Of a stretch of 64,000 nt of DNA, positions 1-64,000 are shown piece by piece. Below the pieces are notes generated by a model, which worked only from the letters and a program-made list of their open reading frames with translations, had not been told where the DNA came from and searched no databases. Positions within the stretch are counted from its first letter, which is position 1. Each line of letters starts with the position of its first letter. The DNA lies in the IMG/VR virus record IMGVR_UViG_3300007513_000013, positions 1 through 64,000 of that record; one strand, given 5' to 3'. A program made the position numbers and the translations under genes. Source of the DNA: a virus.

Positions 1-29
1 TTGACATATAAATTTAAGTGAGGTATAAT
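1..29 (+). promoter_or_regulatory. sigma70-type promoter for tRNA cluster
   Basis: TTGACA(1-6)-17 nt-TATAAT(24-29), perfect consensus, 14 nt before tRNA-Arg. Confidence 0.85.
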
Positions 30-42
30 TGTTACATGATAA

Positions 43-114
43 ACCCCTATAGTCTAGTGGAAAGGCAACGGTCTTCTAAACCGTCATACGCTGGTTCAAA
101 TCCAGCTAGGGGTT
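43..114 (+). tRNA. tRNA-Arg(TCT)
   Basis: Acceptor ACCCCTA/TAGGGGT, D arm GTCT/AGGC, anticodon arm ACGGT-CTTCTAA-ACCGT, T arm GCTGG-TTCAAAT-CCAGC; no encoded CCA. Confidence 0.92.
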
Positions 115-122
115 CTAATTTT

Positions 123-215
123 AATGAAAATGTAAAAAAAGAACTAGATAAGTGTTTATGTTTGTGTGCAAATTGCCACAGGGAAGAACATGCCATAACA
201 AAAGGAATATTATAG
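123..215 (+). pseudogene. C-terminal remnant of an HNH endonuclease
   Basis: Reads NENVKKELDKCLCLCANCHREEH, typical of phage HNH C-termini; no start or N-terminal half, abuts the tRNA-Arg 3' end. Confidence 0.6.
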
Positions 216-250
216 CCCGAGGGTCGCAGGTTCGAATCCTGCCGAGGGTA
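211..250 (+). pseudogene. 3' half of a tRNA (T arm and 3' acceptor strand only)
   Basis: GGTC-GCAGG-TTCGAAT-CCTGC-CGAGGGT-A; matching 5' acceptor strand and D arm absent upstream. Confidence 0.7.
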
Positions 251-274
251 CTATAGATATAGGGGGATTGTTTT

Positions 275-511
275 TTGGGGAAGAGGACAACGGTTATAAA
301 ATGCAAGGGATGCGAAACCATATACCATTATAAAGATTTTCAAACAATTGATGCGCATGCCATTTGTGGCTGTCAAAACATTGAAATACTTTGTGAAAAG
401 CAAGAAAATAGCCGCCACGAATTTTTTATAATGGTTATCTATAGGAAAGAAAGACCAGATGTGTTTGAGGCAGATGAGCGCCGCCTGCGTAGGCGCGCCC
501 CATTTAAATAA
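275..511 (+). CDS. small Zn-finger-like hypothetical protein
   Basis: CKGC...CGC motifs; GGGGA RBS upstream. Confidence 0.55.
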   Translation: MGKRTTVIKCKGCETIYHYKDFQTIDAHAICGCQNIEILCEKQENSRHEFFIMVIYRKERPDVFEADERRLRRRAPFK

Positions 512-544
512 AAAATATTTACTATGCTAAAACACCCTTAAAGG

Positions 545-553
545 ACTAATTAT
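545..553 (+). promoter_or_regulatory. putative late-promoter element ACTA(A/T)TTA (first of about 15 copies)
   Basis: ACTAATTAT 4 nt before ATG 558; same or similar element at 18433, 20787, 24142, 26370, 28559, 30252, 42641, 42836, 43296, 45840, 48081, 49021, 55928, 56159. Confidence 0.6.
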
Positions 554-557
554 AATT

Positions 558-962
558 ATGAAATTAACTAAATCAAAACTTAAACAAATTATTAAGGAAG
601 AACTCTCAAATGTATTAAAAGAGGGCGACGCGATGGGTCATCATGAAGCGCCTCCTCCAAACCGGTTTGAACTAGAATACAATCAACTTAAGGCCGAGCT
701 TCAAAAAGAGTGGGAAGAAAACGATCAACAAGTCTCCGGAACTTGGCAATCTCCTGAAAAAATTACAGCTTCAGTTATACAGTATTCTAATATGGAAGAT
801 GAAGATCTGCATCACCTTGTGTCTGATGCTGTGGAAGAATATAATCAAACTCATGAAGATGAAATTCATATTGATATGGACGAGGTTTACGAAGAACTAC
901 ATTCACAAGGCTACGCAGATTATCAAAGTCAACGAGAAGACGAAGCAACAAACCCCTGGTAA
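558..962 (+). CDS. acidic probable virion/internal protein with MKLTK..IIKEEL N-terminal motif
   Basis: N-terminus MKLTKSKLKQIIKEELSNVLKE shared with ORFs at 28572, 42866, 44167, 44715, 49825. Confidence 0.7.
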   Translation: MKLTKSKLKQIIKEELSNVLKEGDAMGHHEAPPPNRFELEYNQLKAELQKEWEENDQQVSGTWQSPEKITASVIQYSNMEDEDLHHLVSDAVEEYNQTHEDEIHIDMDEVYEELHSQGYADYQSQREDEATNPW

Positions 963-985
963 AATAAAAAAGATCAAGTTTTCTC

Positions 986-1014
986 TTGATCTCCTCCCTA
1001 AAGTCTGTTATTAT
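986..1014 (+). promoter_or_regulatory. sigma70-type promoter
   Basis: TTGATC-17-TATTAT with TG extension. Confidence 0.5.
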
Positions 1015-1018
1015 ATAC

Positions 1019-1216
1019 ATGATGAAAATTGGTGATTTAGTGACGGTTAAGCCTGCGAGAGGCGGCCTTTACTTTATAACAAATTTAAATGCCTCTGAGG
1101 GCTTCGGCCCCTTCTTGTTGCCGTTGCCGGATTGTGTAATGGTAACAGACATAGAAACAGGAATGGAATTGCCAATGGATAAGAAATGGGTGGAGATTAT
1201 TAGTAAAGTAAGTTAA
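1019..1216 (+). CDS. small MKxGDLV-family beta-barrel (SH3/KOW-like) protein
   Basis: MMKIGDLVTVK...VEIIS; real start is 1019/1022, not 986. Confidence 0.7.
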   Translation: MMKIGDLVTVKPARGGLYFITNLNASEGFGPFLLPLPDCVMVTDIETGMELPMDKKWVEIISKVS

Positions 1217-1221
1217 ATTAT

Positions 1222-1431
1222 GCCAGGGTAGCTCAGTGGAAGAGCGCTGCCCAGTAGGATACCTGATGTCTGCGTGACTATTATAACACGGAATTAATTA
1301 ATCCGGTAGTACGGCGGCGATGCGGCTGCTCACGACTAATTGAGACAAAAGGTTGAAACGCTTGCAAGGGTTTGAGCGAGTGGATCTACGTTACGAGGTG
1401 GAGGTCGGTGGTTCGAATCCAACCCCTGGTA
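1222..1431 (+). tRNA. tRNA-Val(TAC) interrupted in the anticodon loop (exons 1222-1252 and 1391-1431)
   Basis: Acceptor GCCAGGG/CCCTGGT plus A73, D arm GCTC-AGTGGAA-GAGC, anticodon stem CTGCC/GGTGG, T arm GGTGG-TTCGAAT-CCAAC; joining C1252 to T1391 gives the loop CT-TAC-GA. Confidence 0.75.
1253..1390 (+). ncRNA. 138-nt structured intervening sequence (putative tRNA intron of unknown class)
   Basis: Several hairpins (CGTG/CACG, CGGA/TCCG, GGCGGC/GCTGCT, CGCTT/GAGCG); ends pair (GTAGG/TCTAC); terminal G. Confidence 0.6.
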
Positions 1432-1447
1432 CTAAAAGGAGATTTCA

Positions 1448-1537
1448 ATGACACAAGAGTATATTGACGCAGTTATGGTATTTGTTTTAGTAGTTTTGTG
1501 GGTTATGCTCGTAAGAGAATCAAACCGTGAAGAATAA
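1448..1537 (+). CDS. 29-aa single-TM peptide
   Basis: AGGAG RBS; MTQEYIDAVMVFVLVVLWVMLVRESNREE. Confidence 0.55.
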   Translation: MTQEYIDAVMVFVLVVLWVMLVRESNREE

Positions 1538-1542
1538 AATGG

Positions 1543-1571
1543 TTGACAAGCAAAGCAGAATAATATAAGAT
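1543..1571 (+). promoter_or_regulatory. sigma70-type promoter for tRNA-Leu/tRNA-CAT
   Basis: TTGACA-17-TAAGAT. Confidence 0.7.
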
Positions 1572-1585
1572 GTATGTGATGAATT

Positions 1586-1669
1586 GGCTGAATGGCGGAA
1601 TTGGTAGACGCAAGGGACTTAAAATCCCTTGTCCGTATGGGCGTGAGGGTTCAAGTCCCTCTTCAGCTA
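1586..1669 (+). tRNA. tRNA-Leu(TAA)
   Basis: Acceptor GGCTGAA/TTCAGCT, anticodon arm AGGGA-CTTAAAA-TCCCT, long variable arm, T arm GAGGG-TTCAAGT-CCCTC. Confidence 0.93.
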
Positions 1670-1674
1670 CTTAT

Positions 1675-1747
1675 ACTCTCGTAGCTCAGTTGGTAGAGCA
1701 AGCGGCTCATAACCGCCCGGTCGTAGGTTCGAGTCCTACCGGGAGTA
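1675..1747 (+). tRNA. tRNA with CAT anticodon (elongator Met or Ile2; not initiator)
   Basis: Acceptor ACTCTCG/CGGGAGT (1:72 paired), loop CTCATAA, T arm GTAGG-TTCGAGT-CCTAC. Confidence 0.9.
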
Positions 1748-1762
1748 CTGCAAAAAAGGGGA

Positions 1763-3130
1763 TTGTTTTTGGACTTTAATGAAAAAGCAGATTTTTCACA
1801 ATTTGGAAAATCATTTCAAGAAAATTTATGTCAGTTAATATTATATGATCGAGCGTACGCTGATCAAATGAAGGAAATCTTAGATATTTCTTTCTTAGAG
1901 CTTACATATTTACAAGTATTTGTTGATCGAGTTTTTAAGTATAAGAGCAAATACGACATACACCCATCTATTGAGATCATGACCACAATTCTACGCACAG
2001 AAGTCACTAACGAAAATGAAGTAGTTCAAAAACAAATACGTGATTTCTTTGCGAGAATGCTTCGAACAGAAGTGCAAGATAAAGAGTACATTAAAGAAAC
2101 TTCTATTGATTTTTGTCGAAAACAAGTACTTAAAGGCGCCATTTTACAATCTGTTCCGCTCTTACAGCGCTCTTCATTCGAAGATGTGCAAAAGCTAATT
2201 AACGATGCCATGAAACTTGGCTTGGATAATGATTATGGCTATGATTATGTGAAGGACTTTGAAAAAAGATTTGAAATAGTTTGCCGCCAGCCAATTACAA
2301 CCGGTTGGAAAATAGTTGATGGTTTGTGCGGCGGCGGTTTAGGCCGCGGAGAACTTGGAGTTGTAATCGCTCCTACCGGCGCCGGTAAGTCAATGGCATT
2401 AGTGCATTTAGGCGCAAAGGCGCTACAAGAAGGAAAAACTGTAGTTCAATATACTTTAGAACTACAAGACACAGTTATTGCTTCTCGATATGATAGTTGT
2501 ATTACTGGTATTCCTTTGACTGAGGTTTTTTCTAAAAGAGAAGAGATCCTTGAACAAGTTCAAGAATTAGAGGGACAATTAATTATTAAAGAATATCCAA
2601 CGAAAGTAGCCACAACAGACACAATTTCTAATCATTTGAAGAAGTTGCAGGAGCGTGGAAAAAAGATTGGTTTAATCATTGTTGATTATGCTGATTTATT
2701 ACGATCAAAACACAAAAATTATGAGAAAAGACATGAATTGGAATCTATTTATGAAGACCTCCGAGGAATTGCTCAAGAGTTTGCATGTCCACTCTGGACA
2801 GCTTCTCAGACCAATAGATCGGGATTGAATGCAGAGGTCGTTACAATGGAGGCGATATCTGAAGCGTTTAATAAGTGTTTTGTGGCAGACTTCATATTTT
2901 CAATTTCTAGAAACATTGAACACAAAAACACAAATGGAGGAAGGATGTTTATTGCAAAAAATAGAAATGGACCTGATGGGATGGTCTATCCTATATTCAT
3001 GGACACAAGAAATGTAAAAATAGATGTTCTGCCTCATGTTGAGAACTACGAAGAGATTAAAAGCAACGCTCTTAAAAAACAAGAAAACAAACTTAAAGAA
3101 AAATATAAGAAATTCAGACAAAAGAGGTAA
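1763..3130 (+). CDS. dnaB: replicative DnaB/gp41-like helicase
   Basis: Walker A APTGAGKS, IIVDYADLL, SQTNR motifs. Confidence 0.9.
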   Translation: MFLDFNEKADFSQFGKSFQENLCQLILYDRAYADQMKEILDISFLELTYLQVFVDRVFKYKSKYDIHPSIEIMTTILRTEVTNENEVVQKQIRDFFARMLRTEVQDKEYIKETSIDFCRKQVLKGAILQSVPLLQRSSFEDVQKLINDAMKLGLDNDYGYDYVKDFEKRFEIVCRQPITTGWKIVDGLCGGGLGRGELGVVIAPTGAGKSMALVHLGAKALQEGKTVVQYTLELQDTVIASRYDSCITGIPLTEVFSKREEILEQVQELEGQLIIKEYPTKVATTDTISNHLKKLQERGKKIGLIIVDYADLLRSKHKNYEKRHELESIYEDLRGIAQEFACPLWTASQTNRSGLNAEVVTMEAISEAFNKCFVADFIFSISRNIEHKNTNGGRMFIAKNRNGPDGMVYPIFMDTRNVKIDVLPHVENYEEIKSNALKKQENKLKEKYKKFRQKR

Positions 3131-3132
3131 TA

Positions 3133-5553
3133 ATGCACAGCAACGCTAACGAAGCAAAAGAAAAGACATTAGAATATTTTAACGGGGACGAACTGGCTGC
3201 AAACGTCTTTCTCACAAAGTACGCACTAAAAGATAAAAAAGGCAGCATATTAGAAGAAACTCCAGATGAAATGCACAAGCGCATGGCAAAAGAATTTGCT
3301 AGGATTGAAAAGAAATATGAAAAAGAGGCTCTTTCTTACGAAGAAATTTACGGCCTATTAAAAGACTTCAAGCAAATAGTTCCACAAGGGTCTCCAATGA
3401 TGGGTATTGGAAATGACTTTGTTAGTGTTTCTTTATCTAACTGTGTGGTGGTTGAATCCCCAAACGACAGCATGTCTTCCATTATAGACGCAGGCAAAGA
3501 TCTAGCAAATCTTTTTAAGCGAAGGTGCGGCGTGGGCTTGGACATATCAGAGTTAAGACCAGAAAACACTCCGGTCAACAATTCAGCAGGAACAACAACT
3601 GGAGCTTGGTCCTTTGCTGATTTTTATTCTTACGTTTGTCGCATGGTGGGTCAAAACGGTAGGCGCGGCGCCCTTATGATCACGATGGACGTGAGACATC
3701 CGGACATTGAACAGTTTATAACAATGAAACACAACCTGACTAAAGTTACAGGAGCAAACGTATCAGTAAAAATAACTGATGACTTTATGAGGGCGGTCGA
3801 AGGCGATGAAGATTTTGACTTATGTTTTCCAATAGGCGCCTCAGAGCCAACAAAGATAAAAACAGTGAAGGCTAAAGAATTGTGGAATTTAATCGTTGAT
3901 TCCGCTACAAAAACGGCTGAACCCGGCATCTTAATGTGGGATAACATAACTAAATATTTACCGGCAGAATCATACGCAGAGGACGGGTTTAAAACTGTCT
4001 GTACCAACCCTTGCTCCGAAATTCCTTTGTCCGCTTATGATAGTTGCAGGCTCATTTCTATTAATTTAAAACACTTTGTAGAGAACAAGTTTACAAAAAA
4101 TGCTTACTTCAATCTTGAGCAATTTAAGAACGTTGTGAGATCTGGAATGAGATTGTCAGACGACTTGGTGGAGCTTGAGTTAGAAAAACTTGAAAAGATC
4201 ATTGAAGTGGCTGACACGCCAGATGAAAAGGCTTTGTGGGAGAAGCTCTATATTGCCTGCAAAAAAGGACGTCGCACGGGCCTGGGTACACATGGGCTAG
4301 CAGATGCAATTGCATGTCTTAATTTAGCTTACGATTCTAAAAAAGCCCTAAAAGTTATTGATAGTATATACGGCGCCCTGAAAAACACCGCATACAGAGA
4401 AAGCTGTGCACTTGCGCGAGAACGCGGCGCCTTTGAAATATTTGATTGGGAAAAGGAAAAGAATAACCTTTTCATAAAAAGCTTGGCCCCCGCTTTGCAG
4501 GAGTTGATGGAAAAACACGGAAGAAGGAACATTTCAATATTAACAAACGCTCCAACCGGATCTGTTTCGATAATGTCTCAGACAAGTTCTGGTTTAGAGC
4601 CAGTGTTCCGCAATTCATACATTAGGCGCAGAAAGCTGAGTCACAATGAAGAAGGCGTTGAAGCTGATTTTGTAGATGAGCTAGGGGACAGGTGGTTAGA
4701 ATATGAAGTTTATCATCATAATATAAAAGACTGGATGGAACTCAACAAGGGCGCTACTCCTGATTTTTTTGTTACGAGCGATCAAATCAGCTGGAAAAAG
4801 CGAGTTGAAATTCAGGCCGTTATACAAAAACACATTGATCACGCCATAAGCTCAACAATCAATTTGCCAAAAGATACACCAACGGAAACGGTCGCGGACC
4901 TTTACATGAAAGGGTGGAAACTTGGTCTTAAAGGGATTACAGTTTATGTCGACGGCTCGCGCTCTGGTGTTTTGCTAACGAAAGAAGACATGTCGAAAGA
5001 AGCATTTCCTCAGAATGGGGCCCCAAAAAGACCTGAGAGGATATCGTGTGATATTCACCACACCACTATAAAGGGAGAGAGATGGACAATATTGGTTGGA
5101 CTTTATGACGATAAACCATACGAGGTTTTGGGTGGGTTGTCGAATTACATAGAGATTCCCAAAAAATATGTAAGTGGTAAAATGATCAAACACCACTTTA
5201 AAACAAAGAACAATCGATATGACCTGAAGTTTGGCGAGAATGGAAACGAGATTATAATAAAAGACATTGTGGCGGTTTTCGATAACCCAAATAATTCTGC
5301 TTTTACACGAATGATTTCGCTGAGTTTGCGTCACGGAGCCCCACCTAGATTATTGGTGGAGCAACTTCTAAAGGATAGAGATCACGACATGTTTAGTTTC
5401 GCTCGTTGCATTGCTAGAATTCTTAAGAATTATATTTGTGACGGCGAAGAAGCACATTCTGACAAGGGTTGTTCAGAATGCGGAGAAGAGGGTTTAGTAT
5501 ATCAGGATGGTTGTGTTACATGCACCGGCTGCGGATATGCAAAATGTGGTTAA
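3133..5553 (+). CDS. nrdJ: class II (B12-dependent) ribonucleotide reductase
   Basis: SNCVV, TNPCSEI, TNAPTGSVS motifs; C-terminal TSCPD-like region and CxxC Zn ribbon; no nrdB partner. Confidence 0.9.
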   Translation: MHSNANEAKEKTLEYFNGDELAANVFLTKYALKDKKGSILEETPDEMHKRMAKEFARIEKKYEKEALSYEEIYGLLKDFKQIVPQGSPMMGIGNDFVSVSLSNCVVVESPNDSMSSIIDAGKDLANLFKRRCGVGLDISELRPENTPVNNSAGTTTGAWSFADFYSYVCRMVGQNGRRGALMITMDVRHPDIEQFITMKHNLTKVTGANVSVKITDDFMRAVEGDEDFDLCFPIGASEPTKIKTVKAKELWNLIVDSATKTAEPGILMWDNITKYLPAESYAEDGFKTVCTNPCSEIPLSAYDSCRLISINLKHFVENKFTKNAYFNLEQFKNVVRSGMRLSDDLVELELEKLEKIIEVADTPDEKALWEKLYIACKKGRRTGLGTHGLADAIACLNLAYDSKKALKVIDSIYGALKNTAYRESCALARERGAFEIFDWEKEKNNLFIKSLAPALQELMEKHGRRNISILTNAPTGSVSIMSQTSSGLEPVFRNSYIRRRKLSHNEEGVEADFVDELGDRWLEYEVYHHNIKDWMELNKGATPDFFVTSDQISWKKRVEIQAVIQKHIDHAISSTINLPKDTPTETVADLYMKGWKLGLKGITVYVDGSRSGVLLTKEDMSKEAFPQNGAPKRPERISCDIHHTTIKGERWTILVGLYDDKPYEVLGGLSNYIEIPKKYVSGKMIKHHFKTKNNRYDLKFGENGNEIIIKDIVAVFDNPNNSAFTRMISLSLRHGAPPRLLVEQLLKDRDHDMFSFARCIARILKNYICDGEEAHSDKGCSECGEEGLVYQDGCVTCTGCGYAKCG

Positions 5554-5604
5554 AATAACTTAACAAACAAGATATAATAAGATATAATAAAAAAAGGAGG
5601 ATTT

Positions 5605-5898
5605 ATGTCTGTTGAACTAAAACTATTTGAAAATAACAAGGATGAGGAAGTTACGAAGGAGCAATACACGATTAGCTATCTCAAATCAATGCTGGCTATC
5701 GAGCAAGCAATGGAGCCTTACAAGGAACAAAAAAAGGAATTGCGAAAAGAGTATATGGATAATGGGTGGCTAACGCGCCAAGATATTTGGAGCGCAGTAA
5801 AAGCTCTTCGTTTGTATGAACAGGATGCCGATATGGATGATTTGAATGATATGTTTGATACCATCGAAAGACAGTTCGGGGTAAAAAGTGACCTTTAA
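5605..5898 (+). CDS. small helical protein, possibly GapR/DsbA-like dsDNA binder
   Basis: Coiled-coil IEQAMEPYKEQKKELRKEY pattern; GGAGG RBS. Confidence 0.4.
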   Translation: MSVELKLFENNKDEEVTKEQYTISYLKSMLAIEQAMEPYKEQKKELRKEYMDNGWLTRQDIWSAVKALRLYEQDADMDDLNDMFDTIERQFGVKSDL

Positions 5899-6172
5899 AC
5901 CAGTTAATCGTTATATATGGGTAGAGCACGTTGAAGAGAGTGTCACTGAAGAAGCCAAACCAACAATATTGGTCCCGGCCGATTATAACGTACCGGTAAG
6001 TCCATATGGAGTTTGCAAAATTCTTAAAGTGGCTGAAGATTGTGGAAAGTTTTCCGCTCAGGATGAAGAAAAAACTGCCATAGTGAACTTTTCAATGGTC
6101 GAAGACGTTAAATTTGATGGAAATATATACCATCTAATATCAGAAAACCACATTTATGCTATTGTGGAATAA
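5888..6172 (+). CDS. groES: GroES-like co-chaperonin
   Basis: MTFKPVNRYIWVE, mobile-loop ILVP, C-terminal DGNIYHLISENHIYAIVE. Confidence 0.65.
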   Translation: MTFKPVNRYIWVEHVEESVTEEAKPTILVPADYNVPVSPYGVCKILKVAEDCGKFSAQDEEKTAIVNFSMVEDVKFDGNIYHLISENHIYAIVE

Positions 6173-6184
6173 AGGAAAAAGAAA

Positions 6185-6331
6185 ATGAGTAATTATGTAT
6201 TAAGAAAGGGCGATGAAGGCCAAGAAGTTATTGTTAACAATTCAATGGTTGAAGAAATTAAAGTTCATGAAGGAACACACTACTTACTTTTAGAGAATTA
6301 TGTCTATGGTTTAACTCACCAAGGAGACTAG
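6185..6331 (+). pseudogene. 48-aa chimera: endolysin N-terminus fused to GroES-like C-terminus
   Basis: MSNYVLRKGDEGQEV matches ORF 7312 start (MSYILRKGDEGQEV); IVNNSMVEEIK..HYLLLENYVY matches the ORF 5888 end (IVNFSMVEDVK..YHLISENHIY). Confidence 0.7.
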
Positions 6332-6333
6332 GC

Positions 6334-7071
6334 ATGGAAAAACTAATCGAGAGCTGGCGAAAATTTCTTGCCGAATCAAAAGAAGAAGTTATAGCTGATA
6401 AGATAAAAGAAGTTAAATTTAATTCAATTCTTGCGCTGTCTGTTTTCAGGGACGAGGGAGCTTTAACCGAGGCACCCACCACGGCGCTTGAGTATGAAAT
6501 AAGTTTAGCTGAAACCCCAAATGAAGAAGTTGTAAAAGGGTTTCACGAATCATTATATAGCGGAGGTCGAACCGGATTTTTATCTCCTTATTCTTTTGAC
6601 GAATTGAGAGTGATGGATTTATATAAGTTAAGAGGCCACAATGCGGGATTTGCTATTAAAGATGGCGATGATATTGTTAGTGTGCACAATAATTCTAATT
6701 TATCCGGACTGGCAAATGAATTCATGAGAAAAGCAAAAGAAGTTGGCGGCGCAAGACTGGATCATTTTGATGGCTTTCTAAGTGGTCTGTACAGAAAGCA
6801 CGGGTTCACAGATGTGTACGAAATTTATCAATGGGATGAACAATACGCTCCAGAAGAATGGAGTTTTGAAAAAATAGATATCATGAACCCGTTGACTAGC
6901 GTGTATGCAGAGGCTCTAGGCTTGCTCACCCATGAGGATCCAAGCGCCTTACCAAATGAATCAGTAGAAGTTGAGGCCGAAGACGACTTAAAGCTTGACA
7001 TTAATCCAAATTTAAAATACAATAGTTACAGATATGGCCGCCCCGATGTGATCATGAGAAGGCTAGCTTAA
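6334..7071 (+). CDS. GNAT-like domain protein with MxxLIESWRKFL N-terminal motif
   Basis: GFAIKDGDDIVSVH...GGARLDHFDGFLSGLYRKHGF...WDEQYAP resembles GNAT-like domains of phage polyvalent proteins. Confidence 0.55.
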   Translation: MEKLIESWRKFLAESKEEVIADKIKEVKFNSILALSVFRDEGALTEAPTTALEYEISLAETPNEEVVKGFHESLYSGGRTGFLSPYSFDELRVMDLYKLRGHNAGFAIKDGDDIVSVHNNSNLSGLANEFMRKAKEVGGARLDHFDGFLSGLYRKHGFTDVYEIYQWDEQYAPEEWSFEKIDIMNPLTSVYAEALGLLTHEDPSALPNESVEVEAEDDLKLDINPNLKYNSYRYGRPDVIMRRLA

Positions 7072-7084
7072 ATTTGGAGGTTTA

Positions 7085-7291
7085 ATGTACAAAGTACACG
7101 ATGGGTGTTTCTTTAAGATAGAGGAAATAGTTGCAGTTTGGTCCGAAAAATACAGCGATCCGAAACTGGATCAAGAATGTTATTTGGTAAGAGTGTTTTT
7201 TAAAAACAATTCTACAATTTTAACGATTGCAAACTTTCCTTCAAAGGAAAAGGCGGATGATTTGATTCGCAAAATTAGTAAAACAAGATAA
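7085..7291 (+). CDS. hypothetical protein
   Basis: GGAGG RBS, 68 aa. Confidence 0.6.
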   Translation: MYKVHDGCFFKIEEIVAVWSEKYSDPKLDQECYLVRVFFKNNSTILTIANFPSKEKADDLIRKISKTR

Positions 7292-7311
7292 AAAACAACA
7301 GGAGAAATTAG

Positions 7312-8169
7312 ATGAGTTATATACTAAGGAAGGGCGATGAAGGCCAAGAGGTGAAAAGGCTACAAAATTGTCTCTCCGTCTCGCCAGATGGAAAATTTGG
7401 ACCAAAAACAGAAAAAGCAGTTAAAGAATATCAGACCCAAAACAAATTAACAGTTGATGGTGTCGTAGGACCCCAGACACTAAAGAGTTTGGGAATTGAT
7501 GTGCTGCACGGTATCGACGTTAGCGCTTGGAATGGGAGAAATATTGACTGGAAAGAGGTTAGTAAAACAAACGTTAAGTTTTGTTGGATTAAAGTCACAG
7601 AAGGCCAAACGCATGTTAATGGTGGACATGCTGCTAAATTTGAAGGAGCTAGAGATGCTGGCTTGATTGTTGGTGGATATCATTTTGGACGACCAGATTA
7701 TAATAAATATGATAACCCCTACACAGATGCGGAAAAAGAAGCCCATCACTTTTTAAAGCACCTTAAAAAGGTCGGCGCACACTCTGGTGACCTATTGCCG
7801 GTGTTGGACGTTGAGGCTGGAATGAAAACCGACGATCAGTACAACGTGGATTGGGCTTTAAAGTGGCTTGACGTAGTAGAAGAGGAGTTGGGTGTTAAAT
7901 CGGTAATATATACCGCAAAGTGGGCCTGGAGCCTTTATTTATACAAAGCAAATAAAGACGACCTTAAAAGACTGACAACGGAATATCCAGTTTGGTATGC
8001 GCGCTATAAACGCAAGAAACATCTCGTAGGACCAGAGGATAAGCTTAAGGGCTGGAAAGAGTGGGATGTGTGGCAATATACTGGTCATGGCACGTGCCCG
8101 GGCCTTAAAGGCCGATGCGATTTAAATTGGATGGCTGGAAATCAGTTAAAAAACTTGACAATTCCATAA
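7312..8169 (+). CDS. endolysin: N-terminal PG-binding domain plus GH25 muramidase
   Basis: LRKGDEGQEVKRLQ..DGKFGPKT..DGVVGPQT; GIDVSAWNG, KVTEG, LDVE, WQYTGHG..DLN. Confidence 0.9.
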   Translation: MSYILRKGDEGQEVKRLQNCLSVSPDGKFGPKTEKAVKEYQTQNKLTVDGVVGPQTLKSLGIDVLHGIDVSAWNGRNIDWKEVSKTNVKFCWIKVTEGQTHVNGGHAAKFEGARDAGLIVGGYHFGRPDYNKYDNPYTDAEKEAHHFLKHLKKVGAHSGDLLPVLDVEAGMKTDDQYNVDWALKWLDVVEEELGVKSVIYTAKWAWSLYLYKANKDDLKRLTTEYPVWYARYKRKKHLVGPEDKLKGWKEWDVWQYTGHGTCPGLKGRCDLNWMAGNQLKNLTIP

Positions 8170-8182
8170 AAAGAAGTATAAT
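8155..8182 (+). promoter_or_regulatory. sigma70-type promoter
   Basis: TTGACA-16-TATAAT upstream of the SLT gene. Confidence 0.55.
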
Positions 8183-8201
8183 AATAAAAGGAGATTAAAA
8201 A

Positions 8202-8693
8202 ATGCCATTAGCAGAATTATTGTGCCTCTCTATGCTTACTTTGAACATAGGAGGCTCGTACGAAAAAGCATCATTTGCTTGCCAGCAGGCGGATTTGATT
8301 GTAGAGCAGTCCGCAAAATACAAAATAAAACCAGAAATTATCATAGCGATTATTCACCACGAAAGCCGATTTAATCACAAATTAGTCGGCAAATCAAAGG
8401 AGTGTGGGTTGATGCAGATTATACCGAAATACACCGGCAATAAAAAAACCGGCGTACGCAAGTTAAATTGTAATCAATTGCTTGATGCCAAGACAAACAT
8501 CACAGCTGGAATACAATACTTTAATTATTGGCTTCGTAAATATGCCAAGGGCAACTATAAGACAGCTCTTTGTGCATATAACAATAAAGGACAGGCTGCC
8601 AACAAAAAGGGCCTTAGTTATGCAAAAAAGATTTTACGCACTGCGAAAAATATCAAAAGAACAATGCGTGAAATTAAAGAAGATGGATGTTAA
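8202..8693 (+). CDS. lytic transglycosylase (SLT family) with signal/anchor
   Basis: IIHHESRF, GLMQI, AYN motifs. Confidence 0.88.
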   Translation: MPLAELLCLSMLTLNIGGSYEKASFACQQADLIVEQSAKYKIKPEIIIAIIHHESRFNHKLVGKSKECGLMQIIPKYTGNKKTGVRKLNCNQLLDAKTNITAGIQYFNYWLRKYAKGNYKTALCAYNNKGQAANKKGLSYAKKILRTAKNIKRTMREIKEDGC

Positions 8694-9505
8694 CTGACAG
8701 GCTGGTGGTTATAGGCGGCAGCCTAAGTGCCCTGCTGTTTTCACACAAAAACAATCTACCCTTAATAATTAATCACCCAAACATACCACACCGGTTTCAG
8801 AAAATAAACTCTCTCAACATGGCTAGCCTGTGGAAAAAACTATACTTTTCTTTGTCTCTGTCCGGCTTAAACCTCATGGGAGACCAGACAGAGAATCTTC
8901 GCTTGGGAGATGGAGAACTTTTAGCAATTACCAAAAATCTCAAACACTTTAACTTTAAATTTACTGAAGCTTATGTGTTTTGCGACAAAAACATTAACGG
9001 TCTAGACAAGCCATTGAAAAAGGAAAACAACTATGATGTGTTTGATTGGATGATTGCAAAACCCTGTGAAAAACACGACATTGAACACCTAACGTCATCT
9101 GGACCATTGGCCATGGACGTGTATTTTTATCCAACAGAAAGAATGTATGGAATGCACAAAGACCAAAAAGATTTATTAGCAGTGTCTAGTCTTAAGGAAA
9201 AGCAATTAACAGATTTTGAATATTCAGACACCCATACAAGATATAAAGTTTTAAAAATGATGTCCGAAGCAGGAATAAAGGGCAAGAAAAACGGCATATC
9301 ATCTCGTGGTCAAGTTAATTATTTATTAAACCTGGAAGTGCAAAAAAGAGAAATTAAAAAGAGCAAAATGGACTCTTATAAAGACACTCAGTTTCTTAAG
9401 TTTAGATACGACTCTGTTGAATCTTTGCTGGGCGATAAAGATAACTGTCATAAATATAGTTTAAAAATAAATAAGTATTTAAATGGAAAACAAAGCATTT
9501 ATTAA
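8687..9505 (+). CDS. hypothetical protein with N-terminal Rossmann-like motif
   Basis: LVVIGGSLSALL at the N-terminus resembles GxGxxA. Confidence 0.45.
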   Translation: MLTDRLVVIGGSLSALLFSHKNNLPLIINHPNIPHRFQKINSLNMASLWKKLYFSLSLSGLNLMGDQTENLRLGDGELLAITKNLKHFNFKFTEAYVFCDKNINGLDKPLKKENNYDVFDWMIAKPCEKHDIEHLTSSGPLAMDVYFYPTERMYGMHKDQKDLLAVSSLKEKQLTDFEYSDTHTRYKVLKMMSEAGIKGKKNGISSRGQVNYLLNLEVQKREIKKSKMDSYKDTQFLKFRYDSVESLLGDKDNCHKYSLKINKYLNGKQSIY

Positions 9506-10355
9506 CAACAAGTCATTTCACTTGGCCGGAATTGTTCCAATCGCCGGTCAACCGTTGGATTATAACTTTCCATGGCATGATAGTTTGCAGCCAATTGGAA
9601 AAGATTTTCTAGCAGCAGAGCGCGCCGTATGGGAGTGTGCATGCGCAGGTTGTGAGACGATATGGATTGTCTGTCATGATGATATGCAGCCTTTAATAAA
9701 ATATAGGCTAGGCGATTACGTATACGATCCAACACGAAGCGCAGAAAGAGGCAGTCAAAGAATAATACCCTTGCACTTCGTTCCAATTCACCCAAACGAC
9801 AGAGACAAAAGAGATTGTTTGGGCTGGAGTGTGCTTTATGGCGCACTCACTGCATATTGGCTAAGTAGAACCATAAGCCAATGGGTCCAGCCAGACAGAT
9901 ATTATGTTTCTTTTCCATACGGCGTTTACAAACCAGAGCTGGTGATTCCATATCGAACTAAAATATCGAGCAATGAGCCTTTTTGTGTCTCCTACGATAA
10001 AAAAACTGTCAAGGATAACGAGTATCTAGGGTTTACTTTTGACGGAGAAGACTTTAAAGAATGTCGAAGGGTAATTAGAAAAGAAGGAACGGGCCAATTC
10101 CTGAGCAGTGACATGCACAAACGGATGCCAATAGAAGAAAGATGGTCGGCAAGACATTTTAAACTTGACAAAATATTTGAACATGTTAATATGAATGAAG
10201 CTAACATATTATGTACCCCATGGTATTATAATATTGATAGTTGGGATGGGTTATGCGAATTTCTTGGAACAAAAAACAGAAAAGAACTTGACAGACCTAG
10301 CCATAAGATGTTAGGATATCATGAGTGGAATTTAATTGGAGACGAAATTGAGTAA
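9483..10355 (+). CDS. nucleotidyltransferase (NTP-transferase/GT-A fold)-like protein
   Basis: LAGIVPIAG...LQPIG...ERAVWECACAGCETIWIV resembles the sugar-phosphate nucleotidyltransferase N-terminus. Confidence 0.6.
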   Translation: MENKAFINNKSFHLAGIVPIAGQPLDYNFPWHDSLQPIGKDFLAAERAVWECACAGCETIWIVCHDDMQPLIKYRLGDYVYDPTRSAERGSQRIIPLHFVPIHPNDRDKRDCLGWSVLYGALTAYWLSRTISQWVQPDRYYVSFPYGVYKPELVIPYRTKISSNEPFCVSYDKKTVKDNEYLGFTFDGEDFKECRRVIRKEGTGQFLSSDMHKRMPIEERWSARHFKLDKIFEHVNMNEANILCTPWYYNIDSWDGLCEFLGTKNRKELDRPSHKMLGYHEWNLIGDEIE

Positions 10356-13300
10356 AAGTAAAATACCCTTTGTTGGTTTACACGCGCATAGCGTAGCGGG
10401 ATCGCCCTTTGACGGCCTCGGATATCCGCAAGAACATATGGACTATGCCTATGAAAACGGATCAGACGCACTGGCCTTAACTGATCACGGAAATATGAAC
10501 GGAATGGCCTATCAGGTTATTCATGCTAAACAAATGCAAAAAGAAGGCAAAAACTTCAAGCCAATATTTGGAGTTGAGGCGTACTTTCTACCTAGTTTAA
10601 ATGAGTGGAAGAGGGAATATGAGGAAGCAAAGGCCGATAAGAAAAACAAAATTAAAGACAAAGCGCAGCTTGGCACCACTATTGAAGACGAAGACGCCTC
10701 CAAGAAAGAGGTGAAGAACATACTTAATCGCCGTCGCCATCTCATTCTTTTGGCACAAAATCAAGTTGGCCTAAATAATATCTTTAAGATGGTTTCAACA
10801 TCTTTTTCCAAAGAAAACTTTTATAGATTTCCTAGGATTGATTATGCACTACTCAAAAAGCACAATGAAGGCGTAATCGCCGCATCTGCTTGTCTGGGCG
10901 GTGTATATGCTGGGAATTATTGGGAAAACAAAGATAACGGCGAAGATGCTGTCATTGAGGCGATGCGAGAAACCACTCGTAAAATGCTGGATATCTTTGG
11001 AGATCGTTGGTATGGAGAGCTTCAATGGAATAATATTCCAGAACAACACCGGCTAAACAAATACATCATACAGCTTCATTATGAATTTGGCATACCGCTG
11101 ATATCCACTGCGGATAGTCACTATCCCAACCCAACCGCTTGGAAAGATAGAGAACTTTATAGGAAACTTGGGTGGCTTGGAAAAAGCGCTCCTTCGTGGG
11201 CAACATCAGAGTTACCGGCTGGAGTAGAGGAAATTGGATATGAGTTATACCCTAAAAATGGCGATCAAATGTGGGAGTCATATAAGCTTTATTCTGAAAA
11301 GTGTGGCGTAGAATACGATGATGATCTAGTTCGACAATCAATAGAGAACACACATCACATTGCTCACAACAGAATTGAAAGCTTTCTACCAGACAATGAA
11401 GTGAGGCTTCCGGAGTTTGTAGTTCCTGCTGGCACAACAGCCACACAAACTTTAACAAGATTGTGTGCAGATCAGTTGCGCGCAAAAAACCTTTATAGTA
11501 AAGAATATGCGTCTCGCCTGCAAGAAGAGTTAGAGGTCATTAGCGACAGAGGGTTTAGTAAGTATTTTCTTACCATGAATGCAATTGCAGCAAAAGCAAA
11601 CGAAGGTCAATTAACTGGCCCCGGACGAGGTTCTGCTGCAGGCTCTCTAGTTGCGTATGTACTTGGAATCACACAGGTTGATCCAATTAAGTACAATCTT
11701 CTGTTCTCTCGTTTCTTGCGTAGAGACGCTAAGGACTATCCGGATATTGATTACGACGTCTCAGATCCAATGGAACTAAAAGAGACACTAATGGACGATT
11801 GGGGGCATAATACTGTTGTTCCCATCTCAAACTTCAACACTCTACAACTTCGCTCTTTGATTAAAGACATCTCAAAGTTGTACGAGATTCCCTTTACAGA
11901 GGTTAACGCTGTTACATCGAAGATGCTAAACGAAGCAACGCCTCTAGCAAAACGAAAACATGGAATAAAAGCAGGGGTTTACGTGCCCACCTTCGAAGAG
12001 GTTATGGAGTTTTCCGATTCCTTGAAGAGGTTTTTGCAGAAGTATCCGAACGTTGCAAATCATGTTAACGTTTTATATGGTCAGGTACGCTCTGTTTCTA
12101 GACATGCTGGCGGTGTTGTTGTTGGGGAAGATCTGGATCAGCACATGCCACTAATTAATAGTGGTGGGGTAACTCAGACTCCATGGTCGGAAGGTCAAAA
12201 CGTAAGACACCTTGAGCCGATGGGCTTTATTAAGTTCGATATTCTTGGCTTATCAACCCTCAAGATGATTGAGGGCGCCATTGGGCACATTCTTAAGAGG
12301 CATCATGGAATTGAAGAGCCGACGTTTGGTCAAGTTCAAGAGTATTACAATGAGAACTTACACCCAGACACAATCGATCTTACTGATAGTAAGGTGTATG
12401 AAAACGTTTTTCACAAGGGAAAGTGGGCTGGGATATTTCAGTTTACTGAAGCAGGTGCACAAAAGTTCTGCACTAAAGCAAAACCCAACAACATCATTAA
12501 CATTGCCGCTATCACATCTATATATCGACCGGGCCCATTGAGTGCAAATGTGCACGAGAGCTTTGTTGAAGCAAAAGAGAGCCCAAATGATGTTAAGTAC
12601 ACTAATAAAATCGTTGAAGAGGTCACAAAAGAAACATATGGGTTCTTAATCTTTCAGGAACAAATTGCTCTACTGGCGCACAAACTTGGTAAAGATATTA
12701 GTTTGGATGAAGGGAATAAACTTCGCAAGCTTCTGACCAAGAAAGGCACAGGCAAAGTTAGCAAAGAGAAAAGAGAGATTCACGACAAGTTTATTCAAGG
12801 CTGTTGCGAAAAGGGAATGACAGCCAAACAAGGGGAGGCCCTTTGGCAGAAGTTTGAATTCTTCTCGGGATATGGATTTAATAAGTCGCATGCCGTTTCT
12901 TACTCTATCATTTCCTATCAGTGTGCGTGGCTGTTTAATTACTACCCCGCAGAATGGATGGCTGCCTTTCTAGATAAAGAGCCAGAGAGCAGAAAAGAAA
13001 AGGCAATTAATCTTGCGAAGAGGTTCGGTTTTAAGATTCAGCAAATAGATGTTAACAAGTCGGGCTCAGTGTGGGAAATTGCAGCAGACAACAAGACCCT
13101 GATTCAGCCATTAACTTCCTTGAAGGGCTTGGGAGACAAAGCAATTGAACAGGTTGTTAACAATAGGCCATTTAATACTGCCGAAGATTTCTTGTTTAGT
13201 GAAAACATTTTGTATTCCAAGTTGAACAAGAAGGCTCTGGATGCATTGGCGCGCTCCGGAGCACTTGATTCTTTAGTTGATGAAAGATTTACTGGTCTTA

Positions 13301-13767
13301 AGCATTTTTGGTCAGCAGCGGTGGTCCAGAGACCTAAGAATGTGAAAAAGTTCTTAGAGAACATAGAGTTATACCGGCCGGAAGGCGAGTTTACCGACGA
13401 AGAAACAATTGAGAATCTAACATCCTTAACGGGAATATTCCCAATGAATTTGGTGTTGGATGATTCGGTTCTTAAACAATTAAATGACTATTGTGTTCCA
13501 GCACTAGGAGAGTGGGACAACGATTTAGGCGTGGCGTGGTTTATTCCAAGAGAGGTTGTACAAAAGAAAACTAAAAATGGAAAACTGTATTGGATTGTAA
13601 AAACCATTGACAATACTTCAAAGTCACACAGTATTAAATGCTGGGGGGTAGATCCCAATCGCGATGTTATTCACATTAATCACCCCTACATGAGTAAGTT
13701 GGATTACGATGAACAATGGGGGTTTAGTACGAGATCGATTAGATATAATTTTAGAATGTTAGGGTAG
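10336..13767 (+). CDS. dnaE: DNA polymerase III alpha subunit (C-family) with PHP domain
   Basis: HAHS/TDHGN/ADSHY PHP motifs, GRGSAAGS, PDIDYD, KFDILGL, GFNKSHA; start may be TTG 10348. Confidence 0.95.
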   Translation: METKLSKSKIPFVGLHAHSVAGSPFDGLGYPQEHMDYAYENGSDALALTDHGNMNGMAYQVIHAKQMQKEGKNFKPIFGVEAYFLPSLNEWKREYEEAKADKKNKIKDKAQLGTTIEDEDASKKEVKNILNRRRHLILLAQNQVGLNNIFKMVSTSFSKENFYRFPRIDYALLKKHNEGVIAASACLGGVYAGNYWENKDNGEDAVIEAMRETTRKMLDIFGDRWYGELQWNNIPEQHRLNKYIIQLHYEFGIPLISTADSHYPNPTAWKDRELYRKLGWLGKSAPSWATSELPAGVEEIGYELYPKNGDQMWESYKLYSEKCGVEYDDDLVRQSIENTHHIAHNRIESFLPDNEVRLPEFVVPAGTTATQTLTRLCADQLRAKNLYSKEYASRLQEELEVISDRGFSKYFLTMNAIAAKANEGQLTGPGRGSAAGSLVAYVLGITQVDPIKYNLLFSRFLRRDAKDYPDIDYDVSDPMELKETLMDDWGHNTVVPISNFNTLQLRSLIKDISKLYEIPFTEVNAVTSKMLNEATPLAKRKHGIKAGVYVPTFEEVMEFSDSLKRFLQKYPNVANHVNVLYGQVRSVSRHAGGVVVGEDLDQHMPLINSGGVTQTPWSEGQNVRHLEPMGFIKFDILGLSTLKMIEGAIGHILKRHHGIEEPTFGQVQEYYNENLHPDTIDLTDSKVYENVFHKGKWAGIFQFTEAGAQKFCTKAKPNNIINIAAITSIYRPGPLSANVHESFVEAKESPNDVKYTNKIVEEVTKETYGFLIFQEQIALLAHKLGKDISLDEGNKLRKLLTKKGTGKVSKEKREIHDKFIQGCCEKGMTAKQGEALWQKFEFFSGYGFNKSHAVSYSIISYQCAWLFNYYPAEWMAAFLDKEPESRKEKAINLAKRFGFKIQQIDVNKSGSVWEIAADNKTLIQPLTSLKGLGDKAIEQVVNNRPFNTAEDFLFSENILYSKLNKKALDALARSGALDSLVDERFTGLKHFWSAAVVQRPKNVKKFLENIELYRPEGEFTDEETIENLTSLTGIFPMNLVLDDSVLKQLNDYCVPALGEWDNDLGVAWFIPREVVQKKTKNGKLYWIVKTIDNTSKSHSIKCWGVDPNRDVIHINHPYMSKLDYDEQWGFSTRSIRYNFRMLG

Positions 13768-13771
13768 AAAA

Positions 13772-15040
13772 TTGGGAAGAAAGAGAAAAACGACAGAACA
13801 ATTCATCAAACAGGCGCGCAAAGCCCACGGCGACAAATATGATTATTCAAAGGTGGTTTATAAGTCCTATGATTATAAAGTTTGTATAATTTGTCCTAAA
13901 CATGGTGATTTTTGGCAGGTCCCTAATGGGCACACGCGTAAAAAACGCTCGAAACGCCGCGGCCTTAGTGGTTGTGCAAAATGCGGTATAGAATCCGCCG
14001 GTTTGAAACGCAGACTAACTGCAGAAAACTTTATAGAAAAAGCAAAGAAGGTTCATGGTGATAAATATGATTATTCAAAGGTGGTTTATAAAGGCAATCG
14101 ATTCAAGATCTGTATAACTTGTCGCGACCATGGCGAATTTTGGCAGAACGCAGCCAATCATCTTACCGGCTATGGCTGTCCGCCCTGCGGCACACTTCGG
14201 CGCGCACAGAAGACAACAAAAACATCAGAACAGTTTATAGAAGACGCTAGAAAGGTTCATGGCGATAAATATAATTATGACAAGTCAATCTATAAGGGTT
14301 GTTTTGAAGACATTTGTGTGACGTGTCTAAAACATGGAGACTTTTTGCAAGCTGCAAATACCCACCTTAAGGGTAGCGGTTGCAACGATTGTTGGCTAGA
14401 GGATAACATTAAAGCCCAAATAAAAAACAGAAAAACAACAGAAAAATTTATAGAAGAAGCAAAAAAGACTCATGGCGATAAGTATACTTACGAGGATACA
14501 AATTATACAACTGCGCTTAAAAAAGTTTGCATAACTTGTCCTACTCACGGTGGCTTTTGGCAGCTACCAGGCAATCATCTTAAAAATGGCTGCGCACAGT
14601 GCGGCGAACAAAGAAACATTTCAGAAAGTAATGTGAGGGTTGTACTAGAGGAGGTGTTTGGCATTAAACTTCCTAGTAGCTATCCATCATGGTTAATAAA
14701 CCCAAAAACTGATAAAAAACTGCAGTTGGACGGCTATAACGAACAACATAAAATAGCTTTTGAATTTCAAGGCATACAACATTATGAACCAGTAAAAAAC
14801 TGGGGCGGCGAAGAACGGTTGCTAACAATGAGGTATCGCGACAAAATAAAAAACAATCTTTGTTTGCAAAATGATGTAATTCTTGTTAGAATAGATGGTA
14901 GGAAAATACCAAGAAAATATAGAAAAAGCAAGGACCAACTTAAACCTTATATACTAGAGCAACTAAATGGTTTATACAAACACCAGAAACGAGAAATTTT
15001 ACAAAGACTAAAGGAGCAAAATGAACTTAAAAACATATAA
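13772..15040 (+). mobile_element. free-standing endonuclease: repeated Zn-ribbon modules plus PD-(D/E)xK/Vsr-like domain (homing-endonuclease-like)
   Basis: Repeats of F(I)xxA..HGDKYDYSK..I.C..HG.F.Q....H..G.GC..C; C-terminal LQLDGYN...AFEFQGIQHY. Confidence 0.75.
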
Positions 15041-15491
15041 AATAAGAAAAGAAGCCAAGCTCCCAACAAGAGCTTACGAGACTGATGCCGGGATGGATTT
15101 ATATTACTGTCCCAACGGGGATAAGAAGCTGTATGACGAAGATATGAGCTTTCACATACCCCCTAGAGAATCAAGGCTGTTATCAACAGGAATAAAAATG
15201 GAGGTGCCCTATGGACATATGTTGGAAATTAAAAATAAATCAGGAATTGCTTTCAAAAGACAACTTTTGGTTGGGGCTTGTGTTGTGGATCCTGGCTATG
15301 ACGGAGAAATATATGTAAACCTGCATAATGTCGGCACTGAAACTCAAGTGCTCAAGCCGGGCGACAAATTGGCACAAGCTGTTCTCGTACCAATCGTCCA
15401 CTGTGGAATAGAAGAAGTGAGCAGTGATAATATTTTAAACTTTAACTCTGAGCGCGCCAGCGGCGCCTTTGGTTCAACGGGAGAAAGATAA
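15021..15491 (+). CDS. dut: trimeric dUTPase
   Basis: AGMDL, KSG, GACVVDPGYDGEI, KLAQ, RASGAFGSTG. Confidence 0.95.
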   Translation: MNLKTYKIRKEAKLPTRAYETDAGMDLYYCPNGDKKLYDEDMSFHIPPRESRLLSTGIKMEVPYGHMLEIKNKSGIAFKRQLLVGACVVDPGYDGEIYVNLHNVGTETQVLKPGDKLAQAVLVPIVHCGIEEVSSDNILNFNSERASGAFGSTGER

Positions 15492-15994
15492 TGAACGAAA
15501 AAACAACAGATATTATGTTTTCATCTAATAGTGTAGAGTGGGATACTCCACAATTATTTTATGACAAGTTAGATGAAAAGTATAATTTTACTTTAGATCC
15601 TTGCGCTACAAAAAACAGCGCAAAGTGCTGGAAGTATTTTACAAAAGAAGACGACGGCCTGTCACAAGACTGGTCCGGCCACACGGTTTTTATGAATCCT
15701 CCGTACGGAAGGGGAATATCAAAGTGGATTGAGAAGGCCTACACAGAATCAAAAAAGCCAAATACAAAGGTTGTTTGCCTTATTCCTTCTAGAACGGATA
15801 CAAAATACTGGCACAAATATTGTATGAAAGCCGATTTCATTTACTTTATAAAGGGAAGGTTGCAGTTTCAAAATAAGCTTTCTTCGGGAAGTAATTCAGC
15901 ACCCTTTCCCTCTGCAGTAGTAGTTTTTGGTGGAGAGAACATCAACAGATCAATGCTGAACGAGTCAGCAATAGTATTTTCATTGGAGAAATAA
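15491..15994 (+). CDS. phage DNA N6-adenine methyltransferase
   Basis: EWDTP, FTLDPCA, DGLSQDW, FMNPPYG, IKGRL, SAPFPS. Confidence 0.9.
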   Translation: MNEKTTDIMFSSNSVEWDTPQLFYDKLDEKYNFTLDPCATKNSAKCWKYFTKEDDGLSQDWSGHTVFMNPPYGRGISKWIEKAYTESKKPNTKVVCLIPSRTDTKYWHKYCMKADFIYFIKGRLQFQNKLSSGSNSAPFPSAVVVFGGENINRSMLNESAIVFSLEK

Positions 15995-15995
15995 A

Positions 15996-16346
15996 ATGTC
16001 ATCATTAGAAAGAAAGTTCAAAAGAGCAAATAACAAAAAGTCAAAAAAGAAAGCAGAAAAGGAACTGGCCAAAAGAGTAGATTTGTTTGGCAAACTTCCG
16101 GAAAATTGCTTGACTTGTGAGAAAGAGTTTGATAAAAAGAACAAGGAACATGTTTCAACATGGAACGTAATTGTTCGTGAAGAAGAAGAGATTGTTAGAT
16201 TATATTGCCCAGACTGTTGGACGAAGGCAGTCGGCATATTAAATGATTTTGCAGAACACTTAAAAAATAAACTATCAGGAGAGGAGGAAATAAGTGGCAT
16301 CGAAGAACAAACCGAAAACACACGAAACGAAAAAGAAGAAGACTAG
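15996..16346 (+). CDS. hypothetical Zn-binding protein
   Basis: CLTC...CPDC. Confidence 0.6.
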   Translation: MSSLERKFKRANNKKSKKKAEKELAKRVDLFGKLPENCLTCEKEFDKKNKEHVSTWNVIVREEEEIVRLYCPDCWTKAVGILNDFAEHLKNKLSGEEEISGIEEQTENTRNEKEED

Positions 16347-16458
16347 CATTGGTAGTTCAAAGTTTACCAAAAAATATAGCAAAGGCGGCGGCACTGGCGG
16401 CAGCACTCCGAGCAAACTATACAAGAAAAAGTATAGAGGACAGGGGAGAAAAAGATGA
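16294..16458 (+). CDS. 54-aa very basic protein (not in ORF track)
   Basis: GGAGG RBS at 16283, GTG start; ...KKKTSIGSSKFTKK...KKKYRGQGRKR. Confidence 0.65.
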   Translation: MASKNKPKTHETKKKKTSIGSSKFTKKYSKGGGTGGSTPSKLYKKKYRGQGRKR

Positions 16459-16676
16459 ACGACAATGTTAACCACCCAAAACACTATACAATTAATTGGA
16501 AAGGCAATAAAGCCATAGAAACTTATGATTATATCAAGTCCTGGGAGATGGGGTATGCTGAAAGCAACGTTGTTAAATATGTTACGCGGCACCCCTATAA
16601 AGGAAAGTCCCTACAGGACTTGAAGAAAGCGCGCTGGTTTCTAGATAGATTAATAGAAGAAGCGGAGGACAAATGA
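16455..16676 (+). CDS. DUF3310-type small phage protein
   Basis: DNVNHPKHYT...IET..Y....NVVKYVTR...K...DLKKARWFL. Confidence 0.85.
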   Translation: MNDNVNHPKHYTINWKGNKAIETYDYIKSWEMGYAESNVVKYVTRHPYKGKSLQDLKKARWFLDRLIEEAEDK

Positions 16677-16843
16677 AGTCTGGTGATCTCATTAAACATA
16701 AGCGTTCCGATGCTGTTGGGATAATTGTTAAAATCTCCACACAGCAAAAAGAAAAGCTAGCTACTGTGTTTTTTGCTGACAGTAAGAAGCCAAGCAGCGC
16801 GCCCCTAAAAATATTAGAAGAAAACTGGGAGGTTGTAAAGTGA
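16673..16843 (+). CDS. small MKxGDLV-family protein (56 aa, not in ORF track)
   Basis: MKSGDLIKHK..GIIVK...WEVVK. Confidence 0.6.
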   Translation: MKSGDLIKHKRSDAVGIIVKISTQQKEKLATVFFADSKKPSSAPLKILEENWEVVK

Positions 16844-17871
16844 TAGATAAAAAAGAGGCTCTAACTTATGATGATGTTTTGTTGATACCTCAGTACTCAG
16901 ATATTAAAAGCAGAAAAGAGATTGATATTGGAAACGATCTAGGTCAATCTTTGCATTTAAATTTACCAATTATATCTGCACCGATGGATACTGTGACCGA
17001 AAGCACAATGGCAATTGCCATGCATCACGCAGGAGGCTTAGGAATTATACATAGGTACAACCCAATCAAAAAACAGGCTTTCCTTGTCCGTGATGCCAGT
17101 GTTGAAGGAGGGTGTACAGTTGGTGCTGCAATCGGAGTGACTGACGATTTTGAAGAACGTGCATGTTCCTTGTATGATGCTGGGGCAAGGGTTCTTTGCG
17201 TTGATGTAGCTCATGGGCATCATGCTTTAGTAGAACGAGCGATCAAAACACTAAGAGATGTTTTTGGAGATGAGTTACACATTATGGCCGGAAATGTTGC
17301 AACGCCAGAAGGATACAGAGCACTATCTAATTGGGGAGCAGACAGCGTTAGGTGTAATGTTGGCGGTGGATCCATTTGCTCTACAAGAATTCAAACAGGG
17401 CACGGCATCCCCGGACTACAAACTATTATAGACTGTTCGCAGTATAAGGCAAAAAGAGCAAAGATTATTGCTGATGGGGGAATTAGAAGTTCCGGAGACA
17501 TGGTTAAGGCAATTGCCGCAGGAGCAGATTTTGTTATGGTCGGTTCCCTTTTGGCTGGCACCGATCAGTCTCCGGGAGAGTTGATTAATAGCGTCTCTGG
17601 GTTAAAGAATAAAGTTTATAGAGGGATGGCCAGCAAAGAGGCTCAATTTGACTGGAAGGGCCAATATTCTTCAAACGAGGGAATATCAACTACGATTCCA
17701 TATAAGGGAGATGTACAAAATGTGCTTGAAGATATGAAAAACGGAATCCGTTCGGGCTTGTCTTATTCTGGTTGCAGAGACATTGTTGAATTTCAATTAA
17801 ATGCGATACTCATTAGACAAACTTCAGCTGGATTGGTTGAAAGCGGCACTCACATTTTAGGGAGTCGTTAG
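16840..17871 (+). CDS. guaB: IMP dehydrogenase / GMP reductase (no CBS subdomain)
   Basis: [26 protein letters not shown] catalytic Cys, IIADGGI, YRGMAS, SGLSYSG. Confidence 0.85.
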
Positions 17872-18197
17872 TGTCAGTTGAGTATGGGAAAACAAGAAAA
17901 AAGATTTGTTTTGACAGTCATGACAAGTTACATGCAGATTTAAAAATACGCTTACATTATGATGGCGTTAAAATAAGAGAGTTTTTTAATGGAATGGTTC
18001 AAGCTTATTTGGACAAAAACTCTCACATGATGTCTCTTGTTGAAGAAATAAAAGAGAACAAGAGCATTTCTAAAACTCGGCGGAAAAAAGTTAAACTTGC
18101 CAATCTTAAAGAAAAAGAAACAATTAACAAATTCGCCTTAAGTGAAGATGAGATAGAAAACATATTTGATATACTAGAAAAGGAGTTAGATAAATGA
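17871..18197 (+). CDS. hypothetical protein
   Basis: 108 aa, coupled to flanking genes. Confidence 0.6.
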   Translation: MSVEYGKTRKKICFDSHDKLHADLKIRLHYDGVKIREFFNGMVQAYLDKNSHMMSLVEEIKENKSISKTRRKKVKLANLKEKETINKFALSEDEIENIFDILEKELDK

Positions 18198-18424
18198 TAA
18201 AATGTGCTGAATCGTGCTACTTAAAAAGTAGCAGTTGTAAAAATAAAGATTGTCGCCTTTGGCTAGATTATGACGAAGACTTAAATTGTACGATAATCGC
18301 TTCAAAAAAGAATCCAGAGATGACATATAAAGAGATTTCAAAAAGGCTAAACATTAGTATCGTGAGAGCAAAGCAGATTCATGATAAGGCCTTACAAAAA
18401 TTGAAACAAATTGCTCTTTTCTAA
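18194..18424 (+). CDS. Cys-rich N-terminus plus sigma70 region-4-like HTH
   Basis: MTYKEISKRLNISIVRAKQIHDKALQKLK. Confidence 0.7.
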   Translation: MIKCAESCYLKSSSCKNKDCRLWLDYDEDLNCTIIASKKNPEMTYKEISKRLNISIVRAKQIHDKALQKLKQIALF

Positions 18425-18483
18425 TTTGGAGAACTAATTACTTAAGAAATTAGAATCTTTTGTCTAAAAAGGAGAAGTTATTC

Positions 18484-19137
18484 ATGAGCGACAAAGAAAA
18501 AACACTTTTAAATGAGACGACCGTACGTCGTTTTATGGATTTGGCAGGTACCAAGAAGTATACGGACAATTTTTTGACCGAAGGTAAGGCTGGCGACACT
18601 TCACGTAGTGACGTTGGCAACAAGGTGCCCAAGGGCTTTGTTAATGAAGAAGAGAACCTTGAAGAAGAGAACCTTGAAGAGCAATTTGGCGCTACTCCTG
18701 AAGAGGACGAATTGGCTCTTGATGCGGCACCAGACGAATTAGCTCTTGACGATCCTATGGCAGCAGAAGAATCTCCCGCAACTGCAGGTGCAGAAGAAGT
18801 TGCAACAGCAGTTGCTCAAGCAGTTGCAAATGCAGTGGCTGAGTACGGCGTTGATATGGATGTTTCTGGCGAAGGCGACGAAGAAGAGGCAATGGAACTT
18901 GGCCCTGAAGACGAACTTGGCCCTGAAGACGAACTTGGTCCTGATATGGGCATGCCCCCTCTCCCCAACGAGGAAGAGGCTGCAGCACTGCAGGAGGCTT
19001 TCATTCGCGAACTTACTGCCAGAGTAACCCACAGAGTACAATATGCTGCTCAACAGCGCGCTCAAAAAGAACAGATTGTTGAAACAGTGATGCGACGCGT
19101 CGCCAAAAGACTACAAAAGCCCACGAAGAAAGGGTAG
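18484..19137 (+). CDS. acidic low-complexity probable head/scaffold-associated protein
   Basis: LLNETTVRRFMDLAG N-motif; EEENL x2 and LGPEDE tandem repeats; ACTAATTAC upstream. Confidence 0.6.
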   Translation: MSDKEKTLLNETTVRRFMDLAGTKKYTDNFLTEGKAGDTSRSDVGNKVPKGFVNEEENLEEENLEEQFGATPEEDELALDAAPDELALDDPMAAEESPATAGAEEVATAVAQAVANAVAEYGVDMDVSGEGDEEEAMELGPEDELGPEDELGPDMGMPPLPNEEEAAALQEAFIRELTARVTHRVQYAAQQRAQKEQIVETVMRRVAKRLQKPTKKG

Positions 19138-19148
19138 AGGAAACAAAA

Positions 19149-19808
19149 ATGTCAGAAAAACTTCTCAACGAGAGCACAATTAAACGCTTCATGAAATTGG
19201 CAAACTTGTCACCATTGTCAAATAACTTTTTGCAAGAGAAAAACGTTCCAATTGGTAAAAATCAGCCACTTAAAGGCGGCAGTTCCGGCAAACCAGAATC
19301 GGAAGAAACGAAAATGGATAGGAAGCTAGATGATACCAATCCAAAACACAGGGCATATATTGCTTCGGTAAAGGCTGGACATGCCGACATGCCGACAGGC
19401 AGGAGAAAGAAGGCTTGGGATGCATATTTCAGCGTAGAGAGCAATAGAAAGAAGTGGGAGAAGAATTTTAAGAACGAATCCGTTGAGCCGCTTGAAGAAG
19501 AAGAAGAAATTAAGAGGAAGGTCTTTACAAACACAGCGAGAAAGACAGCGCTTGACAAGGCCAAAGAGGCTAGCGGCGAACACGGCGAATCAACAGCGTA
19601 TGGCAAGCCCAGTCACGTGGCAAAAACAAAGGTGGTGGGAATACAAGATCCGGAACAGCAAATGACCGTGCCCGTTGTTGACCCAATGCAAACCCGCGAC
19701 TTACCTGATGCATCTGAAAACCTTCAAAGAGAATCTGTATTTAATTCAGATTATATCTTGCAAGAAACCTTAAAAAGAGTTATACTTAATCTTAAGGGTT
19801 CGAAATAA
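19149..19808 (+). CDS. probable virion protein, same N-motif as ORF 18484
   Basis: LLNESTIKRFMKLANL; C-terminal QETLKRVILNL. Confidence 0.55.
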   Translation: MSEKLLNESTIKRFMKLANLSPLSNNFLQEKNVPIGKNQPLKGGSSGKPESEETKMDRKLDDTNPKHRAYIASVKAGHADMPTGRRKKAWDAYFSVESNRKKWEKNFKNESVEPLEEEEEIKRKVFTNTARKTALDKAKEASGEHGESTAYGKPSHVAKTKVVGIQDPEQQMTVPVVDPMQTRDLPDASENLQRESVFNSDYILQETLKRVILNLKGSK

Positions 19809-19846
19809 ACTAATCAATCTAAACAGCGAACCCATAAGGAGGACTT

Positions 19847-20230
19847 ATGTATGAATTGTTATGGTTTGTTGGCGGAGCATTGCTCTATAAATTTCTTTCC
19901 AAGCTACTAAAAGTATATCAAGCATTTATTTTATTCCAAGAGACTCAAATACAAACAATTGCAATGCTTGTTGCTGCAGCTGAAGATCTTAAGCATGCTA
20001 TCGACGCCAAACAAAAAGCTTTAGAAAAAACAGATTTAACAGAAGAGGAGCTTAAAGATATCAAAAGCACTGATGCATCCGCGCTAATGCTTTGGAAAGA
20101 GATCAGTGTTAAGAAACTTATTATTCACACACCTAGTTATTTTAAAGGGCTCGTTCAATTTCAAACATGGAACGAGTGCGTGAATTATTTTAATTCAACC
20201 ATCGAGAAAGGCTATAAAACAAGACACTGA
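19847..20230 (+). CDS. N-terminally membrane-anchored hypothetical protein
   Basis: Hydrophobic N-terminus; GGAGG RBS. Confidence 0.6.
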   Translation: MYELLWFVGGALLYKFLSKLLKVYQAFILFQETQIQTIAMLVAAAEDLKHAIDAKQKALEKTDLTEEELKDIKSTDASALMLWKEISVKKLIIHTPSYFKGLVQFQTWNECVNYFNSTIEKGYKTRH

Positions 20231-20234
20231 TAAA

Positions 20235-20537
20235 ATGAGCAAAAAATTTACAATACCTATTTTAGCATGGCTTAAAAATGAACAGTGCATAACTTTTAAT
20301 AAAAACATTATTCATGCCGAAAAGGCGTTTTTTATAAGTTCGGTTATAAAGTGGTGCATAAAAGAGAGGGAAAATAAGGAACTATCTGACTCTAGGGTAA
20401 ACAAGTATCTTCGTTTAATTAAACAATATTTAAATGAAGATTTAGATCTCTATTGGGAAGGCGGCAAAATTGTAATAAGCCTTTCACAAGAAGAAGAACC
20501 AAACGACGACAACGACAAGGAAGAGTCTGGGAACTAA
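20235..20537 (+). CDS. hypothetical protein
   Basis: 100-aa ORF in operon frame. Confidence 0.55.
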   Translation: MSKKFTIPILAWLKNEQCITFNKNIIHAEKAFFISSVIKWCIKERENKELSDSRVNKYLRLIKQYLNEDLDLYWEGGKIVISLSQEEEPNDDNDKEESGN

Positions 20538-20569
20538 ATGACAACAAGAAAAAACACGAGGACATACGA

Positions 20570-20791
20570 ATGTTTACTTGGTTCGCAATACATCGTAATA
20601 AAAAATATGCAAAGGAGTACAACTGGGATCCTCGATGGCTTGGTGTCGAAGAAGTCAACGCAACCTTTGTCGCGAGAGTCAAAGAGCTTCAAAAACGATA
20701 TGGGATCAAGCAAGACGGCCTCTGCCGCGACCTCACATATAAATTGCTTTTACTGGAACATTTAAACGACGTTAGGGACAAGAAATACTAA
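20570..20791 (+). CDS. PG-binding-domain-like small protein
   Basis: VKELQKRYGIKQDGLCRDLT resembles the PGBD repeat. Confidence 0.4.
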   Translation: MFTWFAIHRNKKYAKEYNWDPRWLGVEEVNATFVARVKELQKRYGIKQDGLCRDLTYKLLLLEHLNDVRDKKY

Positions 20792-20799
20792 TTATTATT

Positions 20800-22212
20800 A
20801 TGGATATCAATAAATTACTTCAAAAATATAACAATCGTGAAAAGCCCATTTCTGAAAAAAAGGAAATAAGCTCAGAATCTTTCTTGAGCCTTATAGAGGG
20901 GCAACTCAATGTTTTAATCGAGCAACAAAAAAAGAATCATAGAACAAAGAAGCTTTTCGAAGAAGTGAAAGAAAAAACCATTAGGTTTCCAGCAATTAAG
21001 ATATCTGAATTGTGGGGGCAAGTTGAAAATGGAGACAGAGAACTCATCGAAACTATTTTAAGCAATGTTGAAGGAAACACAGTAGAAGCAAAAATTAAAA
21101 GTGTCAATGCTTTCCTCGATCTCGAAGCTTACAGGCAAAGTGGAGATCAACATAAAATTGAGAAGATCTTGTCTAATCTTTTGTTTGCAGAGATCTTTGC
21201 TAGCATCATTACTGATTATAACGCCTCTGTTTCTGGCTTTCTGTTTGAGGCTTTTCTTGCCGCACTAATGGGTGGCACATCTATACAAGTTGACGATCCG
21301 GAAGCGGTCGGTGCAGCTGCCGGATCTTTGCCCATTGAAGACGTACAGCTAGCTGTCCGACTCGGAGATGAAGACGACAACAGAGAAATAGTCCCATATA
21401 GCCTTAAGGTTCTTTCGGACAAAGGAGAGGTTAAGGGTTCGTTTGTTAATCTAGTAGATTACTTCCTCGATCCTTCCGAAGAACGAAAAACAGATACAAT
21501 TGTTTATTTAGTTGCCATCAAACGACATGTGAAGAGCGACGAAGACAAAAAGATCTGGACCGGAGTTTTAGACTTCTATGAGTTTACAATTCGAAGGGAT
21601 AATTTCTTAGACTGGATTGGATATCAAGTTGAACAGCCGGTAAAAGATTGGGTGCCATATGCTGCGCCGTATAGAATGAAGGTCGGAAAAAGCACCAAAC
21701 TTCAAACTACAGATGGAGAACCAATTGAGCCGGGAACGGTGCTTGAAAAAGGTACGGAAGTATTAAGACTTGAAAAGGTTGGAACGGAAAAGGTTTTAGG
21801 AGGTTCAGGTAAGAAGCTATATTCTCCCGAGCAATATCAGACGGTTAGCGCCGCGCTGCAAGCAGATGAAATTGATAGAGAAGTGTTCAATACGCTACAA
21901 GACACTAAGGGATATGCGGGGAACGTGCAATGGAAAATTGCTGCTGGTAAATATCAAAGACCTGATTACTGGATTGGTAGTTTAAACCTTTCTACTGAAA
22001 AGTTGGTCGAGGCTGCAAATGAATATGCACAAGATTTAAATTCAGGATTGGTGCAAATATTCAACGCCCTATCAGATCTCACCAGCCAGATTAGTTTGTA
22101 TTTTATGGGTGGTGGCGAAAAAGATGGCGTAAGTAGAAAAGCGCATGGCAAAAATGCTATTGAAAACGCCAAGATTCTAAAACATAACACAGAGGAGCTA
22201 ATTGGTGACTGA
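20800..22212 (+). CDS. late hypothetical protein, possibly PD-(D/E)xK-like fold
   Basis: GFLFEAFLAALMGG...IED...PYSLK; ACTAATTAT 4 nt upstream. Confidence 0.45.
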   Translation: MDINKLLQKYNNREKPISEKKEISSESFLSLIEGQLNVLIEQQKKNHRTKKLFEEVKEKTIRFPAIKISELWGQVENGDRELIETILSNVEGNTVEAKIKSVNAFLDLEAYRQSGDQHKIEKILSNLLFAEIFASIITDYNASVSGFLFEAFLAALMGGTSIQVDDPEAVGAAAGSLPIEDVQLAVRLGDEDDNREIVPYSLKVLSDKGEVKGSFVNLVDYFLDPSEERKTDTIVYLVAIKRHVKSDEDKKIWTGVLDFYEFTIRRDNFLDWIGYQVEQPVKDWVPYAAPYRMKVGKSTKLQTTDGEPIEPGTVLEKGTEVLRLEKVGTEKVLGGSGKKLYSPEQYQTVSAALQADEIDREVFNTLQDTKGYAGNVQWKIAAGKYQRPDYWIGSLNLSTEKLVEAANEYAQDLNSGLVQIFNALSDLTSQISLYFMGGGEKDGVSRKAHGKNAIENAKILKHNTEELIGD

Positions 22213-22558
22213 ACTGGCCACTGATTCGCTAATCAAACTTTACTACAACATAACACTAATGATCAAAGTAAAAGAAGAAATATATGACGATATTGTTTTA
22301 CAAAACGAAGATATGTCGGAGGCAGATTTTAAGTTGATTGAGTCTGATTTAAATCAACTAGCAGAATGTAGGAAATCTCTCAAAGAAGTCATAAGCAAAA
22401 AGATAAAAGAAAAGGACGTCGAAGAAGAAATTGATCGTTTTATTATGTTAGATCCATATAGCCTCTTAATTAATCGTTCAAAAAATGTTATTCTTTCAGA
22501 GGATGATCGGCTAAATGGGTTATTTAACTTTACCGACAAAAAACAATATATAAACTAA
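22202..22558 (+). CDS. hypothetical protein
   Basis: 118-aa ORF. Confidence 0.45.
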   Translation: MVTELATDSLIKLYYNITLMIKVKEEIYDDIVLQNEDMSEADFKLIESDLNQLAECRKSLKEVISKKIKEKDVEEEIDRFIMLDPYSLLINRSKNVILSEDDRLNGLFNFTDKKQYIN

Positions 22559-22570
22559 AAAGAGGCAATA

Positions 22571-24142
22571 ATGAGTAAACAATATGAATGCGGAGCATCT
22601 TTGCAACAGAAGGTGCTGAAAGGCGCTAACACGTTGGCCGACAATGTGGCGTCAACTTTAGGTCCTAGAGGCAGAAATGTCATTTTAGCCAGCAAAGGCA
22701 AAAGACCGGTAATTACAAAGGATGGTGTCACTGTTGCTAAGTTCATAGAACTAGAAGATCCGTTTGAAAACGTTGGTGCACAAATTATAAAACAAGCTGC
22801 AGCAAAAACCAATTTAGAGGCTGGTGACGGTACTACAACTTCAACTGTACTAGCCAGAGCGATACTAAACAAGGCCCAGAAATACATCACTTCTGGCGTT
22901 CCTCCGGTGGAACTCAAGAGAGGCATCGATAAGGCAGTGAAAGGGGTCACAGAGAGGCTCCTAGAGGCTTCTATGCCCATCAAATCCCAAGAAGATATCG
23001 CACACATTGCCACTGTTTCTGCTAACGGCGATGAGACCATTGGCAATCTAATAGCAACAGCCGTTGATCTGGCTGGAAAAGACGGAGCAATTACTATCGA
23101 AGAGGCCCGTTCAATAGAAACCAGCTTAGATGTTGTTGAAGGGTTTCGCTTTGATTCTGGATATATAGCAACGGCATTTATCACCGATGAAAAACGCGGC
23201 ACGGTAAAATATGAAAATCCTTTAATCCTTGTAACGGACGAAAAGATTGATACAGTAGATGAGATGATGCCTGTGCTGGAATTGGTAGCGCGAGAGTCGC
23301 GACCTTTAATAATTGTCGCAGAAAATGTTGAAGGCCAAGCTTTAGCTGCATTGATTATGAACAGTACGCGCGGCACTCTAAGAGTTGCAGCGGTGAAAGC
23401 ACCACGCTACGGAGAAGAGAGAAGAAATATACTTTCAGATTTGGCTATCTCTACTGGTGCCACTTTTATAACACGTTCGAACAATTTAAGATTGAAGGAT
23501 GCTAAGTTGACTCACTTCGGCAGTGCCAATACCTTTGAAAGCGCTAAAAACTTTACAACAATAGTTGACGGCAAAGGCGATGCAGAAGAGATTGAAAAAC
23601 AGATTGAGGCTCTTAAAGTTGAACTAGAACAAACAGAAGACATGCATCAAAGTGAGCGAATACAAGAAAGAATTACGCGACTAGCTAGTGGCATTGCAAT
23701 TATAAGAGTGGGTGCGGCAACTGAAATCGAAATGATAGAAAAGAAGCATAGAATAGAAGATGCACTTGAAGCTGTCAACTCTGCCCGACAAGAAGGAATT
23801 ATAATTGGAGGCGGCGTTGCGTTACTAAAAGCAACACAGAATTTAAACGTCGAAACTCAAAACGAAGAACAGGCGCACGGGGTTAAAATTATAGTTGAAG
23901 CGGTACAGGAGCCGCTGCGCCAAATGGCACTCAACGCAGAAAAGTCCCCAGATCTGATCGTCGCAACAGTGCTTAAGTCAAAAAAACACGAGGGGTGGAA
24001 CTTCCTCACAAACAAGCTGGATGATCTATATGCTGTCGGAATTATTGACCCTGTTAAAGTAACTCGATGTGCTTTGCAAAATGCCGCGTCTGTATCCTCT
24101 ACTTTAATTACCACTAACCATGCCATTGTTGAGGGCGACTAA
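22571..24142 (+). CDS. groEL: GroEL-like chaperonin
   Basis: STLGPRGRNV, ITKDGVTVA, GDGTTTSTVLA, GFRFDSGY, KAPRYGE, IDPVKV; lacks the GGM tail. Confidence 0.95.
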   Translation: MSKQYECGASLQQKVLKGANTLADNVASTLGPRGRNVILASKGKRPVITKDGVTVAKFIELEDPFENVGAQIIKQAAAKTNLEAGDGTTTSTVLARAILNKAQKYITSGVPPVELKRGIDKAVKGVTERLLEASMPIKSQEDIAHIATVSANGDETIGNLIATAVDLAGKDGAITIEEARSIETSLDVVEGFRFDSGYIATAFITDEKRGTVKYENPLILVTDEKIDTVDEMMPVLELVARESRPLIIVAENVEGQALAALIMNSTRGTLRVAAVKAPRYGEERRNILSDLAISTGATFITRSNNLRLKDAKLTHFGSANTFESAKNFTTIVDGKGDAEEIEKQIEALKVELEQTEDMHQSERIQERITRLASGIAIIRVGAATEIEMIEKKHRIEDALEAVNSARQEGIIIGGGVALLKATQNLNVETQNEEQAHGVKIIVEAVQEPLRQMALNAEKSPDLIVATVLKSKKHEGWNFLTNKLDDLYAVGIIDPVKVTRCALQNAASVSSTLITTNHAIVEGD

Positions 24143-24178
24143 CTATTTATAAGTGTAACTGGGGGGGGTTATAATCTT

Positions 24179-24451
24179 ATGGACGAAGAAGAAACCGCAG
24201 TGGCACTGACAGAAATGTCGGGGAAATTTGATCAATTGATTGACAAGATAGAAACAGTCAAGGAAAGACAAGAAGGCATGGCCGACGACATTTCCAAGAT
24301 AAAAGAAGCTGTTTACCACCCAGACAAGGGGCTTTATTCAAGATTGCGGGAACTTGAGTCGTGGAAAGATACATCCTCTCGCCTCATTTGGATCATCATT
24401 ACAAGCCTTATAGGTTTAACCTGTGCAACAATCTATAAAATTTTATTTTAA
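24179..24451 (+). CDS. coiled-coil protein with C-terminal TM (holin/XhlA-like topology)
   Basis: Heptad N-terminus, C-terminal LIWIIITSLIGLTCATIY. Confidence 0.5.
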   Translation: MDEEETAVALTEMSGKFDQLIDKIETVKERQEGMADDISKIKEAVYHPDKGLYSRLRELESWKDTSSRLIWIIITSLIGLTCATIYKILF

Positions 24452-24507
24452 ATAACTTTTCTTTTGTGATATTATATATTCAGTAAACAGAGAAGGAGTT
24501 GCCAACT

Positions 24508-24822
24508 ATGCGAGTTAATATTGCGTATTCTATTGATCTAGATGATGTGCCAAATTTAGTGAAAGAATTATTAAAAGAGGTGGTGTTAGATTTTGCCGTT
24601 CTTGAGGATACCGTTGAGGGTGCAGTACTTTCAATTGAGCACGGTGGCCATGAAAAAATGAGCAAGGCACTCGACGATGCAAGAAAGAGAATGGCAAAAA
24701 TGGATGCGCGCCTGTCGGAGTGCATAAATATGTACGGCGGCTATGTCGATGCCCTTAATGTGCCACCAGCGCAGCCAAGCTTAAAAACACCAGTGGAGAA
24801 AAATGAAACCACAGAAGGGTGA
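24508..24822 (+). CDS. hypothetical helical protein
   Basis: AGGAG RBS; TTTAAA-17-TATTAT promoter at 24447-24475. Confidence 0.55.
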   Translation: MRVNIAYSIDLDDVPNLVKELLKEVVLDFAVLEDTVEGAVLSIEHGGHEKMSKALDDARKRMAKMDARLSECINMYGGYVDALNVPPAQPSLKTPVEKNETTEG

Positions 24823-25069
24823 TTTGGTATATGTCCCTGCGGAGTCGACATTGTTAAAATTTAACAAGGATGTTGACATTGACAACATTGATCCGCAGGA
24901 GACTTACATGGGACCAGCACCAGTGAGGTTTCTTAGGCTTGAAAAGCCCATCAACTTAATTGTCTTGGAAAGCCAACTAACGGATATTTATGTAAAAGTT
25001 TGGTATAACGGAGAAGAATGGCTTTTAAGGAAAAATGATGTCAAAAAGACAAAGGAAAAAATATGGTAA
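24803..25069 (+). CDS. KGDLV-family beta-barrel protein
   Basis: MKPQKGDLVYVP...VKVWYNGEEW. Confidence 0.55.
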   Translation: MKPQKGDLVYVPAESTLLKFNKDVDIDNIDPQETYMGPAPVRFLRLEKPINLIVLESQLTDIYVKVWYNGEEWLLRKNDVKKTKEKIW

Positions 25070-25356
25070 AATTAATAGAGATATGCGAAACAAAAGCTCT
25101 CACTTCAGGGCAAAAATATACTTTGCGAGAGGTTTATGTTAACCCTAAGCATGTTGTTGCACTGAGAGAAGAGTCTACATTTAAAAAGAAACTAGTGGAG
25201 GGGCTACTACCGGAGAATTTGGATGAGCGACAACAATTCACCCGCCTGACCTTAGATCGCGGTCAAGTTGGATTAGACTTGGTTGTTGTTGGTGGCCCGG
25301 GCCTAGTTGAAAGCAAGCTTAAGGATGCAGGAGAAAGACATGTACTCAGAGACTAA
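25063..25356 (+). CDS. hypothetical protein
   Basis: 97 aa. Confidence 0.55.
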   Translation: MVKLIEICETKALTSGQKYTLREVYVNPKHVVALREESTFKKKLVEGLLPENLDERQQFTRLTLDRGQVGLDLVVVGGPGLVESKLKDAGERHVLRD

Positions 25357-25612
25357 AAATCATTTTTTCTTATGGACGAAAGAAAGTTGTCCATATTGTG
25401 TGAGCGCAATTGAGCTTTTAGAAAAAAACAACATTCCGTTCACGGTGCACACTATTGATGAGAAACCAGAATTGCTGGTTGAGGTGCAAAAAAACGTTGG
25501 CGTTTCTTGGAAGACTGTGCCACTGATCTTAGAACAACAGGCTAGTGGCGAGAGAAAGTTTGTCGGCGGATACACGGATCTAAGAGAATACCTAGGAATC
25601 TCTGATGGTTGA
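25340..25612 (+). CDS. glutaredoxin
   Basis: WTKESCPYC, KTVPLI, FVGGYTDL; AGGAGA RBS. Confidence 0.88.
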   Translation: MYSETKNHFFLWTKESCPYCVSAIELLEKNNIPFTVHTIDEKPELLVEVQKNVGVSWKTVPLILEQQASGERKFVGGYTDLREYLGISDG

Positions 25613-26036
25613 ATGTAGTTTGTTACCAATGAAGAAAGGTACAGCTTCCGGCCCAAAAAACGGCACAAAGTACGGCACTTATTTAAGGTGCTACTTTTGG
25701 GGTGTACCGGGCTTTGGTCAAAACAGGTGGGTTGTTGCTGTTAATATTGATGTTGATTACGACAAATATTTGGAAGAGGGAATGAAAGCGGAGGAACTAG
25801 TCTTTGAGTGCGTTAGGCACTTGAATACTCCGCTCAAAAGCAGATATGGAAAGCGCAGAAAACGACGACCTACATATGGTATATTTCAAGATAAACCCCA
25901 CAAGTTTTCCCTTAAGGAATCAGAGAAGGGAAAGTACATTCAGGCATTTCTTGTTGTTGACTATCCAAAAAGCAGACACTTCTGGGGAGAGGGTGAAAAA
26001 ATAGCCTCTGCAAAGAGAAGAAAAAGGGCAAAATGA
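25605..26036 (+). CDS. basic hypothetical protein
   Basis: 143 aa. Confidence 0.55.
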   Translation: MVECSLLPMKKGTASGPKNGTKYGTYLRCYFWGVPGFGQNRWVVAVNIDVDYDKYLEEGMKAEELVFECVRHLNTPLKSRYGKRRKRRPTYGIFQDKPHKFSLKESEKGKYIQAFLVVDYPKSRHFWGEGEKIASAKRRKRAK

Positions 26037-26368
26037 GCAAGAAAACAAAATATCTTTTTTCAGTGGGCGAAGATTCTTATTTTAATTATTTGTCAAAAAT
26101 AGAAGCTGACAAAACAAAACTTAAATATATGATTACTTCAGAAGGCAAACTTGAAGAAGATGTTTTTTCTGATTTTTGTGAATACTTTGCTTCGCTGCAT
26201 ATGTTTCAAGGTCTTTTAGAAGAGATAGAAGACACGTTCAACGAGGAAAAGAAACAGTTCTTTATGGATGAGACCCAGGCTCTTAAGTTTAATGTTTTCT
26301 TGGAGAGCATGGTTCTAGTGAAAGAACGTCTTTTGCATGACTATAATTTGTCCTTATCTTCTCATTGA
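26033..26368 (+). CDS. hypothetical protein
   Basis: 111 aa. Confidence 0.55.
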   Translation: MSKKTKYLFSVGEDSYFNYLSKIEADKTKLKYMITSEGKLEEDVFSDFCEYFASLHMFQGLLEEIEDTFNEEKKQFFMDETQALKFNVFLESMVLVKERLLHDYNLSLSSH

Positions 26369-26382
26369 AACTAATTAATAAT

Positions 26383-28563
26383 ATGAAGCTTCTATTTGAA
26401 TCTTGGCGTAATCATTTAAATGTTTTAAACGAACAACTTCTCATTGAAGGTCGTTATGATGATGCCGCAAAGAAATATCCTGATGCAGTTGAGGAAACAA
26501 TCGACGGCATGCCAATCTTAAAATACTTTTCAAAACACGATGCATCTGGCAATAATAAATATATTATGTGGATGGCGAGGCAATTTGCTGATGATATGGC
26601 CCGATGGAAACGGAACGGTTTAAGCGAAGAAAGTGATCCAGGTTGGCGGGAAAGCGTTGAACAGCGCGCCGATGACATTGCAACCGCAGTTAGAAAATAC
26701 CATAGACTGCTGCCGTATGTTCGCGACGACGATGCAGAATACAAAGACATTTACAAGATAGAAAACAAACTTAAGTTGGATAGGGTTGTTTATAACGCAC
26801 ACCACAGAAAACAACGGAAAGAACAAGAAAAAGAACAAGCGAGACGCGAAAAGGCAATTGCACATCGAGACTCAGAAGTTCTCATAGACGATGATGACTT
26901 TATGATGGTGCGACCAACCAGCAAAGAAGCCTCTTGTTATTGGGGCAAAGGAACCCGATGGTGTATCTCGGCTGCCCAATCTCAAAATTACTTTGACTCC
27001 TACACGGGCGAAGGTAAAGCATTCTATTTCTTGTTTATGAAGAATAGAAAGAATTTTGCGCTTGAAGATTGGGAGCAGTATAAAAAAATTGCTCTGGTAT
27101 ATGAGCCGGAAGGTCATGGCTACGGCGGAAGTGGCTTTACGGAAGGATACGACGCATCAGACACTCCAATGGACGCAGATGAGGTTGCACAACAGATTGC
27201 CACTAATTTGGTGGGATATGCAACAGTCAATGCCTATGACGAGTACACTCGCTATGGCAGTTTAGAAGGGCAGTTCAAAGAAGACGAACCAGAGCATTAC
27301 CTAGAACTTGTGAGAACCATGACAAATGATGGCTGGACAGAAGATGACGATCCCGAAGAGTGGTGGCAAGAGACGGTTACAAACAAGTGGTATGAGATAG
27401 AGGCAGCAGCATCTCAGCACTCATATGATAATCCCGCTGGGCCCCGATCAGAACAATTTGATGAGATTTATAAATCTGCAGAGTTGGAATACGCACATGT
27501 ATCTTACGATGAATATGAGCCGGGGAGATGGTATTGGAATGCTAGTATGTCTTTTGATTTCAGCGACTTGGATTGGAAAGACGAAACAAATCTTGATGAA
27601 CATGAACTTGATGACGCGATAAGAGAGGTGCTTGATACACATTATATTCACCCAGAAGATATAGAGATTTATGGCGATGATGTGAACCTCACAATTAATC
27701 CAAACGATTATGACGAGCAAACTGGACTAGAGGGCTTTCAAAACTTTGTTAACAACGTTTCTAACATGGATGAGAACTATGTTGAGGCTCGCGATACTCT
27801 GATCGAACTGTTTATGGACGAAGGAGTAATAGAGGCTTCATCGTTGACCCCTTATGGGCAACTTCGAGGAAAAGCAAAAGACAAAGAGTGGGAACATTTT
27901 AGAGTTGATTCTTCTGGAGGGTCAGTTCAATATCGTACTTCAATGCAGTTTACAATACCAGAGATTGCCAGTCTTGTACAAGATCTCACGCGAGGCTTAA
28001 AAAGTGACATGTCTGCAACGGGCGCTCCAGATACAGATTCAGAGTCTTATCGTGCAATCACAGGCTGGCAAGAGGAGATTAGAAACAACTTTGCGCCAAA
28101 CGGCGCAAATAATGCGACTGCAACAAATATGCTACTTGATGAATTGAGCGGATTTTTCCGCGATGCACAAAACGCTGCCGCGGCACAGCTGAATTTGCCG
28201 GGGATTCCTGCTGCCGAAGTCAAACAAGTTGTAACGCCTGCTGCTGTGCGCTTTTATCCTTATTCGGTTCGGCTGGACGTGCCAAATCACAGCGTCGCTC
28301 TTGAGCTGGACATTACTGTTGGAAGAGATGTTAATGAGGCGCAACTTGAAGCGGTCGGTGAGTTCACTGAATATTTCGACGAGAACTATGAAGAACTCAC
28401 TGAAATTGTACGAAAAACTGTTCTTGATGTATTGATGATGTCTGCAAAAACTGCCAAAGAAGCCTATGGTCTACAAGACACAGGGCCACTACAGGAGAAG
28501 AAACTCAAAGAATGCGGCCCAATGCCAAAGAAGAGAATTAGAATAAGAATAGGAAGGAACTAA
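26383..28563 (+). CDS. large acidic probable ejection protein with MKLLFESWR motif
   Basis: MKLLFESWRNHL; G(K)GTRWCISA domain shared with ORF 51999; C-terminal KKRIRIRIG; ACTAATTAA 4 nt upstream. Confidence 0.7.
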   Translation: MKLLFESWRNHLNVLNEQLLIEGRYDDAAKKYPDAVEETIDGMPILKYFSKHDASGNNKYIMWMARQFADDMARWKRNGLSEESDPGWRESVEQRADDIATAVRKYHRLLPYVRDDDAEYKDIYKIENKLKLDRVVYNAHHRKQRKEQEKEQARREKAIAHRDSEVLIDDDDFMMVRPTSKEASCYWGKGTRWCISAAQSQNYFDSYTGEGKAFYFLFMKNRKNFALEDWEQYKKIALVYEPEGHGYGGSGFTEGYDASDTPMDADEVAQQIATNLVGYATVNAYDEYTRYGSLEGQFKEDEPEHYLELVRTMTNDGWTEDDDPEEWWQETVTNKWYEIEAAASQHSYDNPAGPRSEQFDEIYKSAELEYAHVSYDEYEPGRWYWNASMSFDFSDLDWKDETNLDEHELDDAIREVLDTHYIHPEDIEIYGDDVNLTINPNDYDEQTGLEGFQNFVNNVSNMDENYVEARDTLIELFMDEGVIEASSLTPYGQLRGKAKDKEWEHFRVDSSGGSVQYRTSMQFTIPEIASLVQDLTRGLKSDMSATGAPDTDSESYRAITGWQEEIRNNFAPNGANNATATNMLLDELSGFFRDAQNAAAAQLNLPGIPAAEVKQVVTPAAVRFYPYSVRLDVPNHSVALELDITVGRDVNEAQLEAVGEFTEYFDENYEELTEIVRKTVLDVLMMSAKTAKEAYGLQDTGPLQEKKLKECGPMPKKRIRIRIGRN

Positions 28564-28571
28564 TTATAGTT

Positions 28572-29231
28572 ATGAAGCTTACAAAAGATACATTAAGACA
28601 ACTTGTGCTAGAAGAGCTAGAAGCTGCTGACAAGAAAGCTGCTGAACACGCAGAACTTCATCTAAAATCGGATGACACAGGCGCGTCAACGCTTAAGACG
28701 CGTGGTAAAAAAACGGATTGGAAAACCAACAAATCACCTTATGATAAATCGGCATTGGTCAGCGGAGAAATGGGGGTCTCGTACGACTCCAAAAAAGGAG
28801 AAAAAAGCTATTCAAGAACACATATTCGTACACCCGAAGCAGAAAAAGCTCTTCAAAATGAGCCTTGGGAAGTCTACGAGACCGACCCATCCGGAAAAAC
28901 TTATCACGGTTATCAAGAACCAGAAACAACGATGCATCGAACTGCGGAAAGCTTAAACAAATCTCAACTTAAACAAATGATTGAAGAAGAGTTCGAACAT
29001 GCGACTGCACAACATCAAGAACATGGCGAAGGGGTAATGGCAAAGCGCCAACTACTTCAAATTGGAGAGTACTCAAAGATGTTGATGGAAATGCTAGAAG
29101 ATAACGACGAGCTTCCTAGTTGGGTACAAGCAAAACTCACAAAAGCAGCAGACTACATGGACACAGTATATCATTATATGAACGTGGAAAAGGTCTTGTG
29201 TGAAGGGGAACAAAGATTAGATGAAGAGTGA
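28572..29231 (+). CDS. MKLTK-motif probable virion protein
   Basis: MKLTKDTLRQLVLEEL and internal LNKSQLKQMIEEE; C-terminal EGVMAKRQL..ELPSWVQAKLTKAADYM domain common in large phages. Confidence 0.7.
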   Translation: MKLTKDTLRQLVLEELEAADKKAAEHAELHLKSDDTGASTLKTRGKKTDWKTNKSPYDKSALVSGEMGVSYDSKKGEKSYSRTHIRTPEAEKALQNEPWEVYETDPSGKTYHGYQEPETTMHRTAESLNKSQLKQMIEEEFEHATAQHQEHGEGVMAKRQLLQIGEYSKMLMEMLEDNDELPSWVQAKLTKAADYMDTVYHYMNVEKVLCEGEQRLDEE

Positions 29232-29547
29232 CCAGACAATAAAGACGTGCGGGTCGCAGTCGTCAAAAAAGGATAATAAAAGACTCGTAACAATTCAGAC
29301 AATATTGCTGATTGCTATGTTTGCCTTTGCGCTTTTGTTTCCTGTGTTTTCTGAGGCGTCCCCGCCTAAGAATCAAAAATCTAAATTCTACGATTTCAAT
29401 GAACAATTGATAGATGGAGAAATTAGAAAACCCACAGCGCTTTATATGGATGCAAGACAGAGAGCCAAGTTTGAAAGACTGCTAAAACTTAAAAAGTCTT
29501 TCCTACCGGCATTATTTAAAACCAGTAAAAATAAAGTATTTAAGTAA
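29221..29547 (+). CDS. secreted CglF/GltF-like (myxobacterial gliding motility) protein
   Basis: Signal peptide ending SEA; FYDFNEQLIDGEIRKPTALYMDARQRAKFERLLKLKKSF resembles the CglF core as recalled. Confidence 0.6.
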   Translation: MKSDQTIKTCGSQSSKKDNKRLVTIQTILLIAMFAFALLFPVFSEASPPKNQKSKFYDFNEQLIDGEIRKPTALYMDARQRAKFERLLKLKKSFLPALFKTSKNKVFK

Positions 29548-29643
29548 ATTTCCTAACAAAAACAACTTTTTGCGCAAAGCGATCCTATGTATTAATAGGT
29601 GCGTAAGTTTTTACACGCCTGTCCCCTATATAGGAGTTCGTAT

Positions 29644-30252
29644 GTGTCTCGTAAAGTGAAAGCTAAATATGCTGTTCTAGTTATCTTACCATATCTTATA
29701 CTTTACTTTTTAATTCAATCAGTTATAACCTCCGGACACAATTTATCAACCAGCTTAGATCTAGCAATTCCCTTTATACCAGAATTTATTTGGATATATC
29801 ATACAATAATTCCTGTTTTTTTATTAACAACAATAATCCTAATTGAAAGGAAAGAAGTATTCTTTTCTGCTATGGCTGCCATTGGTCTGGTGTCACTTGT
29901 TATGTTAATTTTTTATATATTTTTTCCAGCACCCTATCCCCGTCAAGCGTTTGCCGATGTTTCGCTTTCAGATACGCTAGTAAAGCTTACACGAATGATC
30001 GATGGCGCAGGCAACACTTTTCCATCTGGCCATGTAACCTTTGCTTGGCTATTGGCCCTCTTTTCTGGCCTGTCGGCAATGGCCAAACGATTCCGATGGA
30101 TTCAGCCTGCATATTTTATGTGGGCTTTTTTAATATCTGTTTCAACATTGGTGCTTAAACAGCATTTTATAGTTGATGTCGTTTTTGGTTTGGCACTGGC
30201 GCTGTTTGCTTATTATTTTGCAAAGCGTTATATATATGAAGTTATGAACTGA
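29644..30252 (+). CDS. PAP2-superfamily membrane phosphatase/phosphotransferase
   Basis: Multiple TMs; PYPR, NTFPSGHV, LKQHFIVD motifs; GGAG RBS before GTG 29644. Confidence 0.85.
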   Translation: MSRKVKAKYAVLVILPYLILYFLIQSVITSGHNLSTSLDLAIPFIPEFIWIYHTIIPVFLLTTIILIERKEVFFSAMAAIGLVSLVMLIFYIFFPAPYPRQAFADVSLSDTLVKLTRMIDGAGNTFPSGHVTFAWLLALFSGLSAMAKRFRWIQPAYFMWAFLISVSTLVLKQHFIVDVVFGLALALFAYYFAKRYIYEVMN

Positions 30253-30263
30253 CTAATTATATT

Positions 30264-30884
30264 ATGGCCCCTGACTTTCCCGAAGAAGAGAGACTCAAAC
30301 AAAAAAACAAAATAATCAACGAAGTGCTAAAAAACAAATATCAAGTTAAACTTAAATCGTTCTTGGTAAGAGAGGACTTTGAAAACAACAAATCAACAGT
30401 GATTTGTGTTGTTGGCTCTGGTTTTTCAGGCGATTTGGTAGATATTAGTTTGGAAGGTACGGGCACTGGTGCCATTGACGCATTATTTAAGATACTCTTA
30501 AAAGAATATTCTAAATATTTCCCCTCTCTGGGGCGAGTAAAACTCTATGATTTTTTAGTAAAGGTGAAGTTTCAGAGCAGTTCTCGTGATACCGCTGCGC
30601 CTGTCGAAGTTAAGGTCGCGATAGAGGGAATTAACAATAATAACAAACTATATTTTAAAGAAACTTCTGATTCTCTGGTTCGTGCCGGGGTTGGGGCTAC
30701 ATGTAAAACATTGGAGTATTTAATAAATGCAGAATTAGCAGTTAGGCATTTGTATGAAGATATTTTAGACGCAAGAGAAAGAAGCAGGGGCGACCTAATC
30801 AGGTCACACACAAATAATCTCATAGAGTTGACAGATTTTATTTCCTACGAAGAGACAATCGATTTTATAAAAAAGAAGAAATAA
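30264..30884 (+). CDS. stand-alone LeuA allosteric/dimerisation-domain-like protein
   Basis: LEGTGTGAIDALF...LYDFLV..VEVKV..SDSLVRA pattern. Confidence 0.5.
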   Translation: MAPDFPEEERLKQKNKIINEVLKNKYQVKLKSFLVREDFENNKSTVICVVGSGFSGDLVDISLEGTGTGAIDALFKILLKEYSKYFPSLGRVKLYDFLVKVKFQSSSRDTAAPVEVKVAIEGINNNNKLYFKETSDSLVRAGVGATCKTLEYLINAELAVRHLYEDILDARERSRGDLIRSHTNNLIELTDFISYEETIDFIKKKK

Positions 30885-30896
30885 TTTATTTTTTTC

Positions 30897-30925
30897 TTGA
30901 ATACTTGCTCACAAGCTGTTATAGT
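30897..30925 (+). promoter_or_regulatory. early sigma70-type promoter
   Basis: TTGAAT-17-TATAGT. Confidence 0.6.
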
Positions 30926-30938
30926 TATTTAGGAGGTA

Positions 30939-31166
30939 GTGATGAGTGTTGGAGATAAAGTAATTATTATAAACAATGAAGAGAACGCTGGATACAAAGA
31001 GTTTTTCGGCAAGATTGGCGTGATCACTGATGAGCAGCGGCTCAAGGGCAGGCAAAGGAGTTACTTTCGTGTTTCCTTTGATCGAGGTCTTACGTTTTCA
31101 TCTTCCTATATAGATGTGGGCGATTGGCGCTTGAAGTTGGCAAATGAAAATAGGCGATTTAGTTAG
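30939..31166 (+). CDS. MKxGDLV-family protein
   Basis: MSVGDKVIII..GKIGVI; GGAGGT RBS. Confidence 0.7.
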   Translation: MMSVGDKVIIINNEENAGYKEFFGKIGVITDEQRLKGRQRSYFRVSFDRGLTFSSSYIDVGDWRLKLANENRRFS

Positions 31167-31368
31167 GCCAAAGCGCTCTTCTTTGACGGTTGATGAGATT
31201 GGTGAAGATTTGCTTGGCATAATTTCAAATTACAATGATTGTTTGGCATGCCCCTACGAGGTGGCATGGTTAAACAGGCGCAAAGGTAGGTTTTTTTATT
31301 TTTGGGAAATTAAGGATGATTTGATGCTAATTAGTAGTAATGAAGGTGGGGGACTTGATACGTACTAA
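31144..31368 (+). CDS. MKxGDLV-family protein
   Basis: MKIGDLVRPK..LGII..YEVAW. Confidence 0.7.
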   Translation: MKIGDLVRPKRSSLTVDEIGEDLLGIISNYNDCLACPYEVAWLNRRKGRFFYFWEIKDDLMLISSNEGGGLDTY

Positions 31369-31552
31369 ACATAGCATCGACATCGGTGACTCCACAGGCA
31401 ATACAGTCGGCTACATCCGGTCTGGGGAAATTGGGATATTATTTGAAAAAAGGAATCCCAACAAGGCAAACGAGTGGCATGTTAGGTTTAACTCTGGTGA
31501 TGTTTGGTGGCTTACCGAGGACGGGTTAGAAATTTTATCAAAAAGTGCTTGA
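31340..31552 (+). CDS. MKxGDLV-family protein
   Basis: MKVGDLIRTK...LEILS. Confidence 0.7.
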   Translation: MKVGDLIRTKHSIDIGDSTGNTVGYIRSGEIGILFEKRNPNKANEWHVRFNSGDVWWLTEDGLEILSKSA

Positions 31553-31577
31553 CAAATTCAACGCTATCTATTATTAT
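31549..31577 (+). promoter_or_regulatory. early sigma70-type promoter
   Basis: TTGACA-17-TATTAT. Confidence 0.75.
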
Positions 31578-31784
31578 GAGGTTATAGCAATTGGCATTAA
31601 GCCGAAGAAAGAGAGGAAAAATGCAATAGCTAGGGTATAACAGATAAAGAGATAAAATATATATGGATAATAAACCTTCAATGATTCTCCTGAAGGAGGT
31701 TGAGAGCCAATCAAAAGGAATCTGGTAATGTGGCGCGATGAGAACAGCGGCTATCTCTTTATTTTATTTATTGTATAAAAATAT

Positions 31785-31979
31785 ATGAAAGTAGGAAGTT
31801 TAGTAAGGCACATTTATTGGGGCGACAGGGCCTCCGGGCACGGCATTGTTGTAGAGAAAAAACAGAACACGGGAGAAAAGATCTACTATAGAATCAAGTG
31901 GGTGGGCGGGAATCAATCTGAATTTGACCAGTGGTTCCCCGAGAAAGAATTAGAGGTGGTCAGTGATGCAAATAGGTGA
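31785..31979 (+). CDS. MKxGDLV-family protein
   Basis: MKVGSLVRH...LEVVS. Confidence 0.7.
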   Translation: MKVGSLVRHIYWGDRASGHGIVVEKKQNTGEKIYYRIKWVGGNQSEFDQWFPEKELEVVSDANR

Positions 31980-32139
31980 TCTGGTGAGGGCTGTAAACTT
32001 GAGCTTGTTTGGCTGGAACTCAAGCGGTATTGTGATTGCCATATGTGGTCCAAAGTGGGTAAAGGTAGCGTGGTCTGATGGGATTATTTACGAAGAGCAC
32101 GTTGAGGATTTGGAAAGGATTAGCACTGCCCCCACTTAA
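31966..32139 (+). CDS. MKxGDLV-family protein (57 aa, not in track)
   Basis: MQIGDLVRAV..GIVI..KVAW...LERIS. Confidence 0.65.
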   Translation: MQIGDLVRAVNLSLFGWNSSGIVIAICGPKWVKVAWSDGIIYEEHVEDLERISTAPT

Positions 32140-32176
32140 TTTTTTTTTTTTTTTTTCCTGCGCGCGAGGGCAAATT

Positions 32177-32350
32177 ATGAAAGTTGGAGATCTAGTAAAG
32201 TTTGGACAGAACGATGCAATGGGCATTATTGTTGATATAAGCCCTAATTCTTATTTTGGCAATTCGGACTTGTATCATGTCAGATGGTTCGATGGTGTTA
32301 TGAACTCTCGATTCGACGTTGAACTGGAAGTTATCAGTGAAGGTCGGTGA
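32177..32350 (+). CDS. MKxGDLV-family protein
   Basis: MKVGDLVKFG...LEVIS; GAGGG RBS; start 32177. Confidence 0.7.
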   Translation: MKVGDLVKFGQNDAMGIIVDISPNSYFGNSDLYHVRWFDGVMNSRFDVELEVISEGR

Positions 32351-32531
32351 TCTAGTGGCAATAAAATCCAACATGGGAGATGACATGGGAAAAGTATATT
32401 GCACAGGAATATACTTAGGCACCAGCAACACTTGGAAAGATTGGCATCTTGTGTGCGATATGAAAGGCCGACAAATGAAGTGGGATGAGCCTTTTTGGAT
32501 ACTGGAGGTAATCAGTGAGAGCCAAACCTAA
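32337..32531 (+). CDS. MKxGDLV-family protein
   Basis: (GTG)KVGDLVAIK...LEVIS. Confidence 0.7.
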   Translation: MKVGDLVAIKSNMGDDMGKVYCTGIYLGTSNTWKDWHLVCDMKGRQMKWDEPFWILEVISESQT

Positions 32532-32688
32532 AGTTGGCGATCTTGTAGAGCATTTTCATGGCGCGCGCGGCATCGTTAAAGCCACTCGCGGAATTGACGT
32601 GGAAATTCATTGGATGGGGAGGCGCGCCCTAGTGGGCGACTCTTCATGGCACCGGCGCACTAGTGTCAAAGTGATATCAAGGGCTTAG
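32515..32688 (+). CDS. MKxGDLV-family protein (57 aa, not in track)
   Basis: MRAKPKVGDLVEH..GIV..EIHW...VKVIS. Confidence 0.6.
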   Translation: MRAKPKVGDLVEHFHGARGIVKATRGIDVEIHWMGRRALVGDSSWHRRTSVKVISRA

Positions 32689-32717
32689 AAAAAACATGAA
32701 AAAAAACATGAAAAAGC

Positions 32718-32746
32718 TTGACATTTTCTTCAACGTGTGAGATAAT
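32718..32746 (+). promoter_or_regulatory. early promoter, TGA-GATAAT variant
   Basis: TTGACA-17-GATAAT preceded by TGTGA. Confidence 0.8.
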
Positions 32747-32757
32747 TATAATGAACG

Positions 32758-33420
32758 ATGGATGGAGAAAACATGAATCCTACGATGCTCGAAAGATTGA
32801 CTGCTGCTCTTGAAAAGAAACAGCTTCTAACCGATTGGGAACATGGCTTTATTGAGAGTTTGCAAGAGCAATTCAATAAACGTGGAAGGCTCTCTGCGCG
32901 TCAGGTTGAGATCCTTGATCGCATTGAGAGAGAAAAGCTTTCTGAGAGCGCAGTCGCAAAAGCGAAACGCTGGTTCAAAGAGTACAGCGATGAACATCGC
33001 CGCACTGCGCGCATATGCGCCGAATATTATAGGCACACTGGATACTTTCAGACGCTTGTTCACCTCATCCTGAATACAGAAAACCATATCCCCACTGAGA
33101 AGCAGTACAAAAAGATGTGCGAAAACAAGTACGCCAAAAAAGTGCTGGCCGAACATGATGTTGCGCCAAAGTACCCTGTTGGTTCGCTGGTTGAAGTACG
33201 CGCCACTGCTGATTGGTCCCACCGACGCTCCGCAAATGGTATGCCTTGTGTTGTCATTTCATCGGGAGGCACAGTTAAGAGCGCAGCTAAGGGCGCGAAA
33301 CCATACAAGATTTTGCCCTTTGGCTCCGCGAAGCCCATTGATTGCGAAGAGCGACACATAAAAAAGTGCAAGAATCCAAAAAAAGCTAAAAAAGTTGTTG
33401 ACAACGATATACCATTCTGA
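32758..33420 (+). CDS. early protein ending in SSB-like acidic tail (DNDIPF)
   Basis: LTDWEHGFIESL..LSARQ domain, YPVGSLV barrel, C-terminus VVDNDIPF. Confidence 0.7.
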   Translation: MDGENMNPTMLERLTAALEKKQLLTDWEHGFIESLQEQFNKRGRLSARQVEILDRIEREKLSESAVAKAKRWFKEYSDEHRRTARICAEYYRHTGYFQTLVHLILNTENHIPTEKQYKKMCENKYAKKVLAEHDVAPKYPVGSLVEVRATADWSHRRSANGMPCVVISSGGTVKSAAKGAKPYKILPFGSAKPIDCEERHIKKCKNPKKAKKVVDNDIPF

Positions 33421-33426
33421 TATAAT
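33398..33426 (+). promoter_or_regulatory. early promoter overlapping the end of ORF 32758
   Basis: TTGACA-17-TATAAT. Confidence 0.85.
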
Positions 33427-33459
33427 AGTGGCAGGACTTAAGAAACAAAGGAGAAAAAC

Positions 33460-34161
33460 TTGAGTTGGAACAACACAGTTAGGTGTTCTCATTGTTGGCA
33501 AAACGGCCACAACAAGGCCGGATGCACAGAATTACGAGAAAAGATGCAAAAACGCATGGATGCTGATCCGGACGACTGGCGCGCCCAAGAATACTTTAGA
33601 AAGAAACAGCGAAGCAGAAGCCGCACGTGTTCTTATTGCAATCATTCCGGGCACAACCGAAAGACATGCAAAGAGTTGCAACATGCAAAGAACGTAACGC
33701 GAGAAAAAGCCGCTGAATGGCGAGTCATGGCATTGGAGCATCTTAGTCGCATCGGCGTTGGTGTTGGGGCGCTCGTAACCTACCAAACTTGGGAAAATGC
33801 GCCAAGACCAGCGATGGTTACAGGGATCGACTGGAATAGTCTAGATCACAGGTATATCCACAGCGGTTGGCACGAAACAAACTCTTTTAGGATCGGCAAC
33901 TTGGACAACTCCAATGTTCGGGCGGCTGATTACACCGTGGCTTTGCCAAAAGATGAGACAAACAAGGTGACAGCCGAAAACTACGATCCTTATCGGCCTG
34001 TTGTCATCGTCGGACCTCTTTCAGCGGAGTCGGTGAAAAGCCAAGTTCCAGCGAATTGGCTGACGGGCGAAAGCGCGCTCACTAACATTTTTGACAAGGA
34101 TACCAGACCACACACTGTTAGTGATTGGGTAGAATTCCAGAATTTTTATCAAGAAAAGTAA
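33460..34161 (+). CDS. early protein with two CCHC zinc knuckles
   Basis: CSHCWQNGHNKAGC and CSYCNHSGHNRKTC. Confidence 0.75.
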   Translation: MSWNNTVRCSHCWQNGHNKAGCTELREKMQKRMDADPDDWRAQEYFRKKQRSRSRTCSYCNHSGHNRKTCKELQHAKNVTREKAAEWRVMALEHLSRIGVGVGALVTYQTWENAPRPAMVTGIDWNSLDHRYIHSGWHETNSFRIGNLDNSNVRAADYTVALPKDETNKVTAENYDPYRPVVIVGPLSAESVKSQVPANWLTGESALTNIFDKDTRPHTVSDWVEFQNFYQEK

Positions 34162-34169
34162 AAAAAACC

Positions 34170-34198
34170 TTGACAGATTGAAGAATCTGTGAGATAAT
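34170..34198 (+). promoter_or_regulatory. early promoter, TGA-GATAAT variant
   Basis: TTGACA-17-GATAAT. Confidence 0.8.
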
Positions 34199-34239
34199 TA
34201 CTATAGAAACAATGAGAAAAGCCGGGAGGCACACACAAC

Positions 34240-35301
34240 ATGGCAATTGACTTCAAAACTTTTATCGAAATTGTTCCACACGTAACCACGATTCGCAAGC
34301 CTGTTTTGCTTCGTGGTCGCCATGGCATCGGCAAATCTCAGGTTGTTTATCAGTACGCTGAAAACGCTGATATGCCAGTGGTAGAGCGACGTGCAAGTCA
34401 AATGACTGAAGGCGATCTGCTCGGCCTCCCCTCTACTGATGGTCAGATCACGTCTTGGAATCCTCCCGATTGGTACAAGGCTGCATGTGATCAGGGCGTT
34501 GTGCTCTTTCTCGATGAGGTTGACCGTGCGACCACTGAGGTCCGTCAAGGTATCTTTGAGTTGACCGATAGCCGCAAGCTGAATGGTCATCACTTGCACC
34601 CTGATACTTTCATCTTTGCTGCTGTCAATGGCGGCGACCATGGCGATCAGTATCAGGTTGGCGAAATGGACCCGGCAGAACTTGATCGTTGGACCGTGTT
34701 TGACATTGAACCAACCATTGAGGATTGGCTGACTTGGGCAAAAGACAAGGTTGACACGGTTGTTTGGGACTTTATTAACAACAATCACAGTCACTTAGAG
34801 CACACGAGCGAATTCGAGCCTAACAAGGTATATCCTTCGCGCCGTTCGTGGGAACGCTTGGATTCATGTCTGGTTAGTGCGGATCTTTTGAAAGAGGCTA
34901 GCCCAACACTGTTCAACCTTGCCACTGGGTTCGTTGGTTTCGAGGCGGCTGTCTCTTTCAACGATTACGTTGCAAATTACGACCGTCAGGTCACAATTGA
35001 AGATGTTTTGGATGCTGGTGCTCTTGACAAAGTGAAAGATTGGGACATCAACCAGCACAACGCTTTGATTGAGAAGATGGAGGCAAAAGACGTCTTCAAA
35101 GAGGATCTGAATAAAACTCGGGTCCAGAACCTCGCGAATTATTTCGTGATTCTACCTTCTGAGGTCGCCATGAAGCTATGGACCGTTCTCGGTCAGGGCA
35201 AGATGGAGAACACGGTTGCTCTCCATCAGGCCAAAGCTAGCGATGGCAAGTCCGTCAGTGCTCACATGGTTGAAATTCTAACTGGTACTGAGCAGGGCTA
35301 G
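34240..35301 (+). CDS. MoxR-like AAA+ ATPase
   Basis: GRHGIGKS, LFLDEVDRA, AAVN, LDRW, PSRRSW. Confidence 0.9.
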   Translation: MAIDFKTFIEIVPHVTTIRKPVLLRGRHGIGKSQVVYQYAENADMPVVERRASQMTEGDLLGLPSTDGQITSWNPPDWYKAACDQGVVLFLDEVDRATTEVRQGIFELTDSRKLNGHHLHPDTFIFAAVNGGDHGDQYQVGEMDPAELDRWTVFDIEPTIEDWLTWAKDKVDTVVWDFINNNHSHLEHTSEFEPNKVYPSRRSWERLDSCLVSADLLKEASPTLFNLATGFVGFEAAVSFNDYVANYDRQVTIEDVLDAGALDKVKDWDINQHNALIEKMEAKDVFKEDLNKTRVQNLANYFVILPSEVAMKLWTVLGQGKMENTVALHQAKASDGKSVSAHMVEILTGTEQG

Positions 35302-35308
35302 TAAAAGC

Positions 35309-35350
35309 GCCCTGATGTTGAAAAAAAACAACATCAGGGCATTTTCTTCT
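35309..35350 (+). terminator. intrinsic terminator
   Basis: 12-bp perfect stem GCCCTGATGTTG/CAACATCAGGGC followed by ATTTTCTTCT. Confidence 0.8.
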
Positions 35351-35378
35351 TGACATTTTACTCAGCCTGTGAGATAAT
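35350..35378 (+). promoter_or_regulatory. early promoter, TGA-GATAAT variant
   Basis: TTGACA-17-GATAAT. Confidence 0.8.
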
Positions 35379-35384
35379 TATATC

Positions 35385-36602
35385 ATGGTAAACGAAACAA
35401 AGAAAGAATTCAACCTCAACATGCACACGGCGCGCCTTCTTTTTGATGAGCCGTTCTTTGCAGCGTTGAGTCGTCGCATCAACAAGATTGCGACCACTTC
35501 AATTCCCACAGCCGGTGTTCGTGTGAACCCAGACACAGCGCAGTTTGAGATGGTTTACAACCCTGAGTTCTTTGAGGGACTTGAAGATAATCACCGCACT
35601 GGAGTACTGAAACACGAGTTCTATCATCTTGTTTTTGAGCACGTTACAAGTCGTAAGCCGGATGGTGTTGACCACAGGACTTGGAATTACGCTACGGATC
35701 TTGCAATCAATTCGCATCTTTCTAGCGAACTTCCTGAGACTGCTTTGATTCCCGGCGCAGGTCCGTTTGAAAGTTATCCGTCAGGACTTAGCGCAGAAGC
35801 CTATTTACTTAAGCTGCAAGAGGATGAACAGTTTCAAGAGGGGAAAGGTAAAGGGGATGCTGGAAATGAGAATACAGAATCTGGCGCGAGTGACGATAGT
35901 GCCGGTGGTGAGCAATTTGATTCTCACGAGGGCTGGGGTGAATCAAATTCTACAACTAGCGAGATCGCTAAGGAAAGACTCAAAGATTACATAAAAAAGG
36001 CAGCCGAAGAAGCGCAGCAAGGTAGCGGTTGGGGTTCTGTACCTGCGGCATGCCGACGCGATATTATGGCGCGCCTTGCCACTTTTGTTGATTGGCGCTC
36101 TGTGCTACGTTATTTCGTAAAGACCTCACAGCGCGCAGCCAAACGCTCTACAGTGCGTAAGATTAATAAGCGTTTTCCTTATGTCCATCCGGGCAAGAAA
36201 GTGAAACGTCAGGCTCGCATTGCAATTAGCATTGATCAGTCTGGATCGGTTTCGGATGGCATGCTTGAAGCCTTCTTTAGCGAGTTGAACAAGCTGGCGA
36301 AACATGCTACCTTTACCGTTGTTCCGTTTGATACTCGCGTTGAAGAGGCTTTGGTCTATGAGTGGAAAAAGGGCGAGAACCATAAAACTGAGCGAGTTAT
36401 GTGCGGAGGCACGGATTTTGATGCTCCAACGGCATATGTCAATAAGAACAACTTTGATGGTCACATCGTTTTGACTGATATGATGGCACCGAAACCAAAG
36501 GCTAGTAATTGCCAGCGTATGTGGATGACTACAAGGGCTTGTGCGGCGCATCCATACTTTAAGACAAATGAACGTGTTATCGCAGTTGACATAAAAGAGT
36601 AA
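35385..36602 (+). CDS. HExxH metallopeptidase-like plus VWA domain protein (usual MoxR partner)
   Basis: LKHEFYH, ATDLAIN, IDQSGS, GGTDF, LTD MIDAS residues. Confidence 0.88.
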   Translation: MVNETKKEFNLNMHTARLLFDEPFFAALSRRINKIATTSIPTAGVRVNPDTAQFEMVYNPEFFEGLEDNHRTGVLKHEFYHLVFEHVTSRKPDGVDHRTWNYATDLAINSHLSSELPETALIPGAGPFESYPSGLSAEAYLLKLQEDEQFQEGKGKGDAGNENTESGASDDSAGGEQFDSHEGWGESNSTTSEIAKERLKDYIKKAAEEAQQGSGWGSVPAACRRDIMARLATFVDWRSVLRYFVKTSQRAAKRSTVRKINKRFPYVHPGKKVKRQARIAISIDQSGSVSDGMLEAFFSELNKLAKHATFTVVPFDTRVEEALVYEWKKGENHKTERVMCGGTDFDAPTAYVNKNNFDGHIVLTDMMAPKPKASNCQRMWMTTRACAAHPYFKTNERVIAVDIKE

Positions 36603-36619
36603 AAAAGTGAAGTTTTTAC

Positions 36620-36648
36620 TTGACAAAACTGGTTTATTTTGAGATAAT
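36620..36648 (+). promoter_or_regulatory. early promoter, TGA-GATAAT variant
   Basis: TTGACA-17-GATAAT. Confidence 0.8.
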
Positions 36649-36654
36649 ATAAGA

Positions 36655-36759
36655 GTGGTAGAAGCAATCGCAATATTTTACTTGGTATTTACAATAGCTT
36701 TTATAGCTTGCGATGGCTTAAACCTTATGTTTAAAAACCCGAAGAGTGGGAGAAAATAA
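36655..36759 (+). CDS. 34-aa single-TM peptide
   Basis: GTG start 6 nt after the -10 box; MVEAIAIFYLVFTIAFIACDG... Confidence 0.4.
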   Translation: MVEAIAIFYLVFTIAFIACDGLNLMFKNPKSGRK

Positions 36760-37265
36760 TGCAAGTTAATGATATTCTTATGAAAAAGTGGTGTTTCGGA
36801 ATGGGACGCAGCAAGGTTCGCGAAGAGGCAACAATGGGCGCAAACGGGGAACTTCAAACGTTCCGCACCTATCCCAAGTATCGCACTATTGTTTTCAAGG
36901 TTGAGAAAGCAACAAAGAAGGGCAACCAATGGCATGTTGAGGGAAAACAATATTCTTCTTTGAATGGCAAGCCCAAGACAACTAAGTTGGTGCTCGATGA
37001 AAAGAAAGTGGGCAAGTATAAGTTGTTCAGCGTACCGGGACAGAAGCGCCCATTCTTGCAGATTGAGAACCCCGGCACTCTAACAGAAGAGGGTTTGCCG
37101 CCGGTTGGTAGTCTGATTACTATCAACAAAAAGCATGCCATTGTAACTGCTGTAGGTCGAAATGAGTTGACAGTATTTACAAACAACAAAATGCAAACTA
37201 TCACATGCAAACCGGGCACAATCAAGTGGCACTCGGACAAAATTCTAACCAGCGTTGTTGGTTGA
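36759..37265 (+). CDS. early hypothetical protein (beta-rich, PVGSLI barrel)
   Basis: GGGAG RBS, TAATG coupling. Confidence 0.65.
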   Translation: MQVNDILMKKWCFGMGRSKVREEATMGANGELQTFRTYPKYRTIVFKVEKATKKGNQWHVEGKQYSSLNGKPKTTKLVLDEKKVGKYKLFSVPGQKRPFLQIENPGTLTEEGLPPVGSLITINKKHAIVTAVGRNELTVFTNNKMQTITCKPGTIKWHSDKILTSVVG

Positions 37266-37275
37266 GGGAGGAAAA

Positions 37276-37335
37276 GTGTTTGAATTACTGGTACTTGCAG
37301 CATTATCATATATTTGCTGGAAACTTAACAATTAA
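37276..37335 (+). CDS. 19-aa hydrophobic peptide
   Basis: GGAGG RBS; MFELLVLAALSYICWKLNN. Confidence 0.45.
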   Translation: MFELLVLAALSYICWKLNN

Positions 37336-37346
37336 CTAAAAACTTC

Positions 37347-37375
37347 TTGACAAAACGTTCTCTGTGTGAGATAAT
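37347..37375 (+). promoter_or_regulatory. early promoter, TGA-GATAAT variant
   Basis: TTGACA-17-GATAAT, then ATAGAAACTTAGAGAA leader. Confidence 0.8.
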
Positions 37376-37407
37376 ACATATAGAAACTTAGAGAAAGGGC
37401 AAATAAC

Positions 37408-37575
37408 ATGCAAGCTGGCGATTTAGTGGGACATAGATTTGAAAATGGTTTAGGCGTGATATTGAAAACACCAGAACAAACGAACAACGGTGATTATTTG
37501 GTACATTTTACAAACGACCGCAAGCCAAGATGGTATAGAGAGAAATACTTGGAGCTAATCAATGTCGCATCCTGA
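37408..37575 (+). CDS. MKxGDLV-family protein (55 aa, not in track)
   Basis: MQAGDLVGH..LGVIL..YLVHF...LELIN. Confidence 0.65.
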   Translation: MQAGDLVGHRFENGLGVILKTPEQTNNGDYLVHFTNDRKPRWYREKYLELINVAS

Positions 37576-37798
37576 AAACAATGAAAAGAACAGGTTCGAA
37601 CTAGCCACAAACGTTGTTGACACTTGGTCACTGGAGGATTTACGCGAATATGTGATACGCGAGCTTGAATCCGACTACCGTGCTGACCAATCATATTTTG
37701 AAGAAGAGTTCGACAACTTCGAAGACTCTTTCGAGTGGTCCGAAGAACTTCAGGCAACTATTGAAAAGCCGATTGACACTTCTCACATTGGAGCATAA
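37562..37798 (+). CDS. acidic early hypothetical protein
   Basis: GGAG RBS; D/E-rich. Confidence 0.65.
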   Translation: MSHPENNEKNRFELATNVVDTWSLEDLREYVIRELESDYRADQSYFEEEFDNFEDSFEWSEELQATIEKPIDTSHIGA

Positions 37799-37801
37799 AC
37801 A

Positions 37802-38185
37802 ATGGGATACCGATCAGAAGTAGCACTCGCAGTTAGCAAAGACATTATGCCATATTTTCTTGGCGTATTGGCAAAAGAACCAGCGGCGCGCCCCATGATA
37901 TTCAAAGGCTGCGACCATCTTGATCAAGATTATAACGGAGAGGGCACATTGCTCGTTGTCTGGCATGAAATAAAATGGTATGACACTTATCCAGAGATCA
38001 AGGCAATTCAGGACTTTATTGAAGGTTGTGAATTGGATGATGCCGAACACATGGGACTCAAAGACATTGAATATCCAAGCGAGCATGTACGATTCGTGCG
38101 CCTCGGTGAGGACTTTGATGACTGTGAGACGAAGGGCACATTGCACGATTGGGATATTGGCATGAGCAGGGCACTGAGCTATTGA
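37802..38185 (+). CDS. early hypothetical protein
   Basis: MGYRSEVALAV...FVRLGED. Confidence 0.65.
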   Translation: MGYRSEVALAVSKDIMPYFLGVLAKEPAARPMIFKGCDHLDQDYNGEGTLLVVWHEIKWYDTYPEIKAIQDFIEGCELDDAEHMGLKDIEYPSEHVRFVRLGEDFDDCETKGTLHDWDIGMSRALSY

Positions 38186-38379
38186 AAGTCGGTGATTTAG
38201 TTAAAGTTACAGCATCAGGTTTGCGCCCACAAATTGATGGTATTGCATTGATCACAAGAGTGGAAGAACGGAAAGATTCATCAGGTGCTATAGTTCAATA
38301 TTGGGCACAAATGGCGGAATCAGGCCACTTGTACTGGTTTCGAGAAGGGCAGATAGAGGTTATAAGTGAAAGTCTGTAA
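38182..38379 (+). CDS. MKxGDLV-family protein
   Basis: (TTG)KVGDLVKV...IEVIS. Confidence 0.65.
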   Translation: MKVGDLVKVTASGLRPQIDGIALITRVEERKDSSGAIVQYWAQMAESGHLYWFREGQIEVISESL

Positions 38380-38635
38380 AGTAATTATAGTTTTGATAAT
38401 GGTTGTTGTTTCTGGGTGTGTTTTTCATGTAGAAGAAGAGCCTATTCCTTGTGGGTATGATGAACAACCTTATTATGAGGTGCCTTTATACTGCGATGTG
38501 AACCCGTGGACATATAAAGGCGAGTGCTGCACTTGGATAGTACAAGACTACTACAGCGAGTGCATTGAATCATGGTGCTATAATGAATACGTGTGCGGCT
38601 GGATGGTTAACCAGCGCTCCTGTTATCCCATATAA
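38366..38635 (+). CDS. Cys-rich lipoprotein
   Basis: Lipobox VSGC; further Cys residues in the mature part. Confidence 0.7.
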   Translation: MKVCKVIIVLIMVVVSGCVFHVEEEPIPCGYDEQPYYEVPLYCDVNPWTYKGECCTWIVQDYYSECIESWCYNEYVCGWMVNQRSCYPI

Positions 38636-38650
38636 AACAAAAGAAACTTC

Positions 38651-38679
38651 TTGACAAAACATCGTTTGTGTGAGATAAT
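38651..38679 (+). promoter_or_regulatory. early promoter, TGA-GATAAT variant
   Basis: TTGACA-17-GATAAT. Confidence 0.8.
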
Positions 38680-38685
38680 ATAAGC

Positions 38686-38865
38686 ATGAAAGTTAAAAGA
38701 CTAGTTGAAGTTCTCACAACGATGGACGTGCCAGCCTCTCGAAAAGAACTTACGCCATCAAACGTACGATGGCTACTTCGAAACCTGCGAGTACGCAACG
38801 GGCAACATCCCGATATTAATGAAACAATTTCAGATCTTAAGGAGATTGCACGTGCAAGTCGGTGA
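38686..38865 (+). CDS. 59-aa early hypothetical protein (not in track)
   Basis: MKVKRLVEVLTTMDVP..WLLRNLRVRN; starts 6 nt after the -10 box. Confidence 0.6.
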   Translation: MKVKRLVEVLTTMDVPASRKELTPSNVRWLLRNLRVRNGQHPDINETISDLKEIARASR

Positions 38866-39040
38866 TTTAGTTGAGCTTTCGGCTTGTGGTAAGAAACTTA
38901 AAAGTTTCAAGGGGTTACATGGGCATCATGGAATTGTGATCAAGCCTTCTTCAAGGTACGGCCTCTATCAAATACATTGGTTTGGAAAGCCTGTTAATTT
39001 TATGAAACGAAAAGATATAAAACACGTAAAAAACACTTGA
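38852..39040 (+). CDS. MKxGDLV-family protein
   Basis: GGAG RBS, (GTG)QVGDLVELS; track start 38705 is too early. Confidence 0.65.
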   Translation: MQVGDLVELSACGKKLKSFKGLHGHHGIVIKPSSRYGLYQIHWFGKPVNFMKRKDIKHVKNT

Positions 39041-39065
39041 CAAACCCGCCAATCTATGAGATAAT
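39037..39065 (+). promoter_or_regulatory. early promoter, TGA-GATAAT variant
   Basis: TTGACA-17-GATAAT. Confidence 0.8.
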
Positions 39066-39071
39066 ATTAAC

Positions 39072-39245
39072 ATGATACGAGAACTTCAAATTGGAGATTT
39101 AATTCAGACCAGAATGGGCTGGGTGGGAATTATTGTCGCACAAGACATACAAACCCAAACCGGTCAGCATTGGTGGAGAATTTACAACGCTGCCCAACAA
39201 CGATTCAGAATTGTTGGAGAGTGGGAGTTAGAGCGCATAAAATGA
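39072..39245 (+). CDS. MKxGDLV-family protein (57 aa, not in track)
   Basis: MIRELQIGDLIQT..VGIIV...LERIK. Confidence 0.6.
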   Translation: MIRELQIGDLIQTRMGWVGIIVAQDIQTQTGQHWWRIYNAAQQRFRIVGEWELERIK

Positions 39246-39424
39246 AAGTCGGTGATATAGTAAAACATACTCGCGGCCTGTTAGGGATTATTGTTGAAGT
39301 TCCGGCAGAAGATGACTACTGGGGCAAAACTGCTGTAATTCAATGGACCGATGGACCGATGTACAGAGCAGAGCACACAGAAGAAGAATTTGAAGTTCTG
39401 GAGGTAATCAGTGCAAGTCGGTGA
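39242..39424 (+). CDS. MKxGDLV-family protein
   Basis: MKVGDIVKH..LGIIV..IQW...LEVIS. Confidence 0.7.
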   Translation: MKVGDIVKHTRGLLGIIVEVPAEDDYWGKTAVIQWTDGPMYRAEHTEEEFEVLEVISASR

Positions 39425-39599
39425 TTTGGTTAAAGAAAGAAGCAAAATGAATCGCATCTGTTCGTTGGGAGTGATACTAAAAATACAAGAATGCCGCGCC
39501 GCCAAATGTGAATGTAAGGCAGAAGAATATTTAGTTCATTTCTTTGATGATGATGACAAGTGCTGGATGAGCAGTGGGTTTTTAGAGGTTGTCGGTTGA
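39411..39599 (+). CDS. MKxGDLV-family protein
   Basis: MQVGDLVKE..LGVIL..YLVHF...LEVVG. Confidence 0.7.
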   Translation: MQVGDLVKERSKMNRICSLGVILKIQECRAAKCECKAEEYLVHFFDDDDKCWMSSGFLEVVG

Positions 39600-39607
39600 G
39601 CAGTAGA

Positions 39608-39808
39608 ATGCCCAAAGTTGGTGATTTGTTGATTCAGAAGGTTGACGGACAAAACCATGTTGGTTTTATTTATAGCCTCTCTTTTCCTAAAGCAAGGGTT
39701 TTTGTGCGATGGGCGGGAAAAGCACCAAATTGTTATAACAGTGAATACGGCTATTCACCAACCAATATCCACAATCAACCCCACGTATTTAGTTTGGTGA
39801 AAACATGA
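39608..39808 (+). CDS. MKxGDLV-family protein
   Basis: MPKVGDLLIQ..VGFI..FVRW. Confidence 0.65.
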   Translation: MPKVGDLLIQKVDGQNHVGFIYSLSFPKARVFVRWAGKAPNCYNSEYGYSPTNIHNQPHVFSLVKT

Positions 39809-39993
39809 AAGTTGGCGATATGATTAGAGAAAAAGAGTATCCCGACGATTCGTGCGGAGTGATTGTGCATGTTGGAGACTTGCGAACAAAAAAACCATAC
39901 AAAGTCTGGTGTCCCTTTTGGCAGGGCATTATGGACTTTGATAAGAATTACGTTCAAGAGGTGTGCGAGGTCGTTAGCAGTGCAAGTAGGTGA
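39805..39993 (+). CDS. MKxGDLV-family protein
   Basis: MKVGDMIRE..GVIV..YKVW...CEVVS. Confidence 0.7.
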   Translation: MKVGDMIREKEYPDDSCGVIVHVGDLRTKKPYKVWCPFWQGIMDFDKNYVQEVCEVVSSASR

Positions 39994-40144
39994 TTTAGTT
40001 AGACAAAAACACACCCCGCAAGGCGTTTGGTTAGTTACCAAGATAGATACTATTGATGGCTGGTTTAAGGCTCAAAGCTGTGGATATCATAGCGCATGGT
40101 TGAGAACAAACGAATACGAGGTCTTGAGTCGTGGCAATAGATAA
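39980..40144 (+). CDS. MKxGDLV-family protein
   Basis: (GTG)QVGDLVRQ...YEVLS. Confidence 0.65.
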   Translation: MQVGDLVRQKHTPQGVWLVTKIDTIDGWFKAQSCGYHSAWLRTNEYEVLSRGNR

Positions 40145-40358
40145 GAGCAAACTAAAGGAGCCAATTAGCACAGAAGAGAATCGCGAGCTATTTGCAGAGC
40201 TTCTTGTTAATGATATGTCAACGAAAGAAATTCGAGAGAGAGTAAAAGAGGACATAATGAAGTCTTTCAGAAACTCAAGGACAACATTTCTCAGGGAGTA
40301 TTGGAAGTATTACGAAGAGACTTATGGGCACTGTCCGTTCAGGCTCAATAGTGACTAA
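40131..40358 (+). CDS. early hypothetical protein
   Basis: GAGGT RBS inside upstream gene. Confidence 0.55.
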   Translation: MAIDKSKLKEPISTEENRELFAELLVNDMSTKEIRERVKEDIMKSFRNSRTTFLREYWKYYEETYGHCPFRLNSD

Positions 40359-40391
40359 AAAGTAGCTCGCGAAATTTTTTCACTTTAATAC

Positions 40392-40420
40392 TTGACAAAC
40401 ACGTCACCATATGAGATAAT
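40392..40420 (+). promoter_or_regulatory. early promoter, TGA-GATAAT variant
   Basis: TTGACA-17-GATAAT, ATAGAAAC leader. Confidence 0.8.
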
Positions 40421-40451
40421 GTATATAGAAACAGTGGCAAAAGGAGCCAAA

Positions 40452-40622
40452 ATGTTAGATATAGAACGAGCAAAGATTCAATCCTTTCTCGACAACGCAG
40501 AAACGCCCGAAGAAACTGAGCTTGCAGAAGCTTTGCTTGAGGGTTATGATAGTGGTGAACTTGAGGTTCTGACAGATACAGCAACGGGCGAATTGCTCTT
40601 TGCTTTGAAGAGGGTAAACTAA
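40452..40622 (+). CDS. 56-aa acidic early protein
   Basis: AGGAG RBS before ATG 40452. Confidence 0.6.
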   Translation: MLDIERAKIQSFLDNAETPEETELAEALLEGYDSGELEVLTDTATGELLFALKRVN

Positions 40623-40834
40623 TGACTGATATTAGTCAAATTATTTTAGATGTACTGGATTCACATCCAGACTTAGCCGGGAACCATGCCAACGCTGAAG
40701 TAGCAGAGCTATGTGAACAAAAACTACTAAACGCTTCGCTGCATCAGTTGGCAAGCGTTATTGGTGGTACTGTAGAAGTAGATAATGACGGTCAAGCTGT
40801 TATCTACACAAATATGCGCCTTGGAGGGCTATAA
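40622..40834 (+). CDS. early hypothetical protein
   Basis: 70 aa, coupled to upstream gene. Confidence 0.6.
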   Translation: MTDISQIILDVLDSHPDLAGNHANAEVAELCEQKLLNASLHQLASVIGGTVEVDNDGQAVIYTNMRLGGL

Positions 40835-40837
40835 TTT

Positions 40838-40993
40838 ATGACGAGAGCAGAAGAACTAAAAATCCTTAAAGACTTCATTGACAAGAATGGAGTAACTCAG
40901 CTTCCCCCAGATGAAAGGGGGCCAGAAGCATTCATTAGCGCATGGGCAAAGCCTAAAGCTAAGAGAGGGAGAAAGAAGAAAGTTGCAAAGTGA
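40838..40993 (+). CDS. 51-aa protein with basic tail (not in track)
   Basis: MTRAEELKILKDFIDKNGVTQLPP...KRGRKKK; GGAGG RBS. Confidence 0.55.
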   Translation: MTRAEELKILKDFIDKNGVTQLPPDERGPEAFISAWAKPKAKRGRKKKVAK

Positions 40994-41219
40994 AGTAAAA
41001 GAAATACTGATTGACTTGGTTAATTATTATAATACAATGGGCACGCAATCTGATCCGGGCATTGAAGCCTTTCAATCAGTTGCACAACGCGCATCAAAAG
41101 CATTAGAACGCGATGCTGCTAACAAACGTTTAGGTTCAGCAGATGTTGATCCATATTCGTTTGATGTAGTTGGTACGCTCAAAGAAGTAGCTACCGTTAA
41201 ACACGAATCAGAACTTTAA
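40983..41219 (+). CDS. hypothetical protein
   Basis: Likely TTG start at 40983 in the 40911 frame. Confidence 0.4.
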   Translation: MQSEVKEILIDLVNYYNTMGTQSDPGIEAFQSVAQRASKALERDAANKRLGSADVDPYSFDVVGTLKEVATVKHESEL

Positions 41220-41388
41220 TTTTTTTATTTTTTTGGTTTTAGATAGAGGTAGCAAAGGTTATAAGTAGATAAAGGCGTTGATTGATTAGGTGGAAGTGGA
41301 AATAGGTGGTTAGAGTAGTACTATAAAGCCTATATACGCGAACACCGCTTGTCAAGCCTTTATTTATTTTTTTTTTATTTTTATTTGC

Positions 41389-41417
41389 TTGACAAGCGTA
41401 CCGTCGCATGGTATGAT
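41389..41417 (+). promoter_or_regulatory. sigma70-type promoter; inverted TTGACA at 41350-41355 suggests a divergent partner
   Basis: TTGACA-17-TATGAT with TG extension. Confidence 0.75.
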
Positions 41418-41443
41418 GGTATTAACAAGTAGGAGGATTGTTT

Positions 41444-41527
41444 ATGACGCTAGGAATTATTGGTTATATAGCGGCTGTGGCTGCATCGGCAACGATGTTC
41501 GCATGGTCGAACCCTAAAAAGTTTTAA
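41444..41527 (+). CDS. 27-aa single-TM peptide
   Basis: AGGAGG RBS; MTLGIIGYIAAVAASATMFAWSNPKKF. Confidence 0.6.
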   Translation: MTLGIIGYIAAVAASATMFAWSNPKKF

Positions 41528-41897
41528 AACAGGCTATTTTTAAAGCCTAATGATATCGCGGAGTTAGTTTAACTTTCGCTTAGTGGAGATAGAATTGAAA
41601 TTATTTTCTACATTGCCTCTCGACAATTTAATATTGCTTTCAATATTGCCCTTTGGTACGGGCTATTTATTGGACGAGGAAGACAAGCCAGACGAGAATT
41701 CTCTCATGTTTGCCATGGCATTAATAGCGGCTGACAGTCGCGCAACCATTCCAACCATAACCTACAGCAATTAATATCGAGGGCAGCAATGTATAATTCA
41801 GACGAGTCAGTGATCACGGGTATGGATATCCATCCAATCGTCAAGAAAATGACAGTCAAGAAGGTTAAAAAAAGATTGAAAAAGCGAAAGAAAAAGC

Positions 41898-41926
41898 TTG
41901 ACAAACGGCGCAAAATTTGAGATAAT
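41898..41926 (+). promoter_or_regulatory. early promoter, TGA-GATAAT variant
   Basis: TTGACA-17-GATAAT, ATAGAAACTTAGAGAA leader. Confidence 0.8.
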
Positions 41927-41958
41927 GTATATAGAAACTTAGAGAAGGATAACATTCT

Positions 41959-42183
41959 ATGGCTAGCGACTTGTACAACGTCATGACCCACGATCAGGCA
42001 GTTGATTATTTCAACGCTGAGATCCTGCCAACAATCAAAGAGCATTACGAGCAAGATGGCGTTCCAGATCTTCCCGCGCGCCGTGAAGAGTGGAACAATT
42101 GGACTGATTCGCTCTGCAAAGATGAGCAGATCAGCGACTGGCAATACGACAATTGGACACAACCCGAAACCTGCGAGGGCTAA
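41959..42183 (+). CDS. acidic Trp-rich early protein
   Basis: RREEWNNWTDSLCKDEQISDWQYDNW; AAGGA RBS. Confidence 0.7.
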   Translation: MASDLYNVMTHDQAVDYFNAEILPTIKEHYEQDGVPDLPARREEWNNWTDSLCKDEQISDWQYDNWTQPETCEG

Positions 42184-42255
42184 AAATAATATGCTTACAA
42201 TAGCAATTCTTTCAGCAGTAGTAACCACAACAAGTATTTTTATTTAATTTTTTTC

Positions 42256-42284
42256 TTGACAAACCTTATGTCATTTGCTATAAT
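42256..42284 (+). promoter_or_regulatory. early promoter
   Basis: TTGACA-17-TATAAT with TG extension. Confidence 0.85.
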
Positions 42285-42321
42285 GTATATAGAACAATGA
42301 AGAAAGGTTAAGAGTATACCT

Positions 42322-42495
42322 ATGACACGTAAAGACTTCCAACTGATTGCCGACGTACTCAAAGCTAGTAGCACGTCCCCTATGAATCGCTGCGTAATAC
42401 GAGAGCTAGCGGTGAGCTTCGCTAGCGAGCTAACCAAGACCAACCCCCGCTTTAATAAAGAGCGTTTCGTTAAAGCCTGTTTAGAAAAAAGCTAA
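42322..42495 (+). CDS. 57-aa early phage protein (not in track)
   Basis: MTRKDFQLIADVLK...NPRFNKERFVKAC. Confidence 0.65.
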   Translation: MTRKDFQLIADVLKASSTSPMNRCVIRELAVSFASELTKTNPRFNKERFVKACLEKS

Positions 42496-42514
42496 ACAAT
42501 AACAAACAGTTAAA

Positions 42515-42575
42515 GGTACCCCCCCTCCCCCCTATACCGGAATTATAATCCCTTATAGAGAGGGGAGAAGTGGGG
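42515..42575 (+). other. C-tract/G-tract element at the early/late module boundary
   Basis: GGTA-C7-T-C6-TATA-CCGG...TATAGAGAGGGGAGAAGTGGGG in an otherwise AT-rich intergenic region. Confidence 0.5.
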
Positions 42576-42667
42576 ACTAAGTACAGCCGCGTGATCACAA
42601 AAAAAAATTAAGCCAGAATTCGAAACAACGTTACCTCCGAACTATTTATATAAAAGGAGACAATAAC

Positions 42668-42742
42668 ATGAAAAACGTACTACATCGATTACTTAACTGG
42701 CTAAACCCGATGCATTGCTGTTGCAAGTGTGGCTGTTGCTAA
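42668..42742 (+). CDS. 24-aa peptide with Cys-rich tail
   Basis: ACTATTTAT and AGGAG RBS upstream; MKNVLHRLLNWLNPMHCCCKCGCC. Confidence 0.55.
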   Translation: MKNVLHRLLNWLNPMHCCCKCGCC

Positions 42743-42753
42743 TAAAAAAAAAT

Positions 42754-42813
42754 ATGGAACTAGCTAGATTAAAAAAAATAATCATAGAAGAACTACGTAA
42801 ACTTCTAGAATAA
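42754..42813 (+). CDS. 19-aa ORF consisting only of the IIxEEL motif
   Basis: MELARLKKIIIEELRKLLE. Confidence 0.45.
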   Translation: MELARLKKIIIEELRKLLE

Positions 42814-42865
42814 TGATGAAAAGCTAAATTTTAGTACTATTTAATATATCAGGAGTGTTAACAGC

Positions 42866-44062
42866 ATGAAAATCACTAAATCAATATTACAAAGAATCAT
42901 ACAAGAAGAATTGAGCTTAACCTTGAAAGAAGCGTTTTGGCCGTTCGGCGTACGCCTAGGCGATATCGTAGAGCCTGCAGCGCAGAGTGTCGCGCGGTCA
43001 GACCCGGCATATACAGCAGACGCCGCGGCCAACATATATGATCGAAACATGCAACTGTTGCGAACAAATCTAGGAAAAGGCTACGGTCGACATCGACTGG
43101 GAATTGGACCAGAATTTGCCGCACCGCCGCTGCAGCAGGGAGACTTTATTGATTTAGACGGTGATGGCGAAAACGATTCTGCAACAATATTGCGCCTTGC
43201 CTTAAAACACCACTTAGAAGATGATGACGCGGCGATTAACACGGTACCGGCATACGAAGCCGATCCGTTAACAGCTGGCGGAGCGCTGCTAGGAGACTAT
43301 TTAGAGGAAACAAAACATATGAAAATCACAAAATCAATATTACAAAGAGTTATACAAGAAGAACTACAGGCAGTACTGCAGGAAGAAAATTTTACACCTG
43401 CGGACTTTGGCCAAGAGCAGATGACGCACGTGGCACCGGTTACGCAGGGTTCAAGTACGTTCGTTCCAGTAGGCATTGAAGACGAAAGTACCCGCACATC
43501 GTACCCTGTGAGCAAGACCCCGATGAGCCGTATTGACCGCCGCGAGCCTGGTAGTGTCGATCTTAAGCCCTCTGAAGAGGCGCGCAGAGACTTTGTCACC
43601 GGATCCACGATTGGAGTGGTCGGTGAAGCGCTTTCATTCGAGCAAATTGTACAAGAAGAATATGATATGCTAATGCAAGAAAAAGAAGAAAAGCTAGTGA
43701 CCCCAGCAAAAAGTCCGAAGAAGGGATTCACAAAAGACAAGAAAGTCACAGTAAAGGGCGAATTCGGTGGCAAGAAAGTAGTAACGTTACCAGGAAAAAA
43801 ATATGATCCCGGTAAATTTCGCGATGATGTTAAGATAGTCCACACGGGCCCAAAAAAGCCCAAGTATACGCCAAGAGTAACAGTAGGCGGCTTGGTCAAG
43901 CGCGACATAGAAGATGTATATGGAAAAGAAGATAAGAAAGAGAAGAAAAAAAGCAATCTAAAAGTAAGCAAGAAGCCGACAGATAAAGATACTGCAGCTC
44001 TGCGTAAACTAAAGAAACAGAAAGAGAAAAACATCGATGCTAAAGCGCGGAAGAAAAAATAA
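42866..44062 (+). CDS. MKITK-motif protein with internal second copy (nested start at 43319) and Lys-rich C-terminus
   Basis: MKITKSILQRIIQEEL at both 42866 and 43319. Confidence 0.7.
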   Translation: MKITKSILQRIIQEELSLTLKEAFWPFGVRLGDIVEPAAQSVARSDPAYTADAAANIYDRNMQLLRTNLGKGYGRHRLGIGPEFAAPPLQQGDFIDLDGDGENDSATILRLALKHHLEDDDAAINTVPAYEADPLTAGGALLGDYLEETKHMKITKSILQRVIQEELQAVLQEENFTPADFGQEQMTHVAPVTQGSSTFVPVGIEDESTRTSYPVSKTPMSRIDRREPGSVDLKPSEEARRDFVTGSTIGVVGEALSFEQIVQEEYDMLMQEKEEKLVTPAKSPKKGFTKDKKVTVKGEFGGKKVVTLPGKKYDPGKFRDDVKIVHTGPKKPKYTPRVTVGGLVKRDIEDVYGKEDKKEKKKSNLKVSKKPTDKDTAALRKLKKQKEKNIDAKARKKK

Positions 44063-44166
44063 CCGCCAAAGAAAAAGAGAAAGTTCACGGCGCAGGAAAT
44101 GGACGATATGGACAAAGACTTATAGACACTATTAACAATTATTAAAAGGACAAGGGTTAACCACAC

Positions 44167-44718
44167 ATGAAACTAACTAAATCACGACTACAACAAATTA
44201 TTAAAGAAGAGTTACAGGCAGTTCTCCAAGAAACCGGCCCATACCAAGATCAACATCCGGGTAGTGGCTGTGATCCTTCCGTGCAGACATGTGTTGGCCC
44301 ATCGGTTGAATTGGGTAGTGAATTTGATTACGGCGGCAAAACGGCTGATGTGGTTAGATCCTACCAAGCCGGGCAATCACGTGACATGTCACCTCATTCT
44401 AACCAAACCCTTACCGGCGATTTCCAAACACTACTAGCGCATGCAAGTGAAGTTGGAGATGCTATGGACCCGGGTATGAGGCAGCATATGCATGATTTAG
44501 GCCAAGAATTACTGGCCCGGGGCTATCCAGCCAATTTAGTTAATGCGCAATATAAGACATTTGGAATTAACCAACAACAACCACAATATAAACTGCAATT
44601 AAGAAATTTAAACAAGGCACCGGGAGAGGAGGGCTTTGTGCCCATCGATGAGTCAACAATCAAAAAACAACAACTGCAGGATATTATTCAAGAAGAATTA
44701 CGAAATGTTTTGCTATGA
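44167..44718 (+). CDS. MKLTK-motif probable virion protein
   Basis: MKLTKSRLQQIIKEEL; C-terminal QQLQDIIQEEL. Confidence 0.7.
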   Translation: MKLTKSRLQQIIKEELQAVLQETGPYQDQHPGSGCDPSVQTCVGPSVELGSEFDYGGKTADVVRSYQAGQSRDMSPHSNQTLTGDFQTLLAHASEVGDAMDPGMRQHMHDLGQELLARGYPANLVNAQYKTFGINQQQPQYKLQLRNLNKAPGEEGFVPIDESTIKKQQLQDIIQEELRNVLL

Positions 44719-45803
44719 AGTTAACCAAGGCCAAATTGCAACAAATTATCAACGAAGAATTACTAGTTTGTTTTAATGAAGAAAAAAAAATTTTGGTAAC
44801 TGAAAGCGAGGCGCGACAACCTCGTCGCGGAATGGAATACGATATCGAAAAGGCCCCTCCAATTGATTATGCTGCTGGGCGGGGTTCAACATACGAAGAT
44901 TCATATGGCGAAGAAAGGGCAGCTGCTCCTAAACAAGAGCTATCTTCTGAAGCTTGGGAAGATATTCTTCATATGGCCAACGATCCATTTTCTGTGTATC
45001 ATAACATGGCGCTTGACGCAATACGAGCTGAATTACCATCACCGTTCTTTACCCATCACATGCCGGGCATGCCGGGCCTATCGAAAAAAGAAGCTAATGA
45101 TTGGTTATATTCTACTGGCTTTAGCGGAATAGAAGGTCATGGTGAAGCTGCAGACTATGAAACAACACTTGTATCTCCCCACGTACCTGAGCAGTACGCG
45201 GGCGAAAAATCGCCCGGCCATATAGATCTATATAGGTGGGGCATTGCTCCTGGTATATATGAAGAAAACTTAAAGCGAGTCGTAAAAGAAGAATATAAAA
45301 AATTATTGGAAGAGCATGCGAAAGATTACGTTTGGGGCGTCAAGGCTCCCTACGGGCGCGCCGCCAATCAATATGAGCTAAAAACACTTCATGAATCAAA
45401 AGCTGGGATATTGCCGCCCGGGCAAGCATCACATACTCCGACCACAGCTGGTAACCCTGAAGAAGAAAAGAATTGGCCAACCGGAGGTAAATTATATCGT
45501 AAAGGGTGGCACAACAAGCCTTATGATATGTGGTACCGACACGGGCCAGCGCAAGCAAACGCCGTTCCAGTTTTTAGTCCTGCCAACCAATCTCGCGAAG
45601 GCAGCAGATGGAGCATCACACCACTTGGGTGGCCCAACGTTCAAGAAATGGACAAAATATATGGCGCTGGTGGTCTAGGCGAAGAAAGCCCTTTTCCCAT
45701 CGGCGGGCCTTATGAGCGAATATATATACCGGCCGGAATAAGGCAAGGACCTGAAATGGACGCATATATAAGAGAAAGTGCTCCATGGTTGTTTGTTGAT
45801 TAA
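44715..45803 (+). CDS. MKLTK-motif probable virion protein
   Basis: MKLTKAKLQQIINEEL; internal LKRVVKEEYKKLLEE. Confidence 0.7.
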   Translation: MKLTKAKLQQIINEELLVCFNEEKKILVTESEARQPRRGMEYDIEKAPPIDYAAGRGSTYEDSYGEERAAAPKQELSSEAWEDILHMANDPFSVYHNMALDAIRAELPSPFFTHHMPGMPGLSKKEANDWLYSTGFSGIEGHGEAADYETTLVSPHVPEQYAGEKSPGHIDLYRWGIAPGIYEENLKRVVKEEYKKLLEEHAKDYVWGVKAPYGRAANQYELKTLHESKAGILPPGQASHTPTTAGNPEEEKNWPTGGKLYRKGWHNKPYDMWYRHGPAQANAVPVFSPANQSREGSRWSITPLGWPNVQEMDKIYGAGGLGEESPFPIGGPYERIYIPAGIRQGPEMDAYIRESAPWLFVD

Positions 45804-45883
45804 GAAAAAAATATTTTTGATGTTTTCTGTTCTCGATAAACTATTTATATTATAAAAACGTGCACGAATTAAGGAGAATTTAA

Positions 45884-46486
45884 ATGTCATCATTCAAAAA
45901 AGGCAGTTCAAGTACACAAACACTAACAATCACAAAGGAATTGGTTGTCGACAGCACGACTCTCGTCGTTGATGATGATGATAATAACGTCGGTATAGGA
46001 ACTGCAACGCCGTTAACCAGTTTACATGTAATAAATGATTATCAGGCTGAAACATTTGAGAACCACTTAACTAGCGGTCAAGGCGGTGGCGAAATTTTGC
46101 GCTATTCGCCGGGTGCTGATGATACCTTAACAGCGGGGCAAGTATACTTTCTACATACGGATGGCACGTGGAATGTTGCAGACGCAGACGCCGAAGCAAC
46201 AGCAAAAGGTATGCTTGGTGTTGGTCTTGGCGGCTCTTCGCGTACGGTTGGAGTATTGACACGTGGATTTATCCGTATACCAAGTACTGAAATTTTAAAC
46301 ACACCCGGTAGTGGTGCCGTCGACGGCCTACCTCTTTATATAAGCACTACAGATGGCCACTTTGATTTCACGGCGCCTTCAGCTTCAGGAGACATAGTTC
46401 GACTTGTAGGGTATGCGATTGATGACCATTCTAGTGACGTCCTTGTTTATTTTAATCCCTCCAATGATTACGTGGAGATAGCATAA
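45884..46486 (+). CDS. probable structural (fibre/decoration-like) protein
   Basis: NVGIGTATP motif typical of phage fibres; ACTATTTAT upstream. Confidence 0.55.
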   Translation: MSSFKKGSSSTQTLTITKELVVDSTTLVVDDDDNNVGIGTATPLTSLHVINDYQAETFENHLTSGQGGGEILRYSPGADDTLTAGQVYFLHTDGTWNVADADAEATAKGMLGVGLGGSSRTVGVLTRGFIRIPSTEILNTPGSGAVDGLPLYISTTDGHFDFTAPSASGDIVRLVGYAIDDHSSDVLVYFNPSNDYVEIA

Positions 46487-46487
46487 T

Positions 46488-47360
46488 ATGGCTGTGGCTC
46501 TTAAGGTCAATGGAGTTGCATGTCGCGATCTCAAAAAAAGAAATGGCGTTGCAAAATTGAGCGTTGATAACTATAATGGAACGGCACATACCAGCCCCTC
46601 TCCTATAATTTATTACACCTTCGAAGATCATGATACGGCCATTGAAGATTATTCAGAAAGCGGCACAGATCATGATGGAACTGGTAGCGGTACCGAAAGG
46701 GATGACACATCAGCAAAACGGGGAACATATTCTTTAAAGTTTGAGGCGGGCGCGCCCGACACGGAACATATAGAAATTGCGCACCATGCTGACATAAACT
46801 GGGATCATGATGATCCATGGACGATCTCAGGATGGGTTATAATGTCGTCAGCAATTGCCGGGTATCGTGGCCTTTATGTTAAAAGAGAGTCCGCGGGTAA
46901 TGACTACACCGGCCCTGCAGTATTTTTTGCTACTGTTAGTGGTAATCAGTGCGTTACGGCTTATTTGATATCGGATTGGACTAGTCAATCAGGCGATCCT
47001 GCTGCTTATGATGCTGCAATTTATAAAGAATCTACTGTTACAATAGACGATAACGATTGGCATCATGTTGTGGTTACATATGATGGATCAGGCGGGCAAG
47101 CCGGAATGCTTTGCTATATAGATGGTTCTCTTGATAGCACTTTTGCTGTGGCTGAAAGCAGAACAACAGTTGCTGGTAAGCCAACTACGAATTCGGTTGT
47201 GGCTCGCGTGGGTGGCGATACCGCCAATCTTCCCACCGCTCAATATTCTTTAAGCGCTTGGCTAGATGAGTTCGCCATATGGAACGTGGCGCTAACAGCA
47301 AATCAGGTTTCTGTTTTATATAATAGTGGTACACCAGCTGCCATAGCATCGGGACTATAA
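46488..47360 (+). CDS. LamG/concanavalin-like domain structural protein
   Basis: WTISGWV, DNDWHHVVVTYDGS, YIDG, LDEFAIWNVALTANQVSVLYN. Confidence 0.85.
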   Translation: MAVALKVNGVACRDLKKRNGVAKLSVDNYNGTAHTSPSPIIYYTFEDHDTAIEDYSESGTDHDGTGSGTERDDTSAKRGTYSLKFEAGAPDTEHIEIAHHADINWDHDDPWTISGWVIMSSAIAGYRGLYVKRESAGNDYTGPAVFFATVSGNQCVTAYLISDWTSQSGDPAAYDAAIYKESTVTIDDNDWHHVVVTYDGSGGQAGMLCYIDGSLDSTFAVAESRTTVAGKPTTNSVVARVGGDTANLPTAQYSLSAWLDEFAIWNVALTANQVSVLYNSGTPAAIASGL

Positions 47361-47361
47361 A

Positions 47362-47682
47362 ATGCCAGTATTAATAGCACCACACAAGATAGCAGCTGCA
47401 CAATGGGAATACGACGCAAAAATAACTATACCTGACAGCATGCCGGAATGGTCTCGTAAATTGCAATGCTTGTTGGCAAAGGAAGCGCTATATCAACATG
47501 AACAAGCATTAACAAACACACAGGTACAAGAAATTAAGGCCAGATACTTAGAGACTTGGAGTGTAAAGAAAGACGGAGAAGTACCTTCCGAAGATCCCTT
47601 GCCACATTTTATCATCGGCTCAGGAACATCCGAAGATCCTTACAAAATGAACTATTCTTCGTTTTTGTTAACAGAAGAATAA
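47362..47682 (+). CDS. hypothetical protein
   Basis: 106 aa, coupled to upstream gene. Confidence 0.55.
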   Translation: MPVLIAPHKIAAAQWEYDAKITIPDSMPEWSRKLQCLLAKEALYQHEQALTNTQVQEIKARYLETWSVKKDGEVPSEDPLPHFIIGSGTSEDPYKMNYSSFLLTEE

Positions 47683-47686
47683 TCTA

Positions 47687-48013
47687 CTAATACTTTTTCT
47701 TTTTCTTCCACTTCTTTTTATTACGATTGCGGTTGTTTTTATTTCTATTATAATAATGATGGTGGTGTCGATGTATAGTTGTTTTTCCTCTATAAATTGT
47801 TCTCTTTCTGATTATCCGCCTAGGTCGATAATATCTTCTAGGTTTGTGATATCTATAGTATTTTCTTCTCGGACGTTCATATATGTGCACATCCGCAGGT
47901 ATGTGTGAGGTGTATACAACACGATGTGGTGTAATTACACCATGGTGTGCATAGCAACCCGGGGTAATCACCATACCAAACCCCGTAATAATGTATAAAA
48001 TGCATTTTTCCAT
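47687..48013 (-). CDS. basic His/Arg/Tyr-rich lipoprotein-like protein
   Basis: AAGGAG RBS on the minus strand; hydrophobic N-terminus ending TPGC; the only well-supported minus-strand gene. Confidence 0.65.
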   Translation of the reverse strand: MEKCILYIITGFGMVITPGCYAHHGVITPHRVVYTSHIPADVHIYERPRRKYYRYHKPRRYYRPRRIIRKRTIYRGKTTIHRHHHHYYNRNKNNRNRNKKKWKKKKKY

Positions 48014-48093
48014 TTGTTTTCTCCTTTATACAACATTAATTATTGCAAGTCGCATGCCAAAGTAAAAAACAAAATGACACAGTATTTATAAAC

Positions 48094-48264
48094 ATGGACT
48101 CAGAACAACAATTTGTTAATTTAATTATAGCTGAAAGCGCTGCGGCATCTTTGGAGATAGAGAATGCTAGGTTGCGTACGGAAAATGAAAGATTAAAGAA
48201 AAAAATATTTGACTTTATTAAACTAAATCCGTCTAAAGACTATTTAGATATACTAAAAAAATGA
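48094..48264 (+). CDS. 56-aa coiled-coil protein
   Basis: AGTATTTAT 4 nt before ATG 48094. Confidence 0.5.
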   Translation: MDSEQQFVNLIIAESAAASLEIENARLRTENERLKKKIFDFIKLNPSKDYLDILKK

Positions 48265-48458
48265 TTAAAATTGGGGACTTAGTGCAACTCGATTTCGGCG
48301 CTGATATATTTGGAATTGTACTAGAAGTCAATGAGATATTTGATGAATACCCTGAAACAGCTGGTAGATATGATGTGCAAGTATACTGGTTTGATTCAAA
48401 TGATGCATATTGGTGTTTCTCAGAGGGCTTGCATATAATATCTTCTATAAAAAAATAA
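48261..48458 (+). CDS. MKxGDLV-family protein
   Basis: MIKIGDLVQL..GIVL..VQVYW...LHIIS. Confidence 0.7.
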   Translation: MIKIGDLVQLDFGADIFGIVLEVNEIFDEYPETAGRYDVQVYWFDSNDAYWCFSEGLHIISSIKK

Positions 48459-48464
48459 AAACTA

Positions 48465-48493
48465 TTTACAATCATGGCCATTTGTGTTATGAT
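48465..48493 (+). promoter_or_regulatory. sigma70-type promoter
   Basis: TTTACA-17-TATGAT with TG extension. Confidence 0.6.
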
Positions 48494-48545
48494 TAACTAA
48501 ACTTATCGCTGCCGCGGTAAAACTAATTTCAATTGAGGTAAAAAA

Positions 48546-48770
48546 ATGGCAAAGAAAAATGTAATTCAAGAAGAGAGTCCACAAGTTAATATTAAAGACG
48601 CTGATGATATTGTGTGTGAAAAGTGTGAGAGCACCTATTTTCAGCCCGCTTTCATTATTAAGCGTATTTCGCCCTTGATGTCACCAACAGGACAGGGAAT
48701 GTTTGCTCCTGTGCAATTGTTTCAGTGTGCTGAATGTAAACACGTTAATGAAGAATTTTTGAATTTTTAA
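48546..48770 (+). CDS. Zn-ribbon protein
   Basis: CEKC...CAEC; GAGGT RBS. Confidence 0.7.
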   Translation: MAKKNVIQEESPQVNIKDADDIVCEKCESTYFQPAFIIKRISPLMSPTGQGMFAPVQLFQCAECKHVNEEFLNF

Positions 48771-48808
48771 TTAGCTGTTGACCAAATGCATTTATAGTTA
48801 AAAATATA

Positions 48809-49012
48809 ATGCAAGTTGGCATGTATGTCAGACATATGTTGTATCGCAATCGTGGCGAACATGTGTATCGCTATGGAATTATTGTAGAATTTATGTGCAC
48901 AGATGTGCCAAAAGTGGCTAATGTCTTTTGGCAACCCACCCCTTCTTATACGCTTCAGATTAATCCTTACTTTCAAATAATAAAAGTATATTTACTAGAA
49001 CCCATTTCATAA
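48809..49012 (+). CDS. MKxGDLV-family protein
   Basis: MQVGMYVRH..YGIIV..NVFW...LEPIS. Confidence 0.6.
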   Translation: MQVGMYVRHMLYRNRGEHVYRYGIIVEFMCTDVPKVANVFWQPTPSYTLQINPYFQIIKVYLLEPIS

Positions 49013-49051
49013 AACTTACAACTACTTATATAAGCAAAGGTATTTTATAAC

Positions 49052-49822
49052 ATGGATTCAACTAAAGACCCCAAGGGTATTCTAGAAGAAATCGAACCAG
49101 AATCGGTTGATGTGTCTAGTTTCGAGGTACAAGACATCCTACATCCAGAGTTTTGGGATGAGGCCGGAAATCTAAATGAAGAAATAGCAAACAAACTATA
49201 TGAAATTGCTAAAGAATTCTTTCAAGGCTTAGAATTAGATTGGGTTGAGATTGTTGATGTTACAATGACAGGTTCTTTAGCGAATTTCAATTGGTCAGAA
49301 TATTCTGATATTGATCTCCACGTTATTGTGGACTACACACAAGTAGACGACAAACAAGATTTAGTTCAAGACTTTTTTAGAACCGCTTCCAGCCTTTGGA
49401 ATAGAAATCATAAAATATTAATAAAAGGATTTGAAGTAGAAGTGTATGTTCAAGATTCCAATGAGCCGCACTATTCTACTGGTGTATTCTCTATAAGAAA
49501 TAACAAATGGAACACTGAGCCCTCTAGAGAAGAGAACATAATTGACGAGAAGAATATAAAAAAGAAAGCTGCAGCATTTATGAACGATATCGACGCAGTG
49601 TATGAACTGTTTGAAGAAGGACACTATGAAGAAACTGTAGAACAAGCAGAAAAATTAAAAGAAAGAATCAGAAAACTTAGACAATCTGGCTTAGAGGATA
49701 AGGGCGCGTTTTCAGTAGAGAATTTAGCTTTTAAAATTCTAAGACGTACAGACTATTTACGAAGACTGTCTAGTGTAAAAACAATGGCATATGATAAATC
49801 AATGTCGATCAACGAGGAATAA
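49052..49822 (+). CDS. pol-beta-superfamily nucleotidyltransferase
   Basis: TGSLANFNWSEYSDIDLH (hGSx..DxD), FEVEVYVQ. Confidence 0.75.
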   Translation: MDSTKDPKGILEEIEPESVDVSSFEVQDILHPEFWDEAGNLNEEIANKLYEIAKEFFQGLELDWVEIVDVTMTGSLANFNWSEYSDIDLHVIVDYTQVDDKQDLVQDFFRTASSLWNRNHKILIKGFEVEVYVQDSNEPHYSTGVFSIRNNKWNTEPSREENIIDEKNIKKKAAAFMNDIDAVYELFEEGHYEETVEQAEKLKERIRKLRQSGLEDKGAFSVENLAFKILRRTDYLRRLSSVKTMAYDKSMSINEE

Positions 49823-49824
49823 AA

Positions 49825-50691
49825 ATGAAATTGACCAAAGAACAATTACAAAAACTAATACAAGAAGAATACCAAAATGCGCTAAGTGAGCAGGTGCATG
49901 AACCTACGAGTCCGAGGTATGACCTGATGAACGTGCCGCGGCAGTGGCAAAATGTAGCACCAGACTCTGAGGGTTTTGGTACGCAAGTTCATAAGAAGGG
50001 AGACGATGACAAAATATATGGAATGACGCGACCGGCCACCGAGGGCGAAATTGCTGATCGGTTCAACATTGGGGACGGATGGTGGGCCGATGCATTAAGA
50101 ACTGGTCGCGACACTGTTGCCAACTTTACTCCCGCTACGGATGAAATTTGGGGACACACACCATTGGAGCCCCGGACCGATGTTGAAGCGGTATATGGCA
50201 TGCCCCGAACTGAACAAGAACAAGAACATTATAAAGTACGACCTTTGGACCGGAGTGACGAAATGGAAGCCGGATATTTGACGGAATCCCTGCAACGAAT
50301 CATACAAGAAGAATACGAAACGATGGTAGGTCCAGAAATAGTAACAGATCCATTAACCGGCCAAGAGTATGAAGATCCTTACGGGGGAATTGCAGCGAAT
50401 TTAGCTACTTTTGGAGAAGCTTATCCGTTTGACTATGATCCCTATGCAGCGCCGGAGGGCTATCAAATTCCACATTTTGAACCTCCTCCTTCGTCAGGAT
50501 ATTATGGGGGCCCCCTGAATAACGCTTATATGTCGCCGGAGGAAAGTGAGGCCAATGTGATGCGCGCAGAACAGGAAAGGGCGGAGCAATTGCTACAAAT
50601 GAAATCTCTTTTAGATCCAGGGCCGGAAGGTCCAACAGAAGAGCAAGTTCGTAATGAGCTTATACGGCAAGAAATGGAAAGAAACCAGTAA
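49825..50691 (+). CDS. MKLTK-motif probable virion protein
   Basis: MKLTKEQLQKLIQEEY; internal SLQRIIQEEY. Confidence 0.7.
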   Translation: MKLTKEQLQKLIQEEYQNALSEQVHEPTSPRYDLMNVPRQWQNVAPDSEGFGTQVHKKGDDDKIYGMTRPATEGEIADRFNIGDGWWADALRTGRDTVANFTPATDEIWGHTPLEPRTDVEAVYGMPRTEQEQEHYKVRPLDRSDEMEAGYLTESLQRIIQEEYETMVGPEIVTDPLTGQEYEDPYGGIAANLATFGEAYPFDYDPYAAPEGYQIPHFEPPPSSGYYGGPLNNAYMSPEESEANVMRAEQERAEQLLQMKSLLDPGPEGPTEEQVRNELIRQEMERNQ

Positions 50692-50702
50692 GGAACAAAA
50701 CT

Positions 50703-50927
50703 ATGTGTATAATTTGTACAGAATTTAGAGCAGGAAAACTCACCGTTAAAGAAGCTTTACGCAATTACGGCGAAATGCAAGAAATAATTGAAGAAGATCA
50801 CAAGCCAGAAGTTGATCAATTGCTGTACGAAGGGTTTTGGAAAGAATACAGCGAACAGTCTATGGAATCAGGTGGCGAAAAAGAAGAAGATGACGATTAT
50901 TATGAAGAAACAGGATTTGGCGATTGA
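50703..50927 (+). CDS. small acidic protein
   Basis: MCIIC; 74 aa. Confidence 0.55.
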   Translation: MCIICTEFRAGKLTVKEALRNYGEMQEIIEEDHKPEVDQLLYEGFWKEYSEQSMESGGEKEEDDDYYEETGFGD

Positions 50928-51373
50928 TGAAAAAATGCTTAATTTCAATTATATTGTTGCTTGTGGCATGTGGACCTCAATATGTAAAGGATCCCAATGC
51001 TAACGTTTTAGTAACCTCACAATATGAAAATGGGCCGCTAACAATACACCTTCCGGAAAACTGTAGGCCGCAACTCGATTGTAGTCAAAAAACAGAAGCA
51101 CAGTGCTCAATTGCACTTTATGAGGCTTCTAGAAAATTTATGAAAGAGGGTGAAAAACTAGCTAACAAAAAACTCTATCTTTCCGCTAGTTTAGAATATA
51201 TGCAAGCGTTGACTCGGCTTTCTGAGGCGAAAATTAGAGTCAACAAAGTGAAAACCGAATTGAACGATTTTATACAATGGAAACAGATCGAAAATTATAA
51301 CTTAGAAGAAAAGCTAAAACGAACAATCAAATATTGTGAAAAAAAGGTGTTTTTGTTACAATGGAAAAGATAA
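50924..51373 (+). CDS. lipoprotein, helical
   Basis: Lipobox LVAC. Confidence 0.65.
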   Translation: MMKKCLISIILLLVACGPQYVKDPNANVLVTSQYENGPLTIHLPENCRPQLDCSQKTEAQCSIALYEASRKFMKEGEKLANKKLYLSASLEYMQALTRLSEAKIRVNKVKTELNDFIQWKQIENYNLEEKLKRTIKYCEKKVFLLQWKR

Positions 51374-51579
51374 AAGTGGATATTAAAACAGCTATAGCTA
51401 TAGGTACTTTGTTGTTTGCTTTTGCAGGGTTTTACTACACAACTGTTAGTGATATCAATAGTTTATCGCTTAACATCAAGGGCCTTGAAAGTGAAAATAG
51501 AATGCATCAGAAGCGATTAGACTCATTAGATAAAAGAATGTCTAAAATAAATAAAAAAATAAGGGAACTACAAAAATGA
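51361..51579 (+). CDS. TM plus coiled-coil protein
   Basis: AIAIGTLLFAFAGFYY followed by heptads. Confidence 0.55.
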   Translation: MEKIKVDIKTAIAIGTLLFAFAGFYYTTVSDINSLSLNIKGLESENRMHQKRLDSLDKRMSKINKKIRELQK

Positions 51580-51995
51580 AAAAAACAATTATTTCTTTGC
51601 TATTAGCAATCTTTATGACTGCATGCGCAACAACTCAATTAAAACAACAAGATTTACACCCTCTTATGACATTAGAGACGGTTAAAGCTAATTGTGAGGC
51701 AAGTGAAAGTTGGCAGGTTGGTGTCATTGGACTGGCTAGCCATATTGTAAGATTTGAGAAATGTTTAGCTGTTGAACCTCTTATTTTGATTGCAATAGAC
51801 ACTGAAGTACATACAGACAAAATCAATAGAATCTCCATCGATTTATTGGCAGCACATTATGCCTCGTTCTTGAACAAGGAAGACGAGACAAAGATATATT
51901 CAGTTGAAAAACTCAAAGAAGAGCTGGACAAAAAAGAAGGCTGGCTTGTCTATTATTACGCAGTAAAACAGAAAGAAAAAGAAAAGAAGGAATAG
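51576..51995 (+). CDS. lipoprotein
   Basis: Lipobox MTAC. Confidence 0.65.
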   Translation: MKKTIISLLLAIFMTACATTQLKQQDLHPLMTLETVKANCEASESWQVGVIGLASHIVRFEKCLAVEPLILIAIDTEVHTDKINRISIDLLAAHYASFLNKEDETKIYSVEKLKEELDKKEGWLVYYYAVKQKEKEKKE

Positions 51996-51998
51996 TTT

Positions 51999-53483
51999 AT
52001 GAAAGATTATTTTACAGGTTGGCGAAAATACCTTTTAGTTGAGCGCTATTCAATGCAGGCTGCGTATGAAGCCATTAAGCCCAACAACAAGAAAATGTAT
52101 AACTTATATAATAGGTACGTTAATCAGACTTGGCACTGGGACGTCGAAAACGGCTATATTGACCCAAGAGATGATCCAGAGCCGCCAGCAGATGAAGAAA
52201 AAATAAACAAAGCAGCTGCCAGTTACAGAAATTATATATTAGAAATAATACCAGAAGACATATGGGGCCCAAACGTAACAAGCCCAGAACAAAAAAAGAA
52301 AGAATCCGATAAAAATCAAGGCCTTGCAATGATGTGGGTTCGCAAATTAGCCCTTAAGGATCCAAATCTAGCCAGAGATATTATAGATGGCGAAATATCA
52401 TTTACAGGTCAAGGTCGACCTTATGCAAATATTATGCCCGACCTTGAAATCTACTTCCAAAATCTAGATTTAATGCCAAAAAGGAACTTAATAGAGCTTG
52501 AATCATTTGAAGAATTGCATCAAATGGTAGAAGCGGCAAAAGAAGAAATTCATGCTCGACAACAAGAAAGACAATACCTCGACGCAGAAGAGGGAACAGA
52601 AGTTTTAAGAGATGATGGGGAAATATATATTGCCGCTCTCCACAATAAAGGCGCTGCATGCGAATTGGGAAAAGGAACAGATTGGTGTACAGCTGCGCCC
52701 GGTTTAGATTATTTTTCAGACTATTATGAGCCAGATGATCCATTGTTCTTTTTTAAACGGAAACCGAAAACCGATCCGGATAAGCCTGAATTTATGCAGC
52801 GCGGCCACAAATCTCATCCGGGTGGTGAAGAAAAATATCAATTTCATTATGGCTCTGAACAATTTGTGAATGTGGAGGACTACCCGGTCAGTGATAAACT
52901 ATTCAAAGTACTTCACGGTTTTCTTATGCAAACAGAAGCACCACAAAAATATCCAGTTGTACAAACCTATCACTACAATCTCGTGGCCGATGATCCAAGC
53001 ACACCTCCAGAAGAGTTGAATGATATGGTTGAAGCGTTTGGGAATCTCTTGACCACCCATGATCATTACCACGCGGGTTTGACGTCTGAAGTCTTGTCAA
53101 AAGTTGCAAAAAACCCAAACACGCCAATTGAAGCACTTAGAAAACTTTCTAATTCGCGCGATAAATTTATTATTAGAAGCGTTCAAGTTAACGAACAGTT
53201 GGCGAATTTATTAGGCCCTGACCCAACAGAAGAGGGCATGAAATTAGCAAAAGAAATATTCCTCAACAATATAGAAGATCCACTAATATTTGACAGAGGT
53301 TTGAAACAATTCGGCCGCTGGATAAAGGCTGGAATAATGTCCAAAGAAGAAGCAAATAAAGCATTAAAGGATCATGTGGAGGCAGAAGAATTCCGCAAAA
53401 AGGCAAAAAAGGTTGCAAGGTCTGATGGGGGGTCTCAAGCAACATTAAGAGAGCGCAAGATCAGAATAAGGATAAAGAAATGA
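51999..53483 (+). CDS. probable ejection protein, paralogue of ORF 26383 domain, with helical repeats
   Basis: MKDYFTGWRKYL; GKGTDWCTAA; VAKNPNTPIEALRKL; C-terminal RKIRIRIKK. Confidence 0.7.
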   Translation: MKDYFTGWRKYLLVERYSMQAAYEAIKPNNKKMYNLYNRYVNQTWHWDVENGYIDPRDDPEPPADEEKINKAAASYRNYILEIIPEDIWGPNVTSPEQKKKESDKNQGLAMMWVRKLALKDPNLARDIIDGEISFTGQGRPYANIMPDLEIYFQNLDLMPKRNLIELESFEELHQMVEAAKEEIHARQQERQYLDAEEGTEVLRDDGEIYIAALHNKGAACELGKGTDWCTAAPGLDYFSDYYEPDDPLFFFKRKPKTDPDKPEFMQRGHKSHPGGEEKYQFHYGSEQFVNVEDYPVSDKLFKVLHGFLMQTEAPQKYPVVQTYHYNLVADDPSTPPEELNDMVEAFGNLLTTHDHYHAGLTSEVLSKVAKNPNTPIEALRKLSNSRDKFIIRSVQVNEQLANLLGPDPTEEGMKLAKEIFLNNIEDPLIFDRGLKQFGRWIKAGIMSKEEANKALKDHVEAEEFRKKAKKVARSDGGSQATLRERKIRIRIKK

Positions 53484-53524
53484 AACTCCTATTTGAAAAT
53501 TGGCGAAGGTCTCTAAATGAGTGA
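53480..53524 (+). CDS. 14-aa ORF consisting only of the MKLLFENWR motif
   Basis: MKLLFENWRRSLNE-stop; ATGA overlap upstream, GTGA overlap downstream. Confidence 0.5.
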   Translation: MKLLFENWRRSLNE

Positions 53525-53871
53525 AAGATTTAAACTTTTTCACCTATAAAGCAAAATTAATAAAAGTTATAGATGGTGACACCATCGATGCAAAAATCGA
53601 TTTAGGGTTTGATGTGTGGGTTAAAAAAAGAATTAGACTTTTTAATATTGACACTCCAGAGGTTCGAACAAAAGATCTAGCAGAAAAAAAGAAAGGTCTA
53701 GCAGCAAAAAGCAGATTAATAGAAATACTAAACGAATCAAATAATGAATTTTGTATTGTTTCCCATGGTGTTGGAAAATACGGAAGATGTTTAGGTGAAC
53801 TATTTATAGGTGAAAAAAACATTAATAAACAATTGATTTTAGAAGGGCATGCCAAGGAATATAATAAATGA
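53521..53871 (+). CDS. thermonuclease (SNase) family protein
   Basis: KVIDGDTID, RIRLFNIDTPE, GKYGRCLG. Confidence 0.88.
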   Translation: MKDLNFFTYKAKLIKVIDGDTIDAKIDLGFDVWVKKRIRLFNIDTPEVRTKDLAEKKKGLAAKSRLIEILNESNNEFCIVSHGVGKYGRCLGELFIGEKNINKQLILEGHAKEYNK

Positions 53872-54077
53872 GTCATCTAAAAGACAATGACGAAACATAC
53901 ATTAGTCATTTTTTATTTGCAGGAAAGATTGGGTTAACTTTAATTTTTAGAGGAACTATATTTTTATTGCATGCACTGTTTCCGATAGCTGATGTACCAA
54001 AGCGCTGGAACTTGTTTGCTACAATATCAGAACTAAAAGAGTGGCACTCTTATACAATTACGAGAAAAAACAAATGA
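53868..54077 (+). CDS. small hypothetical protein
   Basis: HLKDNDETYISHF..HALFP. Confidence 0.55.
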   Translation: MSHLKDNDETYISHFLFAGKIGLTLIFRGTIFLLHALFPIADVPKRWNLFATISELKEWHSYTITRKNK

Positions 54078-54592
54078 AACTATTATTTGAAAATTGGCGA
54101 AGGTACTTGAAAGAAGACAAGGATATAGATTCTGTTGTTAAAGTTGTTATTTTAAACGATGAAAATAAAATTTTAATTTTAAAACGAAGTGATGATGAAA
54201 TGTGGAATTTACCGGGTGGCCACATGAAAGAAAATGAAAGCGAAGAAGAAGGTGCAAAAAGAGAAGTCTCCGAAGAAACTAATTTAGCTGTTGAGAACTT
54301 GAAGCCAATTGGTGAAAAAGGCAAAATAAAGTACTATGAATCTAAGGAGTTTAGTGGTATAATAGAGTTAAATGAAGAACACACAGAATATGTGTGGGAG
54401 AACAGCGAGGAGATTGCAAACAAGGATATGCATCAAAAAGATAAAGACATTATAACTGAAAAGTATAATAAATTAGAAGAGTTTGATACAAATATCCCAG
54501 GCCAAACACTGGTTTATGGAGATCCCAATAATGCCGGTGGATTAAATACAAAGCCTAAAAAGTTTGCTGACGAAGAAAATGAAGGAAGTTAA
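54074..54592 (+). CDS. Nudix hydrolase with MKLLFENWR motif
   Basis: Nudix box LPGGHMKENESEEEGAKREVSEETNL; start at ATG 54074. Confidence 0.9.
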   Translation: MKLLFENWRRYLKEDKDIDSVVKVVILNDENKILILKRSDDEMWNLPGGHMKENESEEEGAKREVSEETNLAVENLKPIGEKGKIKYYESKEFSGIIELNEEHTEYVWENSEEIANKDMHQKDKDIITEKYNKLEEFDTNIPGQTLVYGDPNNAGGLNTKPKKFADEENEGS

Positions 54593-55178
54593 TAATTTAG
54601 TAAAAGAATGGAAGAAATTTTTATTAAAAGAAGATAAAACCTACCAAATATATTGTGATATGGATGGCGTTTTAGTAGATCTGGTTGGTGCCGTCTTAGA
54701 AAAGGCACAAAAAAATGCAAAAGATGAAAAGTTAAGAAAAGGTGTTGAAAAAATTCTAGCCATTGATTGGAGATGGACGGAAAAGAATCCAAAATACCAG
54801 AAATCTTTAGATTATATTGATAACATGGTAAGCAATAATGTAGAATTTTGGGCAACATTGCCCCCAACATCAGATAAAGACGTTTTGTGGAGTTATATTT
54901 CACAATATGATCCAATTATCCTTTCTCACCCATGGGATGGAGAGTCTGCAGAGGGGAAAAGAGTGTGGGTTTCGAATTTAATAGATCCTCAACCAATTGA
55001 TGTGATACTAACAGGCGACAAACACAGGCATGCTACAACAAAAGATGGTAAACCCAACATTTTAATTGATGATTTTGAAAAATATACTGTCCCATGGGAG
55101 CAAGCAGGGGGCATTGCCATACTACATACTTCTGCAGAGGACACAATAAGCAAACTTAAGGCTTTAATGGAGCAATAA
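54579..55178 (+). CDS. HAD-family 5'(3')-nucleotidase with related EWKKFL motif
   Basis: IYCDMDGVLVD, GKRVW, ILIDDF. Confidence 0.85.
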   Translation: MKEVNNLVKEWKKFLLKEDKTYQIYCDMDGVLVDLVGAVLEKAQKNAKDEKLRKGVEKILAIDWRWTEKNPKYQKSLDYIDNMVSNNVEFWATLPPTSDKDVLWSYISQYDPIILSHPWDGESAEGKRVWVSNLIDPQPIDVILTGDKHRHATTKDGKPNILIDDFEKYTVPWEQAGGIAILHTSAEDTISKLKALMEQ

Positions 55179-55925
55179 ATGAAGAAATTATTTGAAAATT
55201 GGCGAGGATTAATTAAAGAATCAAGGGGTCCAAAGGGTTTTCACTATAAAATTACACAAAGTTCCAAAACAATAGTGATTTTGCCTTTAAGTTTGCAAAC
55301 TAATGAACCAGAACCAGGAAAAGCAGAGGGAAATGCAGAGGTTGTTCTTGAAAAACGCACAGATATTCCCAATTGGCAGCTAGCATGGTCTAATGCACCT
55401 GCTGATTCAGAGGGTGTTGGTACGATAATGTACCTAATGGCACTAGAATTAGCCGGAAATGAAGGTTTATCCCCCGATGATTACGATCAAAGTGATGATG
55501 CACTACGTGTTTGGGCCAAATTTATGCCCGAAAACAATAGATTTGGTGTTTCTAAGGTCAAAAAAGAGCAATTTGCCCACGATAACGATGAAAATCCCTT
55601 CTTTTTTGTGTTCTACAAGCCGAATAGAGCCATTTTAAGCCGCTTTAAGGACCGTATATCGTATGAGGAGGGGTCGGAGGAAGAAAAGCCCGTCAAAGAG
55701 CCTGATATTGAGCCGTTCGACGTTGAAAATGACTGGGATTCTCTCTATGATGACGAAATATTGCAAGAAGAAGAGCCCTATCAGAAGAAAGTGAAGAAAA
55801 AACACCGCAGAATGAAGGTTAGACTGATTGGAAAGGGCAAAAACAAGCATAATGTGGGCAAAAAGATGAAAAAGCCGTCTTATAAGCGATCAAAAAGCGC
55901 TCCACCGGGCGCTGGTGGCTCTTAG
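55179..55925 (+). CDS. GNAT-like protein with MKKLFENWR motif and basic tail
   Basis: EGVGTIMYLMAL...LSPD..QSDDALRVW; C-terminal KRSKSAPPGAGGS. Confidence 0.6.
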   Translation: MKKLFENWRGLIKESRGPKGFHYKITQSSKTIVILPLSLQTNEPEPGKAEGNAEVVLEKRTDIPNWQLAWSNAPADSEGVGTIMYLMALELAGNEGLSPDDYDQSDDALRVWAKFMPENNRFGVSKVKKEQFAHDNDENPFFFVFYKPNRAILSRFKDRISYEEGSEEEKPVKEPDIEPFDVENDWDSLYDDEILQEEEPYQKKVKKKHRRMKVRLIGKGKNKHNVGKKMKKPSYKRSKSAPPGAGGS

Positions 55926-55955
55926 TGACTAGTTATTGATAGCGAGGGAGGTTTT

Positions 55956-56156
55956 ATGCCAATTATCACTGAAATTTCCGATTTTGACCTCGAAATGATC
56001 AATATTCTGATCAAAAAAGAGCGCGAAGAGCAAAATAACGCTTTTGGGCGCCCATTTCTTCAAATACCAACCCCAAATCCGCTAAATTGTCCGAAATTGC
56101 GCGAAATAACAGAAGAAAAACAAAATGACGACAAAATAATCATTATTGACATTTGA
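55956..56156 (+). CDS. hypothetical protein
   Basis: ACTAGTTAT and GGAGG RBS upstream. Confidence 0.55.
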   Translation: MPIITEISDFDLEMINILIKKEREEQNNAFGRPFLQIPTPNPLNCPKLREITEEKQNDDKIIIIDI

Positions 56157-56194
56157 AAACTATTTAAACTGTATACTTTTATTTTCCCGGAGTT

Positions 56195-58129
56195 ATGCAG
56201 CATATGCCCTATAAGAACCTTGCAAGAATTATATTAGAAGAGTATTATAAGCTTATAAGCGAGTCAAAGGGCAAACTACCATCGACTATAAGCAAAATAG
56301 GTAAACCGGTTCGTATACCTACGCCTAGGCTTCCAACTATTAGGCCTGGTTTGTTAAACCTCGGAAAAACCAGCAAAATAGGACAGACTGGTCATGTTCC
56401 GGATGACGTGGGAGCGCCGCTCGAAGGTGAATTTACATATAGACCTTATGATCTTGAAGCGGCGCCGGTAAAAGAATTGACGCCTGCTGTTGGCGCGCCG
56501 CATGTAGAACCACATGGCCAGAACGTGCAGTATTTAGGGGTGCGCGAGGCTCCGGGTGAACCTGTAGATTATAGCGCGCTAAGAACGGAACTTGGTGGCA
56601 TGCTGGCGCCACATTTTCGAAAAGAACCTGTAAATCCACAAAACTATAGTAGGGTGGCAATGCCGGGAGACGAAGGAAATTTAACGGTTCGGCCATCATA
56701 TGAACAATTTGAAGAACTAGCACCAAGTGGTTTGCGCGATGTAATAAAAAGCATCACAGCGGATGTAAGGGCGGGGGTTATTACTCCACACGATGCTGCT
56801 AGCTTTGTAATCGAGTATTATCCCCGTGAAGCAATGCAATGGCACACAAGACGAGGATATCTTGCGGATGTAGAAAAAGCAGTTAAAGCAAAGATAAAAA
56901 GCATCGATCTTTACCCTAGTGCTGAAAAAGTTGCGTTAGAAAAGTTAAGATTGAAAGCTGCAGAAGCTTTTGAAGCAAACAGACCGGTGGGAGTTGCAAG
57001 CACCGGAAGGCTTGATTTATCAGGTGGTTCAACCATGGAAATACTAGCTCAAGAAAAGGCAGTTATAGACAGCATTGCTCCAAGCTTGGCGCGCCAGTAT
57101 TATGGTAAGGATTATGGTAATTTAACACCTGGAGAAAGAGCGACTGTTCAGGGTATTAGTAAAAACACGCTTGATAGTATAAAAAATACGCCCCCAGCGC
57201 AACTTCGTAAAAATATTGCAAATTTGGAGGCGCGCCAAGGCCAACAGAACCCATGGGAAAAGGCTGGAGTCTCGAAAAAGCTATGGGACGAAGATGTTGC
57301 TGCGAGATGGGGACAATTAATTGATGAAGTACACCCAATGGTAGTAGATTATTATGTCGACGGAATTCGCAGTGGAAAAATTACGGGGCGCGCCCTACAA
57401 CTTGCGCGTGGAACATGGATGAAAGATCCTTTTTATCGCGCAATTGTAAACAAACTGGAGGAACCCTCGCTTATCATCACTGATCATACCAAAGAACCTG
57501 CGATGACCGTTCGAAGGGACTTTAGCGAAGATCCGCGGGGCGTAACGGTTGTTGAACCCACAAAAACACACGAGGATTACGCACCCGGGATGTCTCTTGA
57601 AGATTTTAAAGGCGTTGAGGCGCCGAGTAATTCGGAATTGGCGTGGGCTCGTCACAGGGCACATACGCAAAGGGGCCATGAGGATACAGGCCAACTCATT
57701 CCCGGAAGAACATATGGGATTCAAGCTTATGAGAGAGCGGTGAGCGAGATAGGGCGTCTAGGCATGCCTTTAACTCCCGGAGAAATAAGAGAATTGGCAA
57801 CTAACAGCCCTACAGCATTGCGTGTATATCGCGACATTTTAAATTTGGGATGGGATGAGCACATTGCGCCCGGCCTCAGAACGCCACGAGTGCGCGTTCC
57901 GGAGCGTGGGTTCGATTGGGACACACACTTACAAGACGTGGAACGGGAGATACAAAGGTTTGGGTATTCTCGTTCGGCTGCAGATGTATGGGGTGAAAAT
58001 CCACGTGGTGGTCTAACAGTTGTTGATGAGACACCGCCAAGAAGAAGAGGTCGCATGACAGAATTTGACGAAGCTAAAAAAATAGTACAGAAAGAATACC
58101 AAAAGTTATTGTTGGAAATCAAGAAATGA
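56195..58129 (+). CDS. large probable ejection protein
   Basis: LARIILEEYYKLISE N-motif, C-terminal KIVQKEYQKLLLE; N-terminal paralogy with ORF 58126. Confidence 0.7.
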   Translation: MQHMPYKNLARIILEEYYKLISESKGKLPSTISKIGKPVRIPTPRLPTIRPGLLNLGKTSKIGQTGHVPDDVGAPLEGEFTYRPYDLEAAPVKELTPAVGAPHVEPHGQNVQYLGVREAPGEPVDYSALRTELGGMLAPHFRKEPVNPQNYSRVAMPGDEGNLTVRPSYEQFEELAPSGLRDVIKSITADVRAGVITPHDAASFVIEYYPREAMQWHTRRGYLADVEKAVKAKIKSIDLYPSAEKVALEKLRLKAAEAFEANRPVGVASTGRLDLSGGSTMEILAQEKAVIDSIAPSLARQYYGKDYGNLTPGERATVQGISKNTLDSIKNTPPAQLRKNIANLEARQGQQNPWEKAGVSKKLWDEDVAARWGQLIDEVHPMVVDYYVDGIRSGKITGRALQLARGTWMKDPFYRAIVNKLEEPSLIITDHTKEPAMTVRRDFSEDPRGVTVVEPTKTHEDYAPGMSLEDFKGVEAPSNSELAWARHRAHTQRGHEDTGQLIPGRTYGIQAYERAVSEIGRLGMPLTPGEIRELATNSPTALRVYRDILNLGWDEHIAPGLRTPRVRVPERGFDWDTHLQDVEREIQRFGYSRSAADVWGENPRGGLTVVDETPPRRRGRMTEFDEAKKIVQKEYQKLLLEIKK

Positions 58130-61100
58130 AAAAAAAGAAAATCACCATCAAGATGAACGAATCAAAAAGCAAATTACCATCAACTTTAAGTAAAATAGGC
58201 AAACCTAGACCACCAGGGCCATCGCTTAAGCTACCAGTTATTAGGCCTGATTTATTAAAAATTGGCAGCCCCACTATTTCAAACACTCCACGAGCAGTAG
58301 ATGCGCCACTTGAGGGTGAATTTGTATATAAACCTTATGATCCTGATGTATTAAAACCAGAGGTGCATTTGATGCCGAAGCCGCCGGAGACACCTGATCT
58401 TGCGCGCGGGAAGCAGCCTGATTACGATTGGCTGGAAAGCGAGGTTACACCTGCGGCACCAGTAGAAACTCCAGTTATAGAGCCGTGGGAGTCGCCATTA
58501 CGTTTAGACGACCGACAGCCATTAATGGCAGCCAGGGAAGAAGAAAAGCTGGTTAATGGTTTGAAAAATTTTCTTGCGAAAGAATACTCAAGCGGCCGGT
58601 ATAAGGAAAAATGGTTAGATGCCGGGGTACCAGAAAAAGTGTACGATGAGCTTGTTTTGCCGCGCGTAATAAAAAAAATCAACGCCACGCCAATAATTAT
58701 TTCAAGTCAAACACCTGATGGGCTTAACCCAGAAATATGGGAGAGGGCTGGTGGCGTATATGCCCCGCCGGGTGCAACTGGGACACCATGGGGGAGCGTA
58801 CAAATAAGAACACCATCAGATATAGCAAAATATTCCACCGGAGGCATGTCGACCTTGGGAACACTGGCTCATGAAGTTGGCCATGGTTTTTCTTATGATC
58901 CATATTTGGTTGCAATTTACAACAAATTCAGAAGTGCTCCTAATCCTGCGCAAGAGTTCCTAGCAAACAAAGCATTAGTTAGGAGCGGCATACCGGCTGA
59001 AATTATTCCGTATCTCAAATCGCACGGCTTAAGTGCAGCGCAGCAAGGTCTTTATCGTTACTACCCTCCGGAGCATGCGCAATCCATTTATATACCAACT
59101 GCTACACTGGCTCAAATGCAGGCTTATGAGCTAGATAGTTTACTTGATCTTGGTCAGCATGGCGGCCAGATTGGAGACCGTCTAACACCTGGAGAATTGC
59201 TGGGTTATAAATGGGCGCAAAATTTTAAAAAATATCGTGCTGGAGACACTTCTCCAGAAGTGAAGGAAGCTGCTCTTCAGGAATATAAATGGCGAAGCAA
59301 TATAGAGGAAATATATGCAGATGTAAAAGCAGTTGATGCTATTTTAAAGCGCCCAATGACAGGGAATGATATTAGAGAAACTTGTATGGGAGTTCGTACT
59401 GTTGGTTCGGCTGCAATAAATGCTGTCCCTTCGTTTAGGGATTTTTTAAATTGCAAACACCCTGAAAAGGCTGCTTCTATATTCAACAAAATAGTCCAAA
59501 TCGGCATTGCTGGTACTGGTGCTGCAGCTGTTGGTGCTTCCGAGGGAGATGGATCACAAAGCTTAAAAGAAGATACACAAAATAAAATAAACAAAATTAT
59601 TTCTGAAGAAATTGAGAAAATGTTGTTAGAGGCACCTGTGATACCCGCTTCTTTTGCCGATTATTTAGATACACCGCATGCAGCTGCTCTTCGAAGAAAA
59701 ATGGACTTCTTAGGTTCAAAACATTCTCTCCCCTACCCTCAAAGCATGGACGTACGCCCGAAGGAAGAAATCGGTGGTGGTTATACAGACGAATTTGGCT
59801 TGAAGCATCAAAAAGGTTCACAGCGCGTGACGCCCGGAGAGCAACTTAAGCACGAAATTGCAATGGGCGGCATGAACTGGAAACAAGGTGTCCCGGGATA
59901 TTATTTACCATGGGGCGGCCCTAAAGATCCTAAAGATCCCCGCGGGGCGCCAAGAGGTTGGATATATCAAGGGCCCGGAACACGAGAAGGTGGGGGTTCC
60001 ACACCGGTTCCTCCGCAAAGAATGGGCGGCTCTAGTGCTCTAAAAAAAGATCCGAGTGGTTATTTTCAAAGATTTGGAAAGGGCAAACGAACTTGGTCTG
60101 GTGTGCCAAGAGGAAAAAATAAAGGACTGAGATATGGCTACATTCCCGGCTCAGAATTAAAGGCGAAAGTGGACGAATACACCAAAACGAGAAACATACA
60201 CAAAGATCTAGAAGACGAAACGTGGCAAAATTACAGAGGCCGCTCAAGTTTTTTCAGTGAAGATTCCGGAGATTTAGATGGTCCGATTGTTCGCTCATAT
60301 CAAGATCCAAAAACAGGCAAGTGGCATCAAACCACAATTGTACCGATGGCAGATCCATATAGGCAGGGACCGGATCCCAGTAAAGAGGGAAAGTCATCAT
60401 GGTTAGATCTGTTTACTGGTGGCGGATCTGGTGTGGGATGGACTGGCATGCCACACACTGGTCCAAGCGCATCGCGGCAGCTAGAATTAAACAAAGAAAG
60501 AATGCGTCGGTGTGCAAATGATCCTAAATGTCTTGATAAATTAAAATCAAAATGGGAAAAATCTAAATATTTCCCTGGAGCAACAGAAGGGTTCGGAAAT
60601 CTTCCTCTCATGTGGCCTGGATGGGAACAACTTACAGATTATTGGACCGGAATACAGTCGCCCGGAACGCATCGTGCTGCCCTACCAGATGAAAGCAGTT
60701 ATCTACGACATTTGGGTGTACCCAAGAAAGCTACACAAAAGGTTTTTAATAAAAAAGATTGGCATTATTTAAACGACAGAGAGAAAGAGGTCGCTAGTTT
60801 TAACTATTGGGAGCGCAAAGAGAATAAAGATAGAATTCCTGAACTTTTGAAAAAACAAGAATCTGGTGATCTTACCGATAGAGAAAGACTGGAACTAAAA
60901 GGGTTAACGTATGTAAAGGAGTTTAGTAAAATCGCAGACAAATACAAAAAAGCGATGGGCCCGGGCTATGAATATTCTAACCCTGCATATGCAGGTGACG
61001 TTCCTTATCAGTTTAATCTTTTCACAGATCCTATAGAAGTAACTCCAGCCGGTATACCGGCCATGCTTTGGAGAGGGCTAGCCAAGGGAGGCTTACGGAA

Positions 61101-63114
61101 TATGTACAGATCATTGAAAAGTGGACAGCCTATGCCAACTGGTTTAGGTGGCGAAATTACCCCAAGGCTGGCTCATTGGTCAGAATCTCCGGTGTTGGCG
61201 AGGCTAGCTCCAAAAACAATAGACGCGGCGCAGTCTGCAGAGCTAATGCGCCAGGCGAAAGCCGCAACTGATCCTACGCAGTTGGCCAAAGGAGCAGTAG
61301 TTGGGCCCGGGGCACTTCCGGGTGGTGAGCAAATAATACGTCCATATGAAATACCAACGCCCAAGGGGCCAAAGCCGTTTGAGCCGGTAAGAGTCGACGT
61401 AGAAAAAAGCGAAGCCTTTAAACACATTCATCAACAAGTTAAGGCTTTAAAAGATTGGCATCAAGCTAATTTTGGTGCAAGGAATTCGGTCGAAATTGAA
61501 AATATCAAAAAAGGAATAACACAACAAGCGGTAACTGGTAGGCTTTATGACCTAGAAGACCTCAAACATATAATCATCGATCTTAAAACTAGTGGCGGTT
61601 GGGCAAGAAATCCATTTGCGGAGCTTTCACAAATAAAATATGATCCTAGGTTACTTGAAGAATCCTTAGACAGCTTGAAAAACGTTGTTCTAGGAAAATT
61701 ACAGAGTTTATTAAACGAAGACAAAGATATAGTTCTGGAAGAAATAAAGCCGCCCAAGCCCTACAAACCCAAGACTGTCAATTATAAATTTTCGTTTGGA
61801 AGAATTGGAGAGGAGCCTTTAGAAGAGCGTGATGGCGACAAACTTCATTATGGAGCATCGATGAATAAGCCTGTTTTGGCTTTTATCAATCTTGTTCTGG
61901 CCAAAAGAAAAGTCAAGCAACAGCAAACAGGAAAACCAATTAGAGCGCTAACTGATAAAGAGCTTTCAGATTTGATTACATATACAAATTACAAAGGTGG
62001 CTCAAATAAGGTTAATAGAGCTTTAAGCAATCTTCGTTATAATCCAAAAAATCCAAAAAACGATAGAGATTACTATAAAAAACTCAGCAAACAAGTAGGA
62101 ATAACACAAGAACAAACACGAGAAATGTTAAAAGAACTTGAAATTGATAATGTAATTGGTGGCGTTCGATGGGGTGGGGCGAACAACAGGCAATCGCCGC
62201 GGGGTTATAGCCAATTCATGTCTAAAATGCTACAATATAAGTCCAATCCGGATTCTGAATTTCATGATGAGGCCACTAAAGTATTATATTATATGCAACA
62301 CCGGCATGACAAGAGGAATACTGGTGCAAAAGGTTTAAAAAAATATTTAAATAAAAGACTAGAGAAAGAAGGGTATGGCAAAGATGCCATACAAACAATA
62401 TATGGAAAAGGCGGATATGTAAAGGGTACCCTAAACTACTCCATCGTTATAAATGATAAATATGTCCTATCTTTGTATACAAAGTCTAAAAAACCTAAAG
62501 CATCTTCATATAAAATGAGACCAGACTTACATAAGATATCGGCTGATATTATCTTACGTAACCTCGATCCAGAAGAGTTAGGTGTTGGTGGTTATGATCG
62601 ATTAAAACAGGACACGGAAATAGAAGGCTGGAATCAAAGAGAGATGGATAGAGTAGAGAAACTAGCTACTTGGGATGTTATTTCACCAGAGGACATGATG
62701 TCTGCACAAAAAATTGATGCACTAGTACCTCAAGAGGTGGACAAAGCAGTTGACCTAGATAGAGCAGAAGAGGAGCCAGATCTGCCATTGAGCAAAGAAA
62801 GACTAAATGAAGAAAAGCAACATATTGCGGTTGATATTGTACTAAAGTATAATAACGACTTTTCATTCTATGGCTATGTGTTAAATCAAATTAGAGCAAT
62901 TGATGGAATTACAATTGCAAAGGCGGATGAAGCTGGTGTTGTAGATGTTTCGCCCGAACGTCAACAAATTTTATTGCACCTTAAGTTTATGCCAATTGGC
63001 TCACTTTCACGTTATTTTTGGTATCTAAAAAATGAGCTAAAGAAGATACAGGATGCCAGTGGCGACAAGATCGACAGTGTACAAATTCGCGGAATCCCAC
63101 GACAAATAGATTAA
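58126..63114 (+). CDS. 1662-aa multidomain (polyvalent-type) probable ejection protein with HExxH and beta-lactamase-like domains
   Basis: LAHEVGH (58864-58884); GASMNK / SNKVN / KGGY motifs near the C-terminus; domains separated by L-x-E linkers. Confidence 0.75.
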   Translation: MKKKKITIKMNESKSKLPSTLSKIGKPRPPGPSLKLPVIRPDLLKIGSPTISNTPRAVDAPLEGEFVYKPYDPDVLKPEVHLMPKPPETPDLARGKQPDYDWLESEVTPAAPVETPVIEPWESPLRLDDRQPLMAAREEEKLVNGLKNFLAKEYSSGRYKEKWLDAGVPEKVYDELVLPRVIKKINATPIIISSQTPDGLNPEIWERAGGVYAPPGATGTPWGSVQIRTPSDIAKYSTGGMSTLGTLAHEVGHGFSYDPYLVAIYNKFRSAPNPAQEFLANKALVRSGIPAEIIPYLKSHGLSAAQQGLYRYYPPEHAQSIYIPTATLAQMQAYELDSLLDLGQHGGQIGDRLTPGELLGYKWAQNFKKYRAGDTSPEVKEAALQEYKWRSNIEEIYADVKAVDAILKRPMTGNDIRETCMGVRTVGSAAINAVPSFRDFLNCKHPEKAASIFNKIVQIGIAGTGAAAVGASEGDGSQSLKEDTQNKINKIISEEIEKMLLEAPVIPASFADYLDTPHAAALRRKMDFLGSKHSLPYPQSMDVRPKEEIGGGYTDEFGLKHQKGSQRVTPGEQLKHEIAMGGMNWKQGVPGYYLPWGGPKDPKDPRGAPRGWIYQGPGTREGGGSTPVPPQRMGGSSALKKDPSGYFQRFGKGKRTWSGVPRGKNKGLRYGYIPGSELKAKVDEYTKTRNIHKDLEDETWQNYRGRSSFFSEDSGDLDGPIVRSYQDPKTGKWHQTTIVPMADPYRQGPDPSKEGKSSWLDLFTGGGSGVGWTGMPHTGPSASRQLELNKERMRRCANDPKCLDKLKSKWEKSKYFPGATEGFGNLPLMWPGWEQLTDYWTGIQSPGTHRAALPDESSYLRHLGVPKKATQKVFNKKDWHYLNDREKEVASFNYWERKENKDRIPELLKKQESGDLTDRERLELKGLTYVKEFSKIADKYKKAMGPGYEYSNPAYAGDVPYQFNLFTDPIEVTPAGIPAMLWRGLAKGGLRNMYRSLKSGQPMPTGLGGEITPRLAHWSESPVLARLAPKTIDAAQSAELMRQAKAATDPTQLAKGAVVGPGALPGGEQIIRPYEIPTPKGPKPFEPVRVDVEKSEAFKHIHQQVKALKDWHQANFGARNSVEIENIKKGITQQAVTGRLYDLEDLKHIIIDLKTSGGWARNPFAELSQIKYDPRLLEESLDSLKNVVLGKLQSLLNEDKDIVLEEIKPPKPYKPKTVNYKFSFGRIGEEPLEERDGDKLHYGASMNKPVLAFINLVLAKRKVKQQQTGKPIRALTDKELSDLITYTNYKGGSNKVNRALSNLRYNPKNPKNDRDYYKKLSKQVGITQEQTREMLKELEIDNVIGGVRWGGANNRQSPRGYSQFMSKMLQYKSNPDSEFHDEATKVLYYMQHRHDKRNTGAKGLKKYLNKRLEKEGYGKDAIQTIYGKGGYVKGTLNYSIVINDKYVLSLYTKSKKPKASSYKMRPDLHKISADIILRNLDPEELGVGGYDRLKQDTEIEGWNQREMDRVEKLATWDVISPEDMMSAQKIDALVPQEVDKAVDLDRAEEEPDLPLSKERLNEEKQHIAVDIVLKYNNDFSFYGYVLNQIRAIDGITIAKADEAGVVDVSPERQQILLHLKFMPIGSLSRYFWYLKNELKKIQDASGDKIDSVQIRGIPRQID

Positions 63115-63189
63115 TTATTTTTATAAACTAAAGAAAACGCTTGTTTTTTTGTTAAGTTGTGTTATACTTATATATAGAGGGCTTGTGCG

Positions 63190-64000
63190 TTGTTTATTAA
63201 AAAGCTACTTTCCTTAATACTTTGTTTCTTTATAATTTTATTTTTTATCGTTTCATGTACAGATGAACAAGGAGGGGGCAGTGGGAAAAATGATGAAGAT
63301 TTATATGCGTACCCCGAAATTTCTACAAAAGATACTTCTGAAGATTCTGAGGATGTATCTGAATCTGAAGACGCGACTGAAGAAGTAGAAGAAGATACCT
63401 ACTCTGTTTGGACCGATCCTTGTGTTGACTGCGCTTGGTATTTTTGTGGCAACCTAGATGTCATATGGCAAAAACAAATTTGTATCAATAACTGTGATGA
63501 TCCCCCTACAATTGTTTTTGAAGGTGAGTGCGAAGAGCACTTAGAATGCAATCCCGCACAACTAATTTTAGAAGCAAACATTCCATGCACAACAGAAGAT
63601 GGATATCCAGGCACAAAAGACAAGCTTTGCAACAAAGGGCAAATACAATATACAGACTGTAAATCAAGCTGCTCAGAGGAGATCTGTGACCTTTTAGACA
63701 ACGATTGTGATGGTGACATCGATGAAGGCGTAAAGAACGCTTGTGGAGAGTGTGGGGACGTCCCAGAGGAGGTTTGTGACTTCATAGATAATGATTGTGA
63801 TGGCGTAATTGACAATGGTGTCGCAAATGCGTGTGGTGGATGTGGAAAAGAACCAGAAGAGATATGTAATGGAATAGACGATAATTGTGATGGTGAAATT
63901 GATGAAGGTCAATTAAATGCGTGTGGAAAATGTGGACCAGTTGATGATGAAATTTGTGATGGTATTGATAATGATTGCAACGGATTGATTGATGAAGATT
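63190..64000 (+). CDS. lipoprotein with Cys/Asp EICDGIDNDCDG (MopE-type) repeats; truncated by window end
   Basis: TTG start after a GAGG RBS, lipobox IVSC, four E(I/V)C(D/N)xxD(N/D)xCxGxID repeats mostly joined by NACGxCG; open to the end of the window. Confidence 0.85.
   Translation, partial: MFIKKLLSLILCFFIILFFIVSCTDEQGGGSGKNDEDLYAYPEISTKDTSEDSEDVSESEDATEEVEEDTYSVWTDPCVDCAWYFCGNLDVIWQKQICINNCDDPPTIVFEGECEEHLECNPAQLILEANIPCTTEDGYPGTKDKLCNKGQIQYTDCKSSCSEEICDLLDNDCDGDIDEGVKNACGECGDVPEEVCDFIDNDCDGVIDNGVANACGGCGKEPEEICNGIDDNCDGEIDEGQLNACGKCGPVDDEICDGIDNDCNGLIDED

Follow-up and report, generated by a model that had tools for sequence, protein, structure and literature searches.

The internal proteins of phage T4 carry a capsid-targeting sequence (CTS) that is reportedly removed by gp21, an observation said to go back to Mullaney and Black in 1996. 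The CTS is found on IPI, IPII, IPIII and Alt and its removal is due to the prohead protease gp21 (PMC9026906, PMC9958956, PMC3012670). This protease cuts after Glu, and residues 8 and 10 of the CTS (I-A-E) govern the processing (PMC9026906). In T-even phages, the internal proteins form a diverse set, which has the CTS alone in common (PMC3012670). In the giant phages phiKZ, 201phi2-1 and SPN3US, inner-body and ejection proteins bear propeptides, and gp21-like proteases cleave these behind (S/A/G)-x-E (PMC5694885, PMC7411985). We confirmed the T4 CTS, MKTYQEFIAE, in the T4 genome and used these systems for comparison with the leaders described here.

The window, i.e. the whole analysed stretch of 64,000 nucleotides of viral DNA, contains at least ten ORFs that open with a near-identical leader of one of two types: tag A (n = 6) with the consensus MK(L/I)TKxxLxx(I/L)IxEE(L/Y), and tag B (n = 4) with the consensus MKxL(F/I)E(N/S)WRxxΦxE. 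ORFs are named here by their first position, and all those given with both end points lie on the plus strand; a regex search of the minus strand of the window gave no tag match. Tag A stands at the N-terminus of ORFs 558, 28572, 42866, 44167, 44715 and 49825 (regex; HMM iE 1e-13 to 2e-7), and five of these six proteins (28572, 42866, 44167, 44715 and 49825) possess a second copy, internally or at the C-terminus. Tag B opens ORFs 6334, 26383, 54074 and 55179 (HMM iE 5e-11 to 3e-7). The first-pass annotation of the window had named exactly these tag-A and tag-B proteins, and both sets were recovered by our searches.

ORF 558 (558..962, 134 aa) encodes a tag-A protein with the tag at 558-623 (iE 1e-13), a linker prone to indels and then a cargo that is acidic; the orthologues P0002-P0006 keep the tag, whereas cargo and linker vary. 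ORF 28572 (28572..29231, 219 aa) carries the tag twice, N-terminally at 28572-28637 and again within the protein at 28947-29012 (residue 126), each with an iE of 2e-7. The 398-aa product of ORF 42866 (42866..44062) consists of two units, with tags at 42866-42931 and 43319-43384 (residue 152, with its own Met; iE 3e-8 and 1e-9), a GAGGA upstream of the internal ATG and a Lys-rich tail of unit 2, and this second unit also occurs as a free-standing gene, P0042. In ORF 44167 (44167..44718, 183 aa) the tag at 44167-44232 is accompanied by a C-terminal copy at 44653-44715 (residues 163-183; iE 1e-12 and 3e-6), beyond which the relative P0019 has more cargo. ORF 44715 (44715..45803, 362 aa) and ORF 49825 (49825..50691, 288 aa) each combine an N-terminal tag (44715-44780, iE 3e-9, and 49825-49890, iE 2e-8) with a weaker internal one (45249-45314, residue 179, and 50269-50334, residue 149; iE 0.01 in both cases).

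Among the tag-B proteins, that of ORF 6334 (6334..7071, 245 aa) has its tag at 6334-6375 (L12-A13-E14; iE 3e-7) and a cargo matching phrog_2563, a PHROG of no assigned function. ORF 26383 (26383..28563, 726 aa) is tagged at 26383-26433 (iE 2e-7), with the Glu displaced to residue 17. ORF 54074 (54074..54592, 172 aa; tag 54074-54115, iE 5e-11) encodes a Nudix hydrolase (Pfam NUDIX 9.8e-17, residues 21-127), the domain of which begins at residue 21. ORF 55179 (55179..55925, 248 aa; tag 55179-55220, iE 2e-9) belongs to a family that is fused to Nudix in relatives (P0132, P0176, P0193). An AlphaFold2 model of this family built from 8 sequences was of unusably low quality (pLDDT 41), and the ESM Atlas returned viral hypotheticals only, plus a faint GNAT hint. 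Overall, Pfam and PHROGs assigned to the tagged proteins only Nudix, a weak NT5C and PHROGs of unknown function, and PDB sequence searches with four of the cargoes gave no match.

The first-pass annotation had counted about 16 tagged proteins. We consider about ten as robust, because the additional variants on its list, although plausible on visual inspection, are not significant with profiles (iE 0.46-0.55 or undetected). ORF 51999 (51999..53483, 494 aa) opens with MKDYFTGWRKYLLVE and is, judged by eye, probably a diverged tag-B protein, with a non-significant HMM iE of 0.55. ORF 54579 (54579..55178), a HAD/NT5C-like nucleotidase (Pfam NT5C 9.5e-5, weak), is extended at its N-terminus by about 19 residues, which end in L-K-E and are possibly a diverged tag B undetected by the HMM. 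ORF 56195 (56195..58129, 644 aa) possibly bears a shortened tag A from the Met at 56204 (…LARIILEEYYKLISE), again at a non-significant iE of 0.46. The 1662-aa protein of ORF 58126 (58126..63114) contains one loose tag-A core match near 59587, found by a loose regex and without HMM support. A third motif, C, that had been assigned to the same system is real, but it marks a separate family, two acidic paralogues that lie in tandem among the replication genes (ORFs 18484 and 19149) and have one counterpart in a relative. Nothing ties motif C to the head, and it was excluded from the tag system.

The similarity of the leaders is confined to the N-termini. The N-terminal 20-mers yielded 21 pairs with a BLOSUM62 score of at least 30; a control segment taken from the interior of these proteins yielded 0. 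Beyond residue 30 the cargo is unrelated according to BLASTP, as had been claimed, except for the pairs 26383 and 51999 (2e-7) and 56195 and 58126 (5e-8), the latter of which have a second N-proximal motif in common. Of 127 proteins with tag A, 121 have their first copy starting at residue 1, and of 118 occurrences of tag B, 115 are N-terminal. Specific tag residues are 97-100% invariant over hundreds of distant copies. Within the window, identity among the tag codons is 60% at third positions but 75% at the first two, and the DNA upstream of the tags is unrelated (31% identity). Synonymous sites thus vary around invariant residues, and on this codon-level evidence selection acts on the tag peptide and not on its DNA; conservation at the DNA or regulatory level was accordingly rejected as the source of the common N-termini. 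A secretion signal was rejected as well, because the tags are charged and amphipathic and have no hydrophobic core.

In tag A, I/V12 and E14 are conserved in 100% of the copies and E15 in 94-98%; in tag B the figures are 100% for E6 and W8, 98% for L/I/V12 and 85% for E14. Both tags thus retain a hydrophobic residue 12 and Glu 14, which is the cleavage pattern of T4 gp21. The first-pass annotation had described each motif as ending in L-x-E. This applies to most of them, but ORF 28572 lacks the distal site and in ORF 26383 the site is shifted, and the pair hydrophobic-12/Glu-14 is the better invariant. At the level of pattern only, tag B also matches the M-K-x-hydrophobic-x-E … hydrophobic-x-E arrangement of MKTYQEFIAE. 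Homology to the T4 CTS was not found: comparison of the tag profiles with T4 gp67, gp68, gp21, gp22 and gp23 gave no significant similarity to the CTS or to core proteins, and tblastn of the tags against 50,697 GenBank phage records gave nothing significant. Some non-significant resemblances to T4 proteins can serve as leads only (IDLIKEEKI in gp67, QLLIETW in gp21 and ELLNKWKPLLEGE in gp23). A cut after Glu 14 of tag A would leave another Glu (E15) as the following residue, which is a counterpoint to the reading preferred below.

The source record of the window is truncated (118 kb, 65% complete, with about 65 kb missing). Head genes and an S77 protease, the prohead protease that the first-pass annotation presupposed, are absent from these 118 kb. 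Synteny places the head module past the end of the record, and S77 is present in all five relatives recruited via the baseplate gene. It is also present in nine of the ten longest contigs that were recruited by the tag DNA pattern alone, including both complete genomes. The relative G001 possesses a T4-type portal (Portal_T4 1.8e-76), a protease (Peptidase_S77 3.6e-31) and a capsid protein (Gp23 5.8e-74), as well as a gp22-like scaffold (117325-118509) and, after the protease, a conserved core protein (106703-107140). The protease of the clade retains the His of GELxHP and the Ser of SSRG, and its N-terminal LLRE resembles LIE-9 of T4. The capsid protein, taken from G001 and not from the record of the window, is closest to the Far-T4 phages, with Flavobacterium phage immuto (47% identity), Microcystis Mel-JY01 and Rhodothermus RM378 as best matches. 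The phage of the window is a large uncultured marine T4-like phage, most likely from the Far-T4/Immutovirus neighbourhood.

In relatives, the tags are found beside the protease gene. The surroundings of 80 protease genes (0.92 Mb) contained 116 tags, of which 72 were A and 44 were B and every one lay on the strand of the protease, but the surroundings of 80 baseplate genes (1.39 Mb) contained none. The tags peak at -2 to 0 kb from the protease gene, in the ORF directly after it and at -11 to -6 kb, and these are the places of the core genes 67, 68 and 22 in T4. A conserved protein in the core position beside the protease itself begins with a tag-A-like helix (MKKxxLKKLIKPLVKEC…). Two observations speak against a function in the head: four tagged genes are located amid the replication genes, and upstream of the main tag cluster there is a perfect sigma-70-type promoter, which may indicate early expression, although the internal-protein genes of T4 are likewise scattered over the genome. 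Some tagged genes are also located near a phage GroEL gene.

The cargo is extremely diverse. In public data, tag A matches 8,943 representative protein clusters at 50% identity, and 476 cargo units fell into 321 BLASTP clusters. Most tag-A cargo units are short, with a median of about 108 aa, and acidic, and they show no recognisable fold. The cargo genes are hypervariable among relatives, and the leader is retained: for the region of the record from 42 to 67 kb, hardly any orthologues exist in G001 (synteny break), P0012 is 98.8% identical to ORF 42866 over residues 1-173 and diverges afterwards, and between P0010 and P0012 the divergence starts immediately past the tag. The HAD, Nudix and GDSL cargoes have intact catalytic motifs (DxDxT in HAD), and the catalytic N-terminal motif begins 1-8 residues past Glu14, after variable linkers. 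Nudix and HAD proteins could equally be cytoplasmic enzymes of nucleotide metabolism, which is a further counterpoint to a function in the head.

In 28 of 239 multi-copy proteins, a tag forms the C-terminal end, which matches T4 Alt with its propeptide at each end. Internal copies retain the Met in 61% of cases, which is as compatible with internal starts or recent fusions as it is with cleavage joints. Where a copy has its own Met together with a Shine-Dalgarno-like sequence, it may serve to start translation separately and not as a joint for cleavage. As DNA within the protease loci, such an internal Met-tag was seen once (n = 1).

Taken together, the leaders probably constitute a capsid-targeting system with proteolytic removal like the T4 CTS. 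The modular tags removed by a T4-type protease, as proposed by the first-pass annotation, are in line with the head genes of the clade, the co-occurrence with the protease, the clustering of the tags, residues 12-14 and the exchange of cargo; outside this picture fall motif C and several weak variants, and the window's own record is without the protease. From the observed tags, their invariants, the cargo exchange and the clustering around the protease gene, we infer core binding, cleavage, packaging and ejection as follows. The cargo would begin, at residue 1, with the leader as a short amphipathic helix, and this helix would bind a component of the scaffolding core and so bring the cargo into the growing prohead. 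Next, the gp21-type protease would cut after hydrophobic-x-Glu, at residues 12-14 in both tags and often additionally at 20-22 (tag A) and 4-6 (tag B), and free the mature cargo within the head, from which the surviving cargo would be expected to exit with the DNA upon infection. Tandem proteins of the type tag-cargo-tag-cargo would be cut into several cargoes or might also be translated from internal Met-tags. The leader might in addition serve as a recombination joint for the exchange of cargo cassettes among phages, because it is the only sequence they have in common. Among the papers searched, we found no virion proteomics of a tag-bearing phage or of its clade. A broader interpretation, which we advance tentatively and with slightly more doubt than confidence, is a general programmable delivery system of an abundant marine phage lineage, in which two interchangeable leaders with a common invariant core of 14 residues, acting also as recombination joints, would load thousands of cargo families into T4-type heads for injection with the DNA, among them active enzymes (Nudix, HAD nucleotidase, GDSL hydrolase) and polyproteins separated by the prohead protease.

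It is also conceivable that the leader docks, as a helix, onto a different shared partner, for instance an enzyme complex, the phage GroEL or a host target, and is not removed at all. Ordinary metabolic enzymes among the cargo (Nudix, HAD/NT5C), tagged genes amid replication genes and near the phage GroEL gene, and a sigma-70-like promoter ahead of the main cluster would suit such a role. However, this explanation, which we regard as unlikely, accounts neither for the accumulation of tags at the prohead protease and its flanking ORFs with none in the tail regions, nor for the hydrophobic-12/Glu-14 pair common to two otherwise different tags, nor for the near-perfect co-occurrence with a gp21-type protease. 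A quite improbable variant accepts the same targeting and cleavage steps as the capsid-targeting reading and departs from it only in what becomes of the cargo: the small tagged proteins would be scaffold or core filler, paralogues of the gp67/gp68 kind that are degraded during maturation, with the tag acting as a helix for core assembly and little or nothing being ejected. The short, acidic and fold-less tag-A cargo, the tag-A-like helix on the core-position protein next to the protease, the IDLIKEEKI of T4 gp67 and the degradation of T4 gp22, gp67 and gp68 to peptides all point in this direction, but tag B on catalytically intact enzymes makes little sense for disposable filler, and a turnover over 8,943 clusters with exchange of cassettes resembles arms-race cargo rather than a scaffold.

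That the leader is merely a joint for DNA recombination or mobility, or a translation-start cassette, the peptide having no specific function, appears very improbable. The tag is indeed the precise point of cargo exchange, gene junctions and C-termini are among the places where tags occur, internal copies have a Met and an SD-like upstream sequence, and two CTS-coding stretches of T4 are identical in DNA. The synonymous variation (60% versus 75%), the 31% identity upstream and the 97-100% invariance of residues nevertheless contradict a function at the DNA level, and recombination at the tag is better viewed as a consequence than as its function.

The system resembles T4 in several respects: a short leader at residue 1 of unrelated proteins that ends in hydrophobic-x-Glu, with packaging and cleavage being predicted here; a gp21-type protease with a T4-type portal and capsid protein in the clade; and cargo genes that are highly variable among relatives. 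In contrast to T4, the leaders are 14-22 instead of 10 residues long, two distinct leader classes occur in one genome, the cargoes per genome number at least ten, enzymes included, instead of four, and the tags are often repeated in one protein or C-terminal. The polymorphic internal-protein loci of T-even phages with their diverse anti-restriction proteins (PMC3012670, PMC9026906) are similar in their hypervariable small proteins, of which the leader alone is conserved, and in exchange breakpoints at the leader. They differ in scale, which is far larger here (8,943 clusters for tag A alone), and in lineage, since the phages studied here are marine and uncultured and their cargo is without assigned function. 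The giant phages share the processing of many head proteins by a gp21 homologue after Glu, with multiple sites in each and paralogues with a conserved N-terminus, but their propeptides mostly exceed 100 residues without a short portable tag, and their cargo consists largely of conserved paralogue families and not of freely swapped cassettes. The cargo-loading peptides of encapsulins also send diverse cargo into an HK97-fold shell by a short portable peptide; however, they are usually C-terminal and not removed, involve neither a protease nor DNA packaging, and serve cellular compartments rather than virions.

To our knowledge, the proteins that phages inject besides their DNA are known for a few model phages only. 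If the proposed system is real, a plain motif would reveal the injected proteome of a very abundant and largely uncultured group of marine phages, and the approximately 9,000 tagged clusters would be a catalogue of candidate injected effectors for counter-defence and takeover. Several enzymes and small uncharacterised proteins in their thousands would belong to it, with host defence or early takeover as their likely purpose. The leaders might then also be new short natural tags for loading foreign proteins into heads, in the way the T4 CTS is used. Since a cultured relative with similar tags exists in Flavobacterium phage immuto (vB_FspM_immuto, host Flavobacterium sp. LMO8), the idea is directly testable. 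The conserved Glu, residue 14 here, corresponds to residue 12 in immuto. The NT5C of this phage has a leader that resembles that of ORF 54579.

The N-terminal 20 residues of the 144 predicted proteins were compared in every pairing without preselection, with an internal segment as control; 21 pairs scored at least 30, versus none in the control segment. The comparison yielded exactly two clusters, namely the six proteins of ORFs 558, 28572, 42866, 44167, 44715 and 49825, which share the leader MK(L/I)TKxxLxx(I/L)IxEE(L/Y) (tag A), and the four of ORFs 6334, 26383, 54074 and 55179, which share MKxL(F/I)E(N/S)WRxxΦxE (tag B). In the window, regular expressions for motif A (7 matches, or 12 with a looser core) and motif B (4 matches) hit the plus strand, which holds nearly all window genes, and never the minus strand. 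Shared leaders are therefore confirmed for ten of the approximately 16 proteins for which the first-pass annotation had proposed them. The other proposals are weaker: the supposed variants in 56204, 51999, 54579 and 58126 look plausible on inspection, but their profile matches are not significant. The proposed third motif (ORFs 18484 and 19149) marks a real pair of acidic tandem paralogues in the replication region with no link to the tag system. These proteins (18484-19808; one counterpart in a relative, the complete genome G001, at 163773-164492) form a conserved family next to replication and GroEL genes and carry long acidic tails of low complexity behind the sequence LL(N/T)E(S/T)x(V/I/L)(R/K)RFMxLA.

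The tag profiles recovered the second copies of motif A that had been noted earlier, internally in 28572, 42866, 44715 and 49825 and C-terminally in 44167. That the cargo behind the leaders is unrelated was borne out by BLASTP past residue 30, except for 26383 and 51999 and for a second motif common to 56195 and 58126. The latter, SK(G/S)KLPST(I/L)SKIGKP…RP(G/D)LL, is N-proximal in both large proteins (56195-58129 and 58126-63114; BLASTP 5e-8) and distinct from tags A and B. Pfam matches were limited to a Nudix domain in 54074 (residues 21-127) and a weak NT5C/HAD hit in 54579. The 558 family (558-962, with orthologues P0002-P0006) has a conserved C-terminal motif, …REDEATNPW, which may serve for binding or as a second signal.

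Among the window tags, third codon positions (60% identity for A, 50% for B) vary more than first and second positions (75% and 68%), and the 30 nt 5' of the tags are unrelated (about 30% identity). A conserved cassette for regulation or recombination is thereby excluded as the primary cause, and selection on the tags acts on the peptide.

Among 1.84 billion proteins, the tag A profile matched 8,943 representatives of 50%-identity clusters (E ≤ 0.001). The first copy lies at residue 1 in 121 of the best 127 proteins, most of which carry two to four copies. K2, T4, K5, L8, I12, E14 and E15 are conserved to 94-100%, and a second hydrophobic-x-Glu occurs at 20-22 in 38-60%. An invariant Glu directly follows the proposed cut. 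Tag B is N-terminal in 115/118 cases, with E6 and W8 invariant, L/I/V12 in 98% and E14 in 85%. Two otherwise different leaders thus have hydrophobic-12 and Glu-14 in common. The cargo of tag B comprises HAD phosphatases, Nudix hydrolases and a GDSL hydrolase, and since the N-terminal catalytic motifs start 1-8 residues past Glu14 behind linkers of variable length, the tag is an add-on to a normal enzyme start. Genes of the Nudix, HAD/NT5C-like and 55179 families adjoin in the window (54074-55925) and are variously fused in the related proteins P0132, P0176, P0193 and P0197, as tag B-Nudix-55179 family or tag B-HAD-Nudix. These fusions suggest that the three families act in a single pathway, which may break down nucleotides or signal nucleotides.

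The search for a prohead protease gave no Peptidase_S77 in the window's own IMG/VR record (118,471 bp, with the window as its first 64 kb; CheckV completeness 65%), but relatives supplied it. With a baseplate wedge protein as query, 145 related IMG/VR stretches were recovered, and a gp21-type protease gene is present in each of the five long relatives (1e-31 to 3e-34). G001 (189.7 kb) encodes a T4-type terminase, Portal_T4 (1.8e-76), Peptidase_S77 (3.6e-31) and Gp23 (5.8e-74). By synteny, the section that the window's record lacks is equivalent to G001 63-147 kb, the site of this head module. The clade protease retains the GELxHP His as well as the SSRG Ser, and its N-terminus (…LLRE) resembles LIE-9, where the T4 protease cleaves itself (PMC9026906). 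The capsid protein is nearest to those of Flavobacterium phage immuto (47%), Microcystis phage Mel-JY01 and Rhodothermus RM378, which is the 'Far-T4' neighbourhood; the corresponding paper (PMC4360716) does not mention such leaders.

Both profiles gave 72 A and 44 B matches in 80 protease-centred loci (0.92 Mb), every one on the protease strand, and none in 80 baseplate-centred loci (1.39 Mb). The matches are most frequent in the 2 kb upstream of the protease, in the ORF that begins immediately behind it, and in a group 6-11 kb upstream, ahead of terminase and portal; T4 gene 21 is flanked by the core genes 67, 68 and 22. Tag A is present in all five first relatives, and an ORF adjoining the protease begins with one of the two tags or an evident variant of them in 5/5. 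Conversely, among IMG/VR contigs recovered only by a degenerate tag-A DNA pattern, nine of the ten longest contain Peptidase_S77, including both 100%-complete genomes; the exception is 62% complete. Directly downstream of the protease, or one short tagged ORF further, lies a conserved protein of about 140 residues (G001 106703-107140; loci L087 2373-2771 and L091 1983-2399) that starts with a tag-A-like helix, MK(K/R)xxLKKxLKP(L/I)IKEC…EEG. It may be an ancestral core protein and the source of tag A.

In T4, a 10-residue leader brings IPI-III and Alt into the prohead core and is removed by gp21 (PMC3012670, PMC9958956), residues 4 and 7 controlling targeting and 8 and 10 processing (PMC9026906). 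A check of the T4 genome found this leader, MKTYQEFIAE, at two places. The internal proteins of T-even phages have been described as 'a highly diverse set… with only a conserved CTS' (PMC3012670), and giant phages have long propeptides cut after x-E (PMC5694885). With the protease of its relatives included, the present system resembles that of T4 in every sequence-testable feature. Its leaders are not homologous to the T4 leader, are longer and fall into two classes; the range of cargo that they mark is far larger and includes enzymes, and a single protein often has several copies. The best available reading, to which context and precedent lend a fair degree of probability, is that they are address tags for head loading that the protease removes.

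The cargo turns over: hardly any gene of the tag cluster at 42-67 kb has an orthologue in G001, where the syntenic position is taken by other tagged genes. The 476 cargo units (median about 108 residues) obtained from 255 tag-A proteins form 321 BLASTP clusters, 250 of them singletons. Residues 1-173 of the 42866 product (398 aa), which span unit 1 and the second tag, share 98.8% identity with a metagenomic protein; beyond them the two sequences diverge completely. Unit 2 of the 42866 product is found elsewhere as a free-standing gene starting at the internal Met, so the tag also serves as a joint for cassette exchange. Of the internal copies, 61% retain Met, preceded by Glu at -3 and by Lys at -1, and the internal ATG at 43319 has GAGGA upstream. 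Such copies may mark translation starts inside the gene, fusions of recent date or polyprotein cleavage joints. In 28/239 multi-copy proteins a tag lies at the very C-terminus, which recalls T4 Alt with its propeptide at each end (PMC9026906).

The cultured phage immuto has shorter leader versions (MKKSQLRQIIKE…), among them one on an ORF of 73 aa that lies between portal and protease, and its tagged ORFs offer an experimental handle on the system. A further class, ME(N)xF(D/N)LKKFLVENKLT…, is found on several immuto ORFs, and a leader related to this class, MENNFDIHKWQAKFLKES, begins the ORF right after the immuto protease (L183 8763-9311, 22588-23888, 30198-30425).

A DNA-level search of 50,697 GenBank phage records found no close relative of the window. 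Its genes include a DnaB-like helicase, a DNA polymerase III alpha-like protein, GroEL and three tRNAs called by ARAGORN (tRNA-Arg(tct), tRNA-Leu(taa) and tRNA-Met(cat); 43-115, 1586-1748), which did not call a split tRNA-Val at 1222-1431. T4-type baseplate wedge proteins are encoded farther along the same record. The main tag-A cluster is preceded, at a distance of about 580 bp, by a perfect extended sigma-70-type promoter (TTGACA-17-TATAAT with TG; 42256-42284). Many small ORFs starting with M(K/Q)(V/I)GDLV (SH3/KOW-like) occupy 30939-40144, 986-1216 and 16673-16843, and members of this type are found in G001 too.

Follow-up and report, generated by a model that had tools for sequence, protein, structure and literature searches.

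Bacteria and their viruses are thought to remove introns from tRNA genes only by group I self-splicing, and self-splicing as such is known only for group I and group II introns. Group I introns of the IC3 type reside in the anticodon loops of bacterial tRNAs (Leu-UAA, fMet, Arg, and Ile, with 21 settings in Williams 2020, doi 10.1101/2020.01.27.920355), and the smallest natural examples known to us are about 180-205 nt long. In archaea and eukaryotes, tRNA introns extend the anticodon arm as a helix and are spliced by proteins (EndA plus RtcB or Trl1) that act on a bulge-helix-bulge (BHB) motif. In phages, the only precedent that we found in the literature for tRNA introns outside these systems is the set of "enigmatic" introns of the Lak megaphages (Devoto et al. 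2019, PMC6784885, Table S6), which are highly conserved, ORF-less inserts of about 80-115 nt without an Rfam hit, whose mechanism is unknown. Small self-cleaving ribozymes of 50-150 nt (hammerhead, twister, twister-sister, pistol, hatchet, and HDV-like) are also common in phages. Here, we examine a valine tRNA gene of an uncultured marine phage that is split in its anticodon loop by a conserved 138-base RNA with a predicted fold of its own, which fits no known intron or ribozyme family.

A split tRNA-Val(UAC) gene in a marine phage

The window analysed is the first 64,000 nucleotides of a 118-kb IMG/VR record (IMGVR_UViG_3300007513_000013) that is estimated to be 65% complete. The phage encodes a GH25 muramidase with a peptidoglycan-binding domain and an SLT transglycosylase as lysis genes, which points to a bacterial host, together with a DnaB-type helicase and a ribonucleotide reductase. 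Bases 1-1750 form a tRNA cluster with Arg(TCT) at 43-115, Leu(TAA) at 1586-1670, and Met(CAT) at 1675-1748. A perfect TTGACA-17-TATAAT promoter (1-29) lies directly before tRNA-Arg(TCT) and TTGACA-17-TAAGAT (1543-1571) lies before tRNA-Leu, such that these tRNAs appear to have their own strong promoters within a gene-dense region. A 29-codon hydrophobic ORF with a strong AAGGAG ribosome-binding site starts 18 nt after the end of the split tRNA, which therefore sits, judged from sequence, inside an mRNA between two small ORFs (1019-1216 and 1449-1538).

The original prediction described bases 1222-1431 as a tRNA-Val(TAC) interrupted by a 138-nt structured insertion of no recognised intron class, and this observation was confirmed. 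Default ARAGORN and the Rfam tRNA model both miss the gene, whereas ARAGORN with introns allowed finds a tRNA at 1222-1432. Deletion of 1253-1390 yields a 72-nt sequence that ARAGORN calls tRNA-Val(TAC), with loop CUUACGA and A73, and the spliced homologues (the four full-length lineage representatives plus one duplicate, see below) are called likewise, although one lineage (L070) has no A at position 73. The automatic alternative of ARAGORN, Ser-TGA with a 118-nt intron, requires an anticodon stem with a constant C.A mismatch that pairs in only 18 of 25 cells across the family, against 24 of 25 for the Val reading. The features of the locus, all on the + strand, are as follows.

986-1014 (+): promoter-like site (TTGATC-17-TATTAT with TG) found by consensus scan upstream of a 65-aa ORF and the split tRNA; its function is only inferred.
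1222-1252 (+): 5′ exon, comprising the acceptor 5′ strand, D arm, anticodon-stem 5′ strand (1247-51), and C32.
1253-1390 (+): insert or putative intron of 138 nt (118-140 nt in homologues), beginning with A and ending with an invariant G.
1254-1258 (+): GUAGG, which can pair with 1385-89 (closing helix A) or with the would-be ligated junction C|UUAC.
1261-1276 (+): 5′ strands of helices B (1261-64), C (1268-71), and D (1273-76) of the central rod.
1277-1285 (+): conserved A/U-rich junction ACUAYUAUA, invariant apart from one change in L071.
1286-1307 (+): hairpin E (1286-87/1306-07 and 1289-92/1302-05) with a variable 9-nt loop.
1313-1330 (+): hairpin G, a peripheral and dispensable element that is absent in L071.
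1331-1353 (+): 3′ strands of helices D (1331-34), C (1343-46), and B (1350-53), with the variable linker 1335-42.
1348-1390 (+): 3′ core, comprising junction UGAAA, hairpin H (1359-65/1376-82, with the invariant 10-nt loop AAGGGUUUGA), the 3′ strand of helix A, and the terminal G.
1391-1431 (+): 3′ exon, comprising U33-A38 (UUACGA), the anticodon-stem 3′ strand (1397-1401), variable loop, T arm, acceptor 3′ strand, and A73; no CCA is encoded.

The record contains a single copy of the insert and only four tRNAs. GUA accounts for 24% of its valine codons, and the other phage tRNAs read AGA and UUA, which account for 40% and 30% of their codon families, a pattern that fits a working decoder tRNA. 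The CAT tRNA at 1675-1748 may be an AUA-reading Ile2 type, since AUA makes up 34% of Ile codons and relatives of this phage (related loci L003, L004, L005, and L026-L028) carry tRNA-Ile(TAT) in the same cluster where this phage has none.

Conservation and predicted fold of the insert

The same phage was assembled independently by ENA, JGI, and Logan with the insert 100% identical. When contigs of four marine DNA runs were aligned to the region, other contigs matched only about 1219-1437 and carried variants such as 1292 A>G together with 1302 T>C, whereas no joint skipping 1253-1390 was among the joints listed for these contigs. Three further lineages were then retrieved: loci L066, L067, L068, and L069 (90% identical), loci L070 and L072 (duplicates, 83% identical, 140-nt insert), and locus L071 (83% identical, 118-nt insert lacking one hairpin). 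In each, the insert lies between tRNA positions 32 and 33 and its removal gives tRNA-Val(TAC). The genomic neighbourhoods differ, and the helicases of the window phage and L066 are only 65% identical. An MvaI/BcnI-type restriction endonuclease gene sits between the tRNA module and the helicase in the L066-type phage (L066:2854-3555, L067:1411-2112), while the L071-type phage carries an N6/N4 DNA methylase, an Fe-S cluster assembly (IscA-like) gene, and a ClpP protease near its split tRNA (L071:3044-3922, 4764-5084, and 7152-7751).

The exons evolve as expected for a tRNA. Acceptor pair 4:69 is A-U, C-G, or G-C; the T stem GGUGG/CCAAC becomes GACAG/CUGUC in L070; and the anticodon-stem 5′ strand CUGCC becomes CCACC or CCAUC against a 3′ strand GGUGG that is unchanged except in L071 (GGAGG), whereas the loop nucleotides C...UUACGA never change. 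Some weak points persist in this otherwise conserved tRNA: the second T-stem pair (positions 50:64, window 1408/1422) is G.A in the window, G.G in L066, and a proper A-U in L070, pair 1:72 is G.U, G-C, or G.A, and position 37 (window 1395) is G in all lineages, whereas valine tRNAs normally have A37.

A hand-built model and RNAalifold on the five distinct sequences agree on a fold in which closing helix A (1254-58/1385-89) is followed by a rod of helices B (1261-64/1350-53), C (1268-71/1343-46), and D (1273-76/1331-34) that ends in hairpins E and G, with hairpin H at the side. Across the tRNA-plus-insert alignment of the family, 96% of cells are paired and 6 pairs changed on both sides, compared with 35-46% paired when the partners were slid by 1-3 columns; with only four lineages, this is suggestive rather than proof. 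A covariance model of the family scores 130-176 bits in the four lineages. By contrast, the single-sequence folding energy is not unusual (z -0.8 for the insert and -1.7 for the whole), so that the case rests on conservation.

Individual stems of the original prediction fared differently. CGGA/TCCG (1289-92/1302-05, in hairpin E) was confirmed by the change of A1292-U1302 to G-C, also seen as paired variants in other contigs of marine DNA runs X1, X5, and X6, and GGCGGC/GCTGCT (1313-18/1325-30, hairpin G) by the change of C1318-G1325 to U-A and of G1316.U to A-U, although a 20-nt deletion removes this hairpin in L071. GTAGG/TCTAC (1254-58/1385-89, helix A) is compatible with the data, as C1389U gives G.U. 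CGCTT/GAGCG (1359-63/1374-78) is in the wrong register, since G1378A in L070 breaks it, whereas the register 1359-65/1376-82 absorbs both observed changes (U1381C and G1378A). CGTG (1273-76) more probably pairs with CACG at 1331-34 than with the proposed 1287-90, which overlaps the covarying stem, although no variation decides between them. TAGT/ACTA (1307-10/1335-38) stays pairable through wobble changes but is largely lost in L071. In addition, U1269-A1345 of helix C becomes C-G in L070, and C1263U in helix B gives U.G.

The constraint is unevenly distributed between lineages, with 95-100% identity in the 3′ core (1348-1390), 82-95% in the 5′ core (1253-1291), and 68-90% in the exons. Because the exons flank the insert within 210 nt, recombination of the whole module cannot explain this difference; either the core is under very strong purifying selection or the insert moves on its own. 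Such whole-module recombination is suggested by L068 (1-2726), which combines the L066-type tRNA and insert, an 83-aa ORF, and a fatty-acid-hydroxylase module with a helicase 99% identical to that of the window. A further locus, L058 (1100-2441), switches from window-type to L066-type sequence inside the 3′ end of the insert, reflecting either recombination at the shared insert or chimeric assembly.

Exact-pattern scans of IMG/VR with exon and intron words found nothing real, although two early patterns lay in parts later found to be variable, and a scan for an intron-less allele with the ligated-junction pattern returned two chance hits in coding DNA. In GTDB genomes, an 18-mer of the invariant core gave 27 hits, all confined to about 18-23 matching bases, and the 18 loci scanned with Rfam showed no known RNA family at the hit. 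Among GenBank phages, there was no DNA match and the nearest helicase is 41% identical. The 52 related phage loci found through the helicase carry Arg, Leu, Ile, and Met tRNAs but no Val gene and no insert, and the use of phosphomannomutase neighbours as bait gave 10 loci without a new member.

Putative routes of excision

The interpretation offered by the original prediction, a compact and possibly new tRNA intron, is partly supported. The insert is a conserved, structured element of no recognised intron class whose exon pieces rejoin into a credible tRNA-Val, but the argument from an internal guide sequence is not supported. GTAGG is indeed complementary to C|TTAC, and AAGGGU in the invariant loop of hairpin H is complementary to six bases across the junction; however, junction-spanning complementarity of that length occurs in 58-76% of shuffled inserts. 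The claim of a wholly undescribed system also needs tempering, since phage tRNA introns of unknown mechanism are in print (PMC6784885).

We consider it most likely that bases 1253-1390 are a selectively maintained intron of a phage tRNA-Val(UAC) gene, belonging to a small family carried by several lineages of uncultured marine phages. In this view, the intron would be transcribed with the tRNA, fold into its own domain on top of the anticodon stem, and be cut at C1252|A1253 and G1390|U1391, after which rejoining of the exons would give a tRNA that reads GUA and, like the other phage tRNAs, serves frequent A-ending codons. The most likely route is RNA-catalysed, in which the intron either performs both steps itself or cleaves itself while a host ligase of the RtcB type seals the exons. 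The existence and conservation of the element, its fold as far as four lineages can test it, the integrity of the exons, and the absence of known intron, ribozyme, or enzyme signatures are shown by the analysis, whereas excision and catalysis by the RNA are inferred. We are accordingly fairly confident that this is a real and functional intron-like element of a family absent from Rfam and from the literature searched, regard its excision to give a working tRNA-Val as more likely than not, and assign RNA catalysis only a tentative probability of roughly 0.3-0.4.

An RNA-based route is favoured by several lines of evidence. The near-invariance of the core, including junctions and a 10-nt loop, is typical of a catalytic or tightly folded RNA and unlike passive protein-spliced introns, and the 3′-terminal G is invariant. 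No RtcB, Rnl1, Rnl2, EndA, Tpt1, 2H ligase, or PNK-type kinase was found in the 118-kb phage record, and no RNA-processing gene lies next to the tRNA in four different neighbourhoods; bacteria, moreover, have no known tRNA splicing endonuclease. However, no spliced product has been seen, the element resembles no known ribozyme or self-splicing intron, and the introns for which self-splicing is known are larger. Only four lineages at 83-94% identity are available, so that invariance of the core is weak evidence for catalysis, and an enzyme gene could lie in the missing third of the genome. G37 is also unusual for a valine tRNA.

If excision is real, a conserved, ORF-less intron of 118-140 nt without a group I core would need either a new small splicing ribozyme or an undescribed protein pathway for tRNA splicing in bacteria, either of which would be a notable addition to RNA biology and would offer a route into the unsolved "enigmatic" phage tRNA introns. 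The possibility that the insert is the first member of a new class of compact (about 120-140 nt) autocatalytic introns, which would excise themselves from a bacterial-type pre-tRNA without a group I or II core, alone or with a host ligase sealing the exons, remains doubtful on present evidence.

Among the alternatives, the strongest, although still unlikely, is that a real intron is removed entirely by proteins: an unidentified host or phage endonuclease would recognise the junction of helix A and the anticodon stem and cut one nucleotide outside helix A on each strand, and an RNA ligase (host RtcB, or an Rnl in the unsequenced third of the phage) would join the exons. The two presumed cut sites face each other symmetrically at the base of helix A, the Lak introns are likewise hard to explain by self-splicing, and the phage record is incomplete. 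Against this, no candidate enzyme was found in the record or beside the tRNA in the four contexts, no such pathway is known in bacteria, the geometry is not a BHB, and protein-spliced introns are usually poorly conserved outside the splice-site motif, whereas here the internal core is nearly invariant.

Somewhat less likely still, the 210-nt RNA may not be spliced and may work as a whole, with the tRNA body serving as a stable scaffold, or as a handle for tRNA-binding proteins, that presents a structured domain, for example as a decoy or regulator in the phage-host conflict. The higher conservation of the insert relative to the tRNA body, the persistent G.A or G.G mismatch of the T stem in most lineages, and the weak 1:72 pair would agree with this view. 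However, removal of the insert recreates a perfect 7-nt anticodon loop with U33 and anticodon UAC in every lineage, the loop nucleotides on both sides are invariant although the stems vary, and the anticodon fits the A-ending codon logic of the tRNA set.

A drastically reduced group I intron that still uses guanosine-initiated splicing is very unlikely, despite the invariant terminal G, the location in a bacterial-type anticodon loop, and the report of C at -1 for a class of bona fide tRNA group I introns (Leu.3Cg; Williams 2020), for the structural reasons given below. Other candidates considered by hand and dropped were hammerhead, hairpin-ribozyme loop B, box C/D, an IS200/IS605-type mini-element (TTAC target), a T-arm/RNase P-RNase Z top-half mimic (the cut sites are off by one nucleotide), RNase III, and tmRNA. 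A dead insertion or decaying pseudo-tRNA, for which the lack of an intron-less relative or expression data and the unremarkable folding energy speak, is contradicted by conservation at the same site in four lineages with helicases 65% identical, by compensatory changes in both exons and insert, and by the nearly invariant core.

Comparison with described tRNA introns and ribozymes

No Rfam 15 family matches the region at E<=10 or the homologous loci at E<=5. With respect to small self-cleaving ribozymes, the insert is similar in size, is associated with phages, and has conserved junctions and loops, but it matches none of their covariance models, and a single nested domain would have to act at two sites.

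Like archaeal and eukaryal protein-spliced tRNA introns, the insert extends the anticodon arm as a helix, and non-canonical 32/33 sites are known in archaea. However, manual threading of the junction sequences found no arrangement of two 3-nt bulges separated by a 4-bp helix in either the tRNA-like or the alternative fold, the 5′ site lying in a 2-nt linker and the 3′ site at the start of a 7-nt linker. In addition, the host appears bacterial from the lysis genes, no splicing endonuclease (PF01974) was found in the phage record, and internal conservation is far higher than in BHB introns.

The insert shares with IC3-type group I introns its location in the anticodon loop of a bacterial-type tRNA, the lack of an ORF, the terminal guanosine (G1390), and a core more conserved than the periphery. 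However, -1 is C in all sequences, which alone is not disqualifying (Williams 2020), and at most 1-2 bp of P1 can form next to the 5′ splice site, without the U.G pair. The consensus fold is fully nested, with no P3/P7 pseudoknot, P4-P6 domain, or J8/7; RF00028 gives no hit at E<=10 in a 461-nt search or at E<=5 on the homologues; and the insert is about half the minimal size.

Compared with the "enigmatic" Lak introns, the present insert is likewise an ORF-less, highly conserved element in the anticodon loop of a phage tRNA gene without an Rfam hit. The Lak inserts consist of a 5′ hairpin, an A/U-rich linker, and a tRNA-like top half with a canonical T arm (GGTTCGAATCC-type). In the present insert, a 3-4 bp mini-hairpin (UAGG-AWA-CCUG) and an A/U-rich stretch exist, but they compete with helices A and B and no covariation decides between them. 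There is no T-arm motif, acceptor-like module, or tRNA-model hit inside the insert, which is instead a nested rod with a side hairpin, sits at 32/33 rather than after the anticodon, and comes from marine rather than gut phages.
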